A DNA stretch of 64,000 nt, taken from a virus. Lineage: Duplodnaviria; Caudoviricetes. The translations under genes were made by a program, and so were the position numbers. Position 1 is the stretch's first letter, and every line of letters starts with the position of its first letter. The notes under the pieces are model-generated. The model did not search any database. It was not told the origin of the DNA and saw nothing but the letters and a program-made list of their open reading frames with translations. Shown here piece after piece: positions 1-64,000 of this stretch. Where the stretch lies: positions 64,001 through 128,000 of IMG/VR virus record IMGVR_UViG_3300037455_000173. The stretch is one strand, 5' to 3'.

Positions 1-55
1 TGTCGCCACAGCACGCACACTTCGGACGGATTGAAAGAAGATTACGATTAGCCAT
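1..55 (-). CDS. partial small Cys-rich (zinc-ribbon-like) early protein, runs off the window
   Basis: ATG at 55 behind an AGGAGGT RBS and a promoter copy; reads MANRNLLSIRPKCACCGD. Confidence 0.55.
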   Translation of the reverse strand, partial: MANRNLLSIRPKCACCGD

Positions 56-142
56 AATGTACCTCCTAGGTATGTTGAACATGGTTTACGTTTACTGTAC
101 CTATATTATAACATACCTTAGGTTGAGAAAAGAAGATGCCAC

Positions 143-580
143 TCAGATGAGCGGCATTCTCCACCAGGTTTTATAGTCGGTGTCGACCTTAATCTCTTCC
201 GGGACTGCCCCGCACGTGTCTAAGAAGTAGAACGCGAGCTGTGCTGCTTGCTGCATCACTGTCGGGTGCATTGAAGCTCCTATGACCCGCAGTTCGACTT
301 CCTTTAATGGTGCTGGGTCGTCGAGCCCTAACCCGTTTGCTATAATCTTCTTTGCCATGCGTATGCTGTCTTCGCACCTACCGTCTGGGTACCTCTGTAC
401 CATTGTCAGTACAAACGCTGTGAACAGCACGTAGGCTTCCTCTCCTACGCCTGCGTCTTCGAGCTGCTGTGCGTACTCTGGTACGTACTTTGAAAAGCTA
501 AAGCTGTTTGCCACGTTCTCCAACTCTTTTACTGCCAGGCTCCACGCTCTCTGCTTAAGCATTTCGATTACCTTTTCCAT
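143..580 (-). CDS. hypothetical early protein
   Basis: 145-aa ORF with AGGAGG RBS. Confidence 0.75.
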   Translation of the reverse strand: MEKVIEMLKQRAWSLAVKELENVANSFSFSKYVPEYAQQLEDAGVGEEAYVLFTAFVLTMVQRYPDGRCEDSIRMAKKIIANGLGLDDPAPLKEVELRVIGASMHPTVMQQAAQLAFYFLDTCGAVPEEIKVDTDYKTWWRMPLI

Positions 581-606
581 ATATCCTCCTTATGGGTAGG
601 GGCGTC

Positions 607-807
607 TTATTTCGACGCCCTAAGCATTTCCCTGTAGTCTACACACACTGTTCTACGCCAGAACTTACCTGCTTCGGTGTTCTCGTGTATCTTTGCCCAA
701 AGCTGTGGAAGTGTGTATCCGCAATCTGCTGCGTACTCTTCCACCTGGTACTTGACCGCTCTGTAAAGCTCAAGTCTCTGTGCCTTTGTCTTAAAAACAG
801 TATCCAT
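607..807 (-). CDS. hypothetical early protein
   Basis: ORF with AGGAGGT RBS directly after a promoter copy. Confidence 0.7.
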   Translation of the reverse strand: MDTVFKTKAQRLELYRAVKYQVEEYAADCGYTLPQLWAKIHENTEAGKFWRRTVCVDYREMLRASK

Positions 808-836
808 AAGCTACCTCCTATTTGGTCTGGGACTTG

Positions 837-884
837 TTTTATTGTATCTATATTATAACATATTTACGGTTGACTCACGAAGTT
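837..884 (-). promoter_or_regulatory. phage consensus promoter AACTTCG-N17-TGTTATAAT-ATAGRTACA (representative of ~30 copies)
   Basis: Same motif and spacing repeated upstream of RBS-bearing ORFs across the window. Confidence 0.85.
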
Positions 885-913
885 TCAAGTAGGGCGGTTC
901 CCCGCCCCAGGCC

Positions 914-1039
914 TTAGCCCTGCTTAACTCTTTCGAGTGCTTTATAGTAATCGGACTCGTAACCCACTGTGCGGTTTGGGTTATCTATGCTGTAAATTCT
1001 GTAGTAACCTGCGCTCGCGATGTACTCTAATCTTAACAT
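914..1039 (-). CDS. small hypothetical protein (41 aa, not in ORF track)
   Basis: MLRLEYIASAGYY...; AGGAGG RBS; followed by a hairpin. Confidence 0.55.
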   Translation of the reverse strand: MLRLEYIASAGYYRIYSIDNPNRTVGYESDYYKALERVKQG

Positions 1040-1205
1040 ATAAAACCCTCCTTACGGTCGCTGGGTTGGACAAGCATTGCTCCCACTACTGCGAGAACTC
1101 GGGTTGTGGTTGTTGTGACCTACGCTACAATGCAACCGTCTTATCCAACCCACTATTGTTTTTACTGTACCTATATTATAACATACGCTGGTGCCCTAAA
1201 CGAAG

Positions 1206-1382
1206 TTAGAGCTGTCCTAGCTTGGCAAACAAGTTCCAAGCTAAGTACACGGGTTGCGCCTCGGTGTTGTGGATGACTATGTCTATGTAGGATATGACCA
1301 GCCATGCTAGCCATATCGTCACCAACGTCCACCAAAGTCTGTCCCATCTGAACCGTCTCTTCTTTCTTTTGTTCTTTGCCAT
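1206..1382 (-). CDS. small membrane protein (58 aa)
   Basis: MAKNKRKKRRFRWDRLWWTLVTIWLAWLVISY...: basic N-terminus plus TM segment; RBS. Confidence 0.6.
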   Translation of the reverse strand: MAKNKRKKRRFRWDRLWWTLVTIWLAWLVISYIDIVIHNTEAQPVYLAWNLFAKLGQL

Positions 1383-1395
1383 GTCTGCCTCCTAC

Positions 1396-1467
1396 TTAAT
1401 AGGACTCCTTTGTAAAAAGGAGTGCGGGACCGATAACGACTGCCATTACACAAATAACTATACCCAT
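1396..1467 (-). CDS. hydrophobic micro-peptide (23 aa)
   Basis: MGIVICVMAVVIGPALLFTKESY; AGGAGG RBS, first ORF after a promoter. Confidence 0.45.
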   Translation of the reverse strand: MGIVICVMAVVIGPALLFTKESY

Positions 1468-1710
1468 AATACTTTCCTCCTAAGCCTAATGCTTTTGTCT
1501 GTGTGTTTTATTGTACCTATATTATAACACAGCTAGGTTAGGATTCCGAAGTTGGTTATAGCTTAATAATACCACAAACAAGGTGTGCATCTTAATACAC
1601 ACCTTTAGTTTGCTTATGGTTTGCTGTGGTTTTGCTTGAGGTAAACCCATACGATGTGTAATTACATTATTACACTACACCTCACGCATGCTGTAGCATG
1701 CTGTGTGGGC

Positions 1711-2235
1711 TTACAGGTTATGTTGCTCTTTAAAAGCATAGTAGTTCTGCCATGCTTTCCGAACTGCGTCTGCGGTAACCCCGTACTTATTGATGCTTAC
1801 CATCGCTTCGGAGTTTACCTTCTTCTGTACTCTGTTGTATCCGCCAAGCTTAGCAAGGAGTGCTATGCCCTTTCCTTCTGGTAGCTTATGAGCTCGAAGG
1901 TGTTCCTGCTCCGCCTTATTGTAGTATTCGGCAAAGAATGAAGCAGTTGCTTTAAGCTTGGCTAACACTTCTTCCGCGGTGTTCTCGGGCATCTTTTTAA
2001 TCTCTGCTAACCTGAAAGTGAACATTATTAAATCCGCGTCGATAGAGCTATGGGCATGCGGGAGCGGGCGAGAGCAGGAGTTTCGACGCTCCTGTCTCTC
2101 CTCTGCTTCCTCACGGTCTCTATCCAACCGCTCCTGTGCTTCCCTGTATGCCTTGGCATTGGCACGTGCCTGTATCTCAGCTAAACGCTCGGCATTGTGC
2201 ACGTCTTCGGGAGTCCACTGGAAACCGTTCGGCAT
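1711..2235 (-). CDS. hypothetical early protein
   Basis: 174-aa ORF, RBS. Confidence 0.75.
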   Translation of the reverse strand: MPNGFQWTPEDVHNAERLAEIQARANAKAYREAQERLDRDREEAEERQERRNSCSRPLPHAHSSIDADLIMFTFRLAEIKKMPENTAEEVLAKLKATASFFAEYYNKAEQEHLRAHKLPEGKGIALLAKLGGYNRVQKKVNSEAMVSINKYGVTADAVRKAWQNYYAFKEQHNL

Positions 2236-2236
2236 A

Positions 2237-2500
2237 TTAACCCTCCTTTAATTCGTACCAGTCCTGCTCAAAGCATCCGCCCTGGGTGTTGTGCTTGGCA
2301 TTGTTAAGAGCTGTTACCAGTCCCTTGCCAGACTTAGGCTCGGTGTTGACCTTACGACAGCCTGGGTAACCTGACCAGGACGCACCTGACTCGAGAGTGT
2401 ACCCGAACACTTCCTTAACCAGGTAATCCAAAGTGCCGGTGTACTCGTGTGCTCTGCCTCTGTGGTGGCATATGATTGTATACTCTTTCTTACCTGCCAT
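2237..2500 (-). CDS. hypothetical early protein
   Basis: ORF, RBS, promoter. Confidence 0.75.
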   Translation of the reverse strand: MAGKKEYTIICHHRGRAHEYTGTLDYLVKEVFGYTLESGASWSGYPGCRKVNTEPKSGKGLVTALNNAKHNTQGGCFEQDWYELKEG

Positions 2501-2597
2501 ATTACCTACCTCCTGTACCTTGTTCGCGGTTTGTTTTTACTGTACCTATATTATAACATAATCCGGGTACAGCAACGAAGTTAGTTCTCGACTACTA

Positions 2598-2840
2598 TCA
2601 CGCGTCATAGACCTGATGCATCGCATCGTTCAGGTCATTTAGGTACACTGGCTCACAGCCGCGCTTCGACAGCTGCTCAGAAAACCATTTATAGGCTTTC
2701 ATCTGCAGACGGTCATCACGCCAAGAATAATACCAGACACGGTGTTTGTATTCGTCAGGCTCGGTAGCACGGATATCCCGAAGTGTCATGGCAATCTCGT
2801 CCACTGATTTCCACTGACGTTTCTCAAGATTGATACCCAT
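2598..2840 (-). CDS. hypothetical early protein
   Basis: Start moved to MGINL, which is translationally coupled and has an RBS. Confidence 0.65.
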   Translation of the reverse strand: MGINLEKRQWKSVDEIAMTLRDIRATEPDEYKHRVWYYSWRDDRLQMKAYKWFSEQLSKRGCEPVYLNDLNDAMHQVYDA

Positions 2841-2842
2841 GA

Positions 2843-3175
2843 TTACACCCCCGTCTCTTCCTTGATGTAGCAGTATTCGACATTCCAATTAAGATGGCAG
2901 ACGTACTGCTCAAGGCGTATGCCTATGTCCTTACCGTCCAGACAGTCAGCAAAGATTGAATTACCTATGTTCGACGGAATGAAGAACTTGTTGTGGTTTG
3001 TGAACGCATAGCTACGCTCTTTTACGGTATACTCCTTACCGAAGGTATCCTGGGTGATTACAGCTACCATCGTACACGTCTGCGGTCCTCCGCCCTTAGT
3101 CGTGATGTTGTACCGCTCGTTGAATTCGGTGAGGTACTTAACTGCCTCGTTCCAGGTCATTCTAGTCTTATCCAT
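2843..3175 (-). CDS. hypothetical early protein
   Basis: Start moved to MDKTR (RBS). Confidence 0.7.
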   Translation of the reverse strand: MDKTRMTWNEAVKYLTEFNERYNITTKGGGPQTCTMVAVITQDTFGKEYTVKERSYAFTNHNKFFIPSNIGNSIFADCLDGKDIGIRLEQYVCHLNWNVEYCYIKEETGV

Positions 3176-3186
3176 ACCGTTCCTCC

Positions 3187-3363
3187 TTAACCTCCGCACA
3201 TGATGCGGTATCCGTTTCTGTTCTCTACGATTGTAAGGTCAAGAACCTCGTCGTCCCCAAAGTCTAAGGTCACATCGTGGTACTTGCCATCTTGTTCGTA
3301 ACCGGTCACCTTAAACTCTGCCGGGTAAATGTCCTTAAGGAAAGCAAACAAATCTTTCGGCAT
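3187..3363 (-). CDS. small acidic early protein
   Basis: Start moved to MPKDL (RBS after promoter). Confidence 0.65.
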   Translation of the reverse strand: MPKDLFAFLKDIYPAEFKVTGYEQDGKYHDVTLDFGDDEVLDLTIVENRNGYRIMCGG

Positions 3364-3454
3364 ACTCCTACCTCCTGTACTGTCTGGGACTTGTTTTATT
3401 GTACCTATATTATAACACGATGCACGCCTGGAACACGAAGTTGCCACATGAGAT

Positions 3455-3483
3455 AAAAAGAGCCCCAGCCTTTCGACTGGGGC
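3455..3483 (-). terminator. intrinsic terminator
   Basis: GCCCCAG hairpin followed by a U-tract on the minus strand. Confidence 0.65.
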
Positions 3484-3510
3484 AATATAAGGAGGTAGTA
3501 TCTATATAGA

Positions 3511-4065
3511 TTACTGGGCGTCTGCTACGTCGTAGGGGTCTGCTACTTCCTCTGCCTTAGGTGCTTCCTCTGCGGGAGCTTCGGGCTCTGGGTTGCCCCA
3601 TACACCTGATGTTACGCCTGCGTCTACCTGCTTGAGGAGGTCTGCCATATACTCGGCAAACAGTGCTACCCTGTCGGTTACCTCTACGTTGAAGGTCTTG
3701 GCATATCTTGCTGCGAAATCCGCGAATGTGCTTGCCATACCTCTTATCGGTGTGTTTGTCTCGACAAACTGTCTAATGTGACGAGCGTCTACCAGGTTGA
3801 TGAACTTATTGCTGGTTGCACCCTTGACTACTTCGCGAGGGTCTGCTCCTGCTGGAACTGTGATGTAGTCCCAGTACATAGCGTTGTACTTGTTACGAGT
3901 TGCGGTTATGAGGATAAGCTGGCGCTCCTCGTCTGCGGGCTTGATTACGTCGAGGAATCTAGGAAGTGTAGGAGCTGCAGGAGCCTCTGCTGTCTCTGGG
4001 ATGTCCTGGAGAACTACCTCTGTCTCGATAACCTCTGCCTGTGAATTAACATTCTTCTTAGCCAT
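3511..4065 (-). CDS. MAKKNV-family early protein, paralog 1
   Basis: Shares MAKKNV start, RGxAST and GxWxxPEPE motifs with 10253 and 15181. Confidence 0.8.
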   Translation of the reverse strand: MAKKNVNSQAEVIETEVVLQDIPETAEAPAAPTLPRFLDVIKPADEERQLILITATRNKYNAMYWDYITVPAGADPREVVKGATSNKFINLVDARHIRQFVETNTPIRGMASTFADFAARYAKTFNVEVTDRVALFAEYMADLLKQVDAGVTSGVWGNPEPEAPAEEAPKAEEVADPYDVADAQ

Positions 4066-4167
4066 AATATGTACCTCCTAAGTACTCTTAAAGTCTTGTC
4101 CTGTAAGGACGTGTTCGTTTTACTGTACCTATATTGTAACACACGCTGGTGTGTACAACGAAGTTTG

Positions 4168-4536
4168 TTATTTGGGACCTCTTCTGCTGAACCTGTCAAA
4201 GTCCCTACCTACCTGTCTGCTTGTCTCGTCACGCTGGTCGTCAAACATCTTGAGAATTACTTCCTGCACAATACGGCATATCTCAAGTGCTGTAGGCGTA
4301 TGCCCTAAGGCAGTTGCCAGGGCCTCTCGCCCAGGTATGTTACGTGTCACACCTGCTATCGTACAGCTCATCGAGGTGTCTGGCTTTTGCTCAAATAACA
4401 CCTGCTGCTTGTGCTGTTTGCTATACATATAATATGTAAGCGTACCGCGGTTGAAACCAGCTCTGTTAATTGTAAGCCCAAGCGTGTCCTCAAAGAACTG
4501 TTTAAGCTGTAAGTCCTGCTTGTTTATCTCACCCAC
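4168..4536 (-). CDS. hypothetical early protein
   Basis: GTG start with AGGAGGT RBS. Confidence 0.7.
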   Translation of the reverse strand: MGEINKQDLQLKQFFEDTLGLTINRAGFNRGTLTYYMYSKQHKQQVLFEQKPDTSMSCTIAGVTRNIPGREALATALGHTPTALEICRIVQEVILKMFDDQRDETSRQVGRDFDRFSRRGPK

Positions 4537-4803
4537 TGTCTACACCTCCTAGGACTTGTTTTACTGTACCATAAGTATAACACTTCGCGGTTTTAAAATA
4601 CGAAGTTCACGAACAGTAGCAGACTACACCGTTTACACGGTATTTATAGTAATGTAACTCCAATACAGTGCCGTAGCACGCTGGTGTTTGCTTGAGGTTT
4701 ATACACTACCTAGTGTAATTATACAATAAGCACAACCACGTGGTATACCACAGCATGCTGTGTCCGTGGTATTCACGGTGGATAGCGGGAGCTTCGAGTA
4801 AAA

Positions 4804-4852
4804 ATGTTAGATGTGTTAGATATGTTAGATGTGTTAGATATGTTAGATGTGT
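4804..4852. repeat. 9-bp tandem repeat (RTGTTAGAT) x5
   Basis: atgttagat gtgttagat atgttagat gtgttagat atgttagat. Confidence 0.9.
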
Positions 4853-4933
4853 GATATAACATAAATAGCATTTCTACTCGAAGCTCTACATAAATAAACA
4901 GGAGGGCTAACTTCGTGTTAGCCCTCCTTTGTA

Positions 4934-5368
4934 TTACTTGCCCATTACCTTTTTGTACACCTTGTCTACTTCGTTGTAGTCAAAGCTACCTCTTGTAAAC
5001 GTGTTAAACCTGTATGCTCTAAATTCGCCCTGCCCATGGGATTCGTCCCACATGTCTACTATTATATAGTTTCGTTTTCTCTGTCCTTCCCAACCTCCAC
5101 GTACTAAATAGCCTCCGTCCCAGTATATACAAGCGTCTGCCAGTGCCTCTCCCAGTTCCTGTTTAACATTAACCCAGCCTATAAGTTCGTAACCTGCGTT
5201 TCTAAACTCCTCCACCATCTGCTCGTCGTCTTTTCTCCACCTGTCGTCGTACTCTCCACCGTACTGTAATGCCATTTCTTCTAATGTCATTACGTTGTCC
5301 AAGTCAAAAAACCTGCCACTTATAACGCTCTTTGCTGTGTAACCCATCTCTGTAATCTTCTTTGCCAT
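4934..5368 (-). CDS. hypothetical early protein
   Basis: ORF, RBS, promoter, terminator. Confidence 0.75.
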   Translation of the reverse strand: MAKKITEMGYTAKSVISGRFFDLDNVMTLEEMALQYGGEYDDRWRKDDEQMVEEFRNAGYELIGWVNVKQELGEALADACIYWDGGYLVRGGWEGQRKRNYIIVDMWDESHGQGEFRAYRFNTFTRGSFDYNEVDKVYKKVMGK

Positions 5369-5649
5369 ACACGCTACCTCCTAAGTAACTTTACGCTGTT
5401 GTTCTAGTGTTTTATTGTACTTGTATTATAACATTTCCAGACGTAAAGCTCCGAAGTTTCACACCCTTGTTTGTATAGCGGAGCTTCGACGTTTTTCTAA
5501 AGATATGTTACAATCTTTACTGTAAACAGCACACGTAAAGATGGGTTTAGGTGCGCAAGTCGAAATTGATAAATTCGTTTAGCGCACCTAGCTATTATAT
5601 TATGTTACTGTAAACAGCACACGACGATAGGGCATAGCAGTTAAACCGA

Positions 5650-5988
5650 TTAAGTCCTACTTCTATGCTTAAGTCGAAACCTCGCAAGTAATCGTCTATA
5701 TCCACTAACGTCTGCGTCCTTAAACAGTTCAGGTTGTAAGAACGCTTCAGGTATGTCAACGTCGTCATGCTGTTGTTCGTCCTTCAGCACAAGCATGGGA
5801 ACAGAACCAATACGTCTTAACTCGTCAACCGTACCAACTACTTCAGGTAACCAATTAGCGTAGCACAGCAAATCTTGTGTGGATTGCCAGACGCGGTACA
5901 CCTGATTTAGCTTAGTAAGGTTTATCTTAAGGTCAGAGTTGCTGACGTATGTCCTACCCGTGCTATCAACTCGTAGTGAACACTTCAT
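5650..5988 (-). CDS. hypothetical protein
   Basis: ATGA overlap with the upstream gene. Confidence 0.65.
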   Translation of the reverse strand: MKCSLRVDSTGRTYVSNSDLKINLTKLNQVYRVWQSTQDLLCYANWLPEVVGTVDELRRIGSVPMLVLKDEQQHDDVDIPEAFLQPELFKDADVSGYRRLLARFRLKHRSRT

Positions 5989-6320
5989 ACGTCAGGCGGC
6001 AGTGCTTCAAACTGCTTCAGTATCTCATCAAAATCAATGCCAAACTCTTCCTCTGCGTGCTTTACAAGTTCGACTGCTTGATAAGGTTGTATCCACGGTG
6101 CTGATGACGGCATACTCAGCATTACCTTTAGGTCATCGAATAGCTTCTGCTGTCTTTGCTTTTTCCAACCCTGTCTTTGTTCTAGTGCATACATCACCAA
6201 TGCGATTCCCTGAATAGCTCCTTCCAGGGTAGCACATTGATAGCGCGAGTTAAACTCGTCTTCGAGCTGCTTAGTAGCCATTTTCTTAAGCTGGTCTACC
6301 GATTGTATTCTTGCTTTCAT
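5985..6320 (-). CDS. hypothetical protein
   Basis: ORF, RBS. Confidence 0.7.
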   Translation of the reverse strand: MKARIQSVDQLKKMATKQLEDEFNSRYQCATLEGAIQGIALVMYALEQRQGWKKQRQQKLFDDLKVMLSMPSSAPWIQPYQAVELVKHAEEEFGIDFDEILKQFEALPPDV

Positions 6321-6323
6321 CAA

Positions 6324-6650
6324 TTACCTCCTACACGGCCAGCCGATATTACTGAGGTAATTGGGAAGGTCCTTGAGAGTAACATAGCGTTTCTCCTCAC
6401 GGTAGAAATCGCACAGTTCCTCACCTGACTCACGCTCTGCTATGTAATGAACATAGACAGCCAGATGAGGGTCACCACAAGGGTCACGTCTGGGTGAAAC
6501 CTCACCCAGTGTTATCTTCCTGTAGTTCGAGATAGAGCCGACAGCTCCTTTATATGCTACGTCAGCAGTAGGCTTGTCAACGGCTTCTATTCCAGCCTTA
6601 GCCAGGAATGAGATTGTGTCTGCCACGAGTTTGAGCTGAGCCTTATCCAT
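6324..6650 (-). CDS. hypothetical early protein
   Basis: ORF, RBS, promoter. Confidence 0.7.
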   Translation of the reverse strand: MDKAQLKLVADTISFLAKAGIEAVDKPTADVAYKGAVGSISNYRKITLGEVSPRRDPCGDPHLAVYVHYIAERESGEELCDFYREEKRYVTLKDLPNYLSNIGWPCRR

Positions 6651-6740
6651 ACCAATACCTCCTAAGTAATGGGCTTGTGTTTTACTGTACCTATATTATA
6701 ACACATTACAGTGCGTGATACGAAGTTTCAAGATACACCC

Positions 6741-6878
6741 TTACCACCTAAGGGTGTATATCTGTCCGTCTGTGCCTTCTGCCTGCCAGGCTGTCGGGCC
6801 TATCGGCCATGCATTGACACATTCGATACCGTGCTCTTCCTTAAGGACTGCCAGAACATCCTGTCTAACGTCTTCCAT
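6741..6878 (-). CDS. small early protein (45 aa, not in ORF track)
   Basis: MEDVRQDVLAVLKEEHG...; own promoter and AGGAGGT RBS. Confidence 0.65.
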   Translation of the reverse strand: MEDVRQDVLAVLKEEHGIECVNAWPIGPTAWQAEGTDGQIYTLRW

Positions 6879-6956
6879 ACGCTACCTCCTAAGTACATCG
6901 GGGACTTGTTTTTTATTGTATCTATATTATAACACAGCTGAGCTTGGTAACCGAAG

Positions 6957-7349
6957 TTACCAAGGCTCGCTCTCGGAGATATCGTCGTCCCAGTACTCAG
7001 GGTTTATAAGCTCCTGCCCGAACATATTATACCACTGTCCGCACTTTGGACAAGGACAAGCACCCTGATACTGGTCGTACAACTCGACTTCCTCACCACA
7101 GCTACATATGCCACGAGCATTCTCGACGTATGTGTGCTCGTGCCTGGTAAATTCGTTGTAGGCTTCTGGGAACTTCTCCGGGTGTGCCATAGCCCACTTA
7201 TAGTTCTCGCGGGCTGCGTCTGTGGTAAGTTCGACATTACCAGCAGCGTCGCATGGGAATGTGAATCCGCCACATCCATCCTCGTAGGTAAACTCACGAC
7301 GATACGAGATTACGGTCTTCGGCTCTCTACATGCTGTAATTCTAAGCAT
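6957..7349 (-). CDS. zinc-ribbon protein
   Basis: CSCG...CPKCG motif. Confidence 0.7.
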   Translation of the reverse strand: MLRITACREPKTVISYRREFTYEDGCGGFTFPCDAAGNVELTTDAARENYKWAMAHPEKFPEAYNEFTRHEHTYVENARGICSCGEEVELYDQYQGACPCPKCGQWYNMFGQELINPEYWDDDISESEPW

Positions 7350-7364
7350 ACCTTACCTCCTATC

Positions 7365-7577
7365 TCAGAACGACAGGTCGTTCCACGCCAGTGCAGTTTC
7401 GTAGTTATGAAGAACATGCTTTCTAAATGTCTGACCATTGATGTCCTGCTGTACAGCTCTATGCCAAACTTCTGCCAGGTTAGCAGGCTCTGCGTAGCAC
7501 TTAGCTTCGTCTCTAGCCCACTGTTTGCAGGCTTTGTATAAAACTTCGGGGTTACCTATATCTCTCTTTTTACGCAT
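7365..7577 (-). CDS. hypothetical early protein
   Basis: ORF, RBS, promoter. Confidence 0.7.
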   Translation of the reverse strand: MRKKRDIGNPEVLYKACKQWARDEAKCYAEPANLAEVWHRAVQQDINGQTFRKHVLHNYETALAWNDLSF

Positions 7578-7948
7578 ACGTACCTCCTATTTGGTCTGGG
7601 ACTTGTTTTATTGTACCTATATTATAACATATTCAAGACAGCATTACGAAGTTTTCTAACACCAACTGCACCAGTATTGTGGTTTACACGAGTACATAGA
7701 GTTACAAAAGCACACAGCACGCTAACGCATGCTGTGGTTTTTACGTTGTTGATGTATAAGTATACACCATATACAACCACGTGGTATACCACGTTTTGCG
7801 AGGTGAAGGATTTCGCAACTGCGGTGATAGTGGTGACTTTTAGAGCTTCGAGTTCCCATCGCGAAATGTGTTATATAACATATTTCTCACATAGAACTCG
7901 AATGTGTGAACACCAGGAAGTTGGGGCTCTTTCGAGCCCCTGCGTGTA

Positions 7949-8431
7949 TTAGGATTTAAGGTACATATCTACATACCTGTTGAATTCGACTACGGTGAGG
8001 TCCTCGTTGGTACTTGCGTTGTACCCGTTTACCCAGTCTATCTCCCGTCCGTCTACTACCTGCTTAAGACGTTCGATACCTTCCTTATCGGCATCAAAAC
8101 AATCTCCTGTATGACCTTCGATGCCTTCCTTAATGTAGAAAAATGTCTTGTCCGCGCCTACAATTGGCTGTATAGTTACCCGGCTTCGAGTATACTCGCT
8201 CTCTGTGTCGTCGGGTTCTTCGTACTCCCCGTCTTCCATTCTGTATGCGTAAGACTTCCGGAATATTTCGATAGACTGCCCTCCCCAGTCCTCGTCATAA
8301 CCTGCCCCATCGTCATACCAGAACTCCTCCCATGCTTCTTCGACAGTCTCAGGGTCCTGATTGTACTTCTCGGCCAGCTCTTTAACGGTAGCTTCGAGCT
8401 TATCTAACCATCTACGCATTTCCTTTATCAC
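7949..8431 (-). CDS. very acidic hypothetical protein
   Basis: D/E-rich ORF; C-terminal DGREIDW resembles NGREIEW of the adjacent upstream gene. Confidence 0.7.
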   Translation of the reverse strand: MIKEMRRWLDKLEATVKELAEKYNQDPETVEEAWEEFWYDDGAGYDEDWGGQSIEIFRKSYAYRMEDGEYEEPDDTESEYTRSRVTIQPIVGADKTFFYIKEGIEGHTGDCFDADKEGIERLKQVVDGREIDWVNGYNASTNEDLTVVEFNRYVDMYLKS

Positions 8432-8712
8432 TCCGCATAGCCCTCCTTCTTACGCCAGTTCTCGTGCTCTTCGACGTCCTTATAATTCTTGACCATTGTC
8501 CTGAAAAAGCCTTCGGACACTTCTCGCTCCGCCCAGGCATTCTCACCTGGTAGCCATTCGATTTCCCTACCGTTGATGAACTTATACATCTCGGGTTTCT
8601 GCCATATGCCGAACCAACGGCATTCTGTGGCATGGTCTCCGTCCTTCGGAACTATCACACGGTATCCGTCACCACATATGTTCGCCTCTACAAGTACCAT
8701 TACCTTTGGCAT
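8428..8712 (-). CDS. hypothetical early protein
   Basis: Start moved to MPKVM (RBS after promoter). Confidence 0.65.
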   Translation of the reverse strand: MPKVMVLVEANICGDGYRVIVPKDGDHATECRWFGIWQKPEMYKFINGREIEWLPGENAWAEREVSEGFFRTMVKNYKDVEEHENWRKKEGYAE

Positions 8713-8785
8713 ACACATACCTCCTTGTGCTGGGCTTACGTTTACTGTACCTATATTATAACATAACATAAGCCCAGCAACGAAG

Positions 8786-9079
8786 TTATCTCCACCCGTA
8801 TGGGAATGTGTAGTCCACGCCGCGGCACATCTCCTTAATTCGTATCTGTTCGTAGTCCTTGATTCCTCCGTACCCAGACACGCCGCCCAACTGTCCAAGC
8901 TCCTTACACTGGCGAGCAAATTCGACATAGTCCTTATAGAACTGTCTGCGTGTTTCCTCTGGACAGTCCCAGAACTTGGTAGCTCGGTCCTGCTGGTACT
9001 TCGACACAGCGGCAAGGGCTATCTTATAGGTTAACCTGTCCTTCTTCGCGGCTTCGATAAACTCGTTAATAACTCCCAT
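8786..9079 (-). CDS. hypothetical protein
   Basis: ORF, RBS. Confidence 0.7.
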   Translation of the reverse strand: MGVINEFIEAAKKDRLTYKIALAAVSKYQQDRATKFWDCPEETRRQFYKDYVEFARQCKELGQLGGVSGYGGIKDYEQIRIKEMCRGVDYTFPYGWR

Positions 9080-9266
9080 TCTTTACCTCCTTTATTCGAT
9101 TGAGGAGCGTACGCATGGCTTCCATACACTCTTCCGGTTCTTCGGAGATATGGTCCAGTGGGCAGTTCTCACAGCCCACTGTATCGCATAAGTCCCCTGT
9201 TATAACGTCCTTGTTTACTTCGACGCACAGCTCGAGGAACTGGTTGAACCTTTCTAAAGTTACCAT
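9066..9266 (-). CDS. small Cys-rich protein
   Basis: CxxxxCxxCP motif; RBS. Confidence 0.6.
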   Translation of the reverse strand: MVTLERFNQFLELCVEVNKDVITGDLCDTVGCENCPLDHISEEPEECMEAMRTLLNRIKEVKNGSY

Positions 9267-9267
9267 A

Positions 9268-9639
9268 TTAGTCCTCCTTCCTCTCGGGTCCTTCTTCGAT
9301 GATTACGATATGAGCCAGGTCACAGATTATCTCTGTTGCTCTGCGTATAAAGTCGGCGTAGTCTTCCTCTTCGATTGCTGCCTCCAGCATACGTTCTGTC
9401 TCTGTTTCGAAATCGTAACTGCTTATCCACCTACCGTCTCTGTAGACATCGACTGAACCCATACCGCACTGGGTACTGGGAACAAGCTCTATGCCCCACT
9501 TCTCTTCGAACAGTGAGTACACATCGCACATGAGGTCCTCCTCATAGTAGGTATCCTCTTCTTCGGGAAGGTTACTAATACCATACTTGATAAGGGCATC
9601 CTTAAAATCTAAGAAACGGTCACCTTTTTTGTTATCCAT
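9268..9639 (-). CDS. acidic hypothetical early protein
   Basis: ORF, RBS, promoter. Confidence 0.7.
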   Translation of the reverse strand: MDNKKGDRFLDFKDALIKYGISNLPEEEDTYYEEDLMCDVYSLFEEKWGIELVPSTQCGMGSVDVYRDGRWISSYDFETETERMLEAAIEEEDYADFIRRATEIICDLAHIVIIEEGPERKED

Positions 9640-9944
9640 ACGCTACCTCCTAAGTACATCGGGTTTGTTGTTTACGTTTACTGTATCTATATTATAACAT
9701 ACTACAGGTTCACTTCCGAAGTTTGTAAAACCATTGTAGTGGTTACACAGGTGTACAGTATACACAGCACACCACGCACGCTAACGCATATTAATGGTTT
9801 ACGTATGTAGGTGTATAACTATACACTAAAAATACCACACGGTTTGCGTGTGGTTTGCTACGTGTGGTTTTGTGTATTATTAATCAGAACTGCGGTGAGA
9901 ACTCGAAGTGTGATAGTTGAAAAGGTAAGGGCTCTTTCGAGCCC

Positions 9945-10139
9945 TTATTCTGCCTTCTCCTTCGAGTGCTTCTTCCACGACTTGCCAAGGTCTTTAAGCT
10001 CGTTGGTGTAGTGGTTGAAGAGGTAATGATTACCTGACGTGTCTTCGACTGCTATGCCGCTGTATACTGCGGTCATCTGCTTTATGAGTCGAGCCTGAGG
10101 CCACACCTTAAGTAATGCTTCTATATCCTGTTTCCACAT
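9945..10139 (-). CDS. small early protein
   Basis: Own promoter, RBS, terminator hairpin. Confidence 0.7.
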   Translation of the reverse strand: MWKQDIEALLKVWPQARLIKQMTAVYSGIAVEDTSGNHYLFNHYTNELKDLGKSWKKHSKEKAE

Positions 10140-10252
10140 ACGCTACCTCCTTGTAGTTACCGGGTTTACGTTTACTGTACCTATATTATAACATACCTGA
10201 GGTTGGTCTGCGAAGTTTCAAGGGTAAGGGGCTTGCGCCCCTTACTGTTTAC

Positions 10253-10828
10253 TTATGCTACTTCCTCTGCCTTTGGAGCTTCGGCTTCTGCCTCTGCCTT
10301 CTCTGGCTCGGGTCTTACCCATGCGCCCTCGTTAGTACCACCTGCGATTGCTTCGATGATGCCCTGGAAGATACCGTTTACGATTGTAACCTTATCGCCC
10401 TTAACGTCCTCGACCTTCGCGTAACGGTTGTACACGTCTGAGAATGTGCTTGCTGTGCCACGTACTGCCTTCTGCTCGGCAACGCATCTTTCGATGACTG
10501 CCTTGTCTACGTGTGCGATGAACTTGTTTGTGCCGACTGCGTCTGCTATCTGTACTGGGAGCTCTGCGGCACAACCCTTAATCTTCTTAACTGCGTCGCC
10601 CTCGTTGACTGTGAACTTGTACCAGTTGAGAGCCTTGTTGTTACCACGTGATGCTGTGAAGAGGATTACGTCCTTCGGGTAAGCGGGAGTTGCCTCTACG
10701 ATAGCCTCTACCTTTGTCTCTGCTGCCTGTGCCTTTGTGTTTGCCTTCTTAGCCATAACCTTCTCCTCCTTAGCGTTAGCCTTTGTGTTTACTGCCTGTG
10801 CGTTTGCCTTAACATTCTTCTTAGCCAT
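10253..10828 (-). CDS. MAKKNV-family early protein, paralog 2
   Basis: LFTASRGNN, RGTASTFSDVY, GAWVRPEPE. Confidence 0.8.
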   Translation of the reverse strand: MAKKNVKANAQAVNTKANAKEEKVMAKKANTKAQAAETKVEAIVEATPAYPKDVILFTASRGNNKALNWYKFTVNEGDAVKKIKGCAAELPVQIADAVGTNKFIAHVDKAVIERCVAEQKAVRGTASTFSDVYNRYAKVEDVKGDKVTIVNGIFQGIIEAIAGGTNEGAWVRPEPEKAEAEAEAPKAEEVA

Positions 10829-10930
10829 AATCTGTACCTCCTAAGTACTCTTTGGTCGTTGCCCTTGTGGGCGTTGTTTGTTTTACTGTACCTATATTAT
10901 ACAACACCTAGGTGCCATAAACGAAGTTTA

Positions 10931-11290
10931 TTATTTACCCTTAACGGGTATTGGCTCTGTGGGTTCTTCCCAGATTGGCATTCTCTTCGCCTTCTTACCT
11001 GGTCTGTACTTCTGCACCAGCGTGTCTACCATATTGTTAATAATAACGGTAGTAACACCAGCTACACGTGCCAGGGACGCCTTCGAGAAGCTATGTATGT
11101 CTATGCCATAGTCCTTCTTAATGCCCTCTGCGTTAACCTGCCAGAAATGTATCTCGGACTTAATAGTCACCCGGCATATAAGGTCACGCCAATTAGCATC
11201 ACACGCTATGGTATGTTCTGCGTACTCCAGGTCGTTCTCTTTATAAAGGTTAATAGTTAGCTCTGCTAAAGCCTGCTCCTTTTCGGTCAT
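10931..11290 (-). CDS. hypothetical early protein
   Basis: ORF, RBS, promoter. Confidence 0.7.
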   Translation of the reverse strand: MTEKEQALAELTINLYKENDLEYAEHTIACDANWRDLICRVTIKSEIHFWQVNAEGIKKDYGIDIHSFSKASLARVAGVTTVIINNMVDTLVQKYRPGKKAKRMPIWEEPTEPIPVKGK

Positions 11291-12022
11291 ACACTACACC
11301 TCCTTGTGTTTTCCGTTGTTTGTTTTACTGTACCTATATTATACAACACCTACAACTGAGATACGAAGTTTGGTAGCCACAGCATGCGAGGTTTTGCTAC
11401 GTGGTTTATATGAGGTAGTATTAGTATACTGGTATATGGTGTTGCGTTGGTTCTGCTGTGGTATGCGTGTTGCTGTGTGTTATTATTGTATATTGTATAG
11501 TGCGCATTATTAAATAATAGTAATTATAAATAACAGCTGAAAGCAAAGAACTCGAAGAGTTCGGTATATAAGGCCACGCCTTCGAGTTCTTGTTATTCTT
11601 GTGATTATAGATGAGTTTCGAGTTCGGTAGCAGAATGCTGTAGACTTGTATTGTACACCAGGCGCTCGCATGTCAGCCCTGGGTAGATGTGTCGAAGTGC
11701 AGACTCTATATAAAGCTGCCCGCAGGGCAAGTTCGAAGCTCGTGGAACAGGCGGCAGGTTCGGGGGTGTCGAAGTGAGCGAAGCGAACGGAGACGGTATT
11801 ATATGTTCAGCCCCGCAACGAAGTGCGAAGCAAGAGTGTAGGTGAGAGAAGAAAAGATAAGAACGAAGTGAATTTCTTTTCGATAGGCGAAAGCATGAAG
11901 CCGGCGAACATATAATATATTGTGAGGTAACAGTAGGTTTAGATTAAAGAATTTTACATGAATTTCTTCGGTGAATATTTAAAGTCTTATACAGAGTATA
12001 CGAAAACCGTCGAAATACCACA

Positions 12023-12145
12023 ACAAAACCCATCAGCTGGGGTCTAGTCAGCTAATGGGTTCGTTATCCCGTGTGAGTTATTAGGTTCAGACCGTATCGT
12101 GGAACAGTCGTCAAGGTTCGGGGGTAGTAGTATTTTCAACTACTG
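12023..12145 (-). ncRNA. candidate ~120-nt small RNA
   Basis: Lies between a canonical sigmaA promoter and an intrinsic terminator (AACCCATTAGCTG...CAGCTGATGGGTTTTG); no ORF. Confidence 0.5.
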
Positions 12146-12150
12146 TAATC

Positions 12151-12179
12151 ATTATAACAAGTCGATAAATGAAAGTCAA
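12151..12179 (-). promoter_or_regulatory. canonical sigmaA/sigma70 promoter TTGACT-N17-TATAAT with TG extension
   Basis: Reverse complement reads ttgact ttcatttatcgacttgt tataat. Confidence 0.75.
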
Positions 12180-12321
12180 GACAATTGCGTAAGGTTCTAC
12201 GAAATAACGAAATTTACCACTAATCGTAGTGAACTCTTGTACACCTTTTTATAATCTAATACCGCCAAAATAGACACCTTTCGGTGCCTATTTTGGTATA
12301 TAAAACTTAGGAGATAAGATG

Positions 12322-13020
12322 TTAGCTTAAGGATTCTATAATGAAACGCTTCGAGTCCTTTGGAAATCTTGCACCTGATTGTATTAATCTCCCATACTCA
12401 TCTTTGACATCACAGTAGATACACTTCGGCGATGTAGCCGTTATGATACCTGTGTAGGTGTTTGAACCGTCTCTGATGAGTATCTTATGACCACGAGCTG
12501 TACCTTGCTTTACAAGCTCGTTCAGTCTATCCCAGTACCGCTGTTCCTGTGTCCGTTCTCGTTCGAGTAACGCATCGTATTCGAGCTTCGACGGACGCTG
12601 AAAGAACGGAGCTGGTTTCATCTCCTTACCAAATACCGTTATCGGTGCTTCTTTGCTTCTGACATACTCGAGTGCCATCGCTTCGATTTCGTCGAGTACC
12701 TTTGATAAGTCCTTACCTAGCGCTCTTTGCTGTTCTGGATTCTCGTACATACCACAGAGCTTACCGATTAGATAAGCATTAAGCTTGTCAAGGTCCTTCG
12801 ATGTGTCAGGGTCGCAGTTTAAGGTGTACATAATACACGCAATGGCTGGACGATACGTCATGCCCTTGGCATACTTTGTTGCCATGATATTGAGCGTATG
12901 GTGAATGGACATAAACGCTGAAACACGTTCGATGTTCCATTCTTCATCGCGGACAAGCTTGTCCGCATCGTGAACAGTAAACGTATACCCCTTCTGGGTA
13001 ATCGTGAGAAACTTTGCCAT
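12322..13020 (-). CDS. hypothetical early protein
   Basis: 232-aa ORF, promoter, RBS. Confidence 0.8.
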   Translation of the reverse strand: MAKFLTITQKGYTFTVHDADKLVRDEEWNIERVSAFMSIHHTLNIMATKYAKGMTYRPAIACIMYTLNCDPDTSKDLDKLNAYLIGKLCGMYENPEQQRALGKDLSKVLDEIEAMALEYVRSKEAPITVFGKEMKPAPFFQRPSKLEYDALLERERTQEQRYWDRLNELVKQGTARGHKILIRDGSNTYTGIITATSPKCIYCDVKDEYGRLIQSGARFPKDSKRFIIESLS

Positions 13021-13095
13021 AAGGCACCTCCTAAGTATACAATATTGTATCTATATTATAACACTTAGAAAGTGGTGGTACCGAAGTTTCGTCTG

Positions 13096-13374
13096 TTAAT
13101 AGTCGGCATACCTGATAAGGTATTCTGCTACGGTGTCGTCAAGCTGTAGCTTTTCGAGTGCACCGATTATACCTTGAAGTAGGATAGCATCCGAGTGGTT
13201 GGTTGTGAATGACCTTAAGGTCTTCTCAGAACGATATCTTCGAACACACATAATTTCCTTGTCTGGGTGGTACCTGTGGAACTCCTCTGCTATCTCCTTG
13301 TCAGTGTCGGCATAGATAATAACGAAGTCGGCGTCACCAAGACCATAGAATACCTTCCACATTAGTTTATCCAT
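13096..13374 (-). CDS. hypothetical protein
   Basis: ORF, RBS. Confidence 0.7.
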   Translation of the reverse strand: MDKLMWKVFYGLGDADFVIIYADTDKEIAEEFHRYHPDKEIMCVRRYRSEKTLRSFTTNHSDAILLQGIIGALEKLQLDDTVAEYLIRYADY

Positions 13375-13398
13375 GGCTACCTCCTTAGGAGAGTGTGG

Positions 13399-13689
13399 TC
13401 ACTTGATAGTGACCACATTGTAAACGGATACCTTTGTGAACTGCGCTGCGAGTCTAGGATGTGCTTCTGTGAACTCCTTGACGTTGATTGTAGAGCGGGT
13501 ACGCTCGTCTACACGTACTGAGTGGGGTCCTACTACAAGCACACTTGCCTGCTCCTTGAGAGCTTCGGCTTTGAGCTTTTCCTTGAGAGCATCTGCTTCC
13601 TTGCTAAGCTCTTTTATCTGAGCCTGGAGCACCAGATACTGCTCGATGTCCTCTGTGAGTTTTATAACTCTGTTATCGTTCTCTGCCAT
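13399..13689 (-). CDS. coiled-coil protein resembling the C-terminal domain of YqaJ-type phage recombination nucleases
   Basis: IKELSKEADALKEKLK coil followed by RSTINVKEFTEAHPRLAAQFTKVS. Confidence 0.5.
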   Translation of the reverse strand: MAENDNRVIKLTEDIEQYLVLQAQIKELSKEADALKEKLKAEALKEQASVLVVGPHSVRVDERTRSTINVKEFTEAHPRLAAQFTKVSVYNVVTIK

Positions 13690-13792
13690 ATGATTACCTC
13701 CTAAGTCTTATACGTGTTACTTGTTTTACTGTATCTATATTATAACACATATAGGTGTTGTAAACGAAGTTTCAAATTCATCAGGGTACCGC

Positions 13793-14266
13793 TTATCCGC
13801 GGTACACCTGGTCGGCATGTCTTTCGATAAATGCCTTGAGCTCTTTGATGGTTTTAAGGTCGTCGTAACCCTTGTCCTCACACCAGTTCCAGTTACCGTC
13901 CTTGTCGGTGATATCCCAGTAGGTATATGCTGGTGTAAAGCTACGGTAGAGCGTAGGTCCGTCTGGACTATAGCCAGTCTCGGTCTCTTCGACTGCTGCC
14001 CACATACCGTTGGCACAGCCGGTAGCTCCAACCTTGAAGCATACGTAACCGGTATAGCCAAGGGCTATTGCTGTCGTAAGGAACTGACGCATCTCGATGA
14101 GCTTCGACTTACTAAGGTACTCAGGCCACCAGTCAAAGATGCTGAGCTCCTCGTAGACGTCGGTGATTTTGATACGCTTAAGGTACGGATGCTCTACCAT
14201 CTTCTTGATGAGAGCTTCGACACGCTCCAGCACGGGAGCGGCATTATAATTACTATACTTACCCAT
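13793..14266 (-). CDS. hypothetical early protein
   Basis: ORF, RBS, promoter. Confidence 0.75.
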   Translation of the reverse strand: MGKYSNYNAAPVLERVEALIKKMVEHPYLKRIKITDVYEELSIFDWWPEYLSKSKLIEMRQFLTTAIALGYTGYVCFKVGATGCANGMWAAVEETETGYSPDGPTLYRSFTPAYTYWDITDKDGNWNWCEDKGYDDLKTIKELKAFIERHADQVYRG

Positions 14267-14368
14267 AGGGCACCTCCTAAGTGGTTTATCGGGTTTACGT
14301 TTACTGTACCTATATTATAACATACTGTAGGTACAGCCACGAAGTTGCTGTGTAGGTGTGGCGAGGGC

Positions 14369-14731
14369 TTAATAGCCCATCGCCGTTACTACTGCGTCCG
14401 CACACTTGTCGATAAATTCGTTACCGGCAAGGTTGTAGTGCTTCTGGTATGCTCGCTGAGGGCCTTCGAGACCACAACCGTAGAACCCGTCCATACACAG
14501 GTACTTAACTTCGGAGCGAACATAGTCCTTATCGGACAGGGTGTTCTTAGCACTGATGTACTCGGGCTCGTCCTCTGCGTAGTCCCAGAGGCAGTTCTCT
14601 AACCCACCAATGAATGAGCAAGCCGCAAAGTACATATTGGTGAGTATCTCGCGCTCGCGCTCGTCGTGGCATACGAAGTCCTTTGTCCTACGCTGAGCTT
14701 CTGCGTACTCTCTAAGTCTCTGTCTATCCAT
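14369..14731 (-). CDS. hypothetical early protein
   Basis: ORF, RBS, promoter. Confidence 0.75.
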   Translation of the reverse strand: MDRQRLREYAEAQRRTKDFVCHDEREREILTNMYFAACSFIGGLENCLWDYAEDEPEYISAKNTLSDKDYVRSEVKYLCMDGFYGCGLEGPQRAYQKHYNLAGNEFIDKCADAVVTAMGY

Positions 14732-15180
14732 AACTCTACCTCCTAAGTAGTTACCCGGTTTACGTTTACTGTACCTATATTATAACATATACAGGTGTAG
14801 CATCCGAAGAAAGCTACCGCATGCTGACTATAGCGGCAGCTTCGACTTAACAAGTATAGTGTGATTATGAACTGCGTATCGCACAGCGGGACGTGGTTAT
14901 ACAGTATTAAAAACAGTACAGCACACCATGATGCTGGTGTTATGCTACAGCAAAACCATGGTTTACATACTTATTAATATAACTATACGTGGTTTTGAAC
15001 CACGTGGTATGCGTTAGCGTACTGTGTCGCATAAACCGCAGTTCTGGTGGGAGAGCTCACGAGCTTCGAGTTCCAATCACGAAATGTGTTATATAACATA
15101 TTTCTCAAGTAAAACTCGAATTAGTGAAACCAAAAAGCAAGAGCGAGGCTATTGCCCCGCTCCGCGTTTCGAGTTATGGT

Positions 15181-15708
15181 TTATGCTGCTGGAGTCTCGG
15201 CCTTGGGAGCTTCCTCCTTAACTTCGGGTTCTGGGCGCTCCCATGCTCCGGTTGTTTTGCCGTCCTTAATAGCTTCGAGTACTTCCTTGAAGACTGCGAG
15301 AGCTACTGGCACACGCTCACCCTTCGAGTCGGTTACCTTTGTGTAGCGTGCGTATACGTCGGACACTGTGCTAGCCATTCCGCGTATTACCTTACCCTCC
15401 TGTACGCAAGCTTCGATGATGGACTGGTCCATCCAGGACACGAACTTGTCCTGACCGAGAGCTTCGACTACTGGAGTTGGGAGTGGAGCTGCACAACCCT
15501 TGACCTTGGTTGTGGCATCTTCGGGCTTGACTTCTATCTGGTACCAGGTGAATCTTCTGTTGTTGCCACGTGATGCTGTGAACAGCAGTGTGAACTTCGG
15601 ACCCTCTGGGATTGCCTCGGTTACAGCCTGCTCCTTGGGAGCTTCGATAACCTCTACTACCTCTGTCTCTGTTGCCTGTGTGTTTACCTTAACATTCTTC
15701 TTAGCCAT
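15181..15708 (-). CDS. MAKKNV-family early protein, paralog 3
   Basis: LFTASRGNN, RGMASTVSDVYARY, GAWERPEPE. Confidence 0.8.
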   Translation of the reverse strand: MAKKNVKVNTQATETEVVEVIEAPKEQAVTEAIPEGPKFTLLFTASRGNNRRFTWYQIEVKPEDATTKVKGCAAPLPTPVVEALGQDKFVSWMDQSIIEACVQEGKVIRGMASTVSDVYARYTKVTDSKGERVPVALAVFKEVLEAIKDGKTTGAWERPEPEVKEEAPKAETPAA

Positions 15709-17079
15709 AAACGTACCTCCTAAGTACTTCCGCCCCGTGGGGCTTTGTTTTTGTTTGTTTGTTTTATTGTACCTATATTATAACATACACGTGGTGGTGA
15801 AACGAAGTTACAAAATAAGGTGGTGTTTATATTTTAAATGAACGCGCACGCGCGCGTAACACAAAAGAAGGTGGTTACCCGAAGATAAACACACCAGCTA
15901 CAGCGTTTGCTTGAGCTTCGACTTAACACTGGGTTGTTGATTTTAAATGCAACCGCACTGTGCGTTTGTTCCAGAAGTTGTGCGTTTCGGTGTGGTAGCT
16001 CGAGCTTCGAGTCCTAAAGGTCACCACGATTATGGTTTTGTAGAAGATATTCTAGAAGATAAGGGGTAGGGGTATTACAACTTCGTTTGCTTGTTAAGAT
16101 AAAATGTTACAATTATATTAACAAAAACAACTTCGTGAATACCGTTACGAGTGGAAGTTCTGGAAGGTCCTTGTGTCCGAATTTTCGGTAGGGCTTCGGT
16201 TAGGTGAAAGGTGGTGGAGTAGATTGGTTCAGCACTTTGGTAAGGTAGCTTGGCAGGACGTAGCAAGAAAACGAATATCTTTGCCTGATTCCTGTGCTAA
16301 AAGCGTTGTGCTACCAACCTGGGTCCCTGATACCTGTGCTATGGGTCCTGATATCTGGGTTAGAACCCTGAATCTGGAGCCTAGATACCTGGTACCGGTT
16401 GTAACTCTATCGAACTCCGATATCTGGTACCTACCGTACCGTGCTAAGGACACCGGCATACCGGTGTTTTGTTTTTGGTATACGGTATACACCAGCAATA
16501 CGGTCAATACCATTGGAATAGAACATTGGAATTGCCCGGATTGTTCGTTAGAATGTATAGAAATCACCGTTCGGGAGTGGTGGTTTATCGTTACCCGCAA
16601 GATGAGAAAATGTGGAATTGAATTCCTAAGGCGCAACGACGCGAAATTGAAAACCATAACAACGGTGGCGCAATCCATAGTGAACTCTTGGTTTGCTAGT
16701 CTAGTAATTTCTCACAAATAGCTGAGTAGACCACCGTTACCGTGGTGTGCTGTGAACACTGATTCCTATGATTTTAGCTAATTCTATATGACATTGGTCG
16801 TTCACGACCTCCGTCAGGTTGATACTACCTATTCTTGGTGGAAAGCGGGCGGTTTCCGTAGTGAACTCTTGAACACTAATTCTGAGTATTATAACCTTAG
16901 TTAAGGTGTGTCTACGATTTCTAGGGTATGCCCTGACTTCCAACCGTTTTTAGCTATTAGTCAGAGCTCTGCATTTTCCTCTTTACATATACAATCATGT
17001 CTGCATTTTTGGATATAAAAGAACCCACCATGACAACGGTGTCAACGGTGGGTTTCGATTATTCTTTGAATTTTATGGA

Positions 17080-17298
17080 TTATAGGTCACAATTCTCCTG
17101 TTTAAAATACTTTACTAAATCCTGAACGGTTAGCTCGTCATGGCAGAACCTATCTATCACTGACATCTTCAGAGAAGACGACATAAGCTTGTTAGAACAG
17201 ATTTCATGTACAACTATATAAGCTGTTGAATCTGGCATTTCAGTATAATGCTTGTTACAGAATTTTCCTTCTAAAATCTGTTTGAATTTCTTGCTCAT
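17080..17298 (-). CDS. hypothetical protein
   Basis: ORF, RBS, downstream terminator at 17016-17055. Confidence 0.6.
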   Translation of the reverse strand: MSKKFKQILEGKFCNKHYTEMPDSTAYIVVHEICSNKLMSSSLKMSVIDRFCHDELTVQDLVKYFKQENCDL

Positions 17299-17533
17299 TC
17301 TTAACTCCTAACTCTGCGAAGGTTGACTTCGCAATAGTTTAATACTTTAAATATCTGATTACTTCTTATATAAACATTCTAACGCATCACGTAGATGTAT
17401 TAACTTCCAATACCGCTTCGAGTAGTCGTGTGCGAATTCTAGTTTGATAATTTCTAAGCTGAGTATAGCAAGTAGCTCACTCAGCTTTAGTTCGATTTGT
17501 TGCAATGCTTATCACCTTTGTTGCTGTTCTTAC

Positions 17534-17845
17534 TCATACCTTTCGGTAATTCTCGTAACCGTCCAGTATGATGTCGACTGTCCTTTCTATGTCTTGATAA
17601 TCGAAGTCTACCTCGAATGTCTTACCTGCTTCGTCTGCGATAGTTAATATGTAGTCAGGATAGTCAGGGCTATAGATATTAGGTTCTGTTCTGAATGTGA
17701 GATTAAACTTCTGACCTAGAGAGACCTGATAGTTATTCGCACCTGTCTCTGTAAAGTCAGTGAACGCATCGAGTAATACACTCACTAAATCCAGACGCAT
17801 TGATACAGGTTCGTTGCTTATAACTCTTGAATTAACCTTTCCCAT
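17534..17845 (-). CDS. hypothetical protein
   Basis: Start moved to MGKVN (RBS after promoter). Confidence 0.7.
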   Translation of the reverse strand: MGKVNSRVISNEPVSMRLDLVSVLLDAFTDFTETGANNYQVSLGQKFNLTFRTEPNIYSPDYPDYILTIADEAGKTFEVDFDYQDIERTVDIILDGYENYRKV

Positions 17846-17919
17846 GCTGTACCTCCTACACATTGTTCTTATTGTATCTATATTATAACATAAATACAAC
17901 ACGCACACGAAGTTATTAA

Positions 17920-18732
17920 TTATTCCACCATCTCTGGCTCTTCATCATTGTAGTCAGCTTCTTTCGTTACCTGGCGAGCTATCTGTCTTTCGGCTACCTC
18001 TTCCTTAGACTTAAAATATCTCTTACCGGCTTCCTTCTTCTTGTTCAACCGTTCTTGATACTTCTCGTCACCTAGCTTAGCTCGTTCTGCGTCTTCCTTC
18101 TGCTTATTATACCCGAAGAATCTAGAGTCCGAGTTTCTATGTAGACTAGCTACCTGTACCTCATCTTGGTCTTCATAATAATAACCCTTTCGTCCTGGCT
18201 CATCTGGAACGAATAGCTTGATGTACAGAGCATCTCGATGTAGTGGATTCTTGCTACCCTTTATAGTCTCATCAACTGCAGCAGTATCTGGAAATAGAAC
18301 TGATAGTGGCATTCTCCATTCATAGAATACTCCATAGTCATACTTGGTTTTCTTTGCGGTTGTCTTAGCTCTCTTAGCTCCGGCAAAGTGCTGGTCTTTC
18401 ACATCTATCGATTTTACCGCCTTGATTAAATCGGAGTGGTCAATCTTTCCGTCTGGATGATTTCTATTATAATCTTGTAGTACCTGTGCGAAGTTACTTT
18501 CAGCTTCCTTACCGTCTTTCAAACAGTCGAACCTGAACAGCGACGCTGGTGCTGCTTTCACATAATCCATCAGTTTTTGTAATTCCTCAGGCTTAGGGTA
18601 ATACCTAATCTTCTTGTCAACTCCAGGACCTAGATTAGCACAGTTCAATTTCAACTGCTCTGCTAAGTACCTAGGTATATTAATTGAACAGCATAGAATT
18701 ATCGGTTCTGATTTAAGCTGTACCTTTAGCAT
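17920..18732 (-). CDS. basic hypothetical protein
   Basis: 270-aa ORF, strong RBS. Confidence 0.8.
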   Translation of the reverse strand: MLKVQLKSEPIILCCSINIPRYLAEQLKLNCANLGPGVDKKIRYYPKPEELQKLMDYVKAAPASLFRFDCLKDGKEAESNFAQVLQDYNRNHPDGKIDHSDLIKAVKSIDVKDQHFAGAKRAKTTAKKTKYDYGVFYEWRMPLSVLFPDTAAVDETIKGSKNPLHRDALYIKLFVPDEPGRKGYYYEDQDEVQVASLHRNSDSRFFGYNKQKEDAERAKLGDEKYQERLNKKKEAGKRYFKSKEEVAERQIARQVTKEADYNDEEPEMVE

Positions 18733-18942
18733 GTCATTTCCTCCTCCTTGTGTGCTTAACTGCTACACATTATAATTATACAATATACATCACGTACAGC
18801 AGCAGTTACGCACGCTAACGTGTGCTTACAGAGTATACAACTCCTATATAACTAATTATACTATGAGAAATGAACACGGTATACCACCAAGCAGCTAACG
18901 CACAGCAGTATACCGTTTCTTACTATATTTACAACACCTATA

Positions 18943-19200
18943 TTAAGCACAACCAGCTGGCTTAATCGTATAGAGTGAAAGTACCTCTCTACCTTGCTGG
19001 TCAACGACGATGCATTTATACCAGGTGTCTGCCCAGAGCTCTGGTTGATTCTCCTTAACTACCTTATCGAACACTTCTTTCTGGAAGCACTCCTGTTCGT
19101 TCGGGTTAACCTCTACTTCTACTTCCACCTCAGTTAAAAACTCATCGTCTTCCTTGTGGTGTTGCTTAAAGTACCTAAGTGTATATGGTAACACTACCAT
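18943..19200 (-). CDS. hypothetical protein
   Basis: ORF, RBS; EVEVEVNP...DTW resembles the next gene. Confidence 0.65.
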   Translation of the reverse strand: MVVLPYTLRYFKQHHKEDDEFLTEVEVEVEVNPNEQECFQKEVFDKVVKENQPELWADTWYKCIVVDQQGREVLSLYTIKPAGCA

Positions 19201-19211
19201 CTTGCCACCTC

Positions 19212-19433
19212 CTATCTATAATACCTAGGATTAAAGTATGTATAGACACATTTTCCATTTTCATCATGTACATTAGCTATCCGCCATGTATCGTCTACCG
19301 AGTCATTGATGTTATCCAGAACTGCTGTATCGATTAATTCAGGTTGCATCGATATTGGTAGGTAAGGATTTACTTCTAAATCTACCTCAGCTACTCCTCG
19401 TGGGTGATAGACTATTGTATAATGCCTTCTCAT
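19212..19433 (-). CDS. hypothetical protein (paralog of 18943)
   Basis: Start at MRRHY; EVDLEVNP...DDTW. Confidence 0.6.
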   Translation of the reverse strand: MRRHYTIVYHPRGVAEVDLEVNPYLPISMQPELIDTAVLDNINDSVDDTWRIANVHDENGKCVYTYFNPRYYR

Positions 19434-19990
19434 TTCATCTGGATGAAAGTAGCTGACTCGTCTGCTACATGAATTAGCCAAGCCAGTGGGTTAACCTTAA
19501 ACACCTGACTAATTTCCTGAACCTTACCTTCTTCCCAGGTAGACATATGACAATTGATAGCTGCCGCTTCAGTGTCGGTTAGTGTGATATATCTGCTAGC
19601 TAAGAATACTGACTTGCTACCGTGTCCTCCAAACTTATAGGACTCGTTATGCTCATAAGCCAGATACTTCTCCCACTGACCGAATTCATTCTTTCTAAAC
19701 TTCTCAACCTGGGTGTATGTATAAATCTTACACAGGTCATGCAGCAGTGCTACGATAGTTCTAGACTGCTCTGCTATATCTAGCTCTGGGTATGCACTAT
19801 ATAGCCTTTCAAGCTCGTCGTATACAGCTAAGCTATGGTCTACAAGACCGCCTTCATATGCACAATGATACTTAGAACTTGCCGGTGCGACAAACCAATC
19901 TGAATGCTCTAAGGCATCGATTAATGCTTCTACTCCATTTCTCTGTGTGCTTAGCAATAGTCGAATAAATCTTTCTTTAGGTGTTTCCAT
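19430..19990 (-). CDS. HD-domain phosphohydrolase
   Basis: APAS..YH...GGLVDHS, ALLHDLCK, GHG..S, AINCHM, IHVAD. Confidence 0.85.
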   Translation of the reverse strand: METPKERFIRLLLSTQRNGVEALIDALEHSDWFVAPASSKYHCAYEGGLVDHSLAVYDELERLYSAYPELDIAEQSRTIVALLHDLCKIYTYTQVEKFRKNEFGQWEKYLAYEHNESYKFGGHGSKSVFLASRYITLTDTEAAAINCHMSTWEEGKVQEISQVFKVNPLAWLIHVADESATFIQMK

Positions 19991-20408
19991 CTTTAATTTC
20001 CTTTCTAAGTTTCATCAAGAGTTTACCTAATCGGTTTCTACCTTCACCATTAACAGTACCCCAGTAGGTATCTCCATGATGATTACCTTCTATTAGTTCA
20101 CTGTCACCAGTAGCCAAGAGTTTAGTTCTATAGCCAAAAGTATCGTCTTTGAACTTCTGCTGTAGAAGTTCATACATGATATTTTCCTTAACAGATTCCC
20201 AGTCTGACCTGAGTTTGAGTTTACGACCTGCTCGCTTAGCTTCAGATGGAGTGTATCTGGCTATACGCCTTCTAAGTTCTATATCATGTGTCTTAGCGGC
20301 TTGGAACGCAGCTTCAACAGAAGTGAATAGTACTCCTTCGTACTCTAGCATTGTGGGTGCAAAGTTCGAAAGGAATTCATACTCTCCTCTAAATCTATCT
20401 ATCTGCAT
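19977..20408 (-). CDS. NADAR family (YbiA-like) protein
   Basis: FLSNF, SVEAAFQAAK, AKRAGR, LRSDW, LLATGDSELIEG, YWG...GRNRLGKLLMKLR. Confidence 0.9.
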   Translation of the reverse strand: MQIDRFRGEYEFLSNFAPTMLEYEGVLFTSVEAAFQAAKTHDIELRRRIARYTPSEAKRAGRKLKLRSDWESVKENIMYELLQQKFKDDTFGYRTKLLATGDSELIEGNHHGDTYWGTVNGEGRNRLGKLLMKLRKEIKDGNT

Positions 20409-20991
20409 TACTCTTCGTCTCCTCAGCAACAATCTTATTGATTTTATTATAGATGTACCAATAACAAAAATTGTCAAAGGTATTACCTATCACTGCAGCT
20501 ACAAATAGAAGTGACAACCCCATGGGACAGATTAATGCTATCCCTGCACCTATAAGTGTAGCGGCACTGTTAGCTATATTGCAGTTGTTATCATATCGTT
20601 CTCTGCTTTTCTCATCTGGGTGTACCTTTGCTCTAAGTCGAATGCCTCCATTAGCAATGTGTCTACTAACAAAGGCATAGGTTATAACATTGAATACGAA
20701 ATAGAACTTTAGGTCACCTGTGATAAAGACATGACCGAATAAGAAAGCGTCTGCAATCAGTTCAGCAACTATCAATACCCGAAAATGCTTGTACAAGAAG
20801 TCACCTATCTTATTCCATAATACACCTAGAACAATTATACCTGAACATTGTATAATCTGTTCGGCTGAGATGTACCTTGAGTTGACAGCCTTTACCAGTT
20901 CGGCATATATGTAAGGGTAACTCAAAGCATAGAACAAGTTACAGATGAAGTTAGTACCTAGCATTATTCTAGATAGTTTCTTACGTGTCAT
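20395..20991 (-). CDS. multi-pass membrane protein (half-MFS-like, ~6 TM)
   Basis: Alternating hydrophobic segments. Confidence 0.6.
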   Translation of the reverse strand: MTRKKLSRIMLGTNFICNLFYALSYPYIYAELVKAVNSRYISAEQIIQCSGIIVLGVLWNKIGDFLYKHFRVLIVAELIADAFLFGHVFITGDLKFYFVFNVITYAFVSRHIANGGIRLRAKVHPDEKSRERYDNNCNIANSAATLIGAGIALICPMGLSLLFVAAVIGNTFDNFCYWYIYNKINKIVAEETKSNADR

Positions 20992-21679
20992 TTTCCCTTA
21001 TCTTATTTAGTACTTCAAGATTCTTCTTGTAGGTAGCATATCTCTCCTGGAACTCTTCAGCGGATATCTGTTCAAAACCGTTACCAACTTCCTTAAAGTA
21101 CCAATTCAGGATTTTAACCGAACCATCTGGCTCAGTTACCTGTTTAATTTCCATGGTGTCAAATTCACCAGGAACGGCAGACATGGCAAAATCCTTTGCT
21201 AAAATTCTATACCTGCCTTCTGGCATATAAGGAAAGGTGATGGGATATAATTCTTTCATCTTTCTACTTACAAATCCATTTGTCCAGCTTATTCCCGAAT
21301 TATCATAGCAGATGAACCGGTCAGTATCATGATAACTGACTTGACCTGTCGCTTTATCAACGTCCTTGAACAATGAATAAAGTCGACGACATTGATAACT
21401 TTCATGACCATTTCTGTCTTCAAGTACATTCCAGTTTTCTGGTATATCCTCGATAGGTGTAAGCGGTTGCTCAGCCATTAACTTTCTAAGTATGCTTGAA
21501 GTAAAAGCAAAGCTCATCCCACTATGTCCGTCGTCGCATAAAGACTCATAAGCTTTCAAAGCACTACGATAGCAAGCTTCTGAGTAGCCTATTAAATCTA
21601 GCTCATCAGGATGAGCTGTTGCCTTCTCATGCTCGATAGCTAATTCTATCTCATGTCTAGCCCATTCTTTCATACTCAC
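20981..21679 (-). CDS. phage hypothetical protein
   Basis: 232-aa ORF with overlapping start/stop coupling; GHSGMS and PLTPI motifs. Confidence 0.7.
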   Translation of the reverse strand: MSMKEWARHEIELAIEHEKATAHPDELDLIGYSEACYRSALKAYESLCDDGHSGMSFAFTSSILRKLMAEQPLTPIEDIPENWNVLEDRNGHESYQCRRLYSLFKDVDKATGQVSYHDTDRFICYDNSGISWTNGFVSRKMKELYPITFPYMPEGRYRILAKDFAMSAVPGEFDTMEIKQVTEPDGSVKILNWYFKEVGNGFEQISAEEFQERYATYKKNLEVLNKIRENDT

Positions 21680-22395
21680 TCAATATTACCTCCTGTTATT
21701 AATTCTTTATACGGTAACACATTCACCCAGCTATTAAAACCGACTCTCCACTCATCTAGCTTGTGCGGGTTCTTACATCTAGAGAACCACATTCTACGTA
21801 TTACCTCATAATTAAGGTGCATAGTAGCCATCTGATTATAACTGCTAGGTAGTAGCTGAATAACCTGCCACCATGTTTCTTTCTTTTCCTCGACTGCACT
21901 ATTAGGTAGATTAAGGTAATGACTCCTACAATCATTTAACCAGGTTATGACGTCTTGTAACCGAACGATAGAGTCATCTGATAGGTGGTCTGTGCTAAAG
22001 TCGCATAGTTGGAATTCTTTGGACATTACCTTATGCATGGTTGAACAGCTATTACGAACAGTGCCTACCTTATAGGTATCCATCTCCTTCCACCAGTACA
22101 TAGGTGCAGTAATATCTACGGTGACGTCGATGTATCTAAGAAACTTAGCGTGGTCTGAACCGGCTTTAATTAGTTGTAGCATTAATTTTCTATCATTGTC
22201 ACCTATTATAAATTCAGGTTCAGACATATACGGATTGCACATATCATAACCACAATTATCGCACCAGACTTGGGTACCTTCAGGACATCTATACTTATAT
22301 CCACTATCTGATTTGTCCCAGCTATTCATTGGATTTCTCATACCACGGATAGCAGCTTCCCAACCATAGACTTCGGTGTTTTCAATTTTTATCAT
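21676..22395 (-). CDS. divergent ThyX/Thy1-like (flavin-dependent thymidylate synthase fold) protein
   Basis: AIRGMRNP, LIKAGSDHAKFLR, APMYWWKEMDTY...NSCSTMH, QLLPSSY, NYE...HKLDEW. Confidence 0.55.
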   Translation of the reverse strand: MIKIENTEVYGWEAAIRGMRNPMNSWDKSDSGYKYRCPEGTQVWCDNCGYDMCNPYMSEPEFIIGDNDRKLMLQLIKAGSDHAKFLRYIDVTVDITAPMYWWKEMDTYKVGTVRNSCSTMHKVMSKEFQLCDFSTDHLSDDSIVRLQDVITWLNDCRSHYLNLPNSAVEEKKETWWQVIQLLPSSYNQMATMHLNYEVIRRMWFSRCKNPHKLDEWRVGFNSWVNVLPYKELITGGNIE

Positions 22396-22555
22396 TCTTC
22401 TTGCTCAACTCCTCATCTACATATTTATCGAACTCTTTCTGGATATCACATTCAGAACATTTTGTGTGGTCGTAGCAATAATCATTGGCAATAGGACACC
22501 ACATATTATCGTTACATTCGACAGTTCTGTCGTCCCAGAAATTATACTCAGCCAT
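22382..22555 (-). CDS. small Cys-rich acidic protein (57 aa, not in ORF track)
   Basis: MAEYNFWDD...CPIANDYC...CSEC; GGAGG RBS; overlaps its neighbours. Confidence 0.6.
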   Translation of the reverse strand: MAEYNFWDDRTVECNDNMWCPIANDYCYDHTKCSECDIQKEFDKYVDEELSKKNDKN

Positions 22556-22841
22556 CTGTATCCCTCCATGGGTTTAATGCTTTCATTATGTCAGGTAACA
22601 TAACAGTCTGGTGCATTTGTCTTGCATATTCTTCATACCAAGCTATCTTAGCTTTGTCTTGCTCTTCACTGTTACCTTCCTTGTTACCAGCTCGGTATGC
22701 ATACTTATAGGCATTTAGCTTACAAAACCAATACACAGCGAGGTCACCGAACTGTTCTCGCATCTCTACGATACATTCTTTCTTACCCTCCTGATTATAG
22801 TGCGAAGGGTGATTGACATTTTTCTCTATCTCATTGTCCAT
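22548..22841 (-). CDS. DUF3310-family protein
   Basis: NVNHPSHY, ECI, NAYKYAYRAGNK, DKAKIAWY. Confidence 0.85.
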   Translation of the reverse strand: MDNEIEKNVNHPSHYNQEGKKECIVEMREQFGDLAVYWFCKLNAYKYAYRAGNKEGNSEEQDKAKIAWYEEYARQMHQTVMLPDIMKALNPWRDTDG

Positions 22842-22941
22842 ACCTAATTCTCCTTATTAAGATGGTGGGTGTTAATCTAGAATCACACCCATCGATAAAT
22901 TATAACGGAGGCCCAATCTAGAATTGCTGACAGTGAAAATC

Positions 22942-23220
22942 TTATCTAGCTACTACCTCTTTAACAACGACATTTTCCCATTTCTTATATACATCTATAT
23001 AAGCTTCATTGGTGTCACCGTTATAGGTAATTTCATAATATATGCCATCAGACACTGGAGTGCTGAAAAGTCCCTTATGATTCTGAAGTGACTTACAGTA
23101 CCAGACGTTATATACGTCCTCTGCTTTAAGCTCCTGAGAGTCTGTGACGTCTCTGTGACCATTGAAATACTTTGCTATTTGTTCTTGACCAAACCTGATA
23201 AAATCTGCTGAACCGAACAT
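22942..23220 (-). CDS. DUF6275-like phage protein
   Basis: DVYNVWYCKSLQNHKGLFST...YYEITYNGD..EAYIDVYKKWEN. Confidence 0.75.
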   Translation of the reverse strand: MFGSADFIRFGQEQIAKYFNGHRDVTDSQELKAEDVYNVWYCKSLQNHKGLFSTPVSDGIYYEITYNGDTNEAYIDVYKKWENVVVKEVVAR

Positions 23221-23364
23221 TGAATGACCTTCTTTCTGATAAAATAATTGGCGAGTCTATCTAGCATCAACTCGCCAGGAGTACTTAGGAGGTCCCCTAT
23301 ATGATAGAAGACGAAATGGTTGCTAGAAACCGAAAGGATGTTAAGCCCCAGGGCAAAATGGGGC

Positions 23365-23399
23365 TGGTGCTCTAATTCAGAATTACACTGAATGAGAAC
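23365..23399 (-). ncRNA. tRNA minihelix-like RNA (MH1)
   Basis: GTTCTCATTCAG TGTAATT CTGAATTAGAGC ACCA: 12-bp stem (1 mismatch), 7-nt loop, ACCA. Confidence 0.6.
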
Positions 23400-23473
23400 A
23401 TAGTATCGTAGCAGCCCGCTGTAAGAACTGCTACGATAAATGGAAGATACAGTCTATCATGCCAGAAGACTGC

Positions 23474-23548
23474 TGGTGACGGGTAAGAGAGTCGAACTCT
23501 TCTTTAGAGAATGAAAATCTCTTGTCCTAACCGATAGACGAACCCGCC
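23474..23548 (-). tRNA. tRNA-Glu(TTC)
   Basis: Cloverleaf; anticodon arm AGAGA-TTTTCAT-TCTCT; GTTCGA T-loop; encoded CCA. Confidence 0.9.
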
Positions 23549-23607
23549 CTATACAACTTCCCTGCTATTAAAAGAGCTGTGTGCTAAGTTGCCATGTCAC
23601 GCTACGC

Positions 23608-23682
23608 TGGTTGGGGAAGCGGGATTCGAACCCACGAATGCAGGAGTCAAAGTCCTGTGCCTTACCACTTGGCTATACCCCA
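23608..23682 (-). tRNA. tRNA-Gln(TTG)
   Basis: TGGGGTATAGCCAAGTGGTAAGGC...CTTTGAC...GGTTCGAATCC...CCA. Confidence 0.93.
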
Positions 23683-23801
23683 ATAGATTTACCCAGGATA
23701 ACCTGGGCTAAACAGATTAGACAAAATTAAACAATATGGTGTATAATGGAATAAAAGAAAATGCTTTGACCGTATTGCCGATATCCCAGCATATATAGGT
23801 T

Positions 23802-24041
23802 TTACACTTGATTGCTTTCTTCGGGAGTAACTTCTTCTGTTACCGTTTCGTCCTTGAGATACTCGTCAAAGTAATTTGCCATGGCTCTTAAACCACGTAC
23901 AAATGACTCTACGGTACTCTGGTCAACACGTCTGTCTCTCAAATCTCTTTTGAACCTGTTGACACCTCTGGTAAGCTTTGTTAATCCTTCTTCTGCCCTG
24001 TAAGACTCCGCTTCGCTAAATGCGATAACTGTGACTTTCAT
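23802..24041 (-). CDS. hypothetical protein
   Basis: Start at MKVTV after promoter and RBS. Confidence 0.65.
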   Translation of the reverse strand: MKVTVIAFSEAESYRAEEGLTKLTRGVNRFKRDLRDRRVDQSTVESFVRGLRAMANYFDEYLKDETVTEEVTPEESNQV

Positions 24042-24112
24042 TAGGCACCTCCTACACATTTATTTTATACATATATTATAACATAAAATCTGTGTAGAAA
24101 CGAAGTTGTACC

Positions 24113-24556
24113 TCACTCAGAGTCCTTCGAATCTTTCTTATCCTCTTTTAATAGGTCGTCTACAACCTCAAAGACTCCTGGCAATTTATGCATACCCTCA
24201 GCTAGCATATGAGCAAATGTATCATTCATTCCTGTAGATTTGAATTGAGACGCCGCGGACTCAATCATAATTCTTTCCTTTAGCTCTCTGGTAAACTTTT
24301 CGAGTATTTTGTCTAACTCCTTAATGTGTGCGGTAGCCTTCTTATCATATTCCTCTTCATCCTTAGCTTTTACGCTAGGAGGCGGTGTGATGCCACTTGC
24401 TACATCTATTATAACATCAGCTGCGACTTGGATTAACCCATTGTAGGCATCTTTTAGACTGCAGTCTGAACTCATGTTCACACCTTTATCTGTGAACACT
24501 AACGCAATATAACCATTATTTGGTTCATTGCTAATAATCGTTATGCCTGAATCCAT
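24113..24556 (-). CDS. hypothetical protein
   Basis: ORF, RBS. Confidence 0.7.
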   Translation of the reverse strand: MDSGITIISNEPNNGYIALVFTDKGVNMSSDCSLKDAYNGLIQVAADVIIDVASGITPPPSVKAKDEEEYDKKATAHIKELDKILEKFTRELKERIMIESAASQFKSTGMNDTFAHMLAEGMHKLPGVFEVVDDLLKEDKKDSKDSE

Positions 24557-24567
24557 AATATCTCTCC

Positions 24568-24819
24568 TTACCTGTCATAGCACTCATCTGTGTCACCATT
24601 CGGGTAATAATGATTGCTCCGTATCCAACCATTTTCCTGATAAGTGTCAAGACGATAGCACTTAGACGACTCGAACGGTTCGGTAGTAATAACTACATTC
24701 TCACCTTTATCATTGGTAGCTGTAGCTGGTAGATTACTACCTTCACAGAATTGTTCAAGTGTTTTATAACTAATAGGTGTACATATTGTTCTAGGTATCA
24801 CCTTAGTATTCTTATCCAT
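24568..24819 (-). CDS. hypothetical protein
   Basis: ORF, RBS. Confidence 0.65.
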   Translation of the reverse strand: MDKNTKVIPRTICTPISYKTLEQFCEGSNLPATATNDKGENVVITTEPFESSKCYRLDTYQENGWIRSNHYYPNGDTDECYDR

Positions 24820-24822
24820 GAG

Positions 24823-25050
24823 TTAACTCCTCTCGATAGACTTTATCTGAACCATATGCCCACATATATTGCTGGCTAATTGTACAGCTTCAAATCTATC
24901 AGCACAAATATGCCAATATACAGCCTGGCTTTTCACATTAATATATACCAGAAATTGATTAATGGCATTTAGATATTGCTTAGGAAAATCATGTACTACT
25001 AAATCACCATTTATTAGGACGACTTGGTGTGTAATGTTAAGGACTAGCAT
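24823..25050 (-). CDS. hypothetical protein
   Basis: ORF, RBS, promoter. Confidence 0.65.
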   Translation of the reverse strand: MLVLNITHQVVLINGDLVVHDFPKQYLNAINQFLVYINVKSQAVYWHICADRFEAVQLASNICGHMVQIKSIERS

Positions 25051-25126
25051 TGCTGCACCCTCCTAATGCTGTATTGTATATTGTATCACTATTATAACAT
25101 ACACCGAATAATGAAAACGAAGTTCC

Positions 25127-25507
25127 TTAACCGATTTTTACTCTTATGCCAGGGACGTCGTAATCGTAAACACCGAAACAACCTGTGTCCTTACGGTCGA
25201 TTTTTTCTAACCCCTGAATGTGCCAACCACGTCTTTGTATTAGGTGTAAAAATTCTATAACCGAGGTGTCTTTTGCTGTAATTACCATAGAGTGAATATC
25301 TGCTAGAAGTATTGTATTCATAAAATCTTCTAGAATACTTTCTGGCGGTAATTCGGTAATCTCGAAGTCGGAACTGTTATGTCGGATACAGTCGTCATAG
25401 TTTCTAAGAGCTAATCTCTGACCGAGAGTAAGTCCCGACTTCATGCCAGTATCTTTATATGATTTGGCTATATTACCAAGCTTTTCTAGATAATCATTCT
25501 TATTCAT
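25127..25507 (-). CDS. hypothetical protein
   Basis: Coupled to the upstream gene. Confidence 0.65.
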   Translation of the reverse strand: MNKNDYLEKLGNIAKSYKDTGMKSGLTLGQRLALRNYDDCIRHNSSDFEITELPPESILEDFMNTILLADIHSMVITAKDTSVIEFLHLIQRRGWHIQGLEKIDRKDTGCFGVYDYDVPGIRVKIG

Positions 25508-25688
25508 TCTTATCAGATTCCTTGTAGTCATCTGGATTATAATTCTCCATCCAATCTGCTAGAATGTTTATAGCTTCTTTACTAGACACTCCAAATCTTC
25601 TTTCTAAGTACGGACTTGCTCCATACATATTCGTAGCTCCAGAGCGGCGTAATTTCTCAAGAAATATCCAATATTTATTATCTGTCAT
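25500..25688 (-). CDS. small phage protein
   Basis: FLEKLRRSGATNMYGASPYLERRFG...AINILADWM; RBS. Confidence 0.7.
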   Translation of the reverse strand: MTDNKYWIFLEKLRRSGATNMYGASPYLERRFGVSSKEAINILADWMENYNPDDYKESDKNE

Positions 25689-25699
25689 AATTATTCCTC

Positions 25700-26260
25700 C
25701 TATGAAATTAATACATCATTGGCATTTAAGCCAAGAACCATCTGCATAATGATTTTTTGAAAGTGGTCAGCTATCTGATACTCGAAATATTCCCAGGAAC
25801 GCTGGTCTTGTTCCTCATCTTGGGTTAACATACCCAAATCTATCGGTATAGCTGTACCTACGGTCTGCTGTGTTTCCTTTTCGAAATTCAGTATAGTAAA
25901 TCTAACCTCGAACTGAATATGTAAAGGTTTAGATAGGTGCTCAGCAGGCAGTACCTCATATCTGATTAGATTGTTATTAAGCTGTTTAGGTATCCACTTA
26001 GTCGCTTGGGTTAATACTATCCCGGATACTTTTTCTACTGCCCTACCATAATAAGATAATGAATCCAGACTATTCGGTTGCTTAATATCTAACTCTGGTT
26101 CTTTAGAAAATGACATTGCGACGTCCTCACCTTTCTGTATCATTAGTAATTCCTCTGCTGTTATGTGACCTTTATAGAATAAATCTTCTGCATTTACTGA
26201 TAAAGGCCTGGTCTTTCTTTTGTCTGCTAATTTTTGCAGCATGTCGCTTATATCTGACAT
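25700..26260 (-). CDS. hypothetical protein
   Basis: ORF, RBS. Confidence 0.7.
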   Translation of the reverse strand: MSDISDMLQKLADKRKTRPLSVNAEDLFYKGHITAEELLMIQKGEDVAMSFSKEPELDIKQPNSLDSLSYYGRAVEKVSGIVLTQATKWIPKQLNNNLIRYEVLPAEHLSKPLHIQFEVRFTILNFEKETQQTVGTAIPIDLGMLTQDEEQDQRSWEYFEYQIADHFQKIIMQMVLGLNANDVLIS

Positions 26261-26272
26261 TATATCACCTCC

Positions 26273-27151
26273 TTATCGAATTCCTAATGCTTTCTTAAAT
26301 ACCGACACATTGAACTTGACTGAAGATTCCTTTAACTTGTATTTCTCACACATATCTGGCATAGTCAGATTCTGATAATCGTTCAGAAATTGTGCTTTAT
26401 CTTCAGCTGAGTATCTATTCTTCTTATTAGTGTTAGCTTTAGTTTTAGTTTTAGTTTTAGTTTTAGTTTTAGGTTTTTTCTTTTCTTCTGGTTTTATACC
26501 CTTACGAGTTGATGCTGTCTTACGCATTTCTTTTACGCTTTCTTTATCAACCTGCTGCAACTCTTCGTCTCGATATTCTGTACCGTTTACCATATCTGCG
26601 GTAGTTAGGTTAATGTCAAACTTCTTCGACAGCATGTCTGCTAATCTTTCAACCCTAACCTCAGTATCCTTTTGCTTCCATGCATCAATCTTCTTGCGCT
26701 CGTTCTCAGCTAATTCCTGCACAATACGCTCTAAGACTTTCATGTCAGCAACTCTAGGCTTTAAGCCTAACTGTCTAGTCAACGCATCATCAATCTTATT
26801 CATGAACGCTAAGCTAAAAGAATACATGAAATAAGATTTAGGATGCTCGAATGTTAGAATAGATACGGTCATTATCTGTTCGCACAGAACTACCTGATTA
26901 CGGGCTTCTGGCTTACCGTCCTCATACCTGAAGTACAGATGCTGCGGTAATGTGTCTGAATTTCTTGTTGTGATTGGTAATACGTTGAATGTAGGTGAAT
27001 TAAGATTGTTCTCCTCACACGAAACAATCACACACGGTCTCGACTTCTTCTGAACACTTGAATTATTGATTCCGTCCCCATTTTCCGTCTCAAAGTGAAG
27101 ATACCAAACATCTCCTCTTCTGAAACGACTGTACCACTTTTCCATAATCAA
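26273..27151 (-). CDS. PemK/MazF-family endoribonuclease domain fused to a long basic C-terminal extension
   Basis: RRGDVWY, QKKSRPCVIVS, NVLPITT, VVLCEQIMTV. Confidence 0.8.
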   Translation of the reverse strand: MIMEKWYSRFRRGDVWYLHFETENGDGINNSSVQKKSRPCVIVSCEENNLNSPTFNVLPITTRNSDTLPQHLYFRYEDGKPEARNQVVLCEQIMTVSILTFEHPKSYFMYSFSLAFMNKIDDALTRQLGLKPRVADMKVLERIVQELAENERKKIDAWKQKDTEVRVERLADMLSKKFDINLTTADMVNGTEYRDEELQQVDKESVKEMRKTASTRKGIKPEEKKKPKTKTKTKTKTKANTNKKNRYSAEDKAQFLNDYQNLTMPDMCEKYKLKESSVKFNVSVFKKALGIR

Positions 27152-27480
27152 CCTCCTGTTGTTATATATTTTTTGTATCTATATTATAACATTATAAAAA
27201 GTACGATTACGAAGTTATGTAAACACACAGCACGCTAACGATTGCTGTGTATGTGTATATAATGTATAATTACACACGCAATACGATTGTCGTACAGCAA
27301 AAATAAAAATGCTGTAGCATGAACTACAGCATTTTATGTATGTGTAAACAGTAAACCTGTAAATTGTCTATGTAATAGCAAGCTGTTTCTCAAATTCCAC
27401 TACATTCCCAGGAGAAGGAACCCGATTCCTCATCGGCACGTCTGCGAACGGGCACTTGCCATTACATATTATGAATCCAA

Positions 27481-27511
27481 GGCACAGACAAGTCGTTACC
27501 TCATCTGCACC
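27481..27511 (-). ncRNA. tRNA minihelix-like RNA (MH2, CCA not encoded)
   Basis: GGTGCAGATGAG GTAACGA CTTGTCTGTGCC: 12-bp stem with G-U pairs; same loop family as MH3 and MH5. Confidence 0.55.
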
Positions 27512-27585
27512 ATATAAGGGGGTGCCAGCAGGTTGAAAGTATCAGAAGAACCTGCTGGCAGCATATGATGGGGTACTCTTTGATT

Positions 27586-27798
27586 TTATTCCTGACTCTC
27601 TATATAGGAATGCTTTACACCTTCCTCTGTAATAGCCAGATTAGAATGAAGCATAGCATCCTCGATATGGGTTAGTGCGATGCTCTTTTCTCTGCAATTA
27701 GGAATTTTATCTAAAAGTTGCTCAACTTCTATCAGCTTCTCTCGTATTTTCTGAGATAACTCTACTTCTTTCTCATTGAATTCTCTGCGTGTATACAT
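27586..27798 (-). CDS. Acb2/Tad1-like helical-hairpin protein (putative immune-signal sponge)
   Basis: PNCREKSIALTHIEDAMLHSNLAI resembles the Tad1/Acb2 'RE.s.A.T..E.A..w...aI' hairpin. Confidence 0.6.
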   Translation of the reverse strand: MYTRREFNEKEVELSQKIREKLIEVEQLLDKIPNCREKSIALTHIEDAMLHSNLAITEEGVKHSYIESQE

Positions 27799-27809
27799 AA
27801 TTATTCTCC

Positions 27810-28724
27810 TTATCTATTCATAGGCTTTGTAGCCCAAGGTGCTTCTATATTCTTATAGTTAAGACTAATCTCCTGATATCTGAGTTTAGCACAGATTTCT
27901 TGAATTCTGCTTGAATTAGCTTTAACACTATCCAAATCAGAATACTTACCATTTTTGAGTATATCGTAGCATGTCTTAGAAATACCGTCAGCGACCTTCG
28001 CGCCTAAGAATGGTACACCTTCTTCTGCTAAGAATTGTTCTCTAGGCATATGGTCTACCATGACATTACGGCGATTAGAACCCTCCATACCGTCTGACTC
28101 TGCGTCACGTTCTACAACGACTGACTTGATGCGGTCATTATCATGAACGAACATCCAGATTTGATTTATCCAATTCTTACCTGTAGAACCAATTCTGAAG
28201 TAACAAGTTCCATTATACGCACCAGCATTATACTCGTCGTTCATGCGAACACGAATAAATGTTTCGTTAAGGTCTTTACATACGAAGTCACCTGTGTGGT
28301 CATTAACATCATCACCCAGGTCATACAAGTCAAGTACAGGTATGTCTTTAACCAAATCGAGTAAGAACTGAGCTGTTTCTTCTTTAGTCCAGCCTACAGT
28401 CTCCCCTAGATTAAATGGAAGATTGATAAGGTGTTTACCAAGCCGCTCTCTGAACTCATTTTCGTCGGTAGTGAACATTATACCGTCACCAGCTTGTTTT
28501 CCGACATATTTCTGAAGAAATGTCTTGAGCTTGTCGTACGGACTATATTTTAACATCCAGATAGCTGCCTCAGCGTTAGCATCAAGGTCACCGATTTCAC
28601 CGTAGATATGAATCTTAACCGGTATTACCTCATAGTTCTGACCCTTAGCTCGCATCATCCAAGCCTCACCTAATTCGGTTTTTTCTGAACTCTTGTCACC
28701 CTTTGCCATATTAAGCTTAAGCAT
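27810..28724 (-). CDS. hypothetical protein
   Basis: 304-aa ORF, promoter, RBS. Confidence 0.8.
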   Translation of the reverse strand: MLKLNMAKGDKSSEKTELGEAWMMRAKGQNYEVIPVKIHIYGEIGDLDANAEAAIWMLKYSPYDKLKTFLQKYVGKQAGDGIMFTTDENEFRERLGKHLINLPFNLGETVGWTKEETAQFLLDLVKDIPVLDLYDLGDDVNDHTGDFVCKDLNETFIRVRMNDEYNAGAYNGTCYFRIGSTGKNWINQIWMFVHDNDRIKSVVVERDAESDGMEGSNRRNVMVDHMPREQFLAEEGVPFLGAKVADGISKTCYDILKNGKYSDLDSVKANSSRIQEICAKLRYQEISLNYKNIEAPWATKPMNR

Positions 28725-28795
28725 ACCCGTACCTCCTGTGTTTTATTGTACCTATATTATAACATATTATACACAAGGTTACGAAGTTAGTCTCA

Positions 28796-29170
28796 CTATT
28801 CTGACATACACTCAGTTATCTGTACTCTGACAATCAGGTTTTTCAGGTCCTCTAGGTCGATGTCGTCATAGACAAGAACATCTTCACCCCAGGTGTATTT
28901 CGGATTAGACAACTCGATTGAAAACCAAGGTTCCCAACCATCATCAGAATCATCGAAATGAATGTCTAGCTTACAGTCATTTTCAGCCAAATTATCTATA
29001 ATATCTCCATCGCAGTCATCTAGAAAGTTCAAACCTGTTTCTAGAATTTCTGAACCTCGACAGTTACCGCCGATTGGGAAAGAAATATGTCCTATGTAAC
29101 CGTCTTTATTGAATGTAATCTGAACAATATGATGATTTTCCCAACCATCTGGTGAATATTTCTCAATCAT
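28796..29170 (-). CDS. acidic hypothetical protein
   Basis: ORF, GAGG RBS. Confidence 0.65.
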   Translation of the reverse strand: MIEKYSPDGWENHHIVQITFNKDGYIGHISFPIGGNCRGSEILETGLNFLDDCDGDIIDNLAENDCKLDIHFDDSDDGWEPWFSIELSNPKYTWGEDVLVYDDIDLEDLKNLIVRVQITECMSE

Positions 29171-29784
29171 TTCTAGACCCTCATTTCTTGAAGTAGGAGG
29201 AGGGAAGTATGTATGTGCGGTAACATACTCCCCTCTGACAAAAGACCAGGCAAAGCCAGGTTGAAGATTTCAAGTAGAAGGGCTTTACCTTTCTTTCACA
29301 AGCATCGTTTCCAAGTTCGAGACTATTGCCCCGGTCAGGTTTGATGTGCCCTTATCTTGTGTATAAGTAAATCTCGCTCAGGCTGCGATTTGCAGTTTTA
29401 TCGTAACTGCCAAATCTTCTCAAAGTGCTACCTTCGGTTCTTGACGCCGGATTTACACCGGAACGTGTAGCAACGTTCGTGAGGCTGAACAACGAGTATC
29501 TTCTCAGCTTTATAACACTCTTGCTATTATCCCAATGTCCGCATTTCATACAGGACCTTTCTTCTTTCGTCTGCCGGGATAGCGTTCAGTTTAAGGTGTG
29601 CAGACTATCGTGCTACACTATTGATTAATCTTACACCAGCCATAGGTAATAATCAAACGCCGGCCGAAACCCGGTGGTTCCTGTGTAATCAGAAACCAGG
29701 TTGGTACCTGTAATGACCGTCAGCATACCTGCATACATGCGACCGTATCGTTCACGAAGCTGCGTTTCTTCCTTCATTACAGAT

Positions 29785-29819
29785 TGGTGCTAGAATCAAG
29801 TCATTACCTCGATTCTAAC
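29785..29819 (-). ncRNA. tRNA minihelix-like RNA (MH3)
   Basis: GTTAGAATCGAG GTAATGA CTTGATTCTAGC ACCA: fully paired 12 bp. Confidence 0.7.
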
Positions 29820-30003
29820 CTAGGTGAGTGCGCCTTGCGTCACAGACCACTCACATGATTCCAAAGTATTAACGTGCGAAGGAATACCTAGCACGGCTTT
29901 TTAGTGCCCACCACTCAACGCCTGTGGTTCCCGAGTGTCGCTCTCGTCGAAGTAAATTTACAGAGCAGCTTACTCTGTTAATGTAGGTGTACTCTTCACC
30001 TAT

Positions 30004-30039
30004 TGGTGCCATCTTATAGTAATTTACCTACTTGACAGC
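30004..30039 (-). ncRNA. tRNA minihelix-like RNA (MH4)
   Basis: GCTGTCAAGTAG GTAAATTA CTATAAGATGGC ACCA: 12-bp stem (2 mismatches), 8-nt loop. Confidence 0.55.
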
Positions 30040-30118
30040 ATACTGCCAACAACATTGACGCGACTCGATGCTGCTGGCAAGCACTTTATGAATGCGGGGT
30101 TGGAAAACATAAGACCCC

Positions 30119-30153
30119 TGGTGGTCATATCAAGTCATTACCTCAATCTGACC
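30119..30153 (-). ncRNA. tRNA minihelix-like RNA (MH5)
   Basis: GGTCAGATTGAG GTAATGA CTTGATATGACC ACCA. Confidence 0.7.
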
Positions 30154-30254
30154 GTTTCGGCTAATGGTGTGAGCATTAGCCGGAATCTTAAGGAAAGTGG
30201 CTTCTACACGCTAAGCATAGAAGTGTCAGTAAGTATGGGTTTAACCTTACTGAT

Positions 30255-30339
30255 TGGTGCGGATGACAGGACTTGAACCTGCACACCTCTCGGCATCAGA
30301 ACCTAAATCTGACGTGTCTGCCAATTTCACCACATCCGC
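30255..30339 (-). tRNA. tRNA-Leu(TAG)
   Basis: 85-nt class II cloverleaf; TCAGA-TTTAGGT-TCTGA; GTTCAAGTC; CCA. Confidence 0.93.
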
Positions 30340-30467
30340 AAAAAGTAAGGGAATTGCTTCCCTTTAAGGTGAACAAAAGATAGGCGAAGAAAAAGTATTA
30401 AGGATAATTTGTAGTAGTGGTTAACTACATTCTTATTATACAGTTTTGTATCGTGTAAACTCGAAGT

Positions 30468-30671
30468 TTACTGTTGACCTTTTCTGTAACATGAATAGCT
30501 GCAGCATTTCTTCTGCAGCCTCTTTTTCTCTTTCCGGTCATATATGGAAACCATATAGACCCATTTAGATGTAGACACATATAAAGGTATTGAAAACTTC
30601 TTCTTACATATAGGACAGATATACTGACGTGCTTTTAGCATCGCATCTAGCTCATCGTCCTGCTGGTTCAT
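30468..30671 (-). CDS. small zinc-finger protein
   Basis: CPICKKKF...CCSYSC. Confidence 0.7.
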   Translation of the reverse strand: MNQQDDELDAMLKARQYICPICKKKFSIPLYVSTSKWVYMVSIYDRKEKKRLQKKCCSYSCYRKGQQ

Positions 30672-30687
30672 ATAATCACCTCATTTA

Positions 30688-31380
30688 TTAATAGAAATAG
30701 TTCCAATGTCCATCTCCCCAAAATCCAGTCCAGCCGCCGAATTCCTCAGGATGGGCAAAATAATAGTCTACAGCGTCACGAACACTCTGTGTCACTGTAG
30801 ACCACTCATAACTGCAAGCCCAATATCCACTAAACTGATAAGGTTGTGTAAGCACACCCTCAATCGTACTCGGGAATTTAGGATTGTTCACTCGGTTAAT
30901 TACAACTGCGACGACCTTAGCCTTTTCTTGAACACTTACCCAATCTGAACCGTACTCGTGTGCTACTACATTTCGCAGTAAAGTTCGTTCATAATCGGTA
31001 ATAGGTAATCCCGTGTCGACGACCTGAGGTTCGACATATTCTGGAGCGGGTTCAGGTTGCGGTTCTTCTGGAATATATTCTTCTTGGTTTGTTTCTTCTG
31101 CGTGTGTTTCTTCTATCACAGGTTCTGTAATAGGTTCAGTGACTACCGTGGTTATAGTTGTAGACGTGGTAGTCGAGGTTGTGGTTGTGGTTGTGCTAGT
31201 CGTGGTGGTTGACGTTGTGCTAGTCGACGTTGTAGTAGTCGACGTTGCTGTTTCGACATTCTCAGCTCTTACAGCTGGTGTCTTAGCAGCATCGTGCTCA
31301 TTTAGACTGCCTGCTAGACTACAATAAACAGACATCAGAGCGGCTGCCATAATTAGTATCGGGTATTTGATTTTCTTCAT
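30688..31380 (-). CDS. secreted SleB-like cell wall hydrolase (Hydrolase_2) with Thr-rich linker
   Basis: Signal peptide, poly-Thr, LLRNVVAHE, VVAVVINRV..PKFPSTIEGVLTQPYQFS, GHWNYFY. Confidence 0.85.
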   Translation of the reverse strand: MKKIKYPILIMAAALMSVYCSLAGSLNEHDAAKTPAVRAENVETATSTTTTSTSTTSTTTTSTTTTTTSTTTSTTITTVVTEPITEPVIEETHAEETNQEEYIPEEPQPEPAPEYVEPQVVDTGLPITDYERTLLRNVVAHEYGSDWVSVQEKAKVVAVVINRVNNPKFPSTIEGVLTQPYQFSGYWACSYEWSTVTQSVRDAVDYYFAHPEEFGGWTGFWGDGHWNYFY

Positions 31381-31654
31381 GACAAATCTCTCCTTTGTTT
31401 TATGTTTGTGTGTCTACAACGCAATATTATACACGTTTATCAACCTCGATACCGAAGTTACTAAAATAACACGCATGCTACAGCATACCACGTGATTATA
31501 TTTTACATATAAAGTATAGTGGTTTATAATGTCTACGTGGTATACCTCAGCAAAACATAAGAATAAAGTGAGATATACACAATATATAAATAGTATAAAT
31601 ACATACAACCATAGAAAAGCCCTTGACCTATTTGCCAAGGGCTTTTCTTGTCAG

Positions 31655-32032
31655 TTATCGTTGCTTCTCAAGCTGAATGAATGATTCTATTTTAGCTTCA
31701 ATCCATTTCGAAATGTTGTCTTTGTCTTCTGCCAATATCGCAGCCGTTCGCTCTGTTATATTATTGAATACATATTCTCTACATATTTCCAGAGCAACAC
31801 CTTGTGTTTCAGCATCCCATGTTCCATTCTCCTTAGCCAGCCTTACGAACGTCTGTTCTACATATCGAACGCCGTCTGCAAGCACTGTCTGGAATTCTTG
31901 AAGTGCCGTCTTTATCTTTTCAGAATGACATTTAGCACTTATTAGAGAAATACCAGATTTGATTAGACAAACCAATGCAGTTGCCAATGCGGTAGCAATA
32001 ATGTCTACCAGAACTTCAGTTACCTTGTCCAT
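31655..32032 (-). CDS. putative holin (LL-H-like)
   Basis: Single N-terminal TM; V.YVEQTFV and WIEAKIES motifs. Confidence 0.65.
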   Translation of the reverse strand: MDKVTEVLVDIIATALATALVCLIKSGISLISAKCHSEKIKTALQEFQTVLADGVRYVEQTFVRLAKENGTWDAETQGVALEICREYVFNNITERTAAILAEDKDNISKWIEAKIESFIQLEKQR

Positions 32033-32047
32033 AAAAACCGTCCTTTC

Positions 32048-32476
32048 TTATTTAACATCTTTTGCTATAAAATCAAGCCAGACTATGGTTATTAGTTCCG
32101 GCCTCTTTTCTTTTATCTGCTCATACAGTTCTACATAGGCAGCATGGGTACCACCATTACCACCCATCTCAAAGTAGTCTACCATATCATCATGTAAATC
32201 AGAGAGCTCTAAGCGTAGATGTGACTCTGATACATTCGGGTCATTAAGGATATTTCTTATATAGGTTATAGTTCGATTAAGGTTAGTTCTGAATAGCTTC
32301 TTTATCATATAGGTGTTTAAATCACGCTGAGCTTTTTCTTGTCTAGCTTCTTCCGAATGGGCACGTTCTTCAGCTTTCTTTTCATCAACCTTTGACCAAT
32401 ATCTCTGGAGTAGCATACTGATTATACCACTACCAAGTACTGCACATACGATTGTAATTACATTCTCTGTCTTCAT
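32048..32476 (-). CDS. membrane protein, holin-associated type
   Basis: N-terminal TM (IVCAVLGSG), YFEMGGNG motif. Confidence 0.6.
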   Translation of the reverse strand: MKTENVITIVCAVLGSGIISMLLQRYWSKVDEKKAEERAHSEEARQEKAQRDLNTYMIKKLFRTNLNRTITYIRNILNDPNVSESHLRLELSDLHDDMVDYFEMGGNGGTHAAYVELYEQIKEKRPELITIVWLDFIAKDVK

Positions 32477-32492
32477 CGGTAAATACCTCCCC

Positions 32493-32876
32493 TTAAAATG
32501 ATTTATCGACATAGATTTCTCTAACTGTCTTTTCTCCAAATTCTTTTCCGTCATAATGTTCACGGACAGTTGTAGTGTCTGGTGTAAATTCTAGATTACC
32601 TCCGCCGTCAATTCTATCTAGATAACCTTCTTTGGTCATCCAAGCATAATCTATGTATAGTAGAACAAGCCAATGCTTCATTCTAGCACAAAGCTGCTGG
32701 TACCACGATACTTCTTCTTCTGAATAACATTCTATCTTAAATTGGTCATGTAGGTGCCCTTGTATACGCTGACGTCTTTGGTATAAGGGAAATGCTACGC
32801 TACGACGAATACCTATGTGAACATAGGCATATATAGGCTTATTGCCATAGACAATATCAGTGTTCATATTCAACAC
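32493..32876 (-). CDS. hypothetical protein
   Basis: ORF in the late operon. Confidence 0.6.
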   Translation of the reverse strand: MLNMNTDIVYGNKPIYAYVHIGIRRSVAFPLYQRRQRIQGHLHDQFKIECYSEEEVSWYQQLCARMKHWLVLLYIDYAWMTKEGYLDRIDGGGNLEFTPDTTTVREHYDGKEFGEKTVREIYVDKSF

Positions 32877-32877
32877 C

Positions 32878-33507
32878 TCACCTTACATCACCATTAGCAT
32901 ATATGCTTCCGAATGTATGCACAGGAGCTTCTCCTGTCATTTCTAGAGTATTCGGTACACCTACAAAAGATTCCTGAAGTGCTGAGAATGACAGATAAGG
33001 TGCATACTCGCTATGTGTACCGGGATTACCCAGCATGCTAAGACTAGCATTTGTACTATAGATATAAACCAGATAATAAAAATTAGCCGGAGTTAGTATT
33101 TTAGTATCAGTTAGCTGTAATGCTTCTTCATACCAACCACCTTGTTCTACATTAAGGCTGTCACCGTAAGCTACTAGAGTACACTCAGGTATGTTAGTCT
33201 GTTCATTAATACCTGAATATTTATAGATAGCTGGCACAAGAGTTGCGTCTGTACCGGGCAATGATGTAGGTATCATAAACCTAATCTTTGTGCGGTCAGT
33301 TAAGTATACAGTTTCGTTTAGAGTTAATAGAGTACCATAAGCTACCCAATGCTCTGCGTCACCAGGTAGTGTAATAGGTCTGCCATGAACGACAGGAAAT
33401 GTCTGTATCTGAAATCCTTTAGAATAACGTATCTGCCTTATTAATTCGGTTACAAGCTGCTCTGAGCTGCTTTCACCTAGATAATTGCCACTGGTATATG
33501 CTCCCAT
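32878..33507 (-). CDS. putative virion/tail-associated protein
   Basis: ORF in the tail operon, beta-rich. Confidence 0.6.
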   Translation of the reverse strand: MGAYTSGNYLGESSSEQLVTELIRQIRYSKGFQIQTFPVVHGRPITLPGDAEHWVAYGTLLTLNETVYLTDRTKIRFMIPTSLPGTDATLVPAIYKYSGINEQTNIPECTLVAYGDSLNVEQGGWYEEALQLTDTKILTPANFYYLVYIYSTNASLSMLGNPGTHSEYAPYLSFSALQESFVGVPNTLEMTGEAPVHTFGSIYANGDVR

Positions 33508-33524
33508 AATATCACCTCACTCTA

Positions 33525-34781
33525 TTATACTGAGTATGTCTGAATTTCGCAACCTGGTGGGAACGATGTAGGATAATAGGTGCATCCCGCTGGTATTCTT
33601 ACTAGAGTCAATCCAGAATTGTAGAATGCCTCCCTGCCTATGCTGGTAACCGTACTAGGTATTTTAACGTATGTAAGATTTCGACAATTAATGAATGCAC
33701 CTATAGGAATGGAATCGGGTATAAGTGCCTCTTCTAACCTATCGTCTGATTCCTCATACCACCAGAAAGAAGCGGGGTACGGTTTAACTAATTCTGCAGT
33801 ATCAATCGGTATTGGTAGTAGTCCATTCTTAAGTCTATCCTCAGGAGTTAGATACCAGAAAGAAGCAGGGTACGGTGGCATAAATATGTTATTGTCATTT
33901 CTACCCGCATCTTCATCTACAATCGGTTCGATTATCCAATGGTAATATTGGTCATTCAGTGTCAGAACATCATTAGCTTGTAACTCCCAAGAAGCAGACG
34001 GGAATGGAGCTACCATTCTGCCGTCATCACCGTCTTCTATTTCTTCAGGAATATCAGCATTAGTAAGTCGACCGTCATCAGTCATCCACCAGGTTGCAGG
34101 AGCCGGAGGTGGTTGGGGAGCTTCTGGTGCTACCATTTCAGGAAAAGTTGACCTAGTAGCCAATGTATCCTCAGTATTTAAGGTAACCCAATCATTTTCA
34201 AGTGTAGATACAAATCCCTCAAGTCTAGAATCAGATAGCCAAGCTTCATAGTCCGTATCGTCATCTGCAAATAGATAGGTTAATGTTATCACATAGTCGA
34301 TTATACCATCACCTATATTAGAAGCTGAAGTATTTACCAGATTAACGAACCATTCTGAAAGATAATAAGTCACTCCTGACTCACTATCTGTCCAGGCATA
34401 ACCCTTATGACCTTCTGGGGCATCTACAATCGAAACCCATACAGGTCCATTATTAATAGTTTGCGGTGTAGGTTTAAATGGCATATTAGATACACTGGAG
34501 TGGGTAGCAAAACTATTATGAACATAACCGGTTTCTGTAGTAACCCACTGTCGAGCATTAGCATCAGCATTAATCTGTAAAAAACAGAAATATATTCTTT
34601 CCTGAGTTGGTACCATAGGGTATATATAAAAATGAGCTGTGCGATATCCTGTATCTGAATTAGGCCAACAGAAGTTAATGCTAGGCATATATGGTGTGGT
34701 CATGGTAAAGTCACGGGTACCGGCTGTAAAGGTACACCGAACTGGAAATTTAAGTTTTAGTATTCTACTCATACTACTCAA
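33525..34781 (-). CDS. PPYPASFW-repeat protein with C-terminal BspA-type LRR (family B, copy 2)
   Basis: AFINCRNLTYVKIPSTVTSIGREAF; P.PASxW repeats. Confidence 0.75.
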   Translation of the reverse strand: MSSMSRILKLKFPVRCTFTAGTRDFTMTTPYMPSINFCWPNSDTGYRTAHFYIYPMVPTQERIYFCFLQINADANARQWVTTETGYVHNSFATHSSVSNMPFKPTPQTINNGPVWVSIVDAPEGHKGYAWTDSESGVTYYLSEWFVNLVNTSASNIGDGIIDYVITLTYLFADDDTDYEAWLSDSRLEGFVSTLENDWVTLNTEDTLATRSTFPEMVAPEAPQPPPAPATWWMTDDGRLTNADIPEEIEDGDDGRMVAPFPSASWELQANDVLTLNDQYYHWIIEPIVDEDAGRNDNNIFMPPYPASFWYLTPEDRLKNGLLPIPIDTAELVKPYPASFWWYEESDDRLEEALIPDSIPIGAFINCRNLTYVKIPSTVTSIGREAFYNSGLTLVRIPAGCTYYPTSFPPGCEIQTYSV

Positions 34782-35725
34782 CTCCCTTGTATCTGATATA
34801 CTTCAAAACGCTTCTGATATAATAGATATTGACTTCGTAAATCATTTGAAGTGCAAGCAGCACAACCGTTACCCAGACTATAGATAGGATTAAGATTACT
34901 ATCATGAGGTACTATGCCTATATCGACATTAATAGCAGAGACATAATCAGCATCACCTGTAGCTAGATTATGAGCCGGTGTAGGTGAACCCGAACCAGAA
35001 TAACTAGGTATTATATATTCGACTACAGAGCTTCGCATAGTCACATCAGAAATTATAGGATAGTACGTAGCACTTGCATTATTAAATGTTGTAATTTCCC
35101 CGGTAATTCTACTCGTAGCTATATAGCAACTTCCAGATGCTGGTGCTGAAATTAGTGTACCACCAGCAGCATCGAATGTATCTATCATAATCTTAATGTC
35201 ACAATCTTCTATCTGATTAATATCAGTAGCACTGGTGGTTGCTTTTAAAATAATAGCTTTGAACACAGCTTGACCTGACTTCGGAGTAGCACTGTCATAA
35301 TGTAACCAGATAGCGTCTTTTATTAGTCTAGTACAATTAAATACAGTAGCAGTAGGTACAGTAATCGAGCAATTCATGCTTACGTTCTCAAGTACCCCAC
35401 TGCTGATAATATAGTCTTTATCGAAACTAGAATCAGTATAGACATTTATAATTCTACCATTATGTATCCTATCTGAATTATGCAAGGTAAACATTATATC
35501 CTTAAGATACATATTCTTAATCGTATGCCCATTTAAATCTACATCAACCGAATCATGACCTGCAGTAGTAATCACCGGCCAGGTACTATTCCAATTTACA
35601 TTGATATTAGCAGTTAATCGAATATATATGGGTAAGCCCGTACTACGGTCAATTTCCATAGCTTGTTTCAATTCAGCTTTATTACTAACCAGATATGGGT
35701 CAGCAGCTGTTCCGATTCCTGTCAT
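34778..35725 (-). CDS. putative adhesin/receptor-binding beta-solenoid protein (family A, copy 4)
   Basis: GTAADPYLVSN..EL, IRLTANI, DLNGHTIKN. Confidence 0.6.
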   Translation of the reverse strand: MTGIGTAADPYLVSNKAELKQAMEIDRSTGLPIYIRLTANINVNWNSTWPVITTAGHDSVDVDLNGHTIKNMYLKDIMFTLHNSDRIHNGRIINVYTDSSFDKDYIISSGVLENVSMNCSITVPTATVFNCTRLIKDAIWLHYDSATPKSGQAVFKAIILKATTSATDINQIEDCDIKIMIDTFDAAGGTLISAPASGSCYIATSRITGEITTFNNASATYYPIISDVTMRSSVVEYIIPSYSGSGSPTPAHNLATGDADYVSAINVDIGIVPHDSNLNPIYSLGNGCAACTSNDLRSQYLLYQKRFEVYQIQGS

Positions 35726-35746
35726 CTTAGATACCCCCTATCTTAA

Positions 35747-36715
35747 TTAGACTACAACATCGAAACCGTGGTCATATAGCCATTGAGTATCTTTCATTTG
35801 AGCTGGTGTTGCGGGTATACCATATTGAGTATTTAGATTATTAGTTGTATAAACAACAGAAGGATCGTCACGGTTTGTAACATAGTTCTTCCATACACCT
35901 TTGGGCATACCAATATCAGGAGTAGCAGCACCAGTTATAAGTTTCAAGTCCGCATCGACAACATTCTGAATTGATGAGTTATAGGTATAATACCTAAGCC
36001 GTATTCCATCGTCACCTACAATGGTACCATCGATGTAGCAACCATTTAAATGGAATGTTCTTAGTTCATTAGCATAGCTAGTAGACACAGACCAGCCCTT
36101 GTATGTGCATCTAATCCAACAAAAATTAGCATTGCATTTCGAATAATTAGTATTACCGAACATTCCTGACACGATACTGAGTGTATCTTTATCGTCGTCA
36201 GTCTGTGTTGATGTTAAACTTGCTATAGGTACATTGAAGAAGCAAGATGTGAACGTCAGATATCCGGTATTGGAATTTCCACCCTTAAATAGATTACTGG
36301 TTCTTCTACCGACAAAGCGACAATCAGAAAAAGCTACATTACGGCTTGAAAAATAACTGAATTGAAATAACCGGGATTCCGTTACTAGATTGATAAAATC
36401 AATGTTCTTAACACTTAATGAACCACCATGACTAGAACCTGGATTATACATAAATATAGCTACAGGATTTGTAACATGAGTTCTTAGATTGCGGATTACA
36501 TGATTTTTAGTTACACCGTTTTCCTGATATGCGCCGCTTAACACTCTAGTTCCTGAAGGTATATCGATAGTTGATACCACTCCTAACGGTATCTCAAAAT
36601 TACAATCAATATCGGAAACTAATCTGATGTTGAAAACATCACCACCTGCATCTACTCTGGTTAAAGCGTCTACTAATTCACTCCAGGTACTAACTTCTAG
36701 ATTATATGTAGCCAT
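35747..36715 (-). CDS. putative adhesin/RBP (family A, copy 3)
   Basis: VSTWSEL, DIDCN.EIP.G, IRNLRT, PATPAQMKD.QWL...GFD. Confidence 0.65.
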   Translation of the reverse strand: MATYNLEVSTWSELVDALTRVDAGGDVFNIRLVSDIDCNFEIPLGVVSTIDIPSGTRVLSGAYQENGVTKNHVIRNLRTHVTNPVAIFMYNPGSSHGGSLSVKNIDFINLVTESRLFQFSYFSSRNVAFSDCRFVGRRTSNLFKGGNSNTGYLTFTSCFFNVPIASLTSTQTDDDKDTLSIVSGMFGNTNYSKCNANFCWIRCTYKGWSVSTSYANELRTFHLNGCYIDGTIVGDDGIRLRYYTYNSSIQNVVDADLKLITGAATPDIGMPKGVWKNYVTNRDDPSVVYTTNNLNTQYGIPATPAQMKDTQWLYDHGFDVVV

Positions 36716-36729
36716 AATTCAATCTCCTT

Positions 36730-37599
36730 TCAATTAACAGAATAAGTCTGAACCTCACAGCCAGGAGGAAATGAGGTTACACCATATCTACAGCCTTCTG
36801 GTATGCGGACTAATGTAAGTCGAGTATTCCAGAAGGCTCGTTCAGCTATTTGCTTTACAGTTGACGGTATTTTAACATAGGTAAGACTGGTACAATCCAA
36901 GAACGAACCACAATACAACTCATTAGGTATTATAGCTTTTTCAAGACGATTATCTGCTTCCTCATACCACCAGAAACTTGCGGGATAAGGTTTGGTAAGT
37001 AATGGTTCATTTATAGGTGTAGGTAATAATCCATTTAATATCAAATCTGCAGGCGTCAATCTCCAGAAACTTGCGGGATATGGTGGCATCATCAGATTAT
37101 TATCATTGATGTTATTATCTAAATCAACAACCGGACCTATCATCGGCGTGAACGGATGTGCACCTTCGGTTTTATTCATTGTAAGCTGCGTTCCGTCATA
37201 ATACCAATAAGATGCAGGATAACCATAATATGGAGGGCCACTATCATTACCGTCGATTAGATTACCGATTATCGGCTCAGGTAATCTTACATGAGTAATT
37301 ATATCGGTAGTTGGGTCTAAACACCAGTCTTGGATATCCGGTGGGAGTGGTGGTGTAAGATATCCAATCGGTTCTGGAAAGAACGAAAGAACCAACTCAT
37401 TATTAGAATCTAGATACCAGATAGAAGTAGGATAGGGTGGTGTCATAGCAGCTATCGGTTCTGGAAAGAAAGACAGCACTAACTCATCATTGGAATCTAG
37501 CTGCCACATTGATGCAGGATAAGGAGGAGTAAGATAATCTATCGGTTCTGGGAAGTCATCCTGCATCAGTTCATTGTTATTGTCTAAATACCAAGACAT
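36730..37599 (-). CDS. PPYPAS-repeat protein with C-terminal BspA-type LRR (family B, copy 1)
   Basis: WxLDSNxELVLSFFPEPI..xTPP repeats; FLDCTSLTYVKIPSTV. Confidence 0.75.
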   Translation of the reverse strand: MSWYLDNNNELMQDDFPEPIDYLTPPYPASMWQLDSNDELVLSFFPEPIAAMTPPYPTSIWYLDSNNELVLSFFPEPIGYLTPPLPPDIQDWCLDPTTDIITHVRLPEPIIGNLIDGNDSGPPYYGYPASYWYYDGTQLTMNKTEGAHPFTPMIGPVVDLDNNINDNNLMMPPYPASFWRLTPADLILNGLLPTPINEPLLTKPYPASFWWYEEADNRLEKAIIPNELYCGSFLDCTSLTYVKIPSTVKQIAERAFWNTRLTLVRIPEGCRYGVTSFPPGCEVQTYSVN

Positions 37600-37611
37600 A
37601 TACTCACCGCC

Positions 37612-38562
37612 TTATGTACCTGAAGGTGCAACATCAAAACCTTGAGCTATAAGCCAATTAGTGTCTTTCATCTGAGCTTCTGTTGCTTGAATAACACCAG
37701 TCGAAGCGCTGGATATTGTATATGTAATAGTTTCATCATCTTGTCTACATATAGGAACCTTTACAACACCTTTAAACGCATATAGAGGAACCGATGAATC
37801 GGTAGTGTTGGTAAGTTTAAAGTCTACATCATATACACTCTGCATAGACGGTGTATAACCGCTTATTACATTATCAGCGTGATATCTTGCATACTTACCA
37901 CCTACTACTTCTCCGTCTACACGACAACCGCTTAATCGCATATTAAACACACTACAGGTAGCGTCACCATCTGCTGAAGAAGGGGTGTATGTACCTGAAA
38001 ACATCTCATGAATACGACAATTATTCATATAGCCATGACCAGCAATAGTAATATAACATAACCTAACGCCATTAACGTCAGTACTGTAATAGGGTACATT
38101 GAAGTAAGAGTTGTACATATATAAATATCCGTTATTATCCAGATAAACGAGGTATGTTGTTCTTTTTCCCGAAAATCTACAGTTTCTTATATACATATAT
38201 ATGTCACAATAGTATACTAATTCTGTCTGAAATAAAGGTGCACCTAATATTAGATTTATAAAGTCAATTCCTTTAATGGTAATGTTTGCTGTCGTAGCGC
38301 TTGCTGCAAACTTAAATATCGGAACCGCTGAAGATGCTGATGTTCTAAGATTTCTTATCTCATGTCGTTTTGTGACACCGTTCTCCGTATATTCGCCCGT
38401 TATTGTTAGATTACTAAGAGTCTTTCTGATAGTCGAGCTAACACCTTCCGGTATTTCGTCATTGCAGTTAATGTCTGCTATAAGCTTTATGGTATCGCCA
38501 TTGGCAGCACCGGTAATAGCATTTCTAAGCTGCGCCCATGTGCTTACCTCTACTGTAGCCAT
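37612..38562 (-). CDS. putative adhesin/RBP (family A, copy 2)
   Basis: VSTWAQL, DINCNDEIPEG, IRNLRT, AQMKDTNWL..GFD. Confidence 0.65.
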   Translation of the reverse strand: MATVEVSTWAQLRNAITGAANGDTIKLIADINCNDEIPEGVSSTIRKTLSNLTITGEYTENGVTKRHEIRNLRTSASSAVPIFKFAASATTANITIKGIDFINLILGAPLFQTELVYYCDIYMYIRNCRFSGKRTTYLVYLDNNGYLYMYNSYFNVPYYSTDVNGVRLCYITIAGHGYMNNCRIHEMFSGTYTPSSADGDATCSVFNMRLSGCRVDGEVVGGKYARYHADNVISGYTPSMQSVYDVDFKLTNTTDSSVPLYAFKGVVKVPICRQDDETITYTISSASTGVIQATEAQMKDTNWLIAQGFDVAPSGT

Positions 38563-38615
38563 AACTTTTCACCTCTCTTGATAAAATCATGAATATATCT
38601 AACAGACCTTCTGGA

Positions 38616-39584
38616 TTAATACGGAACAATAATATCAAATCCCTTATCGTACAGAGCCTGCGGGTCGGTCATTTCAGTCGGTGTTGCAGGTATAGAATAT
38701 GAATTATGGGTAAAATTCGTATAAACAATAGTTGGGTCATCTCGGTCAGTTACCAGGTCTTTGAAAACACCTTTAGGTGCATTAATCGTAAATGTACTGC
38801 CAGCATCATTAATACGAGTTAGCTTTGCATCAACGACGTTCTGCATAGTAGCGTCATATTGATTTTCTGTTGTTATCGTACAAGCATATCCTTTAGCAGA
38901 CACAAACTCACCATCGATATAGCAACCAGAGCATGCGAGCGTAGTAGTACCATACGTAGGTGCAGCCGAAGGTATATCGGTAGCATACCAATTTTCACGT
39001 ATCCAAGAATAATAGGCGTAAGCACGCTGGTTCGTAAGTTTACGTCGGTCGTTGTTCGTGGCTAAGTCAGATTTAGTATTTTGCACATTGATAAAGCAAG
39101 ATTGGAATGTTGTGGTATAGTCTTTCCAGTCGTTACCGTAGGTTAGTTGAGCTTCACGTCTTCCGACAAATCTACATCTGTAGAAATAGACTTGCTGATG
39201 GTCACTATGCATACTACCGGTCGGATGGTTCTGGAATACGAAATAATGATTACCTAATATTAATAGATTTCTCCAGTCAATATCGTAGAAATTATAACAA
39301 ATTCTACTATTGCCTGTTAGCGACAGATTAAATATATTACCGGGATTGATTATACTATTCCTTAGATTGCGGATTTCATAACCATGACCGTAGATATTAA
39401 CATATCGCACTGTAGTCTCGCTTAATCCCTCCATCAAGGCAACACCAGTAGTACCTTCAGGTATAGCCTCATTGCAATCTATATTGTTCATTAGGTGAAT
39501 ATCTATCTGATATTCACCAGCTATATTGGTAGAAATAGCAGTTTCAAATTCAGTCCATGTGCTCACATTAATTGTCGTTGCCAT
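38616..39584 (-). CDS. putative adhesin/RBP (family A, copy 1)
   Basis: VSTWTEF, NIDCNEAIPEG, IRNLR, PATPTEM...GFD. Confidence 0.65.
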   Translation of the reverse strand: MATTINVSTWTEFETAISTNIAGEYQIDIHLMNNIDCNEAIPEGTTGVALMEGLSETTVRYVNIYGHGYEIRNLRNSIINPGNIFNLSLTGNSRICYNFYDIDWRNLLILGNHYFVFQNHPTGSMHSDHQQVYFYRCRFVGRREAQLTYGNDWKDYTTTFQSCFINVQNTKSDLATNNDRRKLTNQRAYAYYSWIRENWYATDIPSAAPTYGTTTLACSGCYIDGEFVSAKGYACTITTENQYDATMQNVVDAKLTRINDAGSTFTINAPKGVFKDLVTDRDDPTIVYTNFTHNSYSIPATPTEMTDPQALYDKGFDIIVPY

Positions 39585-39597
39585 CTCACATACCTCC

Positions 39598-41601
39598 TCA
39601 TTCTATGTATTCTATTCCCTCAGGAATACCTACTTCTGTTATGTTCAGATTACCGTCCATTAGAACATTAGCTACATGAGTTATCGGAGTACCATCAACC
39701 TCAGCTAACAGCATTGGCTTAGTAATCGAACCTTTATAGTAGATTGGCTCATTGTTCGACGCAATCAGATAATCATCTGTAGTAGTGGCATCGAAATATT
39801 CTACTTCCTTGAAACCAGCACCTACTAAAAATGCATGAACATTAGACAGTGTAGCTGGTCCCTGAGCTGTTATTACAATTCTAGAACGAGCACCTGATAA
39901 TTGAATAGTATCGGTTATCGTTACCATCTTATCGGTTAGGGAAGTAACCGGAATTGTATGAGCACTTGCAGTTTCAGCACTACCGGTAGTCTGGTCAATA
40001 ATTATGCGTAAATTACCTAAATCTGCACCTTGAACTCTAAATGTTAGCGTAAACTCTACATCTACAGCTGAAGACATACCTTGTACTGCTATCCTACCAA
40101 TAGACTTTACAAGGTTACTAACCTGATTAATCGGATTAGTATCGAACACTATTAAGGTAGGACCTAGCATCAATATATTACATGAGAACAGATTTTCATC
40201 TTCTACCGACGTAGCAGTTACCTTTAGACACTCAGCAGACTCATCACTACCTATGGTTAACAAACCAGTGTTCGATAGAGTTGTCTGTTCGCTAAGGGCA
40301 CCGTCTAGACTCCAGGTTACATCTGTAGAATACGTACCGCTACCGGTAACTGTTGCTATATTCTGAACTGTACCGTCCTGTAATAACTCAGAAGTTACAA
40401 CTACAGACGTAACCATATTATTAAGGGCACCTCTAAAAAGAACAGCAGTAGTGCTAACCTCAGCATCTTCTGCTGATGTAGCTGTGACATATAACCAGTC
40501 TGAGTGGTCATTTTGAGCTACGGTCAGCAAACCATCATCAGAAATAGATGTATCTGAGCCAGGAGTTTGATTTGAGACAGACCAGTCTACGTCTTGACTT
40601 ACACCGTCATCACCACGTACGATACCTCGGAACTGTAATGTACTCTCGTCTATAGATTTACCACTTACTGCTATTCCCTGTGGTATAGGCTTAAGGAATT
40701 CTTTTACTTCTTCATTTGGCATTATAGCGCGAACAGATATTCTCCATTCTAGAATCATAGATTGATTATGACTTAGATACATTACATCTTCTTCTGTAGG
40801 TACTCTAAATCCAGCAAGCATAGTATGTAGTCCGTCTGGTTCAAAGTTGCTACGCTCATATAGACCAAACTCTGAAATAGCAACTCGTTCTAGTTGAGGA
40901 CCTACAGGAGTTACCGTGTCTGTCATTGTTATAGGGTCAAATGTGTGTTTCTGAGGTGTTAATAGTTTATTAACCCACTTTGGTGATGCATATGAATAGA
41001 ATATTACTGCTGATGAATAACCGTCTATACCGAAGTCTCTATCAGACGCATTGTCCGACACAACATCAGCTCTCAGAATAGGAAGTCTTGATAGTGGCTC
41101 CCAGCCTTGTTCAAGCCATTCTTGTTCTGTACCTGGTTCAATAGCCGAACATAATTCACCTTCAAACCTAGGTTCATCAGGAGTATCAGGTGTTCCCCAG
41201 CCATATTCTGGATTCCAGAAATAGGGATTTCTACCTTCATCGTCTATTATCTTAGTTCCACATACGTCAGTCAAAGCTAATGAAGTAGATTCAAACCAAG
41301 GGCGAGTTCTATCTTTTGATTCGGGCCTAAGCTCTGAGAATTGTGGTTCGAACTCGCATGCGCCTGTATTTCCTTGTCTGGTTATTCCCATAGTACCCAA
41401 ACTCATGTAATTAGGTCTACCGACGCCTCGTATATATGAACTGTCAGCTCCGGTAAGATAATTACATATACCCTGAGTTAACAGACGAGTAGCTGTATTC
41501 TTAAATAACTTTTGCTGAACTACACACTTACCTTCGACGATTGTTACCTTAACATTAGACTCGATTTTTGCATGAACATGGGGATTCATCTTATCTATCA
41601 T
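39598..41601 (-). CDS. tail fibre/baseplate-attached protein with Ig-like domains (paralog 2)
   Basis: Shares KNTATRL, GRPNYM, AISEFGLYE, MLAGFRVP with 41644; Ig-like V.WS...GLLT.VTATS repeats. Confidence 0.7.
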   Translation of the reverse strand: MIDKMNPHVHAKIESNVKVTIVEGKCVVQQKLFKNTATRLLTQGICNYLTGADSSYIRGVGRPNYMSLGTMGITRQGNTGACEFEPQFSELRPESKDRTRPWFESTSLALTDVCGTKIIDDEGRNPYFWNPEYGWGTPDTPDEPRFEGELCSAIEPGTEQEWLEQGWEPLSRLPILRADVVSDNASDRDFGIDGYSSAVIFYSYASPKWVNKLLTPQKHTFDPITMTDTVTPVGPQLERVAISEFGLYERSNFEPDGLHTMLAGFRVPTEEDVMYLSHNQSMILEWRISVRAIMPNEEVKEFLKPIPQGIAVSGKSIDESTLQFRGIVRGDDGVSQDVDWSVSNQTPGSDTSISDDGLLTVAQNDHSDWLYVTATSAEDAEVSTTAVLFRGALNNMVTSVVVTSELLQDGTVQNIATVTGSGTYSTDVTWSLDGALSEQTTLSNTGLLTIGSDESAECLKVTATSVEDENLFSCNILMLGPTLIVFDTNPINQVSNLVKSIGRIAVQGMSSAVDVEFTLTFRVQGADLGNLRIIIDQTTGSAETASAHTIPVTSLTDKMVTITDTIQLSGARSRIVITAQGPATLSNVHAFLVGAGFKEVEYFDATTTDDYLIASNNEPIYYKGSITKPMLLAEVDGTPITHVANVLMDGNLNITEVGIPEGIEYIE

Positions 41602-41643
41602 GATACTCCTCCTTTCTTAATAAATTATATGAAAATCTGTCGA

Positions 41644-43410
41644 TTATAGTTGAACTCTCTCAATAAATGCACCGTAGACATACGAATTTACAGCTGGTAC
41701 TGATACGTCACCCTCGACAGTAATGCTAAGATTATGAACGGTACTCTCAGCTACGAAAGGCATTCTTATATTAATATCATAGGACATATCCGCTACTAAT
41801 TCTCTTTCGAAACTACCTAAGATACTACTACCATCTCTAAGCTGAATAGTTATAGTCTGAACACTATATGAATTCACGGTCATTACCAATCCTGCGATGC
41901 AGGTAGTATCTCGCAGTGCATTAATAGATACATCACCAACCGTTACTGGTGATACACTAGGTTGACTTGTAGGGTGCGGTGTAAAAGGAATAGTCTTAGC
42001 TAATAATGTTATCGTATTTTTACCAAATACAGTCTCATCCATGACAGACGTACCGAAAACATAGAATACATCTGCATCCTCGTCTAATCCTATATGTAAA
42101 TGACCAGATTCATCAATCTCTGTGCTTGCACTATTATTACCCTGAACTGACCAAATTACGTCCTGAGAATACTCACCTTTTCCGTAGACGTCAGCAGTAA
42201 AGGTTGCTTCTTGATAATTTAAAGGTGTACCGTCGACTGCTATAGCATACGCAAAGTTATTCTTTAACATCGGGAATACAGTAGTTCTTGCCAATATCGA
42301 TGGTGTAGCTTTTGCTATAGCAGCTATTTCAAGATTAGAGGCTTCTGCATTAGCTACGGTTAGAACACCATCGATTAGTGTAGTTTCAGGCGAGGTGTGA
42401 CCAGATAGTGTCCAGATAACTTCTTGACTAGGTTCAAAGTCACCTATAATAGTTTGTGTGAAATCAACCACATTAATAGAAGGTGCGACCGCTTCAAGCC
42501 TAATCTTATCACGAACAGGGTGTATGTCTAAAACCTTAGTAGCTACCTCATAAGGCATTAGTGCTCTAACAGATACTGTCCATTCTATCAGAATAGTCTC
42601 ACCGTCTGTAATATAGACAATGTCTTCTTTAGACGGTACTCTGAAGCCAGCCAACATCGTTTCCAAACCGTGAGGGTCTAGATTACTCTTCTCATATAAA
42701 CCGAATTCTGAAATAGCAATTCTATTAAGTTGGGGACCGTACTCAGGGTGGAATAGCTGATGTACCCAATCTGCAGAGGCATGACCATAGAATACAGCTT
42801 GAGAAAAATAACCGTCTGTACCGTAATCCCAGTCCGACGGGCAATCTGAAAATATATCAACACGTTGAATAGGTATACGTTCTATCGGTATCCAAGTTTC
42901 TTTGGGTTTACCGTGTTCATCCAGACTGGTATCAGGCTTTCTACTAGAACATAATTCACCTTGGAATATAGGTTCAAAAGACGACTCATCATCCCAGGTA
43001 TCATCACCCCAACCGCGATTAGGTTTCCAGAAATGAGTTACAAATCCGTCGTCATCGTACACAGCAGGTTTATCTGTTCTAGTTAAACCTAACGATGTAG
43101 AGTCATACCAAGGGCGAGTAGTAACATTTTCTACATAATCTTTAGATGCGAAATCAGGAGTTAATATAGCATCTTGGAACTCATTCTGCATAGCTATACC
43201 CATGGTTCCTATACCCATGTAATTAGGTCTACCCTTACCTCGTCTATATGAGTTTTCTGCACCAGCAATGTAGCTACAGATAGATTCGGTCATAAGTCGT
43301 GTAGCTGTATTCTTAAAATGATGTTCTGATACGACATTACCGTCTCTTAATACCTGAACCTTAACATTCATATCCACTCTAGCTTTATCAATTTCTGGCA
43401 CAAACGTCAC
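41644..43410 (-). CDS. tail fibre/baseplate-attached protein with Ig-like domains (paralog 1)
   Basis: Same motifs as 39598; ISEFGL is typical of tail-fibre N-terminal attachment domains. Confidence 0.7.
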   Translation of the reverse strand: MTFVPEIDKARVDMNVKVQVLRDGNVVSEHHFKNTATRLMTESICSYIAGAENSYRRGKGRPNYMGIGTMGIAMQNEFQDAILTPDFASKDYVENVTTRPWYDSTSLGLTRTDKPAVYDDDGFVTHFWKPNRGWGDDTWDDESSFEPIFQGELCSSRKPDTSLDEHGKPKETWIPIERIPIQRVDIFSDCPSDWDYGTDGYFSQAVFYGHASADWVHQLFHPEYGPQLNRIAISEFGLYEKSNLDPHGLETMLAGFRVPSKEDIVYITDGETILIEWTVSVRALMPYEVATKVLDIHPVRDKIRLEAVAPSINVVDFTQTIIGDFEPSQEVIWTLSGHTSPETTLIDGVLTVANAEASNLEIAAIAKATPSILARTTVFPMLKNNFAYAIAVDGTPLNYQEATFTADVYGKGEYSQDVIWSVQGNNSASTEIDESGHLHIGLDEDADVFYVFGTSVMDETVFGKNTITLLAKTIPFTPHPTSQPSVSPVTVGDVSINALRDTTCIAGLVMTVNSYSVQTITIQLRDGSSILGSFERELVADMSYDINIRMPFVAESTVHNLSITVEGDVSVPAVNSYVYGAFIERVQL

Positions 43411-43432
43411 CTCCTTTCTGTTAGACTTAACA

Positions 43433-44755
43433 TCATCTATTCAATTTTTTATTTATAGCCTGCACTTCTTTAAGTATCTTTTCAAATACATCAAGTGCTT
43501 CCTCAGGTGTAGGTTCTTCCTTATTCACAGGTTGAACAGCTGCTTCCTTAGCATCATCCTTAGTAGTATCATAGTCAGAAGACTTAAAGCCATTAAATCC
43601 GTTCTCTTTGATAACAGCAAAATCTGTATATGCATAGTCCTTATCAACCATACCTGAAATGCCAGGAACAGTTCCACGACTACTATACTGCCAAAGAACT
43701 TTTTCACCGGTGTAGCCACAAGTACCAGAATCCCAATCAGCTACCCACTGAACGTATCTTTGTTTATTGTTATCATTGATATAATTCTTATATCCATTTG
43801 TATTACAATAAACACCAACGAAGTAGCCAGCCTGTTCTAGAATCCCGCAGAATGCAGGTATAATCTGATTGATAAGTGTAGACACATTACCTTTCTTAGC
43901 AAGAATCGGAATGTGGTCATCTTCTAGAACATCATAGAATATAGGCAGTTCGAACTGTTTACCCTTTAGATGCTCTAGACAAGCATACGCTTCTTCTCTA
44001 GCTTCTTCTACAGAGTCAGCATAGCAATACCAATAAGCACCCATAGGCTTCTTCTGCTTCTTAAAGCCTTTATAATTAGCTTCAAAAGTCTTATCTACCT
44101 GTGATGCGAGTTTGCCATAACCAGCTCTTACAACTACAAAGTCAACTGCTTTTGCTGTCTTGGCAAAATCGATATCACCCTGCCACTGAGAAACGTCAAT
44201 ACCGCATAGCTTAACGATTTCGGGGTTTGCTTTGTTGGTTTTGCGGGTAATACCATAATACGACCAGAAGTCGTCTGTAATGGTATTCGTACCATATACC
44301 TCGTTTCCAAACCACTTATAAGACCTACCCGCAGCATTCTTACGGTCTTTCGTATCACAATGTGTATAGATATAAGCTGAAGTAATATTAGATATGCCAC
44401 GGAATCCTATCTCCTGAGCTGCACAACATACCAGCTTACTGCTTATAGGTTTACCGTCCTCATCGTAGCAGCATATGTCTGCTGCTAAACCGTCTACGTG
44501 AGGTCCTGAACCATATCCTCCTACAGACTTATCATGCTTAGAACAACGATAGCCCGATGTTACAATGATTTTAGATACCTTAATATCGAACAATTCAGGA
44601 ATCTTAGTAAACAGTGCTTCTAGTCCACGAACTAATTCATCGTCGACTAGATACTCATGATTACCAGAATCTTTACATCTGAATTCCGAAGAATTAAAAT
44701 GTTCAGTCAACTGAATTGCATCTTTATAAGCATATTTTCTAATCATAGAGACCAC
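43433..44755 (-). CDS. endolysin: peptidase M15 domain plus GH25 muramidase
   Basis: HFNSSEFRC, TSGYRC..H, HVDGLAAD, THCD; GIDVSQWQGDID, VRAGYG, PIFYD, WQYSSRG...VDKD. Confidence 0.9.
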   Translation of the reverse strand: MVSMIRKYAYKDAIQLTEHFNSSEFRCKDSGNHEYLVDDELVRGLEALFTKIPELFDIKVSKIIVTSGYRCSKHDKSVGGYGSGPHVDGLAADICCYDEDGKPISSKLVCCAAQEIGFRGISNITSAYIYTHCDTKDRKNAAGRSYKWFGNEVYGTNTITDDFWSYYGITRKTNKANPEIVKLCGIDVSQWQGDIDFAKTAKAVDFVVVRAGYGKLASQVDKTFEANYKGFKKQKKPMGAYWYCYADSVEEAREEAYACLEHLKGKQFELPIFYDVLEDDHIPILAKKGNVSTLINQIIPAFCGILEQAGYFVGVYCNTNGYKNYINDNNKQRYVQWVADWDSGTCGYTGEKVLWQYSSRGTVPGISGMVDKDYAYTDFAVIKENGFNGFKSSDYDTTKDDAKEAAVQPVNKEEPTPEEALDVFEKILKEVQAINKKLNR

Positions 44756-44921
44756 CCTTTCCGTATCTTTAGGTTTATAACCTGTTAGTCTATTATACGA
44801 ATTACCATCATAACTTTAATAAAAATGCGTAAATGCGCGCATGATATTATGTACATAGTACACCATCACGCGTAGCATTTACGCACAACAGAAAGGGTAT
44901 TACAAATGATTTGTAAGCATA

Positions 44922-46475
44922 TTAAGGAACATAATCTTCTGGATGCTCTTCTTCGTCATTGGTCTTCTTAATCCAATAAGCATCATCACCTGTAGGTGAA
45001 TCATTAGTTTCTGGGTCATAAGGAACGGGATTCCTATCGACTGCTTTCTTACCAGAAATAAGAACATCTTGAGCACCTGTAATTTCTGAGTTATCCTCGT
45101 CATCTACAGTGAATAGGTTAATCATTAGGTTCTTATTAGTACCGTCGTCACCGTCACCAGGTGTATCGATAGTAGGTGTATTCAGTCCCTTCCAAGGAGT
45201 CTCAAGATAATTATCTCTTTGCTGAGTATAGCGTTGTGGGTCTTGATAAATCGGATAGCCAGCATCTGAACTTGTTTCTGGCGGTAATGTAATGTCATCT
45301 ATATCTTCATATACTCTTCCAGCTACCGGGAACTGACCTGTATGGTCTGGATAAGGAAGTGGCATAGAACTTGTCGTATATTTTGCATTACCTAACTCTT
45401 GAATAGATTTAGGTTCATCAGCTTCGTCGGGACCGTAGCTGAAGTCCTGAGTTCCTCTAATAATATTCGGATTATACAAAGAATCACCTATCTTCATACC
45501 TAACATACCAGGTACATTCTGCTGTATGTCTTGATAGATATTAAGTAGTTCGTCGTGGTCATAATACAGAAATTTACCTTCGATGTGATATACCGGTTTG
45601 GTAAAGTACTCATGTGTGAGCTTTCCAGCAAGTTGAGAGTGGTATAATGTACGTATCCACGGCTCTACAGCTAAATCATCACTGCCATCTTCTAACCTAG
45701 CAAACAATAATCGGTCATATTCATGTAACATAGTAGCGTTAGGAACACCCACTACACCGTTTCTACTGTTTCTTTCCATTCTAGGTATAACTACCGATTT
45801 AACCGTCATATCGGTGTATGGATTAGCTTTCTGTGCTACCATTGGCAGTAGATACATACCAACAGGTCTTACATACTCTTGGAGATAAGCTAAGTCTAGC
45901 AAACGACGCATTCTTTCCTCATAGTTCTTTTGCTTAGCTTCTTCGTCCATATCTGAAGTAATCTTAGGAAAGTAATCACTTGCAATTACGAACAGATATA
46001 TAATATGAGCGTCATGGTCTACGTCAATCCACGTCTTGGATATATCTATAGATTCATGATAGTTCATCGGAATTTGCTTACCAGCGTCTGGGTCATGTTC
46101 TACCTTACGAATACCAGTTGGGACAGTGTCGTCGTAGACATAATAGAAATCAGGATACGTCTGTCTATAACGTATGTCGATAGCTGCTGCGTTAGCTATA
46201 CCTGTAGCACTACCTCTATATCTAATCAGATTACGAATAAAGTTCTTTAGAACTACTCGGTTATACATAACCGACTTTAATTCCTGGTAATCAAAACCGA
46301 TATGCTCTGCCAGCTCAGGTAATAGGTTTCTAGGACAATGTTCAGGAGAATAACAATCTAGAATATGATTAGTGTAATATTCCAATAATTCATGTTCTAT
46401 ATCAAAGAACCTACACATAGCACGCATATCCGCACTTTGTTCGTATATGTTCGGAATCATGCGTTCACATTTCAT
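44922..46475 (-). CDS. baseplate protein (P2 gpI-like N-terminus)
   Basis: P...P..LLPELAEHIG...R..LK....YRGS..GI; follows the baseplate J-like gene. Confidence 0.65.
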   Translation of the reverse strand: MKCERMIPNIYEQSADMRAMCRFFDIEHELLEYYTNHILDCYSPEHCPRNLLPELAEHIGFDYQELKSVMYNRVVLKNFIRNLIRYRGSATGIANAAAIDIRYRQTYPDFYYVYDDTVPTGIRKVEHDPDAGKQIPMNYHESIDISKTWIDVDHDAHIIYLFVIASDYFPKITSDMDEEAKQKNYEERMRRLLDLAYLQEYVRPVGMYLLPMVAQKANPYTDMTVKSVVIPRMERNSRNGVVGVPNATMLHEYDRLLFARLEDGSDDLAVEPWIRTLYHSQLAGKLTHEYFTKPVYHIEGKFLYYDHDELLNIYQDIQQNVPGMLGMKIGDSLYNPNIIRGTQDFSYGPDEADEPKSIQELGNAKYTTSSMPLPYPDHTGQFPVAGRVYEDIDDITLPPETSSDAGYPIYQDPQRYTQQRDNYLETPWKGLNTPTIDTPGDGDDGTNKNLMINLFTVDDEDNSEITGAQDVLISGKKAVDRNPVPYDPETNDSPTGDDAYWIKKTNDEEEHPEDYVP

Positions 46476-46488
46476 AGCTCACACCTCC

Positions 46489-48477
46489 TTATTCCTTAAT
46501 AATGCATTCTTTAGCAACGCTAATCTGAGACACAGGTGAATTAAGATAATGTGCAGTATCTCCATCGATAAATCTAGCAAAACTAATAGCATTGAAGTAT
46601 GCTATGTCATAGGTTATAGACGAATCGGTAACTTTACCGTCTCCGTCACGTACCGGTCCCCAATTTATCATTGGCTTATTCAGTAAACCAGCATCAAAGT
46701 ACCTAATACGTGAATCACATTGCTGAACACAATCTACAACATCCATCATTCTGGGAAGTACACCTATCTCCATATTAGAAGCGTGGAAACGAATACGCAG
46801 TGCTTTGAGTACTACCTGTACGATATTGTCTGCTTCAGACTGTGATACTGGTTCATTTGTCCAGATAATGCCGTTTACAGACCATTCGAATACACGAAGC
46901 CAACCGAATGATATATCAGCTGTTAGGTTATATGTTCCTAGATACTTCTGTACAATCATTGACCTAATCGTCTCAGACGGTCTATATCTACGATAAGGCC
47001 TACCCTTATCAATCATCTCATTACTCCACTCAGAAGCGTCGCCTTCCCACTCACCTGTACCGCTAATCATGCATTGCTTTCCATCAGCATTTTTATAGCC
47101 CGTACTCCAGGTATCTAGGAAGTTATTAAAGATGCAATAGTACAGCAAAGAAGCTGTCTGGAATTTATGTGGGAATTCATATACCTGATTACCTAGTGTG
47201 AACATAGTACCGGTTAATGGGTCATACTCGTCGTCTTCTACCCAACCAGGGAAATCATATCCACCATTAATATCTTTACCGGGATATAGATATTTCTTAG
47301 GTTTAAGTGACTCGTCCATATCCTCATCGAACTTATAAGCCCAGTTAATTTCAAGAGCCTTCTGGCAATCTATAGCTACACCCGCATCGATACCAGGTTG
47401 TCTGTTTATCCAAGCAGTAAAGTTAGGCAGTGTGATTATAGAGTCATGCGTATTAGCATAAAGTTTTGCTTCCTTTGCAGCTTCTGATGCGGTTAATGGT
47501 GTTTTACCGGTTAAGGCAGAGCCGTCTGCCATATCCAATGTATTAGCCGGGTGCGTTACGCCTAATACTTGTGCCACAGCACTGTCTACCGTAGACAATG
47601 ATATTACATTCTCAGAAACTTCACCAGCTGCACCGTATGTTTCTATATAATAAACTCTGATAAGTCTGTTATATTGGATAACATCATTAATAAACCTGTT
47701 AAATACCAGAATTAGATTGTTATAGTCATCTACCGATACCTGATAACGTCTTTGGGTAGAGTCAATAAAATCATTCTTAGTATCTCTTAGCCACGGTTTT
47801 TCCTTTGCTGTAAACTTTACAGGGTCCAGTGTAGATGTCAACTCTTGTACCCAGATTAACGTACCATCAACGTTCTGAGCAGGAAGGCGGTATGTAAGTG
47901 TATTGACACCTTTCGTTCCGTCTACCATCATTCTAGGATTTATAATAACAGATTTAAGTGTGCCTTGAACAGCCATACGGGTTACAATATCGGTACGCTG
48001 TTTTGTACCGGATTTGCTACCCTTAGGTTGTATAGTTACAACGTCATCGTCTGTTATTACTTCTGATTTAGGAATTATAAAGTATGGAATAGAAGTCAAA
48101 TCCTCTAATGCATTAGTAGAAGCATAGCATACATTATTAGGCGCGTCCGGTAGCCTAAAATCTAACGCTACCGTAGCGTCTGTGGATTGATTTTCTATCG
48201 TTATAGTTGTCCTAGGAGCTCTGTACCAACCTGGTACATAACCGTTTGCAACACAGATACGCCGTATACTCTTTATCTGCGTTGCAGACTGTAGATACAT
48301 TTCATCAACCTGTGTATCTAGATTGAATGAAAGTAGGTCTACATTAGCAGAAAGAGCTTTTAGTAGTATCATACCTGGGTCGGACTCTGAACCAGGATTC
48401 CAGATGTGGGTATCAGCCTTAACATCTTCAATTAAATTCTGGATATTAGACTGAGCATCTCTACTGGTGTATTTCAT
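46489..48477 (-). CDS. baseplate wedge protein (gpJ/T4 gp6-like)
   Basis: YTSRD, ESDPG.ILL..L....D.LSF..D....E.YL.SA; Y..T.GAAG. Confidence 0.8.
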   Translation of the reverse strand: MKYTSRDAQSNIQNLIEDVKADTHIWNPGSESDPGMILLKALSANVDLLSFNLDTQVDEMYLQSATQIKSIRRICVANGYVPGWYRAPRTTITIENQSTDATVALDFRLPDAPNNVCYASTNALEDLTSIPYFIIPKSEVITDDDVVTIQPKGSKSGTKQRTDIVTRMAVQGTLKSVIINPRMMVDGTKGVNTLTYRLPAQNVDGTLIWVQELTSTLDPVKFTAKEKPWLRDTKNDFIDSTQRRYQVSVDDYNNLILVFNRFINDVIQYNRLIRVYYIETYGAAGEVSENVISLSTVDSAVAQVLGVTHPANTLDMADGSALTGKTPLTASEAAKEAKLYANTHDSIITLPNFTAWINRQPGIDAGVAIDCQKALEINWAYKFDEDMDESLKPKKYLYPGKDINGGYDFPGWVEDDEYDPLTGTMFTLGNQVYEFPHKFQTASLLYYCIFNNFLDTWSTGYKNADGKQCMISGTGEWEGDASEWSNEMIDKGRPYRRYRPSETIRSMIVQKYLGTYNLTADISFGWLRVFEWSVNGIIWTNEPVSQSEADNIVQVVLKALRIRFHASNMEIGVLPRMMDVVDCVQQCDSRIRYFDAGLLNKPMINWGPVRDGDGKVTDSSITYDIAYFNAISFARFIDGDTAHYLNSPVSQISVAKECIIKE

Positions 48478-48872
48478 TTAACCTGACCTCCTTGCGTTTC
48501 ATCCCACGACCACTCTATTGTTCCAGCAATCTCTTCATAATTCTTGTCCAGTACAAGAACTACCTGAAGTTTAACATGGTTACCTTCTGACTGGTCAGTG
48601 ATTTTAATCTGTCGAGAATCTACATAAGGTTCGAACTCTGAAATGGCATTTATTATGTTCTCCTTAGCTTTCTCGATTATAGTAGCTGTATTATAGCTTA
48701 GTAATATATCAGGAAAATATGAACCATAATTTGGAAACATAAATTCTTCCTGTTTATATGATTGTATCAATAAACCAACACGATTTACGATACTAGCATA
48801 ATCCTCTTTCAAGTCACAATTACCAGTAGCTGCATTAAATAAATTAGGATAGGCAAATGAATTTGTGAACAT
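48474..48872 (-). CDS. baseplate wedge subunit gp25/GPW-like
   Basis: FPNYGS, INAISEFEPYV. Confidence 0.8.
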   Translation of the reverse strand: MFTNSFAYPNLFNAATGNCDLKEDYASIVNRVGLLIQSYKQEEFMFPNYGSYFPDILLSYNTATIIEKAKENIINAISEFEPYVDSRQIKITDQSEGNHVKLQVVLVLDKNYEEIAGTIEWSWDETQGGQVK

Positions 48873-48874
48873 AC

Positions 48875-49159
48875 TTATCCCTCCTCATAGACACCACCAT
48901 AAAATCCTACAATGGTAAATTTATCGTTCGGGTCTTCAGAATCTAGCACATAGACGACATCGTTTACCCTAAGTCCTTGTAGATGATAAGGAATGTCTGC
49001 ATCTTCTAATGCATCTGTAGGTGGTCGATTTGGTAACAGATTTCTCATAAAATCTGTTTTATACGCTGATATACCTAAACCATCAAGATTAGGTATACGC
49101 ACCTTACACGTATTTTCTTCCCAGTCGATACTCTCGACATAACCAATATACCTAATCAT
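48875..49159 (-). CDS. baseplate spike N-terminal OB-like protein (gpV-like)
   Basis: GYVESID...CKVRIP...VNDVVYV; position in the module. Confidence 0.6.
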   Translation of the reverse strand: MIRYIGYVESIDWEENTCKVRIPNLDGLGISAYKTDFMRNLLPNRPPTDALEDADIPYHLQGLRVNDVVYVLDSEDPNDKFTIVGFYGGVYEEG

Positions 49160-50583
49160 AACTTACCTCGTTTCAGAATGTTAATAATGTGCTGGAATGG
49201 TTGTCCTAAATGCAGAGTTTGCTGCTTAGAACTTGCTGCTTGTGTGTTATTTATCCTAGACGTGGTTGTATATCCTGCTATAGAAGTAGCTGTATTATTG
49301 GCAGTAATCAAGTCTAATCTTTGTACTGTTAATGTGGTAGTGTATGATGTGCCATTAATATTGTGTGCTACTTTAATTATACGATACACACCGGTTATCG
49401 GGTTCAAGGTACCGCCTGTATACACCACTACTCGTACAGCATCCGCAACTCTAAATATCTTAGCACTACCTACGATGGTAATCTGAACATTAGTATTAAA
49501 CTGCGTAGAGATAGCATTTAGATTATTGATGGCATTTCCTGCTGAATACATACTTGGTAACGTAGCATTATAAGAATTCTGTCTATTGGATTGTGTAGTA
49601 AGAGTTTCACCTTTTAATGTAATACCCATACCGGTCTGTACGGTTGCACCTGAACCTAATAGTGTCTGAGTTACACCTTGATATGTCGCAGAAATAGAAA
49701 GAATATTTGTATATAAACCACCCCACATTAGTACGTCTTGCGATACATAATTAGCGAGGTTTACATTGTTTTTATACCGTATTACGCCACGGGTATGAAA
49801 TGTCGGCTCTGTTATACTAAAGGTATAGCTCGAAGCGGAACGCTGTGTTTGTGCAACAGGAGTACCCATGATTTTACGTATCTCAGCTTTCTTATAGCCC
49901 GCTTTTAGATACATATCGGTAGTTCTATTATAAGGTAAACCATAAGCGCAGCTTTTAGAACCTTCACAATAAGACTGCTGAATAAGTCCTTGCTGTGTAC
50001 TACTACCGTTAATATATTCACCTAAGCTGGTTACACAAGAAGCTTTCGATATAGGTACTACCTCGTCATCGTGGTCTATGTCATAATCGAACACATCACC
50101 GGCATGAACATAATCTAGAACTGCTTCAGCAACATCAGATGGTCTATAATTACCTCGAATAGCTGGTATAGCTATACCTCGAATTGTTGCTGTATTAGTA
50201 AAGTTACCTATGCCTTCTAGGACATACTCTGTATATCCTGTATGGACAGTTGATGTGAACTGTATGAATATACCTTGAATTGATAATGACTCTAAAATAC
50301 CTGTTTCGTCTGCCCAACCCATTTCTAGATAACAAGGTGTAGTTGAATCACCCCTCATCTGTGCAAACTCATATAGCATCATTTCGAATGAACCTACATG
50401 AGCCTGCTTACGCTGGTCACCTAGAACGTGTATAGTAACCTTAAAATTGGTTTGAATACCGGACTCGGAATTAACCAGGCTTATGCCCACCAATGGTGAA
50501 GGAGTTTTGTAACCCAAACTGCGTAACGCAATGTTCTGAATTACGAACTGCATATATGGCTGTTTGTGTGGCATATATGTCAC
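49156..50583 (-). CDS. baseplate hub protein (gpD/gp27-like)
   Basis: C-terminal G.YRI.KV.H.I....Y.TTL...R; position. Confidence 0.65.
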   Translation of the reverse strand: MTYMPHKQPYMQFVIQNIALRSLGYKTPSPLVGISLVNSESGIQTNFKVTIHVLGDQRKQAHVGSFEMMLYEFAQMRGDSTTPCYLEMGWADETGILESLSIQGIFIQFTSTVHTGYTEYVLEGIGNFTNTATIRGIAIPAIRGNYRPSDVAEAVLDYVHAGDVFDYDIDHDDEVVPISKASCVTSLGEYINGSSTQQGLIQQSYCEGSKSCAYGLPYNRTTDMYLKAGYKKAEIRKIMGTPVAQTQRSASSYTFSITEPTFHTRGVIRYKNNVNLANYVSQDVLMWGGLYTNILSISATYQGVTQTLLGSGATVQTGMGITLKGETLTTQSNRQNSYNATLPSMYSAGNAINNLNAISTQFNTNVQITIVGSAKIFRVADAVRVVVYTGGTLNPITGVYRIIKVAHNINGTSYTTTLTVQRLDLITANNTATSIAGYTTTSRINNTQAASSKQQTLHLGQPFQHIINILKRGKL

Positions 50584-50948
50584 TCCTCTCCTAAATTCAG
50601 ATATACATAAGACAATGGTTCTAGAACACGACCGTCTGTCATTAAAGAATCATACGGAGGTATCTGGATTACTGATTCAGCCGGTACTACTTCGAAATTA
50701 GTAATATCATTCTGTTTTGCAATATACCACCAGAGTGATGCGTCACCGTAGAACTTATAAGCAATAAGGTCAAGTCTATTAATATATAAACCAGTAACCT
50801 TGAATAATTGACAACTAGATACGTCAACCTTTGGTGTAGCATTCGATACCTCATGGTAGGATTTTTCTACACCATCACGCTTGATAGTTCTAAGTTTAGC
50901 ATATCGAGAAGTCTTGGTATAGTTATAGGGATTTAGATAACGTATCAT
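50580..50948 (-). CDS. LysM/tail-X (gp53-like) baseplate protein
   Basis: RLDLIAYKFYGDASLWWYIA..N. Confidence 0.8.
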   Translation of the reverse strand: MIRYLNPYNYTKTSRYAKLRTIKRDGVEKSYHEVSNATPKVDVSSCQLFKVTGLYINRLDLIAYKFYGDASLWWYIAKQNDITNFEVVPAESVIQIPPYDSLMTDGRVLEPLSYVYLNLGEE

Positions 50949-50952
50949 AACA

Positions 50953-51939
50953 TCACCTCCAACCTGCTAAGCCGCTTCTAACAGCTTCAGTGCTAAGAAC
51001 ATTGTCTGACTCTTCTGTAATAGATATATTAATGTCAACACAATCGTACTTATTATCCGGACCTATCGGGCCGCTATAAGTAGTTTCCATATTCGTAAGT
51101 ATGCCAACAATGCGTATCGATTTTCCTATAATTAGTGTTACTCTAGGCGGTTCACTTGCTTGAGTATCATAATTCGGATAACAAGCAGATTGCATATAGG
51201 CGACTAACTCTTCTGACTTACCAGAATCCTGATTACCGTCCCACATAGCACGATGAATTTTAAATGTACAGGTTACTACTCTAGGACCTGATTTATTATA
51301 TGTATTCTGTGGTTCATAATGCTGATATGTTGTCATCTCCTGTGACCATGTAGCTGAAGTGCTATCATTAACCGACTCAGGAAAACATGGTATTTCTAAC
51401 GGAGCTTGACCTTCAATCTGAATAGTAACATCACCGGTAGGCTTCCAATACCAATTATCCTGACTGCTACCAGTTTCGGTATCCATTCTTGGATATTCTA
51501 ACTCAGGAGCGTCTTTCCTCAAATCTTCCTTAACTTCACGTAGAAGTAGGTCATGCAGTATAGCTTGCTGAGTATGTCCTGAAACGGCAACGACCTCATC
51601 TACATATGCATCTGGTACAATCAGACAGCCAGGAACACTTCCTAAGGTTGCATAGCGAATAAACTCTGCTGGTGTAAATTCAGCTATAACACTCGCTTTA
51701 AGCTTGTCATTTAGTTGAGATTGAACACCCTTGACATGCTGTCTTTCAGAATATTCAATCTCTACTCCAATCTTGCTCATAGCTTGATAATCGTTATTGT
51801 ATAACTGATTAAGAATACTGCTATAAGGGCAAGTGCGATTAGGAAGATGATTAAACCGTAGAATCTCTTCTGCATGAACGACCTGTCTTCTGAATGATGC
51901 TACGGTTACGGTCTCGTCTATTACAACCAAAGATTTCAT
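50953..51939 (-). CDS. tail tube initiator-like protein
   Basis: PESVNDS..ATW, SGPR, EPPRV.LIIG; position after tape measure. Confidence 0.6.
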   Translation of the reverse strand: MKSLVVIDETVTVASFRRQVVHAEEILRFNHLPNRTCPYSSILNQLYNNDYQAMSKIGVEIEYSERQHVKGVQSQLNDKLKASVIAEFTPAEFIRYATLGSVPGCLIVPDAYVDEVVAVSGHTQQAILHDLLLREVKEDLRKDAPELEYPRMDTETGSSQDNWYWKPTGDVTIQIEGQAPLEIPCFPESVNDSTSATWSQEMTTYQHYEPQNTYNKSGPRVVTCTFKIHRAMWDGNQDSGKSEELVAYMQSACYPNYDTQASEPPRVTLIIGKSIRIVGILTNMETTYSGPIGPDNKYDCVDINISITEESDNVLSTEAVRSGLAGWR

Positions 51940-52460
51940 TGTACATCACTCCTTTCTAGGAGTCTTAATCGCTTAAATGTTTCAGGGCAAGCATATCCGG
52001 TAACATTCTCGATATAGGGACTATTGGCTTGGAATTTTATCAATGTTGCTTCTAATTCCTCAGACCATTCTTCGTTAGTAGGTAAGTTCAGCAATTCATT
52101 AGCATACGCAATGTCTCGAGTACAGCTATTAGGTCCTATAACGAAACAAAGCCACCACGAATAGTTATATATAACCTTTAATTCTTTTTCAATATCTGAA
52201 TCTTCATTCTGAAGAGTTAATGTGTTGTATAGAGTTCGATTATTGATTGGAAGATTAGGATATTGATAATCTATGGTTGTTCGGATATATCCTATAAGCT
52301 CATCTGTAGTTAGGGTAGTCAGACTTTCATGCCAGAAATTGGCTGCCCTGACTTTTAATATTAAGTCAAGGCAACCATATCCAGTATCAGTCCGTGCTGC
52401 TTCTTTAAGCTCTTCAGGAAGTGTCTTTTCCATTTTAGCATAGGTATCGTAACAACTCAT
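51936..52460 (-). CDS. hypothetical tail-module protein
   Basis: ORF; C-terminus weakly resembles a peptidoglycan-binding motif (KFQ...VTG...PET). Confidence 0.55.
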   Translation of the reverse strand: MSCYDTYAKMEKTLPEELKEAARTDTGYGCLDLILKVRAANFWHESLTTLTTDELIGYIRTTIDYQYPNLPINNRTLYNTLTLQNEDSDIEKELKVIYNYSWWLCFVIGPNSCTRDIAYANELLNLPTNEEWSEELEATLIKFQANSPYIENVTGYACPETFKRLRLLERSDVQ

Positions 52461-52473
52461 TTAAGCCACCTCC

Positions 52474-55400
52474 TTAAAAATGACCAGATAGATAATTAGA
52501 GACATAACCATTGTCGATAATTCTTGAACGTTCGTCATACGACAAACTCGACTCAAATTCAGGATTAGTAACCATGCTATATTCTAACACCGTACTAATA
52601 AGCTTAACAATTTCACCTGTCTGCTTCTGTAAATCCTTAATCTGCTCTGTATGTGTTCTATGCTCCTCTAGAATTGGCTCTAGATACTCACTCATGTCTA
52701 AGTCTGCAATATAGGAACTAATATAAGCTATATTCTCATAATTACCCTTTTCGCGCTCTAGACTTTCGTCTTCTATTCGTCGCTGTTCTTCTCTAGCCGC
52801 TGCTTTTTCTTCCTCATACTTCGCATCTTGTTCTTGAGCTGCCTGCTGTTGCTGTCTATACTCGGAAGAATTTCTAGCTTGCTGTTCCATAGCAGCATAA
52901 CTAATAGCATTAGATTCAGCTTGGTTTTCAGCTGCAACAGCCTGTGCATTACGAGTAGCAAGACTGTAGTCAATCATCATCTCTTCAAAAGATTCTGATA
53001 CACCACTATTTGCTATAGCTAATGCCATCATATCAGTGCTCTTTGTCTCAGCGGCTTGTATAGCTGCTGTCGCACCGCCTACGGTGTTAGCAAATGTATT
53101 CCTTAAACCGGCAGTACTATCTGCAACAGTTGAACCTATATTAGAAGCAGTTGATGTTATTACATATCGCTCTGCATCTATCATTGCTGATGTTTGAGCA
53201 TTAATAGATGTAGATATCATGTCAAATAGACCAAGTGGGTCTAGAATTGACATAATCAAATCAGAAATCTTTGTAAAGAATCCTAATGTATTTTCTGCCA
53301 ACTCAACCGATTGAGTAGCTTGTGCTGAATACACAAGCTTTTCAAGATTAAGCTCATTAGCTTCGAGCTTTCTCATTAGCTTATTGTCGATTGTTGACGA
53401 CAATGCGTTAGTAGCTAACAATTGATTTGCGGTATTAGCTACCAACTGTTCCTCTAGAGTAGTGGTTTCACCTGAACGTACTAGATTTTCAGCATCGGTA
53501 AGTGCTGCCATATTAACAGACGTACTTACCTGTGCTATCAAGTCGGATACATTACCGAAGTCGATTTGTGCTAACTTAGAACCTTGAACACCGAATATAG
53601 ATTCCATTGCTTTCAGGAATTCTTGTCTCGATGCTTCGTTCTCATTCTGGTCAATAAATCTCTGAATAGCAGCAAATGCAGTGCTTAATGTATCTTGAGT
53701 ATCCTCCATGAAGGACTGCATAAAGCTGGTAGCACTAACTCCAATATTAGGGTTAATATCATTCATTATAGCTCTTAATGCTACTGCTGTAGCATCATTA
53801 CTATTCATTAAGATATTAACCAGCTCATTAGTAAATCCACTAAGCTGAGGTGCTACAGATGTAATAGCAGCTTCTGATGCCATCATCTGGGTGGTTAGTT
53901 TAGATATCTGGTCAGCATTTCCACCTGCTATGTTTACAACCTCGGTAGCTCTGGTCATTAAGGTACTGGTTTCTTTCAGGAATTGGTTATTGCCTTCTGT
54001 AACGGATTCAAGTGCTTTAGCTGCACCTGCAATCTCGTTCATTGCAGCAATCATTTCTTCCTCACCGGTACCGCTTTCCTTGTTAGCTTGCGCATAGATA
54101 GCAGCAAATTCAGCTGCGCTCTGCGACAAATCTACTTCAGGAACTGCTTTCTGGAGGATTAGGTTTTGAGCAGCAAATGCTTCTGCTAGCTGTCCACCTA
54201 ATTTAGCATTTAATGTATTAGCTAACTGGTCTAGATACTGAGAAGCATCTATAGTAGTACCATAACCTTCTTCTTGTAGTCGCTGTGCAACAGCATCCTG
54301 TAAAGAGTTAAGAGCTTCTTTAGTATAACCTTGGGTTGCAGTTATCTGACTTAGATTCTTATCCCAAGCAGCATAGATATTCTTAGAAGCTGTTTCATAC
54401 ATCTCGATAGAGTAGGTTGCCATGTCTTTAACATCGGACCTAATCTTATCGAAACCAGCTTTGAGTATCTCATCACGCGTTTTCTTAGAATGATTAGCAA
54501 GATAATCTAGATGGTCACCTACAATTGTAGCGAGTGCGTCAATCTTAGAACCTATAAATTTACCTATAGCTTCACCGACAATACCACCTATAGGACCACC
54601 TATAGCTTCACCGATAGCTTGTCCCGCAGCTGTACCAAGTAAATCGCCACCGATACTTCCAATGCCACCTACTACTGCTGATGCTGTGTGATTTTGACCT
54701 GTCTTAGCATCAAAGGTTTTACCCTCTGCTATCGTATTGACTAAACCTTCTACCTTCTTAACTGACTTTATCAGATTATCATAGAAGGCTAACTCTGCAT
54801 TACGACTTTCAATTAGATTACCCATCTGTTCTAGATAATCGTCTTCGGTCATAATAGAGCCATCAGCACCGGGTACCTGTCTGTTGAACATTTCGGTAAG
54901 CTCGTTACGCTCTGCATCATACCTATTAGAAGCTTCTTCACGCATTGCGCGTAAGCTACCGATAGGAGAACCGTCACTATTCCAAGCGCGTTCAACTTCC
55001 TGTAGCGTGTCGTTATATCTATCGAATGAACTTCTTGCATCAGCTAATCCTTGATTTAACTCATTAAGACTTATCTGATTATCAGTATATGCTTGAATTA
55101 ATTCATCAATCTGACGTTCATACAAATCACTTCTAGTTTCGTAATCATCATATATACCCAGAACATCTCTCAATGAATTACGAACATCTTCAAGTCTAGA
55201 AGTGAGCTCGTCAACTTCTTGCTGTTGGTCATCGACATCGTCTTGTGAAGCTAATCCATTAGCTGCATCATCGCGTAGCTGTTCAAGCCGTGCTTCTGCT
55301 GTGCGTATTCTCTGTTCTAAATCACGCACCGCGGTATTACCAGCTGCACCGTTAACACCTGAACCACTGTTAGAGGAACCACCACCTAGGGCACTACCAT

Positions 55401-55734
55401 TACTGCTAATCTGACCTAAAACCTGATAAATCTGCTTTAAGCTGGTATCGACAGACGATACAGTTGACCTTATACTGCCTACATCTTTGCTGACAGCAGT
55501 TAGAGTGGTTGTTACCGTGTCAAGATTTTTCTTGGCTTGGGTGAACAACTTATACTCTTTGGTCATCGTCTTGTTCATATTGGTAACAGTCTTGAACATT
55601 TTCATTTCAAGCTTATACAGATTAGCAGTCGATGCGGAATCTGCTTTAAGTTGCTCTAGAATGTCACCAGCTGTTGACTCATCAGTGCTATTAGAGTTAG
55701 TAGTATTGGTATTATTGTCTTTAGGGTCTGGCAT
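52474..55734 (-). CDS. tail tape measure protein
   Basis: 1086 aa, Ala/Gln-rich helical, G-rich GGPIGGIVG segment, upstream of baseplate genes. Confidence 0.75.
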   Translation of the reverse strand: MPDPKDNNTNTTNSNSTDESTAGDILEQLKADSASTANLYKLEMKMFKTVTNMNKTMTKEYKLFTQAKKNLDTVTTTLTAVSKDVGSIRSTVSSVDTSLKQIYQVLGQISSNGSALGGGSSNSGSGVNGAAGNTAVRDLEQRIRTAEARLEQLRDDAANGLASQDDVDDQQQEVDELTSRLEDVRNSLRDVLGIYDDYETRSDLYERQIDELIQAYTDNQISLNELNQGLADARSSFDRYNDTLQEVERAWNSDGSPIGSLRAMREEASNRYDAERNELTEMFNRQVPGADGSIMTEDDYLEQMGNLIESRNAELAFYDNLIKSVKKVEGLVNTIAEGKTFDAKTGQNHTASAVVGGIGSIGGDLLGTAAGQAIGEAIGGPIGGIVGEAIGKFIGSKIDALATIVGDHLDYLANHSKKTRDEILKAGFDKIRSDVKDMATYSIEMYETASKNIYAAWDKNLSQITATQGYTKEALNSLQDAVAQRLQEEGYGTTIDASQYLDQLANTLNAKLGGQLAEAFAAQNLILQKAVPEVDLSQSAAEFAAIYAQANKESGTGEEEMIAAMNEIAGAAKALESVTEGNNQFLKETSTLMTRATEVVNIAGGNADQISKLTTQMMASEAAITSVAPQLSGFTNELVNILMNSNDATAVALRAIMNDINPNIGVSATSFMQSFMEDTQDTLSTAFAAIQRFIDQNENEASRQEFLKAMESIFGVQGSKLAQIDFGNVSDLIAQVSTSVNMAALTDAENLVRSGETTTLEEQLVANTANQLLATNALSSTIDNKLMRKLEANELNLEKLVYSAQATQSVELAENTLGFFTKISDLIMSILDPLGLFDMISTSINAQTSAMIDAERYVITSTASNIGSTVADSTAGLRNTFANTVGGATAAIQAAETKSTDMMALAIANSGVSESFEEMMIDYSLATRNAQAVAAENQAESNAISYAAMEQQARNSSEYRQQQQAAQEQDAKYEEEKAAAREEQRRIEDESLEREKGNYENIAYISSYIADLDMSEYLEPILEEHRTHTEQIKDLQKQTGEIVKLISTVLEYSMVTNPEFESSLSYDERSRIIDNGYVSNYLSGHF

Positions 55735-55931
55735 AGATAATCCCTCCTTTCAGTTTATTATATATGTTATTATCAGAGATTATACCGTAATAACCACGTA
55801 TGCTGCTACAGCATGCGTAAGGTTTATAAACTATGTATAATGTTATACCACACGTATTAGACACACGAAAACTAAACGCACAACAGTAGCAAAACCGTTG
55901 TGCGTTTATAAGGAGTATATATGAAAGAGAA

Positions 55932-56465
55932 TTACACCAATCTATTATATTTATCTTCCCAGAAAATCGTTTCACCTTTCATTAAAGTTCTTTGAACATC
56001 GATAAGTCTTTGATTTTCTGAACCACGATATTTTAATAGTAGGTTCTTCTTTTCAATCTGAAACGGACCGTCCACGAGTACATCTATACAATCTAGAATA
56101 TCCTTTACATATGGAGTAGACACACCAGAGCATAATAGTTGCTCTATTGTATACCCAGTAAAGCACCAGATATCTTTGCCAGGTAGTAGTCTAACCACGG
56201 TGGATAATAGATAATAGACTTCTTTCTGATTTTTAGGTTCAAATGGTTCACCACCTAATAGTGACAAACCCCGAACATGCGGATTAGACAACATATGGAT
56301 TATTCTGAGTAGAACTCCTTCATCATAAGGTTCACCATAGTCGAAATCCCAAGCTACCTCATTGAAACAACCGGGACATTTTCTAGTACAACCAGAAACA
56401 TACACGCTAACTCTTACACCGGGTCCGTTTGCTATATCCAAATTCTTGATATTAGCAATGTTCAT
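55932..56465 (-). CDS. nrdG: anaerobic ribonucleotide reductase activating enzyme
   Basis: DIANGPGVRVS, CTRKCPGC, GGEP, DVLVDGPF, RGSENQR. Confidence 0.95.
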   Translation of the reverse strand: MNIANIKNLDIANGPGVRVSVYVSGCTRKCPGCFNEVAWDFDYGEPYDEGVLLRIIHMLSNPHVRGLSLLGGEPFEPKNQKEVYYLLSTVVRLLPGKDIWCFTGYTIEQLLCSGVSTPYVKDILDCIDVLVDGPFQIEKKNLLLKYRGSENQRLIDVQRTLMKGETIFWEDKYNRLV

Positions 56466-58636
56466 AGATGTTCAACCCTATCCTTTATCTCTTGAGTACG
56501 TCCCTGGTTCCAGAATTGAGTACCAATATATCCACAGGTACGGCGAGCAACAGACATCTTTGTCTGGTCTCTATTACCACAATTCGGACACTCCCATAGA
56601 AGCTTTCCATCTTCCTCGATTATTTCAATCTCACCGTCATATCCACATTCGTGGCAGTAATCACTCTTGGTATTAAGCTCAGCATACTGAATTTCATTAT
56701 AGATGAACTTAACTACTTCCAGAACTGCTGGGATATTATCGGTCATATCAGGTACTTCTATATATGAGATAGCGCCACCAGGTGATAACTTCTGGAACTC
56801 AGATTCAAAAGCAAGTTTGGTAAATGCATCAATCTTTTCAGTTACATGGACATGATATGAATTAGTAATATAATTCTTATCTGTTATGCCTTCGATTACA
56901 CCGAAACGCTTCTGAAGTGCCTTAGCAAACTTATAGGTTGTACTTTCTAATGGAGTTCCATATACAGCATAGCCTATGTTCTCAGCTTTCTTCCATTCGA
57001 TACATTTATCATTAAGTCTTTGCATAATAGCCAAAGCAAAGTCCTTAGCTTCTGGGTCTGTATGTGAATGACCGGTCATCGCTTTGACACATTCATATAA
57101 ACCAGCATATCCAAGTGATATTGTCGAATAGCCACCATAAAGTAGCTTATCTATCTTCTCACCTTTCTCCAATCTAGCTATCGCACCATGCTGCCAAAGA
57201 ATAGGAGCTACATCAGAAGTTGTACCTAGAAGTCTTTCATGTCGGATACGTAACGCTCTATGACATAGTTCAAGCTTGTCATCAAGAATACGCCAGAACT
57301 TATCAAAGTCACCTCTAGCTGTTAAACCAACAGCTGGGAGATTTAAGGTTACTACTCCTTGATTAAAACGACCGAAGTATTTTGCTTTTCCATTCTCGTC
57401 TACATAGGGAGATAAAAAAGAACGGCATCCCATAGGTGGAAAACATTGACCATCACCGTTCGCATCTATCTTCGTCGCTTTCATTATCTTTTCTGAAACA
57501 TAGTCTGGTACCATTCTCTTAGCAGTACATTTTGCTGCCAATTCGGTTAGATACCAATATTCGGTAGTTTCATCGCAGTTATTCGTATCAAGTACATAGA
57601 TAAGTTTAGGAAATGCAGGTGTTATCCATACACCCTTTTCATTCTTAACACCTTGAATACGCTGCTTCAAAATCTCCTCGATAACTAATGCTAAGTCCTT
57701 CTTCTCTTGTTCAGTTCTAGCTTCATTCAGGTATAAAGAAAGGCTCAAGAAAGGAGCCTGACCGTTGGTAGTCATTAGTGTGATTACCTGGTATTGAATT
57801 GTCTGAACACCTTTTGATATTTCCTTAGCGAGTCTTTTATTGAGAATAGTTTCTGCTTGACGCTCTGATAACTGTAAATCAGCAGCAGCACATTCCTCTA
57901 AGATTTGCTTCTTAATGCTTTGTCTACTAACATCAACGAATGGAGCTAGATGAGCTATAGATATTGTCTGACCACCATACTGATTAGAAGCAACCTGTGC
58001 AATAATCTGTGTTGCTATATTACAAGCGGTTGAGAATGAATGTGGTCTATCGATACCTGTACCGGAAATTACAGTACCATTCTCGAGCATATCTTGTAGA
58101 TTGATTAAGCAGCAATTATACATAGGCTGAGCGAAGTAATCTGCATCATGGAAATGAATATCCCCTATTCTATTCGCTTCCTGTATATCTTCAGGCAATA
58201 GGTGTGTAAATGTTATGTTCTTAGACACTTCACCTGCCATATAATCACGCTGAACAGAATTAATCAGAGTATTCTTATTGGAATTTTCTTCCTTTAATAC
58301 AGCGTTCTTGTTCTGAATTAATGACATTATGTTGTCTGTCATGTTGTCTGATTTACGTGCTAAAGCACGCTTATAGCGGTATGTAATATACTCTTCAGAC
58401 AGCTTTGAGAGGTTCTGATTTATTAGCTCTTGAACTACAAAATCCTGAACGTCTTCGACGGAAACAATGCTAGTCTGCTGCTCACACCTAAAAATTACAG
58501 CATCAGCAATCACAGTAATCTGTTCATCTGTTAGCTTATTTTCTTCGCTCATCTTAGCATTAGCTTTAGATATAGCGCTGACAATCTTACTCCCATCGAA
58601 CCCGACTTCTTTTCCGTCTCTTTTGATAATTTGCAT
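56462..58636 (-). CDS. nrdD: anaerobic ribonucleoside-triphosphate reductase (class III) with ATP cone
   Basis: IIKRDG ATP cone, NCCL, MGCRSFL, CHECG..CPNCG, RRTCGYIG glycyl-radical motif; start set at MQIIK. Confidence 0.95.
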   Translation of the reverse strand: MQIIKRDGKEVGFDGSKIVSAISKANAKMSEENKLTDEQITVIADAVIFRCEQQTSIVSVEDVQDFVVQELINQNLSKLSEEYITYRYKRALARKSDNMTDNIMSLIQNKNAVLKEENSNKNTLINSVQRDYMAGEVSKNITFTHLLPEDIQEANRIGDIHFHDADYFAQPMYNCCLINLQDMLENGTVISGTGIDRPHSFSTACNIATQIIAQVASNQYGGQTISIAHLAPFVDVSRQSIKKQILEECAAADLQLSERQAETILNKRLAKEISKGVQTIQYQVITLMTTNGQAPFLSLSLYLNEARTEQEKKDLALVIEEILKQRIQGVKNEKGVWITPAFPKLIYVLDTNNCDETTEYWYLTELAAKCTAKRMVPDYVSEKIMKATKIDANGDGQCFPPMGCRSFLSPYVDENGKAKYFGRFNQGVVTLNLPAVGLTARGDFDKFWRILDDKLELCHRALRIRHERLLGTTSDVAPILWQHGAIARLEKGEKIDKLLYGGYSTISLGYAGLYECVKAMTGHSHTDPEAKDFALAIMQRLNDKCIEWKKAENIGYAVYGTPLESTTYKFAKALQKRFGVIEGITDKNYITNSYHVHVTEKIDAFTKLAFESEFQKLSPGGAISYIEVPDMTDNIPAVLEVVKFIYNEIQYAELNTKSDYCHECGYDGEIEIIEEDGKLLWECPNCGNRDQTKMSVARRTCGYIGTQFWNQGRTQEIKDRVEHL

Positions 58637-58699
58637 AGTAGTCACTCCTTCCTGATTAAGAGGCACACGGTACCTCTTTACTTATTGTATGCTACGCAC

Positions 58700-59644
58700 T
58701 CACGATTCTGAGGTAAAGAAATGGATTAAATCTTTAACATCCTCTTCTGTCTCCCAGTCCCAATGCTTGGTGGCTGCGTAGATATCAGGAAGAGCTCTAG
58801 ACTCTTCATCAGTTAAATCAAAACCACGACCATATGTCCAATATGCGTTAGACCACGGTATGTATGATTGGATAAGAATATTATCAGATTTTGGAAGTTC
58901 AATCTCACGACTAGATATTGTTCTGTACAAAGCAAAGTAATAGATTTTTTCTGCACCTAGCTCTGATAAACGACGAATTACTGCCTGAGCAGTTCTACCA
59001 CTTGAAATTAAATCATCTATAACGATAACATTTCTACCGGTTACTTCTGTACACTTCGTTTCTGTAACCTGAATTAATCCATCGTCCTGTGTATTTGTTG
59101 CTGTATCATAATGCTGAACATCAAATACAATATCTGATTTAATGCCCATTCTATCAGCTAACATAGTACCTGCACATGCTATAGAAGCATATAGACAGTT
59201 ACCGTCGTCTGGTGATTCTACCATAAGCTTAAAATTATTTTCTAAGAGCGTAGCAGCTACACCGCTAATATATGGTTCTGTAGCCTTTGCTCTAGGAAAT
59301 GACCAAGAATCATTATCTATTAAATCTAGAACAGCGTCTAAGATTTTATTACAATTAGCAGGTCGTTGACATATACCAAGTACCCTGTCAAAAGTCTTGA
59401 TATGAATAGCCACGTTACCTACAGCACGTACTTCAGCTTCATCTGGTGAACCTATATTCGTACATAAAATCTGAGTATCGGGTGCCGCCTGTACAAAGTA
59501 CAAAGCCACCGGTTTATCTTTATTCTCCCTAATTGAATCTGGTACTACAATACAGCAATTCTTAGCTTCATTCTGCCAATAGTATTTAGAATCTGCTATG
59601 GCTTGTGTACCTAAATCTGATGCATAAAAGTCTAACATCAACAT
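58700..59644 (-). CDS. type I phosphoribosyltransferase, HPRT-like C-terminal half
   Basis: PRPP-binding VIVIDDLISSGRT; YGRGFD...RALPDIY resembles the HPRT C-terminus; own promoter. Confidence 0.75.
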   Translation of the reverse strand: MLMLDFYASDLGTQAIADSKYYWQNEAKNCCIVVPDSIRENKDKPVALYFVQAAPDTQILCTNIGSPDEAEVRAVGNVAIHIKTFDRVLGICQRPANCNKILDAVLDLIDNDSWSFPRAKATEPYISGVAATLLENNFKLMVESPDDGNCLYASIACAGTMLADRMGIKSDIVFDVQHYDTATNTQDDGLIQVTETKCTEVTGRNVIVIDDLISSGRTAQAVIRRLSELGAEKIYYFALYRTISSREIELPKSDNILIQSYIPWSNAYWTYGRGFDLTDEESRALPDIYAATKHWDWETEEDVKDLIHFFTSES

Positions 59645-59791
59645 ACCTCCTTAATTAATATATCACTATTATAACACGACTAGCTTTTTGAAACGAAGTT
59701 TCACAGCAAACGGTATTGCTGTATTGCTGCGGTGTTTTGTGTATAGTTACACAACCACGAACCGTGCACATAAGCAATACCGTTACTAGAA

Positions 59792-60373
59792 TTAATCGTT
59801 TCTTACTAAGCTGTAGAACTCGTTACGTAGGTCAGAATCTGTCTTGAATACACCACGAAGAGTTGCTGTTCTTGTTTTTGTACCAGGCTTCTTAATACCA
59901 CGAGCGGTCATACAAGAGTGTTCTCCCTCGATGACAACGATAATATCATTAGTACCTAAAACCTTTTCTAATACATCTGCAATATCAGCACCTATACGTT
60001 CCTGAAGCTGTAGACGTTTACCTACCATATCAGCAATACGAGCTACCTTGCTTAAACCGATTACCTTACCGTTCGGCAAGTAACCAACATGAACCTTCAT
60101 ATTGTACATCAGAGCCATATGATGTTCACAGTAGCTGAAGATTGGAATGTCAGCAATGGTAACTAGGTCACCAGTTGCACCGTCCTCGAAGCATTTATTG
60201 AACTTATCAGCTATTTCATCATTTGTGTAGCACATACCCTCGAATACTTCTGCATACATCTTTGCTACACGCTTTGGTGTGTCTTTAAGACCTTCACGTT
60301 CTGGGTTGTCACCAAGAGCAACCAGAATGTCTTTAACTGCTTTCTCGATAGCTGCTGTGTCGATTTTCTTCAT
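59792..60373 (-). CDS. folE: GTP cyclohydrolase I
   Basis: [42 protein letters not shown]. Confidence 0.95.
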
Positions 60374-60445
60374 GTCTATTTTCCTCCTTTACCTGTCGTT
60401 TATGAAATTCTCGTCTGATAGCCGCTTGACGCATCTTTCCACATA

Positions 60446-61150
60446 TTAGACACCACGAGCACCAGGGTCGTAGATTATTTTATGAAGCTGAACTTGAATC
60501 TTTACATAAACCAGTCTCTTTTCGAGTAGGTACTGAACTATCTCAGCAGGCTCTATCTTACCCCATACCGGGCTTACATAGATTTGAGCATCTATTTCAG
60601 GATTAGCTTCAAGCACATCCTTCATCTGGTCTAAGTCTTCCTGACTACCTACAACAAACTTCAGAACGTCGTTCGTGTCAAGTAGCTCCAGATTGGAAGA
60701 TAACATCTTAGATGACTCACCAGAACTAATAGATTTCCAGTCCATGGTGAAGAAGTAATCCATAGAGCTCTTCTTATCAGCCTGACCGACAATTATAGGT
60801 TCTAGGTCAATAGAGCCATTCGTCTCTATGTTTACCCAATATCCACGAACTCTAAGCTCTGATATAAGGTCACCGACGTGTTCATGTATAAGTGGTTCTC
60901 CACCTGTTAATGTTATACACTTACAGGGTTCGAACGTCTCTACTGCCAAGATTATCTCGTCTATGGACATCTTTCTGAAACCAAAACCGAGGTCGTCTAA
61001 CTCAGACTTACAAGCATAAGTAGAGTCACAATAAGAACAGTCCAGGTTGCAGCCAAACAAACGAATGAATATAGCAGGAGAACCTGTTCTAGAACCTTCT
61101 CCATCTATGCTATAGAAGATTTCTGATACTGGAAATGTTATCTCATTCAT
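60446..61150 (-). CDS. queE: 7-carboxy-7-deazaguanine synthase (radical SAM)
   Basis: EIFYSIDGEG, FIRLFGCNLDCSYCDS, TGGEP, IETNGS, QLHK. Confidence 0.95.
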   Translation of the reverse strand: MNEITFPVSEIFYSIDGEGSRTGSPAIFIRLFGCNLDCSYCDSTYACKSELDDLGFGFRKMSIDEIILAVETFEPCKCITLTGGEPLIHEHVGDLISELRVRGYWVNIETNGSIDLEPIIVGQADKKSSMDYFFTMDWKSISSGESSKMLSSNLELLDTNDVLKFVVGSQEDLDQMKDVLEANPEIDAQIYVSPVWGKIEPAEIVQYLLEKRLVYVKIQVQLHKIIYDPGARGV

Positions 61151-61545
61151 TATAGCATACCTCCTAATGTGCAACAAGCAATGTTGCCTTCAGATTCCTG
61201 AACGGTAACCTTATAGCACTTACCGTCTGCACCATCTAGGGGATTAAGTTCATCAAATTTCTTGTTCATTTCACAAAGTATCCAGGCTGCCATATTCTCA
61301 GCTGTTGGGTTCATATCTGTGATAACATCATTGATATGATGATGGTCAAGTCTGTCTGAAATTAGATTTTTGATGTGCTTAAAATCGATAATCATACCAT
61401 TATGATTGAGGTGATTCGCTCCGCAGTAAACGGTAACAATCCAGTTATGACCATGAATGTTTCTGCACTTAGATTCATAGTCAAGAGAAAGCTGGTGAGA
61501 ACCAGCTATCTCCATTCTTTTAGATATTGAATATCTGAAGTCCAT
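61150..61545 (-). CDS. queD: 6-carboxytetrahydropterin synthase
   Basis: H.L, CRNIHGHNW, GMIIDF, LDH..IN, NPTAEN. Confidence 0.95.
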   Translation of the reverse strand: MDFRYSISKRMEIAGSHQLSLDYESKCRNIHGHNWIVTVYCGANHLNHNGMIIDFKHIKNLISDRLDHHHINDVITDMNPTAENMAAWILCEMNKKFDELNPLDGADGKCYKVTVQESEGNIACCTLGGML

Positions 61546-61548
61546 AAC

Positions 61549-62253
61549 TCATACCTCCACCTTAATAGCAGGGTCTATTGCGTTATTAGCAGAAAATGCC
61601 TTTGCTCTGTCAATGCAGGTACCACATTTACCACAAGGTCCAGCTTCACCACCATTATAGCAGCTCCAGGTATACTCATAAGGAACCTTAAGCTCAAGAC
61701 CTTTCTTTACTACTTCAGCTTTACTCGAACCAGCAAATGGTGCTTTAAGGGTTACCTTACCGTAGGTACCTATACCTATAGCATCATTCATAGAATCAAT
61801 GAATTCCGGCGAGCAGTCAGCGTATGCATTACCTGCCGCGTCATCTGCATGAGCTCCGATATAGATATATACTTCTTCATCAGGATACACAGAAGCTGCT
61901 ACAGAAGCTGCTGTAGAAAGGAACAAGCCGTTCCGAAAGGGGACATAGGTAGCCACCATACCATTTTCACTTCTGCCAATCTGGTCAGCATAGTCACCTT
62001 CAGGAACTGCTTCTGTAGAATTCTGAAGTAAAGGACAATTACTATACTGGAAAATTGCTGACAAATCCAACTCGATGTGCTTTACATTGTAATGGTTAGC
62101 AACCGTAGTTGCTGCTTCCAGCTCACGCTTATGTCTCTGTCCATAGAACATAGATACTGATGTAACATTGGCAGCACCAAGCTCGTGTACTGCTAAACCA
62201 AGACAAGTGGTACTATCTATACCACCTGAACTAAGAACGATTGCCTTAGGCAT
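61549..62253 (-). CDS. queC: 7-cyano-7-deazaguanine synthase
   Basis: [34 protein letters not shown]. Confidence 0.95.
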
Positions 62254-62752
62254 CGTAAGTCACCTTCCTTTCCGCTGCTGACTGAAGAACTGCCAGACGT
62301 CTCTGAGTTTCAAGGTCCTTGAACTCAGGGTGGTCAGGGTGAACATATGTAGAGAACGGAAAGATTGCGATACCTCCTCTAGGTGCAAAAATACCACGAA
62401 CTTCAAGGTACTTAGGCTCCATCAGCTTAACCAGGTCTTTACAAATCTGATTTACGCAGTCTTCATGGAATGAACCATGATTACGGTAACTGAAGAGATA
62501 AAGTTTAAGTGATTTAGACTCTACCATTCTTTCACTCGGTATATAGCTGATTATAATCTTTGCCATATCAGGCTGTCCAGTCTTAGGACACAATGCTGTA
62601 AACTCATAGGCGTCAAATGTAACCACATAATCCTGGTCTGGGTGTTTATTTATAAACGTCTCTAGAACACCTGGATTATATTCGGTTTCATATTTAGTAT
62701 TCTGATTACCTAATAAGGTAACACCTTCTAATTCTTTTTCTGTACGAGCCAT
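62246..62752 (-). CDS. queF: preQ0 reductase (unimodular QueF)
   Basis: [22 protein letters not shown] QueF motif, FHE, PRGGI. Confidence 0.95.
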
Positions 62753-62754
62753 AA

Positions 62755-63990
62755 TTAAGCCTCCTCACCTTTAAACTCGCCGTCTTTGAGATATTCTTTC
62801 CAGCTGTGTCTCTTGATAAGCATACCATCACCGAAGCTCATGAAACGATATCTCTTATCTACTGCGTGCTTATATGCTGTCATGATTTCGTCATAACCAG
62901 CAACAACAGATACGAGCATCATAAGAGTTGTCTCAGGTGCGTGGAAGTTAGTGATAAGACCGTCTATGCAGTTTACACGTTCAGCTGTTTCAGAACCAGG
63001 ATAAATAAAGATGCTGGTGTCTGTAGAGAATTCTGCAGGATTCTCCCAAACCTCAGGAGGAATAGAAGCAAGTGTACGAAGTGAAGTTGTACCCACTGCT
63101 ACTACATTATGTCCTTCCTTATGTGCCTGCTTAATGTCCTTTATAACATTTACAGGACAGAAGCAATGCTCTGTATGCATAGCGTGATTTCTGAGGTCCT
63201 TAACAACAACAGGCTTAAATGTACCAAGACCAACATCAAGTGTTACCTCTCTAACCTTTACACCCTTATCCTTGAGAGCCTGAAGTATCTCAGGAGTAAA
63301 GTGAAGACCTGCTGTCGGAGCTGCACAAGAAGTTCTTTCCTTAGCATAAACCGTGTTGTACATCTCAGAGATATACTCCTCAGAATGACCTCTACCCTGA
63401 ATATACGGAGGAAGCGGTGTTTCACCTATCTTGTCAAGAACATCCCAACCAGATGAGTTAGCAAAGTCAAGAAATACTTCACCCTCATCATCACAACTCT
63501 TAATTGTAACTTCAGCATCATCAGAACCATTAAGAACAAGAATTGTACCCTCTTCCTGAGGTTTGCTAATCATTGCCTTCCAGGTTGAACCACCCTGATA
63601 CTGAACGAACAGTATCTCTACTGTATTATCTTCATCTGCCTGTGTGCCTTTCTTGTAAGCAAAAGCACGTGCAGGAATTACCTTTGTGTTATTAAGAACG
63701 AGCACGTCACCCTCGTTGAAGTAATCACAGATATCTGTGAAGTGTTTGTCTGTAAGTGCTACTGCAGGACCTTCACCTGTAGCTTCAACCGTTGTGTCTA
63801 CAATAAGACACCTTGCACTTGCTCTGTCAGGAAGAGGCTCCTGAGCGATAAGCTCCTGAGGAAGGTCATAACGATAATGAGCAGCAGAGAACTGCTCTTC
63901 TGCTGGGGCTGTATCAAGTCCCTTAGCGGTTACTGTGCTAGAATTACTGAATATATCAGGTATTCCAGTTTCCATTTTGTTTGTGTTCAT
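62755..63990 (-). CDS. queA: SAM:tRNA ribosyltransferase-isomerase
   Basis: [67 protein letters not shown]. Confidence 0.95.
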
Positions 63991-64000
63991 GATAGTTTAG

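Follow-up and report, generated by a model that had tools for sequence, protein, structure and literature searches.

The question raised by this phage locus is why stretches of intergenic DNA upstream of promoters should be nearly devoid of the dinucleotides GA and TC. The studied window comprises bases 64001-128000 (64,000 nucleotides) of the 166,592-bp record of an uncultured phage in IMG/VR; positions below are those of the window unless marked as genomic. A first-pass annotation had listed eleven such islands, noted a deazaguanine pathway in the same genome, and proposed that the islands are modification-free windows for protein binding or repeated sites for a genome-organising factor. Deazaguanine hypermodification is known to protect DNA from restriction enzymes and Cas9.

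Local and dinucleotide-specific depletion

Expected GA+TC counts were derived for each island from its local composition (Table 1). GA/TC is strongly depleted in all eleven listed islands, with 0-7 steps found vs. 11-22 expected. The strongest, described as free of GA, TC, GGC and GCC, indeed contains none of them (0 vs. 19.2 GA/TC, P 5e-9), and the two called weaker, at 18748-18945 (7/22.1) and 31460-31612 (6/15.1), are so. The depletion also stands out from other intergenic DNA, the comparison on which the annotation had staked its claim: the observed/expected ratio (o/e) is 0.96 over 70 non-island intergenic stretches, many of which individually have ratios near 1.

For a scan of the whole genome, an island was defined as a window with at most three GA/TC where 15 are expected, and 20 second-order Markov simulations served as the null model. 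The 166.6-kb genome holds 18 islands vs. 0-1 in the simulations, and its longest run without GA/TC reaches 166 nt vs. 59-81 nt simulated. Control steps put to the same test gave three islands (AG/CT) or none (AC/GT and CA/TG). Within the islands, o/e is 0.29 for GA/TC, with the remaining purine-purine steps at 0.84-0.90; in the listed islands AG/CT, the mirror step, falls slightly short, at about 0.5-1.0 of expectation. As the loss hits both strands and every GA context is missing, it points to a two-letter rule at the level of DNA and not to a longer site. The depletion is local, the genome-wide GA/TC frequency being normal (o/e 1.02), and does not conform to genome-wide restriction-site avoidance; the loss of GATC described below is a separate feature.

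Organisation of the islands

The islands span from a gene end or terminator hairpin to the next copy of a conserved promoter (AACTTCG..TGTTATAATATAGGTACA). Their placement beside promoters was confirmed, with eight adjoining a minus-strand AACTTCG box (1553, 4607, 7653, 9723, 11370, 27216, 31459 and 59700), as were the positions assigned to islands before the tape-measure operon (55781-55920) and before ORF 17920 (18748-18945). In the predicted promoter, P1, the AACTTCG box lies about 20 nt upstream of the -10/leader TGTTATAAT, of which the whole genome has 26 close copies. The minus strand of the window carries 22 copies of the P1 -10/leader pattern and 29 AACTTCG boxes; 45 boxes in the genome are followed by a -10-like hexamer, all of them before ORFs with strong ribosome-binding sites. 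Judged by its TG-extended -10 and its upstream element at fixed spacing, predicted promoter P1 conforms to the sigma-70/sigma-A type. A further element, ATACCA-N17-TATAAT, whose spacing is also fixed in relatives, is probably an extra promoter within the islands.

The building blocks of the islands are palindromic words conserved across the clade. Of the words said to be shared between islands, the cores are real, since 9/9 genome copies of CGCTAACG and 9/10 of ACCACGTG lie within islands, while the full 12-14-mers that had been quoted occur just 1-3 times in the window. An Rfam 15 search of the window returned three tRNAs, none in islands, and no island match above the gathering score. GA/TC is as frequent as normal in P1 spacers, and the AACTTCG box itself includes TC; some DNA read by proteins does not avoid the motif. 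Non-depleted non-coding stretches also occur upstream of promoter boxes, at 2582, 5458 and 64272 (the latter just past the window end). The idea of a genome-organising factor found no support; the islands follow transcription-unit boundaries and bear terminator-like and promoter-like elements.

Table 1. Islands, predicted regulatory elements and modification genes (counts are GA/TC found vs. expected)
Feature	Position	Strand	Details
Island	1555-1710		4 vs. 18.7; holds hairpin 1580-1605(-)
Island	4625-4760		2 vs. 16.5; words CAGCATGCTG, TACCACGTGGT
Island	7657-7800		3 vs. 17.4; 16-bp palindrome ACGTGGTATACCACGT, GCGTTAGCGTGC hairpin
Strongest island	9721-9883		0 GA/TC/GGC/GCC in 163 nt; 19.2 GA/TC expected
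Island	11371-11538		3 vs. 17.3
Island	14880-15030		4 vs. 18.5; composite word ACGCTAACGCATACCACGTGGT
Island beyond the first-pass list	15730-15866		3 vs. 16.1; adjoins AACTTCG box 15809
Weaker island	18748-18945		7 vs. 22.1; upstream of ORF 17920-18732
Island	27217-27365		4 vs. 16.5; terminator-like hairpin and GTTAGCGTGC word
Weak island	31460-31612		6 vs. 15.1
Island	55781-55920		3 vs. 16.1; between nrdG and tape-measure gene
Island	59702-59788		1 vs. 10.7; directly downstream of folE
Predicted promoter P1, example	9681-9723	-	AACTTCG box, ~20 nt, TGTTATAATATAG(G/A)TACA; directly downstream of island
Predicted promoter-like element in island	7759-7787	-	ATACCA, 17 nt, TATACT
Predicted promoter-like element, same spacing	4718-4746		TATAAT
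Predicted promoter-like element, same spacing	14982-15010		TATAGT
Terminator-like hairpin	7713-7736	-	CACAGCATGC-GTTA-GCGTGCTGTG, then T-run; carries island-specific word CGTTAGCG
Similar terminator-like hairpins	9834-9854, 1580-1605	-	in islands
folE-queE-queD-queC-queF-queA operon	59792-63990	-	preQ1 pathway plus QueA
DpdA homologue	genome 156820-157827	-	outside window; PHROG 887, E 2.5e-49

Predicted modification genes and loss of further motifs

The deazaguanine pathway pointed out earlier is present, as a que operon plus a DpdA homologue. FolE, QueD, QueE and QueC (59792-62253) all have both Pfam and PHROG matches, and QueF and QueA score above the NCBIfam equivalog cut-offs. The DpdA homologue shows 26% identity (BLASTP, E 5e-24) to the genetically validated DpdA of Escherichia phage CAjan and 38% identity over 98% of the query (tblastn) to Dp-1 Gp7, the closest characterised DpdA. 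It gave no match in Pfam TGT, NCBIfam or PDB sequence searches, so that its membership of the DpdA family follows from homology to phage DpdA proteins only. A search of the genome for Dam-type (D12), N6/N4 or C5 methyltransferases and for a ThyA-like enzyme found none.

The DpdA of CAjan targets GA and GGC (PMC7544227), as the annotation had correctly quoted. Among trinucleotides without GA, GGC/GCC shows the strongest loss in the pooled islands of five genomes (59 found vs. 135.6 expected); its islands-to-rest-of-genome ratio is 0.58, the next lowest trinucleotide class standing at 0.79. Across the whole genome, GATC is nearly absent (4 found vs. 557 expected) and GGCC is strongly avoided (o/e 0.38). 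Such avoidance would be needless if the guanines of GA and GGC were fully modified and thereby protective as in CAjan, and this counts against linking the islands to modification. GATC loss is seen also in phages K, A511 and Flasso.

Islands in relatives and in other phages

Across the phages examined, GA/TC islands go with DpdA. Four complete relatives have 14, 10, 8 and 16 islands vs. 0-4 for control steps; their DpdA proteins are ~90% identical at the amino-acid level, and the full set of que genes is present, as in every relative found. Pseudomonas phage iggy, for which a strict motif of GA only was measured (PMC10484667), has 9 GA/TC islands vs. 0-2 for control steps. The iggy islands are rich in GGC, as expected for a GA-only enzyme, and some are low-complexity coding sequence. 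Its annotated intergenic DNA has a GA/TC o/e of 0.60 with AG/CT near 1, and its right end (59949-60628) contains 10 GA/TC vs. 62 expected. The cultured Bacillus phage Flasso, with a 39% identical DpdA and the preQ1 pathway, has 11 islands, mostly intergenic, vs. 0, 0 and 0 for the controls. In the DpdA-less phages K, A511, SPO1, T5 and EF24C we found 1, 3, 1, 2 and 3 islands, counts that do not exceed their own control steps. A scan of Dp-1 gave no GA/TC islands; dPreQ1 amounts to just ~3,400 per million nucleotides in this phage (PMC6884629), so a GA motif cannot be predicted from DpdA homology.

Islands upstream of the tape-measure and portal genes and at genome 150.3 kb hold their position at 61-74% identity across relatives, that at 55781-55920 in 4/4 of them. 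These three contain 3-6 GA/TC vs. 10-19 in drift simulations, a test biased in that the relatives' coordinates were picked by low GA/TC. Syntenic islands stay GA/TC-poor beyond drift at ~65% identity; they are leaky in the relatives, and syntenic copies of the island downstream of folE are still GA/TC-poor. At positions outside repeated 14-mers near anchor words, GA/TC falls to 0.49-0.69 of the genome mean. Much island sequence consists of one reused word set, and the islands are therefore not independent samples. Early-region DNA can be aligned between relatives at promoters and terminators only.

Possible explanations of the islands

We lean towards the view that the islands serve regulation and are kept clear of the motif that DpdA targets. 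They would form boundary modules between transcription units, running from the upstream gene end and terminator-like hairpins through clade-conserved palindromic words (GCACGCTAACGC, TACCACGTGGTA, GGTTTTGCT and TGTATAAnTATACA, including ATACCA-N17-TATAAT) to the P1 promoter. The phage DpdA would swap guanine at GA/GGC for a 7-deazaguanine from the preQ1 pathway, and selection would purge GA/TC, and less so GGC/GCC, from the modules. The islands would then retain ordinary guanines in modified (virion, late) and not-yet-modified (newly replicated) DNA alike, and RNA polymerase, sigma factors and regulators would thus read them equally throughout infection. Modification of the DNA, a GA (plus GGC) motif, and readability by proteins as the benefit are all inferences. 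For the proposed modification-free windows, the co-depletion of GGC, the four relatives, and iggy and Flasso vs. the five DpdA-less phages give substantial backing of an indirect kind; modification and protein binding are putative. Against this view stand Dp-1, the genome-wide loss of GATC and GGCC, the TC within the AACTTCG box, the undepleted stretches upstream of some boxes, and the leakiness of syntenic islands in relatives.

The islands could instead be reused regulatory cassettes whose binding words happen to lack GA/TC, homogenised by gene conversion among ~25 copies, with no role for modification. Identical words, and composite modules too (AGCACGCTAACGCATACCACGTGGTTGTAT), do recur within and between the five genomes, repeated 14-mers cover ~40% of this genome's anchor regions, the sigma-70-family factor that the genome encodes could read some of the words, and comparable mobile promoter/stem-loop cassettes exist in T4-type phages (PMC2839356). 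Yet non-repeated positions are depleted too, the 163-nt GA/TC-free stretch takes in the spacers between words, and GGC/GCC is lost as well. Unrelated DpdA phages with different islands (GC-rich in iggy, AT-rich in Flasso) obey the same dinucleotide rule, whereas the DpdA-less T5, SPO1 and K have many early promoter cassettes but no such rule, and we consider reuse of cassettes an unlikely cause.

The dinucleotide rule is silent on which base or enzyme is concerned, and another GA/TC-directed activity might be avoided, such as an unrecognised phage or host nuclease or nickase, or a modification of A, T or C. Many large ORFs of the genome are without a family match, and the avoidance of GATC shows that, in the host range, sites containing GA come under attack. 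We nevertheless judge this improbable: no methyltransferase or ThyA-type family was found in the genome, the link to DpdA and the GGC co-depletion fit published DpdA specificities, and we know of no enzyme with GA-dinucleotide nuclease specificity. Very improbable, in our view, is a constraint on RNA, by which hairpin-forming UTRs or small RNAs would shun Shine-Dalgarno-like GGAG/GAGG or a GA/UC-cutting ribonuclease, stem pairing copying the avoidance to the complementary step. Hairpins abound in the islands (z -2 to -4.6, the sense strand usually giving slightly stronger values), several of them have a U-run behind them, and GA is present in all 4-mers of the Shine-Dalgarno core; against this, GA and TC are both missing from one strand, loops and unpaired spacers included, and all GA contexts are lost, purine-rich or not. 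Such a constraint also lacks an Rfam family match and leaves the GGC depletion and the link to DpdA phages unexplained.

If regulatory DNA is indeed kept clear of the DpdA motif here, a broader proposition is that dinucleotide-specific DpdA modification generally leaves a negative imprint readable from sequence, in the form of islands that lack GA/TC and, with some enzymes, GGC; we regard this as possible but somewhat doubtful. If so, phages that exchange a quarter of their guanines set aside regulatory hubs that are unmodifiable, and the base excluded in this clade may be a preQ1 derivative elaborated further by the phage QueA.

Comparison with known systems

In the literature surveyed we found no treatment of how a phage's own gene regulation copes with a bulky major-groove mark carried by about a quarter of its guanines, and the papers on CAjan (PMC7544227) and iggy (PMC10484667) do not mention promoters or intergenic DNA. 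Should the islands be motif-free by design, a conflict between regulation and modification exists and is solved in cis. Within the same literature, DpdA motifs have been measured for CAjan and iggy only; the islands, if correctly read, would permit cheap inference of DpdA specificity from sequence and show where control regions lie in uncultured phages, and a general imprint would make both target motif and control regions predictable from a genome sequence. The idea is directly testable in Flasso, a cultured phage with the same pattern.

With the CAjan and iggy systems this phage shares a DpdA homologue and FolE, QueD, QueE and QueC (and QueF). The two target motifs of CAjan are exactly the two missing from the islands here, and iggy, which targets GA only, has islands that are GA-free but GGC-rich. 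It differs in that only the negative imprint is seen, known from sequence alone, in the distance of its DpdA from those of CAjan and Dp-1, and in a pathway that continues to preQ1 and includes QueA, an enzyme found in no virus by a 2019 survey (PMC6884629). T4-type cassettes (PMC2839356) resemble the islands in architecture, with stem-loop and early promoter modules that punctuate small early genes and vary between close relatives; no dinucleotide purge was described there, and the islands here are longer, with several extra conserved palindromes.

A short word is selected out owing to an enzyme acting on it in restriction-site avoidance too. Its classical form, present here too in the loss of GATC, extends over the whole genome and affects 4-6-bp palindromes that host enzymes cut; in the islands, by contrast, a two-letter step is lost only in ~150-bp regulatory patches, and the avoided enzyme is presumably the phage's own. 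Vertebrate CpG islands, an analogy only, are promoter-proximal patches free of the genome's DNA mark. Both are mark-free near promoters, but in CpG islands the target dinucleotide persists and is shielded from the methyltransferase, whereas here it is itself removed.

Discrete GA/TC-depleted islands in intergenic DNA

The phage genome (an IMG/VR record of 166,592 bp, of which the window spans bases 64001–128000; rated complete by CheckV, 40% G+C genome-wide) has 18 genome windows with ≤3 GA/TC dinucleotides (15 expected), and the 20 second-order Markov simulations of the genome that served as the null gave 0 or 1 island. GA/TC-free runs of the genome extend to 166 nt at most, those of the simulated sequences to 59–81 nt. 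The first-pass annotation had drawn attention to ~150-bp intergenic islands nearly devoid of GA/TC, and found versus expected counts bore out that all of these are strongly GA/TC-poor. One is free of both GA/TC (19 expected) and GGC/GCC, the eight described as similar to it have 1–4 (11–19 expected), and the two described as weaker have 6–7 (15–22 expected). The observation is confirmed and, with the results below, extended.

When the control steps AG/CT, AC/GT and CA/TG were put through the same test, 3, 0 and 0 islands were obtained in the genome. Within islands GA/TC stands at 0.29 of expectation, and AG/CT, AA/TT and CC/GG at 0.84–0.90; as the latter drop by only 10–16%, purine-pyrimidine alternation and general AT-richness were rejected as the cause. 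GT, GC, TA and TG rise by the amount expected from simple compensation. The null offered with the original observation, that other intergenic DNA is equally poor, fails: non-island intergenic GA/TC is at 0.96, with many stretches near 1, which marks the depletion as a discrete feature and not a general non-coding property. A coding "island" elsewhere in the genome has ordinary amino-acid composition and was not taken as part of the feature. Separately, a 302-nt TA-free run is low-complexity coding sequence, the repetitive C-terminal part of an SSB-like gene, and is unrelated to the islands.

Positions of the features discussed (window coordinates unless stated otherwise)
Feature	Position	Strand
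Island free of GA/TC and GGC/GCC	9721–9883	
ATACCA-N17-TATAAT-like element, fixed spacing	7759–7787	−
ATACCA-N17-TATAAT-like element, fixed spacing	4718–4746	−
ATACCA-N17-TATAAT-like element, fixed spacing	14982–15010	−
P1 −10/leader pattern (examples)	9699, 7629, 1529, 27191	−
Only GATC site of the window	35863	
queA	62755–63990	−
Three tRNA genes	23474–23682 and 30255–30339	−
Coding "island"	genome 39966–40300	
Sigma-70-family gene, outside window	genome ~134170–134319	−
TA-free run, outside window	genome 155791–156092	−
Non-coding ends of iggy	MN029011 59949–60628 and 1–309	
Small Flasso ORF	MZ357961 102229–102471	

Islands adjoin promoters

Genes of the window lie almost throughout on the minus strand. 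Read on this strand, an island begins right behind the stop codon of one gene and ends at the AACTTCG box of the conserved phage promoter P1, which is placed ~20 nt upstream of TGTTATAATATAG(G/A)TACA(A/G)TAAAACA. The window minus strand holds 29 such boxes and 22 copies of the −10/leader pattern. The proposed association with promoters held: eight islands abut an AACTTCG box. Other islands, found upstream of ORF 17920 and of the genes for portal and tape measure, precede promoters that look different. Where coding sequence directly precedes a promoter, GA/TC there is normal (11–22 per 120 nt); where the preceding DNA is non-coding, it is mostly 0–7, with a few undepleted exceptions. A TC occurs within the P1 box, and GA/TC is not depleted in the P1 spacers. 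The protection, whatever its object, concerns DNA upstream of the core promoter. An exact search with the P1 18-mer TGTTATAATATAGGTACA retrieved 34 IMG/VR loci, several of which belong to its relatives. The P1 leader is conserved over its first 15–20 transcribed bases, which suggests that the leader may have a function.

The islands are rich in inverted repeats: of the ten that were folded, nine have folding z-scores of −2 to −4.6, on both strands, and several hairpins with T-runs look like the terminator of the upstream gene. The islands share a word set, as had been claimed, and it occurs almost nowhere else in the genome: 9 of 9 copies of CGCTAACG and 9 of 10 of ACCACGTG fall in islands, and GGTTTTGCT and GCATGCGT are likewise enriched. 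At every ATACCACGTGG site, ATACCA is followed by a 17-nt spacer and a TATAAT-like hexamer, within palindromic island words. This arrangement might form an additional promoter, and its −35 element would then be free of the GA of the usual TTGACA; no genome-wide avoidance of TTGACA was found. With the loose pattern A[TA]ACC[AG]-N16-18-TAnnnT, islands were not richer than the DNA outside, and only the specific ATACCACGTGG sites keep the spacing. One sigma-70-family gene of the genome, in a 215-codon frame (Pfam Sigma70_r2, 31.8 bits), may encode a product that reads some island words or late-type promoters.

Islands are maintained in related phages

Megablast of the window against the phage collection gave no close relatives. 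Four complete genomes (147–163 kb) were reached through an exact promoter-motif search of IMG/VR; their capsid proteins are 91–96% identical to that of this phage, and in all four the complete que operon, queA included, is accompanied by the DNA guanine transglycosylase DpdA at ~90% amino-acid identity. Neither the early nor the intergenic DNA of these genomes could be aligned to the window, only promoters and terminators matching, so that only islands beside conserved genes were comparable. The relatives have 14, 10, 8 and 16 GA/TC islands, marked by the same word set, and 0–4 for the control steps.

Three islands beside conserved genes persist as islands in at least four of the five genomes at 61–74% identity. 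They keep 3–6 GA/TC, versus 10–19 under random substitution from the window's copy, in a drift test biased by the picking of the relatives' intervals for low GA/TC; unbiased synteny alignments showed the same trend with some leakage. Overall, these comparisons show the GA/TC rule to be upheld by selection and not merely inherited.

The preQ1 pathway and the presumed target motif

The window encodes folE, queE, queD, queC, queF and queA. The Pfam TGT model had no match in the whole genome; a DpdA homologue (PHROG 887, E 2.5e-49) is found outside the window in the replication module, with 26% identity to CAjan DpdA and 38% to Dp-1 Gp7. The three tRNA genes of the window (Glu-UUC, Gln-UUG, Leu-UAG) include none with a GUN anticodon, the type that receives queuosine. 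QueA scores 368.9 bits against an NCBIfam equivalog cut-off of 324 and is kept in all four relatives; a 2019 survey listed no QueA, QueG or QueH in any virus (PMC6884629).

The targets of CAjan DpdA are GA and GGC (PMC7544227); the iggy enzyme acts on GA only, and ~97% of GA sites are modified (PMC10484667). In islands chosen on GA/TC alone, GGC/GCC was the most depleted trinucleotide, at 0.44 of first-order expectation (five genomes pooled); relative to the rest of the genome it was at 0.58, the lowest of all, the next being 0.79. The nearest characterised homologue, Dp-1 DpdA, behaves unlike a GA enzyme.

GATC occurs 4 times in 166.6 kb versus 557 expected, and 1, 9, 5 and 41 times in the four relatives; GGCC is at 0.38 of expectation. 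Such scarcity is odd if GA and GGC guanines are shielded. As GATC counts are likewise just 0–1 in K, A511, EF24C and Flasso, the loss may be a host-range trait, and its being common to these phages points to a Bacillota-type host range. Among six-base palindromes, avoidance is weaker for those with GA or GGC than for the rest (median observed/expected 0.94 vs 0.75, p 0.0095, five related genomes pooled); because GATC and GGCC go strongly the opposite way, this was not counted as support, and restriction logic was dropped as an argument for modification.

Weighing the explanations

We consider it somewhat probable that the islands serve as regulatory modules from which the presumed DpdA target motif is excluded. 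Against this modification reading stand the behaviour of the Dp-1 homologue, the scarcity of GATC and GGCC, the TC of the P1 box with the undepleted P1 spacers, and the non-coding upstream regions that escape depletion. Reused cassettes whose word set merely has no GA/TC would account for the shared words, and we regard this as rather unlikely. With the shared words rather than low GA/TC as anchors, the flanking 40 nt on each side had GA/TC at ~0.2–0.8 of the genome mean in all five genomes, and positions outside repeated 14-mers were about equally depleted (0.49–0.69). Only K=14 was used for this masking, since with 9–12-mers chance matches covered most positions.

Avoidance of another GA-directed activity would also produce loss of GA/TC; D12, N6/N4 and C5 methyltransferases and a ThyA-type enzyme were searched for in the genome and none was found, and we hold this explanation to be improbable. 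Least probable of all is a constraint at the RNA level. Rfam gave no match within islands.

Comparison with other phages

A full-text literature search found such islands nowhere described, and the CAjan (PMC7544227) and iggy (PMC10484667) papers make no mention of promoters or intergenic DNA.

GA/TC islands and control steps in phages with and without DpdA
Phage	DpdA	GA/TC islands	AG/CT, AC/GT, CA/TG
iggy (61 kb)	yes, GA motif measured	9	0, 2, 2
Flasso (108 kb, cultured)	yes, 39% identity	11	0, 0, 0
CAjan	yes, GA + GGC measured	4	0, 1, 1
Dp-1	yes, low-level dPreQ1 (PMC6884629)	0	1, 1, 0
K, A511, SPO1, T5, EF24C	none	1, 3, 1, 2, 3	0–5

The CAjan signal is weak, its islands being joined by three short intergenic stretches at 0.3–0.5 of expectation. 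Flasso, whose host is B. cereus MCR1, has the preQ1 pathway and lacks queA; of its 11 islands, 8 consist mainly of non-coding DNA between small genes, and islands lie within 81.6–105.5 kb, for example at 102122–102617. One small Flasso ORF, within a 496-nt GA/TC-poor stretch, contains no more than ~9 GA/TC over its 243 nt; the rule may thus extend to coding sequence. For iggy, some islands inside genes were low-complexity Q/P/A-rich tails and are given no weight. Its non-coding genome ends are nearly GA/TC-free yet GGC-rich, the right end (680 nt) having 10 GA/TC versus 62 expected. Annotated intergenic DNA of iggy has GA/TC at 0.60 of expectation and AG/CT at ~1, and the GGC-richness of its islands fits a GA-only enzyme.

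Follow-up and report, generated by a model that had tools for sequence, protein, structure and literature searches.

Large gut phages of one family may synthesise a queuosine-family base in their DNA, a reading to which we assign a probability of about 0.5: a virus-specific QueA subfamily, acting with a DpdA-family transglycosylase instead of Tgt, would give rise to a 2'-deoxy-epoxyqueuosine-type nucleotide. The genome concerned is complete at 166.6 kb (CheckV 100%) and belongs to an uncultured, myovirus-like gut phage with a T4-type capsid and portal. Its queA gene stands at the head of a preQ1 cassette in the window (the whole stretch of 64,000 nucleotides that was analysed), and the dpdA-family gene lies outside it. 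Judged by its genes, the cassette is probably a Dp-1-type dPreQ1 DNA-modification module to which a virus-adapted QueA has been added.

In the proposed pathway, FolE, QueD, QueE and QueC would convert GTP to preQ0, QueF would reduce preQ0 to preQ1, and the DpdA-family transglycosylase would put the deazaguanine base in place of guanines in phage DNA. The diverged QueA would use S-adenosylmethionine to place an epoxy-dihydroxycyclopentyl group on the aminomethyl nitrogen of preQ1, acting either on dPreQ1 once it is in DNA or, ahead of insertion by DpdA, on the free base, and virion DNA would carry a 2'-deoxy-epoxyqueuosine-type base. That QueA builds such a base from preQ1, whether the preQ1 is already part of phage DNA or on its way there, is an evenly balanced proposition. 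The expected benefit would be the shielding of phage DNA from host nucleases. These chemical steps, above all the substrate of QueA, we infer from the observed gene content, homology, fold, conservation and selection.

According to parts of PMC6884629 and PMC8265664, QueA, QueG and QueH are encoded by no virus, which agrees with the preliminary description of this DNA, where phage deazaguanine clusters were said to do without QueA. A passage in one of the two (PMC6884629 or PMC8265664) adds that 2'-deoxyqueuosine was not found in the phage DNAs tested, and a section of PMC10516641 gives eight DNA deazaguanines, none of which goes further than methyl- or formyl-preQ1. The published view that there is no viral QueA is contradicted by the QueA of this entire phage lineage, which is conserved, under selection and divergent and is tied to DpdA, and the combination predicts a ninth, much larger DNA deazaguanine base. 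If the prediction is true, this would be the first reported queuosine-family base in DNA and would exceed in bulk every 7-deazaguanine DNA adduct described to date, and the tRNA queuosine pathway would, except for its last reduction, have been transferred in full to DNA. It would furthermore widen natural DNA chemistry, supply a new anti-restriction mark relevant to restriction, CRISPR and Dpd-type defences, and reveal an enzyme able to draw on SAM to link a functionalised carbocycle to DNA.

The cassette and its transcription unit

The genes queA, queF, queC, queD, queE and folE form six intact open reading frames that follow one another head to tail at positions 59792-63990 of the window, all on the minus strand (Table 1); the preliminary description had reported this run with exactly the same coordinates, and the family models agree with it. 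The spacing between genes varies from -28 to +3 nt from queA through queE, with 72 nt ahead of folE. For QueD, the TIGR03367 score of 83.6 bits falls slightly below the cut-off of 89.25, and the top model for QueE, clostridial QueE TIGR03963, gives 229.4 bits, below its cut-off of 260.1. The listed queE frame of 243 aa opens with TTG, and an ATG ten codons further in is the likelier true start. Direct reading of the QueF sequence reveals LCPKTGQPD, which we take to be the context of the catalytic Cys, and ESKSLKLY, presumably a QueF motif.

Table 1. Features of the queA-to-nrdG unit, in window coordinates, and the dpdA-family gene, in genome coordinates
Feature	Product	Length	Position	Strand	Support or context
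queA	QueA, viral-type	411 aa	62755..63990	-	NF001140 368.9 bits (cut-off 324); TIGR00113 340 bits (cut-off 267); PF02547 E=2e-105
queF	unimodular NADPH-dependent preQ0 reductase, makes preQ1	168 aa	62246..62752	-	TIGR03139 161.5 bits (cut-off 86.9)
queC	7-cyano-7-deazaguanine (preQ0) synthase	234 aa	61549..62253	-	TIGR00364 162.4 bits (cut-off 150.3)
queD	6-carboxytetrahydropterin synthase	131 aa	61150..61545	-	PF01242 100 bits
queE	radical-SAM 7-carboxy-7-deazaguanine synthase		60446..61177	-	PF04055; TIGR03963
folE	GTP cyclohydrolase I, first step of the pathway	193 aa	59792..60373	-	NF006826 244.8 bits (cut-off 162)
PRTase	phosphoribosyltransferase, lineage-specific	314 aa	58700..59644	-	HGPRT-like C-terminal domain (VIVIDDLISSGRT; YGRGFDL)
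nrdD	anaerobic ribonucleoside-triphosphate reductase	734 aa	56462..58666	-	PF13597 E=1.6e-190
nrdG	NrdD activating enzyme	177 aa	55932..56465	-	PF13353 E=7e-47
hairpin	terminator-like hairpin, 15-pair stem then T-rich tail		55873..55908	-	directly after nrdG
dpdA-family gene	predicted DpdA		genome 156820-157827 (L002:10824-11828)	-	replication module, ~29 kb past the right edge of the window

The cassette appears to be co-transcribed with the HGPRT-like phosphoribosyltransferase and nrdDG, and the hairpin after nrdG is likely the end of a unit that runs from queA to nrdG; such hairpins were located by a consensus scan only, which found 9 sites against 4.7 expected. In the phosphoribosyltransferase, the N-terminal ~120 residues have no assigned family, and the best solved matches of the protein are hypoxanthine-guanine phosphoribosyltransferases (E=1.4e-6). 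Its homologues number 54 in all and are 37-100% identical, several of those compared lying on 110-162-kb contigs. This enzyme may share one transcript with the cassette and play an accessory role, since relative L009 does not have it beside the cassette.

Across the lineage, queA and dpdA occur together in 9/9 genomes (this one and 8/8 relatives), and in all nine queA is joined to the preQ1 genes in a fixed order. The Dp-1-type set, consisting of FolE, QueD, QueE, QueC, a QueF-type reductase and DpdA, is complete in this phage and kept in 8/8 relatives. Upstream of queA, relatives carry a Vut_1/YhhQ-type transporter gene. QueA is conserved above most neighbouring genes; in the divergent relative L009, it remains 85% identical, compared with 45% for the sigma factor and 58% for DpdA, and synteny reveals that the phosphoribosyltransferase and NrdDG are missing beside the cassette. 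As regards genome position, queA and the preQ1 genes form an island flanked by tail genes; dpdA lies 29 kb away, and at this distance co-regulation with it is not evident.

The DpdA-family gene and the search for Tgt

The preliminary description had found neither tgt nor dpdA in the window and had pointed to the genes beyond its right edge. Both observations hold up: a six-frame search of the complete genome with the Pfam TGT model (PF01702) gives 0 matches, and exactly one gene in the whole genome matches phrog_887 (E=2.5e-49; E=1.1e-50 in a repeat search), about 29 kb outside the window. The phrog_887 family matches 0/14 cellular control genomes, all 14 of which have Tgt, and PF01702 in turn does not match the DpdA-family protein. 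The latter is 38% identical to Dp-1 Gp7 across 98% of its length, and its identity to the DpdA of CAjan, an enzyme validated by genetics, is 26%. It carries the catalytic-type motifs DSGAF, H..G and S-x-D-S; D56, S57, A59, H138, H198, G201, S215 and D217 are invariant when it is aligned with the DpdA proteins of CAjan, Dp-1 and phiSM, and D56, D92, H138, H198, G201, S215 and D217 are invariant among 68 family members. A passage of PMC6884629 describes DpdA2 as lacking a histidine at 'position 196', which presumably corresponds to H198 of the present protein. Among solved structures, the family profile matches the DNA-guanine transglycosylase 7ui4 best (E=4.5e-4). Furthermore, the AF2 model (pLDDT 92.5) retrieves only TGT-family chains among its top 50 PDB matches in Foldseek (probability 1.00, TM 0.48-0.60), DpdA 7ui4 included. 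Its match to PHROG 887, its homology to the proteins of Dp-1 and CAjan and its fold place the gene in the DpdA family, and its product is a predicted DNA 7-deazaguanine transglycosylase of the 9g/CAjan/Dp-1 type by homology, motifs and fold. The PADLOC library matches neither this protein nor the adjoining 524-aa protein.

No Tgt was found among the 191 open reading frames of at least 80 aa scanned with Pfam, and PF01702 likewise matches 0/5 of the relatives' genomes searched. The situation that would have spoken for a tRNA pathway according to the preliminary description, a canonical bacterial tgt next door, is thus not the one encountered. TIGR00276 and PF02677, the queG and queH models, each give 0 six-frame matches in the complete genome; with queG/queH not found, further reduction of an epoxyqueuosine-type base by the phage would not be expected. 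Only three tRNAs are encoded in the whole genome, Glu-TTC, Gln-TTG and Leu-TAG, the same three noted earlier in the window as lacking a member of the Q family, and there is no GUN tRNA among them. The bacterial set for de novo queuosine in tRNA, Tgt with QueG or QueH, is consequently not present in the phage genome. The lack of a canonical tgt together with the presence of a DpdA-family gene strengthens the DNA reading. Between the two options raised earlier, supply of Q for tRNA and redirection of QueA to DNA, it is the second that gains, and what QueA acts on is a matter of interpretation from sequence.

On the tRNA side, host Tgt would insert preQ1 at position 34 of GUN tRNAs, phage QueA would turn it into epoxyqueuosine and host QueG or QueH would finish Q, so that queuosine in host tRNAs would be raised or restored, and DpdA would separately modify DNA with preQ0 or preQ1. 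We regard this, the strongest competitor of the DNA reading, as possible but unlikely. It accords with a published idea, put forward in part of PMC8265664, that phage Q-precursor genes tune host translation, and it would also be new, as the first phage completing a queuosine-specific tRNA step. However, a phage with no Tgt, QueG, QueH or GUN tRNA would need the host for three of the four tRNA-specific steps. Canonical Tgt was moreover detected in 20/20 cellular genomes that hold the nearest QueAs among the matches listed (adjoining queA in both of those checked), and in such hosts the phage copy would be redundant.

Divergence of QueA and its possible substrates

Residues 39-392 of the phage QueA align to the solved QueAs 1yy3 (E=5.6e-78), 1vky and 1wdi, and with an AF2 model of pLDDT 85.7 and pTM 0.87 the protein is predicted to have the same two-domain architecture as the solved structures. 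It passes the NCBI equivalog cut-off of the tRNA enzyme, an observation against the DNA reading; this score above the curated threshold, together with alignment of the whole core to solved tRNA QueAs, favours a tRNA substrate.

Beyond this core, the protein has an extra 35-residue N-terminal extension (D12, F14, S15, D26, P29) and a variable C-terminal tail. The extension motif is present in 120/120 viral-type members; a scan of 165 cellular or metagenome QueA loci did not find it, and none of 152 aligned cellular sequences carries it. The label viral-type is shown for the phage clade only and is provisional for the metagenomic group 2. At eight signature positions (viral/cellular: K138/E, T191/M, I207/D, N212/Q, T220/G, D252/H, I283/A and A351/L), 118-120 of the 120 viral-type proteins differ from the residue held by 130-152 of the 152 cellular QueAs. 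In LHVGxGTF, the H of 147/152 cellular proteins is replaced by D; the G preceding AAPTAGLHF (150/152) becomes T; and the L of NFHLP (152/152) becomes A. Sixty columns, including NxH, are invariant across viral-type and cellular QueAs. In the tree, phage QueA and the metagenomic group 2 form a clade (SH-aLRT 100) with a stem of 1.13 substitutions/site, apart from 70 cellular QueAs. The highest cellular identity is 47%, in a sample limited to the best 80 among at least 600 matches, and the subfamily may thus have a cellular source outside this sample. Phage QueA is, by its sequence, no ordinary recent host copy; it belongs to a long-branch subfamily of its own. Purifying selection on it is strong, with dN/dS of ~0.05 (0.042-0.059 against 8 relatives; dS 0.95-2.5, saturated), and about 100 clusters at 82-94% identity occur in public data. 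With an unchanged tRNA substrate, eight fixed changes in near-invariant motifs and so long a stem would be unexpected.

The charge of the protein bears on its substrate in more than one direction. The median net charge of QueA is -24 in the phage clade and -22 in group 2, compared with -8 in the 152 cellular QueAs, and per 100 aa the phage enzyme carries -6.1, against -1.8 for DpdA, -1.5 for PolA and -0.9 for ligase of the same phage. Since QueA is more acidic than the DNA enzymes of its phage, it would be ill suited to gripping DNA alone, and the free base as substrate, help from a partner protein or a different target becomes more likely. We know of no QueA that accepts DNA. A small-molecule substrate or a tRNA target may be compatible with this unusual acidity, and the argument against DNA binding counts for the tRNA alternative; however, the cellular enzymes that bind tRNA are likewise less acidic than viral-type QueA.

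It is also conceivable, though we consider it quite improbable, that the QueA fold has been kept and its reaction or substrate changed, so that the product would not be of the epoxyqueuosine type and may not reach DNA. The substrate would be a free deazapurine base or nucleotide, possibly from the neighbouring HGPRT-like phosphoribosyltransferase, or another amine. Such a change would fit the eight fixed substitutions in the most conserved motifs, the conserved extension and the strong acidity, as well as the lineage-specific 6-oxopurine-type phosphoribosyltransferase and NrdDG in the queA transcription unit. In contrast, the 60 invariant columns suggest the same SAM chemistry in viral and cellular enzymes, L009 has neither phosphoribosyltransferase nor NrdDG beside a cassette whose queA is so well preserved, and queA keeps its order with the preQ1 genes in every lineage genome. 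That queA is a roleless passenger acquired with a fragment of a host operon can hardly be credited: phage genomes do hold host-derived genes of no evident use and the cassette is an island among tail genes, but selection with saturated dS, retention in 9/9 genomes, conservation above most neighbours, a deep clade of its own with at most 47% cellular identity (best 80 of at least 600 matches) and the many close clusters in public data all speak against it.

Comparison with known systems

The DNA reading has its closest counterpart in Streptococcus phage Dp-1, whose module is given in part of Hutinet et al. 2019 (PMC6884629) as QueF-QueC-QueD-QueE-FolE-QueT-DpdA and whose DNA, in Table 2 of that source, carries dPreQ1 at ~1.7% of G. 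The order queF-queC-queD-queE-folE is identical in the two phages, which share the same DpdA subfamily and place dpdA beside clamp and RecU genes; identity to the Dp-1 proteins is 38% for DpdA, 66% for QueF, 50% for QueC and 43% for FolE. Unlike the present phage, Dp-1 has no QueA. Its QueT, in turn, is absent here, where dpdA lies 29 kb from the cassette, and the 167-kb myovirus-like genome with T4-type capsid and portal is itself unlike Dp-1.

Decoration of the preQ1 amine in phage DNA is described in parts of Cui, Hutinet et al. 2023 (PMC10516641), with methylation by DpdM in Cellulophaga phiSM and Vibrio VH7D and formylation by DpdN in Flavobacterium immuto phages. The logic would be common to all: preQ1 is made, DpdA inserts it, and the exocyclic aminomethyl nitrogen is then modified; the DpdA of phiSM aligns with that of the present phage. 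General Pfam and PHROG scans gave no match to DpdM- or DpdN-like genes, and the candidate decorator in the present phage is a homologue of QueA; the C5 epoxy-diol ring that it would transfer from SAM is far larger than a methyl or formyl group.

With bacterial QueA (B. subtilis 1yy3, T. maritima 1vky), the phage enzyme shares homology over the full length of the core (E=5.6e-78). It differs in its 35-residue extension, its eight substitutions and its charge of -24 versus -8, and its genomic partner is DpdA, whereas that of bacterial QueA is Tgt. In bacterial Dpd restriction-modification, DpdA with DpdB inserts preQ0 and DpdC makes ADG. Those genes form a host defence island, in contrast to the anti-restriction setting proposed for this phage, in which no DpdB or DpdC was found. 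The likeness between the two lies in a TGT-fold DNA transglycosylase, represented by structure 7ui4, that uses an intermediate of the queuosine pathway.

Genomic setting and conservation of the cassette

The queA-queF-queC-queD-queE-folE run that the preliminary description had called intact is borne out: it consists of six intact, tightly packed minus-strand ORFs, within a virus record of 166,592 bp rated 100% complete by CheckV, of which the window covers bases 64001-128000. QueA, QueF, QueC and FolE exceed the curated NCBI cut-offs, and QueD and QueE give strong family matches with scores just below the equivalog cut-offs. A phosphoribosyltransferase (PRTase) gene, nrdD and nrdG follow folE, and the stretch from queA to nrdG is read as one unit. 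On the 5' side of queA, roughly 280 bp of intergenic DNA separates the cassette from tail genes, which encode the baseplate hub, a 1147-aa protein and a sigma factor, and the 1086-aa protein encoded downstream of nrdG is taken to be the tape measure. With tail genes upstream and a presumed tape measure downstream, the cassette therefore stands as an island amid the structural genes.

The six genes are kept at the same place in eight IMG/VR relatives (77-162 kb), across which QueA identity amounts to 85-93%. In L009, the most divergent of these relatives, QueA retains 85% identity, as against 45% for the sigma factor, 59% for the hub and 58% for the DpdA-family protein described below. The pairwise dN/dS of queA is 0.042-0.059 at dS values of 0.95-2.5, and about 100 protein clusters with 82-94% identity are present in public data, many of them on 130-162-kb contigs. 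Judged by this conservation, queA is a real gene, in use.

Several peculiarities accompany the cassette in the relatives. The hub-to-queA gap is about 1.4 kb in 8/8 of them, compared with only about 450 bp here, where the Vut_1/YhhQ gene is absent; in L010, the only relative in which the ORFs of the gap were read, queA is directly preceded by the gene of a Vut_1/YhhQ-family membrane protein (300 aa, multi-pass; queuosine-precursor transporter type, E=1e-17). The QueF of L010 is a 500-aa ORF (Pfam QueF + Intein_splicing + HNH_3) split by an intein that contains an HNH endonuclease as well as helix-turn-helix parts and sits immediately behind the catalytic Cys context (…FTSLC / … HN / CPKTGQPD). 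The relative L012 has, in place of QueD, a 397-aa protein whose N-terminal half is HNH-like and whose C-terminal half is PTPS/QueD; its identity to the QueD of the present genome is only 30%.

Elsewhere in the genome, between the portal gene and small ORFs of no known family, a 1004-aa ORF contains an intein with an HNH endonuclease (Intein_splicing E=1.4e-22); it probably encodes the large terminase or some other packaging protein. A 307-aa protein weakly matches the PHROG of the T-even beta-glucosyl-HMC alpha-glucosyltransferase (E=4e-7) and adjoins a xylose-isomerase-like TIM-barrel protein; the pair may provide a second DNA-sugar modification activity, or an activity on a diol-bearing base. 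In a 232-aa protein, the N-terminal 127 residues match Pfam Tad3, a type I Thoeris inhibitor (E=1.5e-25), and a PemK/MazF-like toxin domain forms the N-terminal part of a 292-aa protein (Pfam E=9e-13; PHROG 'MazF-like growth inhibitor'). A Bacillota host is suggested by RecU, YodL, GH25 and SleB-type lysin domains. The sequencing runs with matching words bear ruminant-gut labels, which are no evidence of habitat because only a single run contains half or more of the sampled words, and it is perhaps the source sample.

Features of the phage genome (the window; L002, L003 and L004, other stretches of the same genome) and of the relatives L010 and L012
Feature	Coordinates	Strand	Remarks
queA-queF-queC-queD-queE-folE	window 59792-63990	-	
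HGPRT-like PRTase, 314 aa	window 58700-59644	-	3' of folE; N-terminal part of ~120 residues of no known family
nrdD, nrdG		-	follow the PRTase gene in that order
Terminator-like hairpin	window 55908-55873		15-pair; 3' of nrdG
dpdA-family gene, 335 aa	genome 156820-157827 = L002:10824-11828	-	phrog_887
524-aa gene	genome 157821-159395 = L002:11825-13396	-	end overlaps dpdA start
307-aa protein	L003:7929-8849	+	pair with next = genome 7929-9686
TIM-barrel protein	L003:8859-9683	+	
Tad3-containing protein, 232 aa	window 20984-21679	-	
PemK/MazF-like protein, 292 aa	window 26276-27151	-	
Intein ORF, 1004 aa	L004:14484-17495 = genome 32480-35494	-	
Intein-split QueF, 500 aa	L010:11239-12741	+	
Vut_1/YhhQ protein, 300 aa	L010:9076-9978	+	
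QueD substitute, 397 aa	L012:12446-13639	+	

The transglycosylase

Neither tgt nor dpdA had been seen within the window, and this holds: a six-frame search of the entire genome with the Pfam TGT model gives no match, and the sole phrog_887 gene is located outside the window. The same model gives 0 matches among the 191 called ORFs of at least 80 aa and in the genomes of five relatives, three of them with terminal repeats. Scanning 93 of the genome's proteins against PHROGs, with two DpdA3 proteins of other phages as controls, returns one match to phrog_887, 'queuine tRNA-ribosyltransferase' (E=2.5e-49), and a six-frame search finds this gene to be the only one of its kind in the genome. It lies past the right edge, where the preliminary description had proposed to look for tgt versus dpdA and for queG/queH; what is found there is a dpdA-family gene without a Pfam TGT match, and neither queG nor queH is found in the phage genome. 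The absence of TGT-model matches is a blind spot of the Pfam model. For its part, phrog_887 matches 0/14 cellular control genomes, though all 14 have Tgt.

Aligned over 98% of its length, the 335-aa protein shares 38% identity with Gp7 of Streptococcus phage Dp-1; its identity to the DpdA of phage CAjan is 26%, and D56, S57, A59, H138, H198, G201, S215 and D217 are common to it and the CAjan, Dp-1 and phiSM proteins. A single-sequence search of solved structures yields chance matches only; a 68-member family profile was needed, and its best solved match is 7ui4, a bacterial DNA-guanine transglycosylase. The AF2 model is confident (pLDDT 92.5), and the top 50 Foldseek matches are all TGT-family chains. 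From sequence and model, the protein is filed as a putative phage DpdA of the 9g/CAjan/Dp-1 type. No DpdA3 or DpdA4 emerged among the proteins of no known family: DUF6610 (PF20314) has 0 matches, and phrog_20335 and phrog_19058, into which the phiST and immuto-phage DpdA3 controls fall, have none among the 93 genome proteins scanned.

On one side, dpdA is flanked by SSB, clamp, RecU, clamp-loader, helicase and primase genes, and on the other by the 524-aa gene, which has no match in Pfam, PHROGs, PADLOC or the protein atlas and whose product is a candidate DpdA partner. PADLOC likewise has no match for DpdA or QueA.

With dpdA present in 8/8 relatives, and hence in 9/9 genomes, a pre-replicative, nucleotide-level route through the PRTase and NrdD was dropped as the main pathway. 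Only 54 homologues of the PRTase turn up in 5.8 billion clusters; among the ones compared, several are on 110-162-kb contigs. The PRTase is missing beside the cassette in L009, and it could serve to recycle guanine set free by DpdA, or it could ribosylate a deazapurine. A recurring link between PRTases and deazaguanine genes finds no support: the small PRTase adjoining FolE in an immuto phage has only the PRPP loop in common with the one described here (hhalign probability 2.5%).

Divergence of the viral-type QueA and its substrate

Beyond the phage clade, QueA identity falls straight to 48-53% in a second set of metagenomic proteins (group 2; 372-395 aa). Cellular proteins reach at most 47% identity and are all from Bacillota in gut/rumen assemblies, among the best 80 of at least 600 matches per collection, an uneven sample. 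Maximum-likelihood analysis of 89 sequences unites the 7 rows of the phage clade with the 12 of group 2 at an SH-aLRT of 100, and the stem of this viral-type group, 1.13 substitutions per site, sets it apart from 70 cellular QueAs. Viral origin is shown for the phage clade only: group 2 has no match in IMG/VR and none in INPHARED phages, and in a metagenome scan for its relatives ordinary bacterial QueAs predominated (at least 600 matches).

Both viral-type sets carry an N-terminal extension of ~35 residues, in which D12, F14, S15, D26 and P29 are invariant in 120/120 sequences; a D-[IV]-F-[ST] motif upstream of QueA is found at 0/165 cellular or metagenomic QueA loci. In the AF2 model the core is confident (pLDDT 85.7) and the extension is coil, with residues 1-10 disordered and 11-30 of middling confidence. 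On these sequence features, the viral-type protein is not an ordinary QueA.

The strongest comparative argument concerns the transglycosylase: canonical Tgt is present in 20/20 cellular genomes with the nearest QueAs (among the best 80 of at least 600 matches), directly beside queA in both genomes checked by coordinates (Bacillus and the first Acutalibacteraceae genome), whereas DpdA is the only transglycosylase of the phage lineage. This argues that the viral-type QueA would serve a DNA pathway, elaborating preQ1 for, or in, phage DNA. That the phage enzyme acts instead on host tRNA is the main rival reading, and a less probable one. The window's three tRNAs prove to be the genome's only ones and, as had been noted, none of them reads GUN codons.

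Eight positions hold one residue in 118-120/120 viral-type sequences and another in 130-152/152 cellular ones (viral/cellular: K138/E, T191/M, I207/D, N212/Q, T220/G, D252/H, I283/A, A351/L). Although several of these fall within the most conserved QueA-family motifs, a changed chemistry is less probable still than action on tRNA, as 60 other columns are invariant across both groups and SAM chemistry is therefore probably kept.

The charge of the protein argues against DNA as its direct substrate. The median net charge is -24 in the phage clade and -22 in group 2 vs -8 in cellular QueAs (core region alone: -19 vs -8), and viral-type QueA is more acidic than the DNA enzymes of the same phage. 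Such acidity would fit a small cationic substrate (free preQ1) or partner recruitment better than unaided DNA binding; the best explanation therefore commits to neither order, and QueA may act before or after DpdA. The predicted product is a new DNA base; 2'-deoxy-epoxyqueuosine would by calculation be about 114 Da heavier than dPreQ1 ([M+H]+ 296.1 in PMC10516641), near 410.

Comparison with known phage systems

In the text of PMC6884629, no QueA, QueG or QueH homologues are reported in the viruses analysed and no dQ in the phage DNAs tested; PMC8265664 restates that no viruses have QueAGH, and QueA has 0 occurrences in PMC10516641. Within the open-access papers searched, no report was found of phage QueA, of deoxyqueuosine or epoxyqueuosine in DNA, or of a viral auxiliary queA. 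BFVD contains no viral protein of the QueA fold (0 matches at E <= 0.001). QueA matches 22 records of INPHARED phages at no more than 46% identity over most of the query; they are mostly unannotated fragments, with two large ones named after Acinetobacter and Staphylococcus.

The closest parallel is the Dp-1 module, ordered QueF-QueC-QueD-QueE-FolE-QueT-DpdA. The present cassette has the Dp-1 gene order with QueA added in front, its proteins share 66% (QueF), 50% (QueC) and 43% (FolE) identity with those of Dp-1, and the surroundings of dpdA resemble those of the Dp-1 gene. The dpdA of phiSM is followed by a ParB-like gene. In Hutinet et al. 2019 (PMC6884629), dPreQ1 is measured at about 1.7% of guanines in Dp-1 DNA, and deletion of dpdA abolishes dPreQ0 in CAjan. 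Given the shared gene order and identity and the published dPreQ1 of Dp-1, the pathway as far as dPreQ1 in DNA is therefore very probably another member of an already described system type. The system is a phage DpdA 7-deazaguanine DNA modification, set apart by a conserved, diverged QueA.
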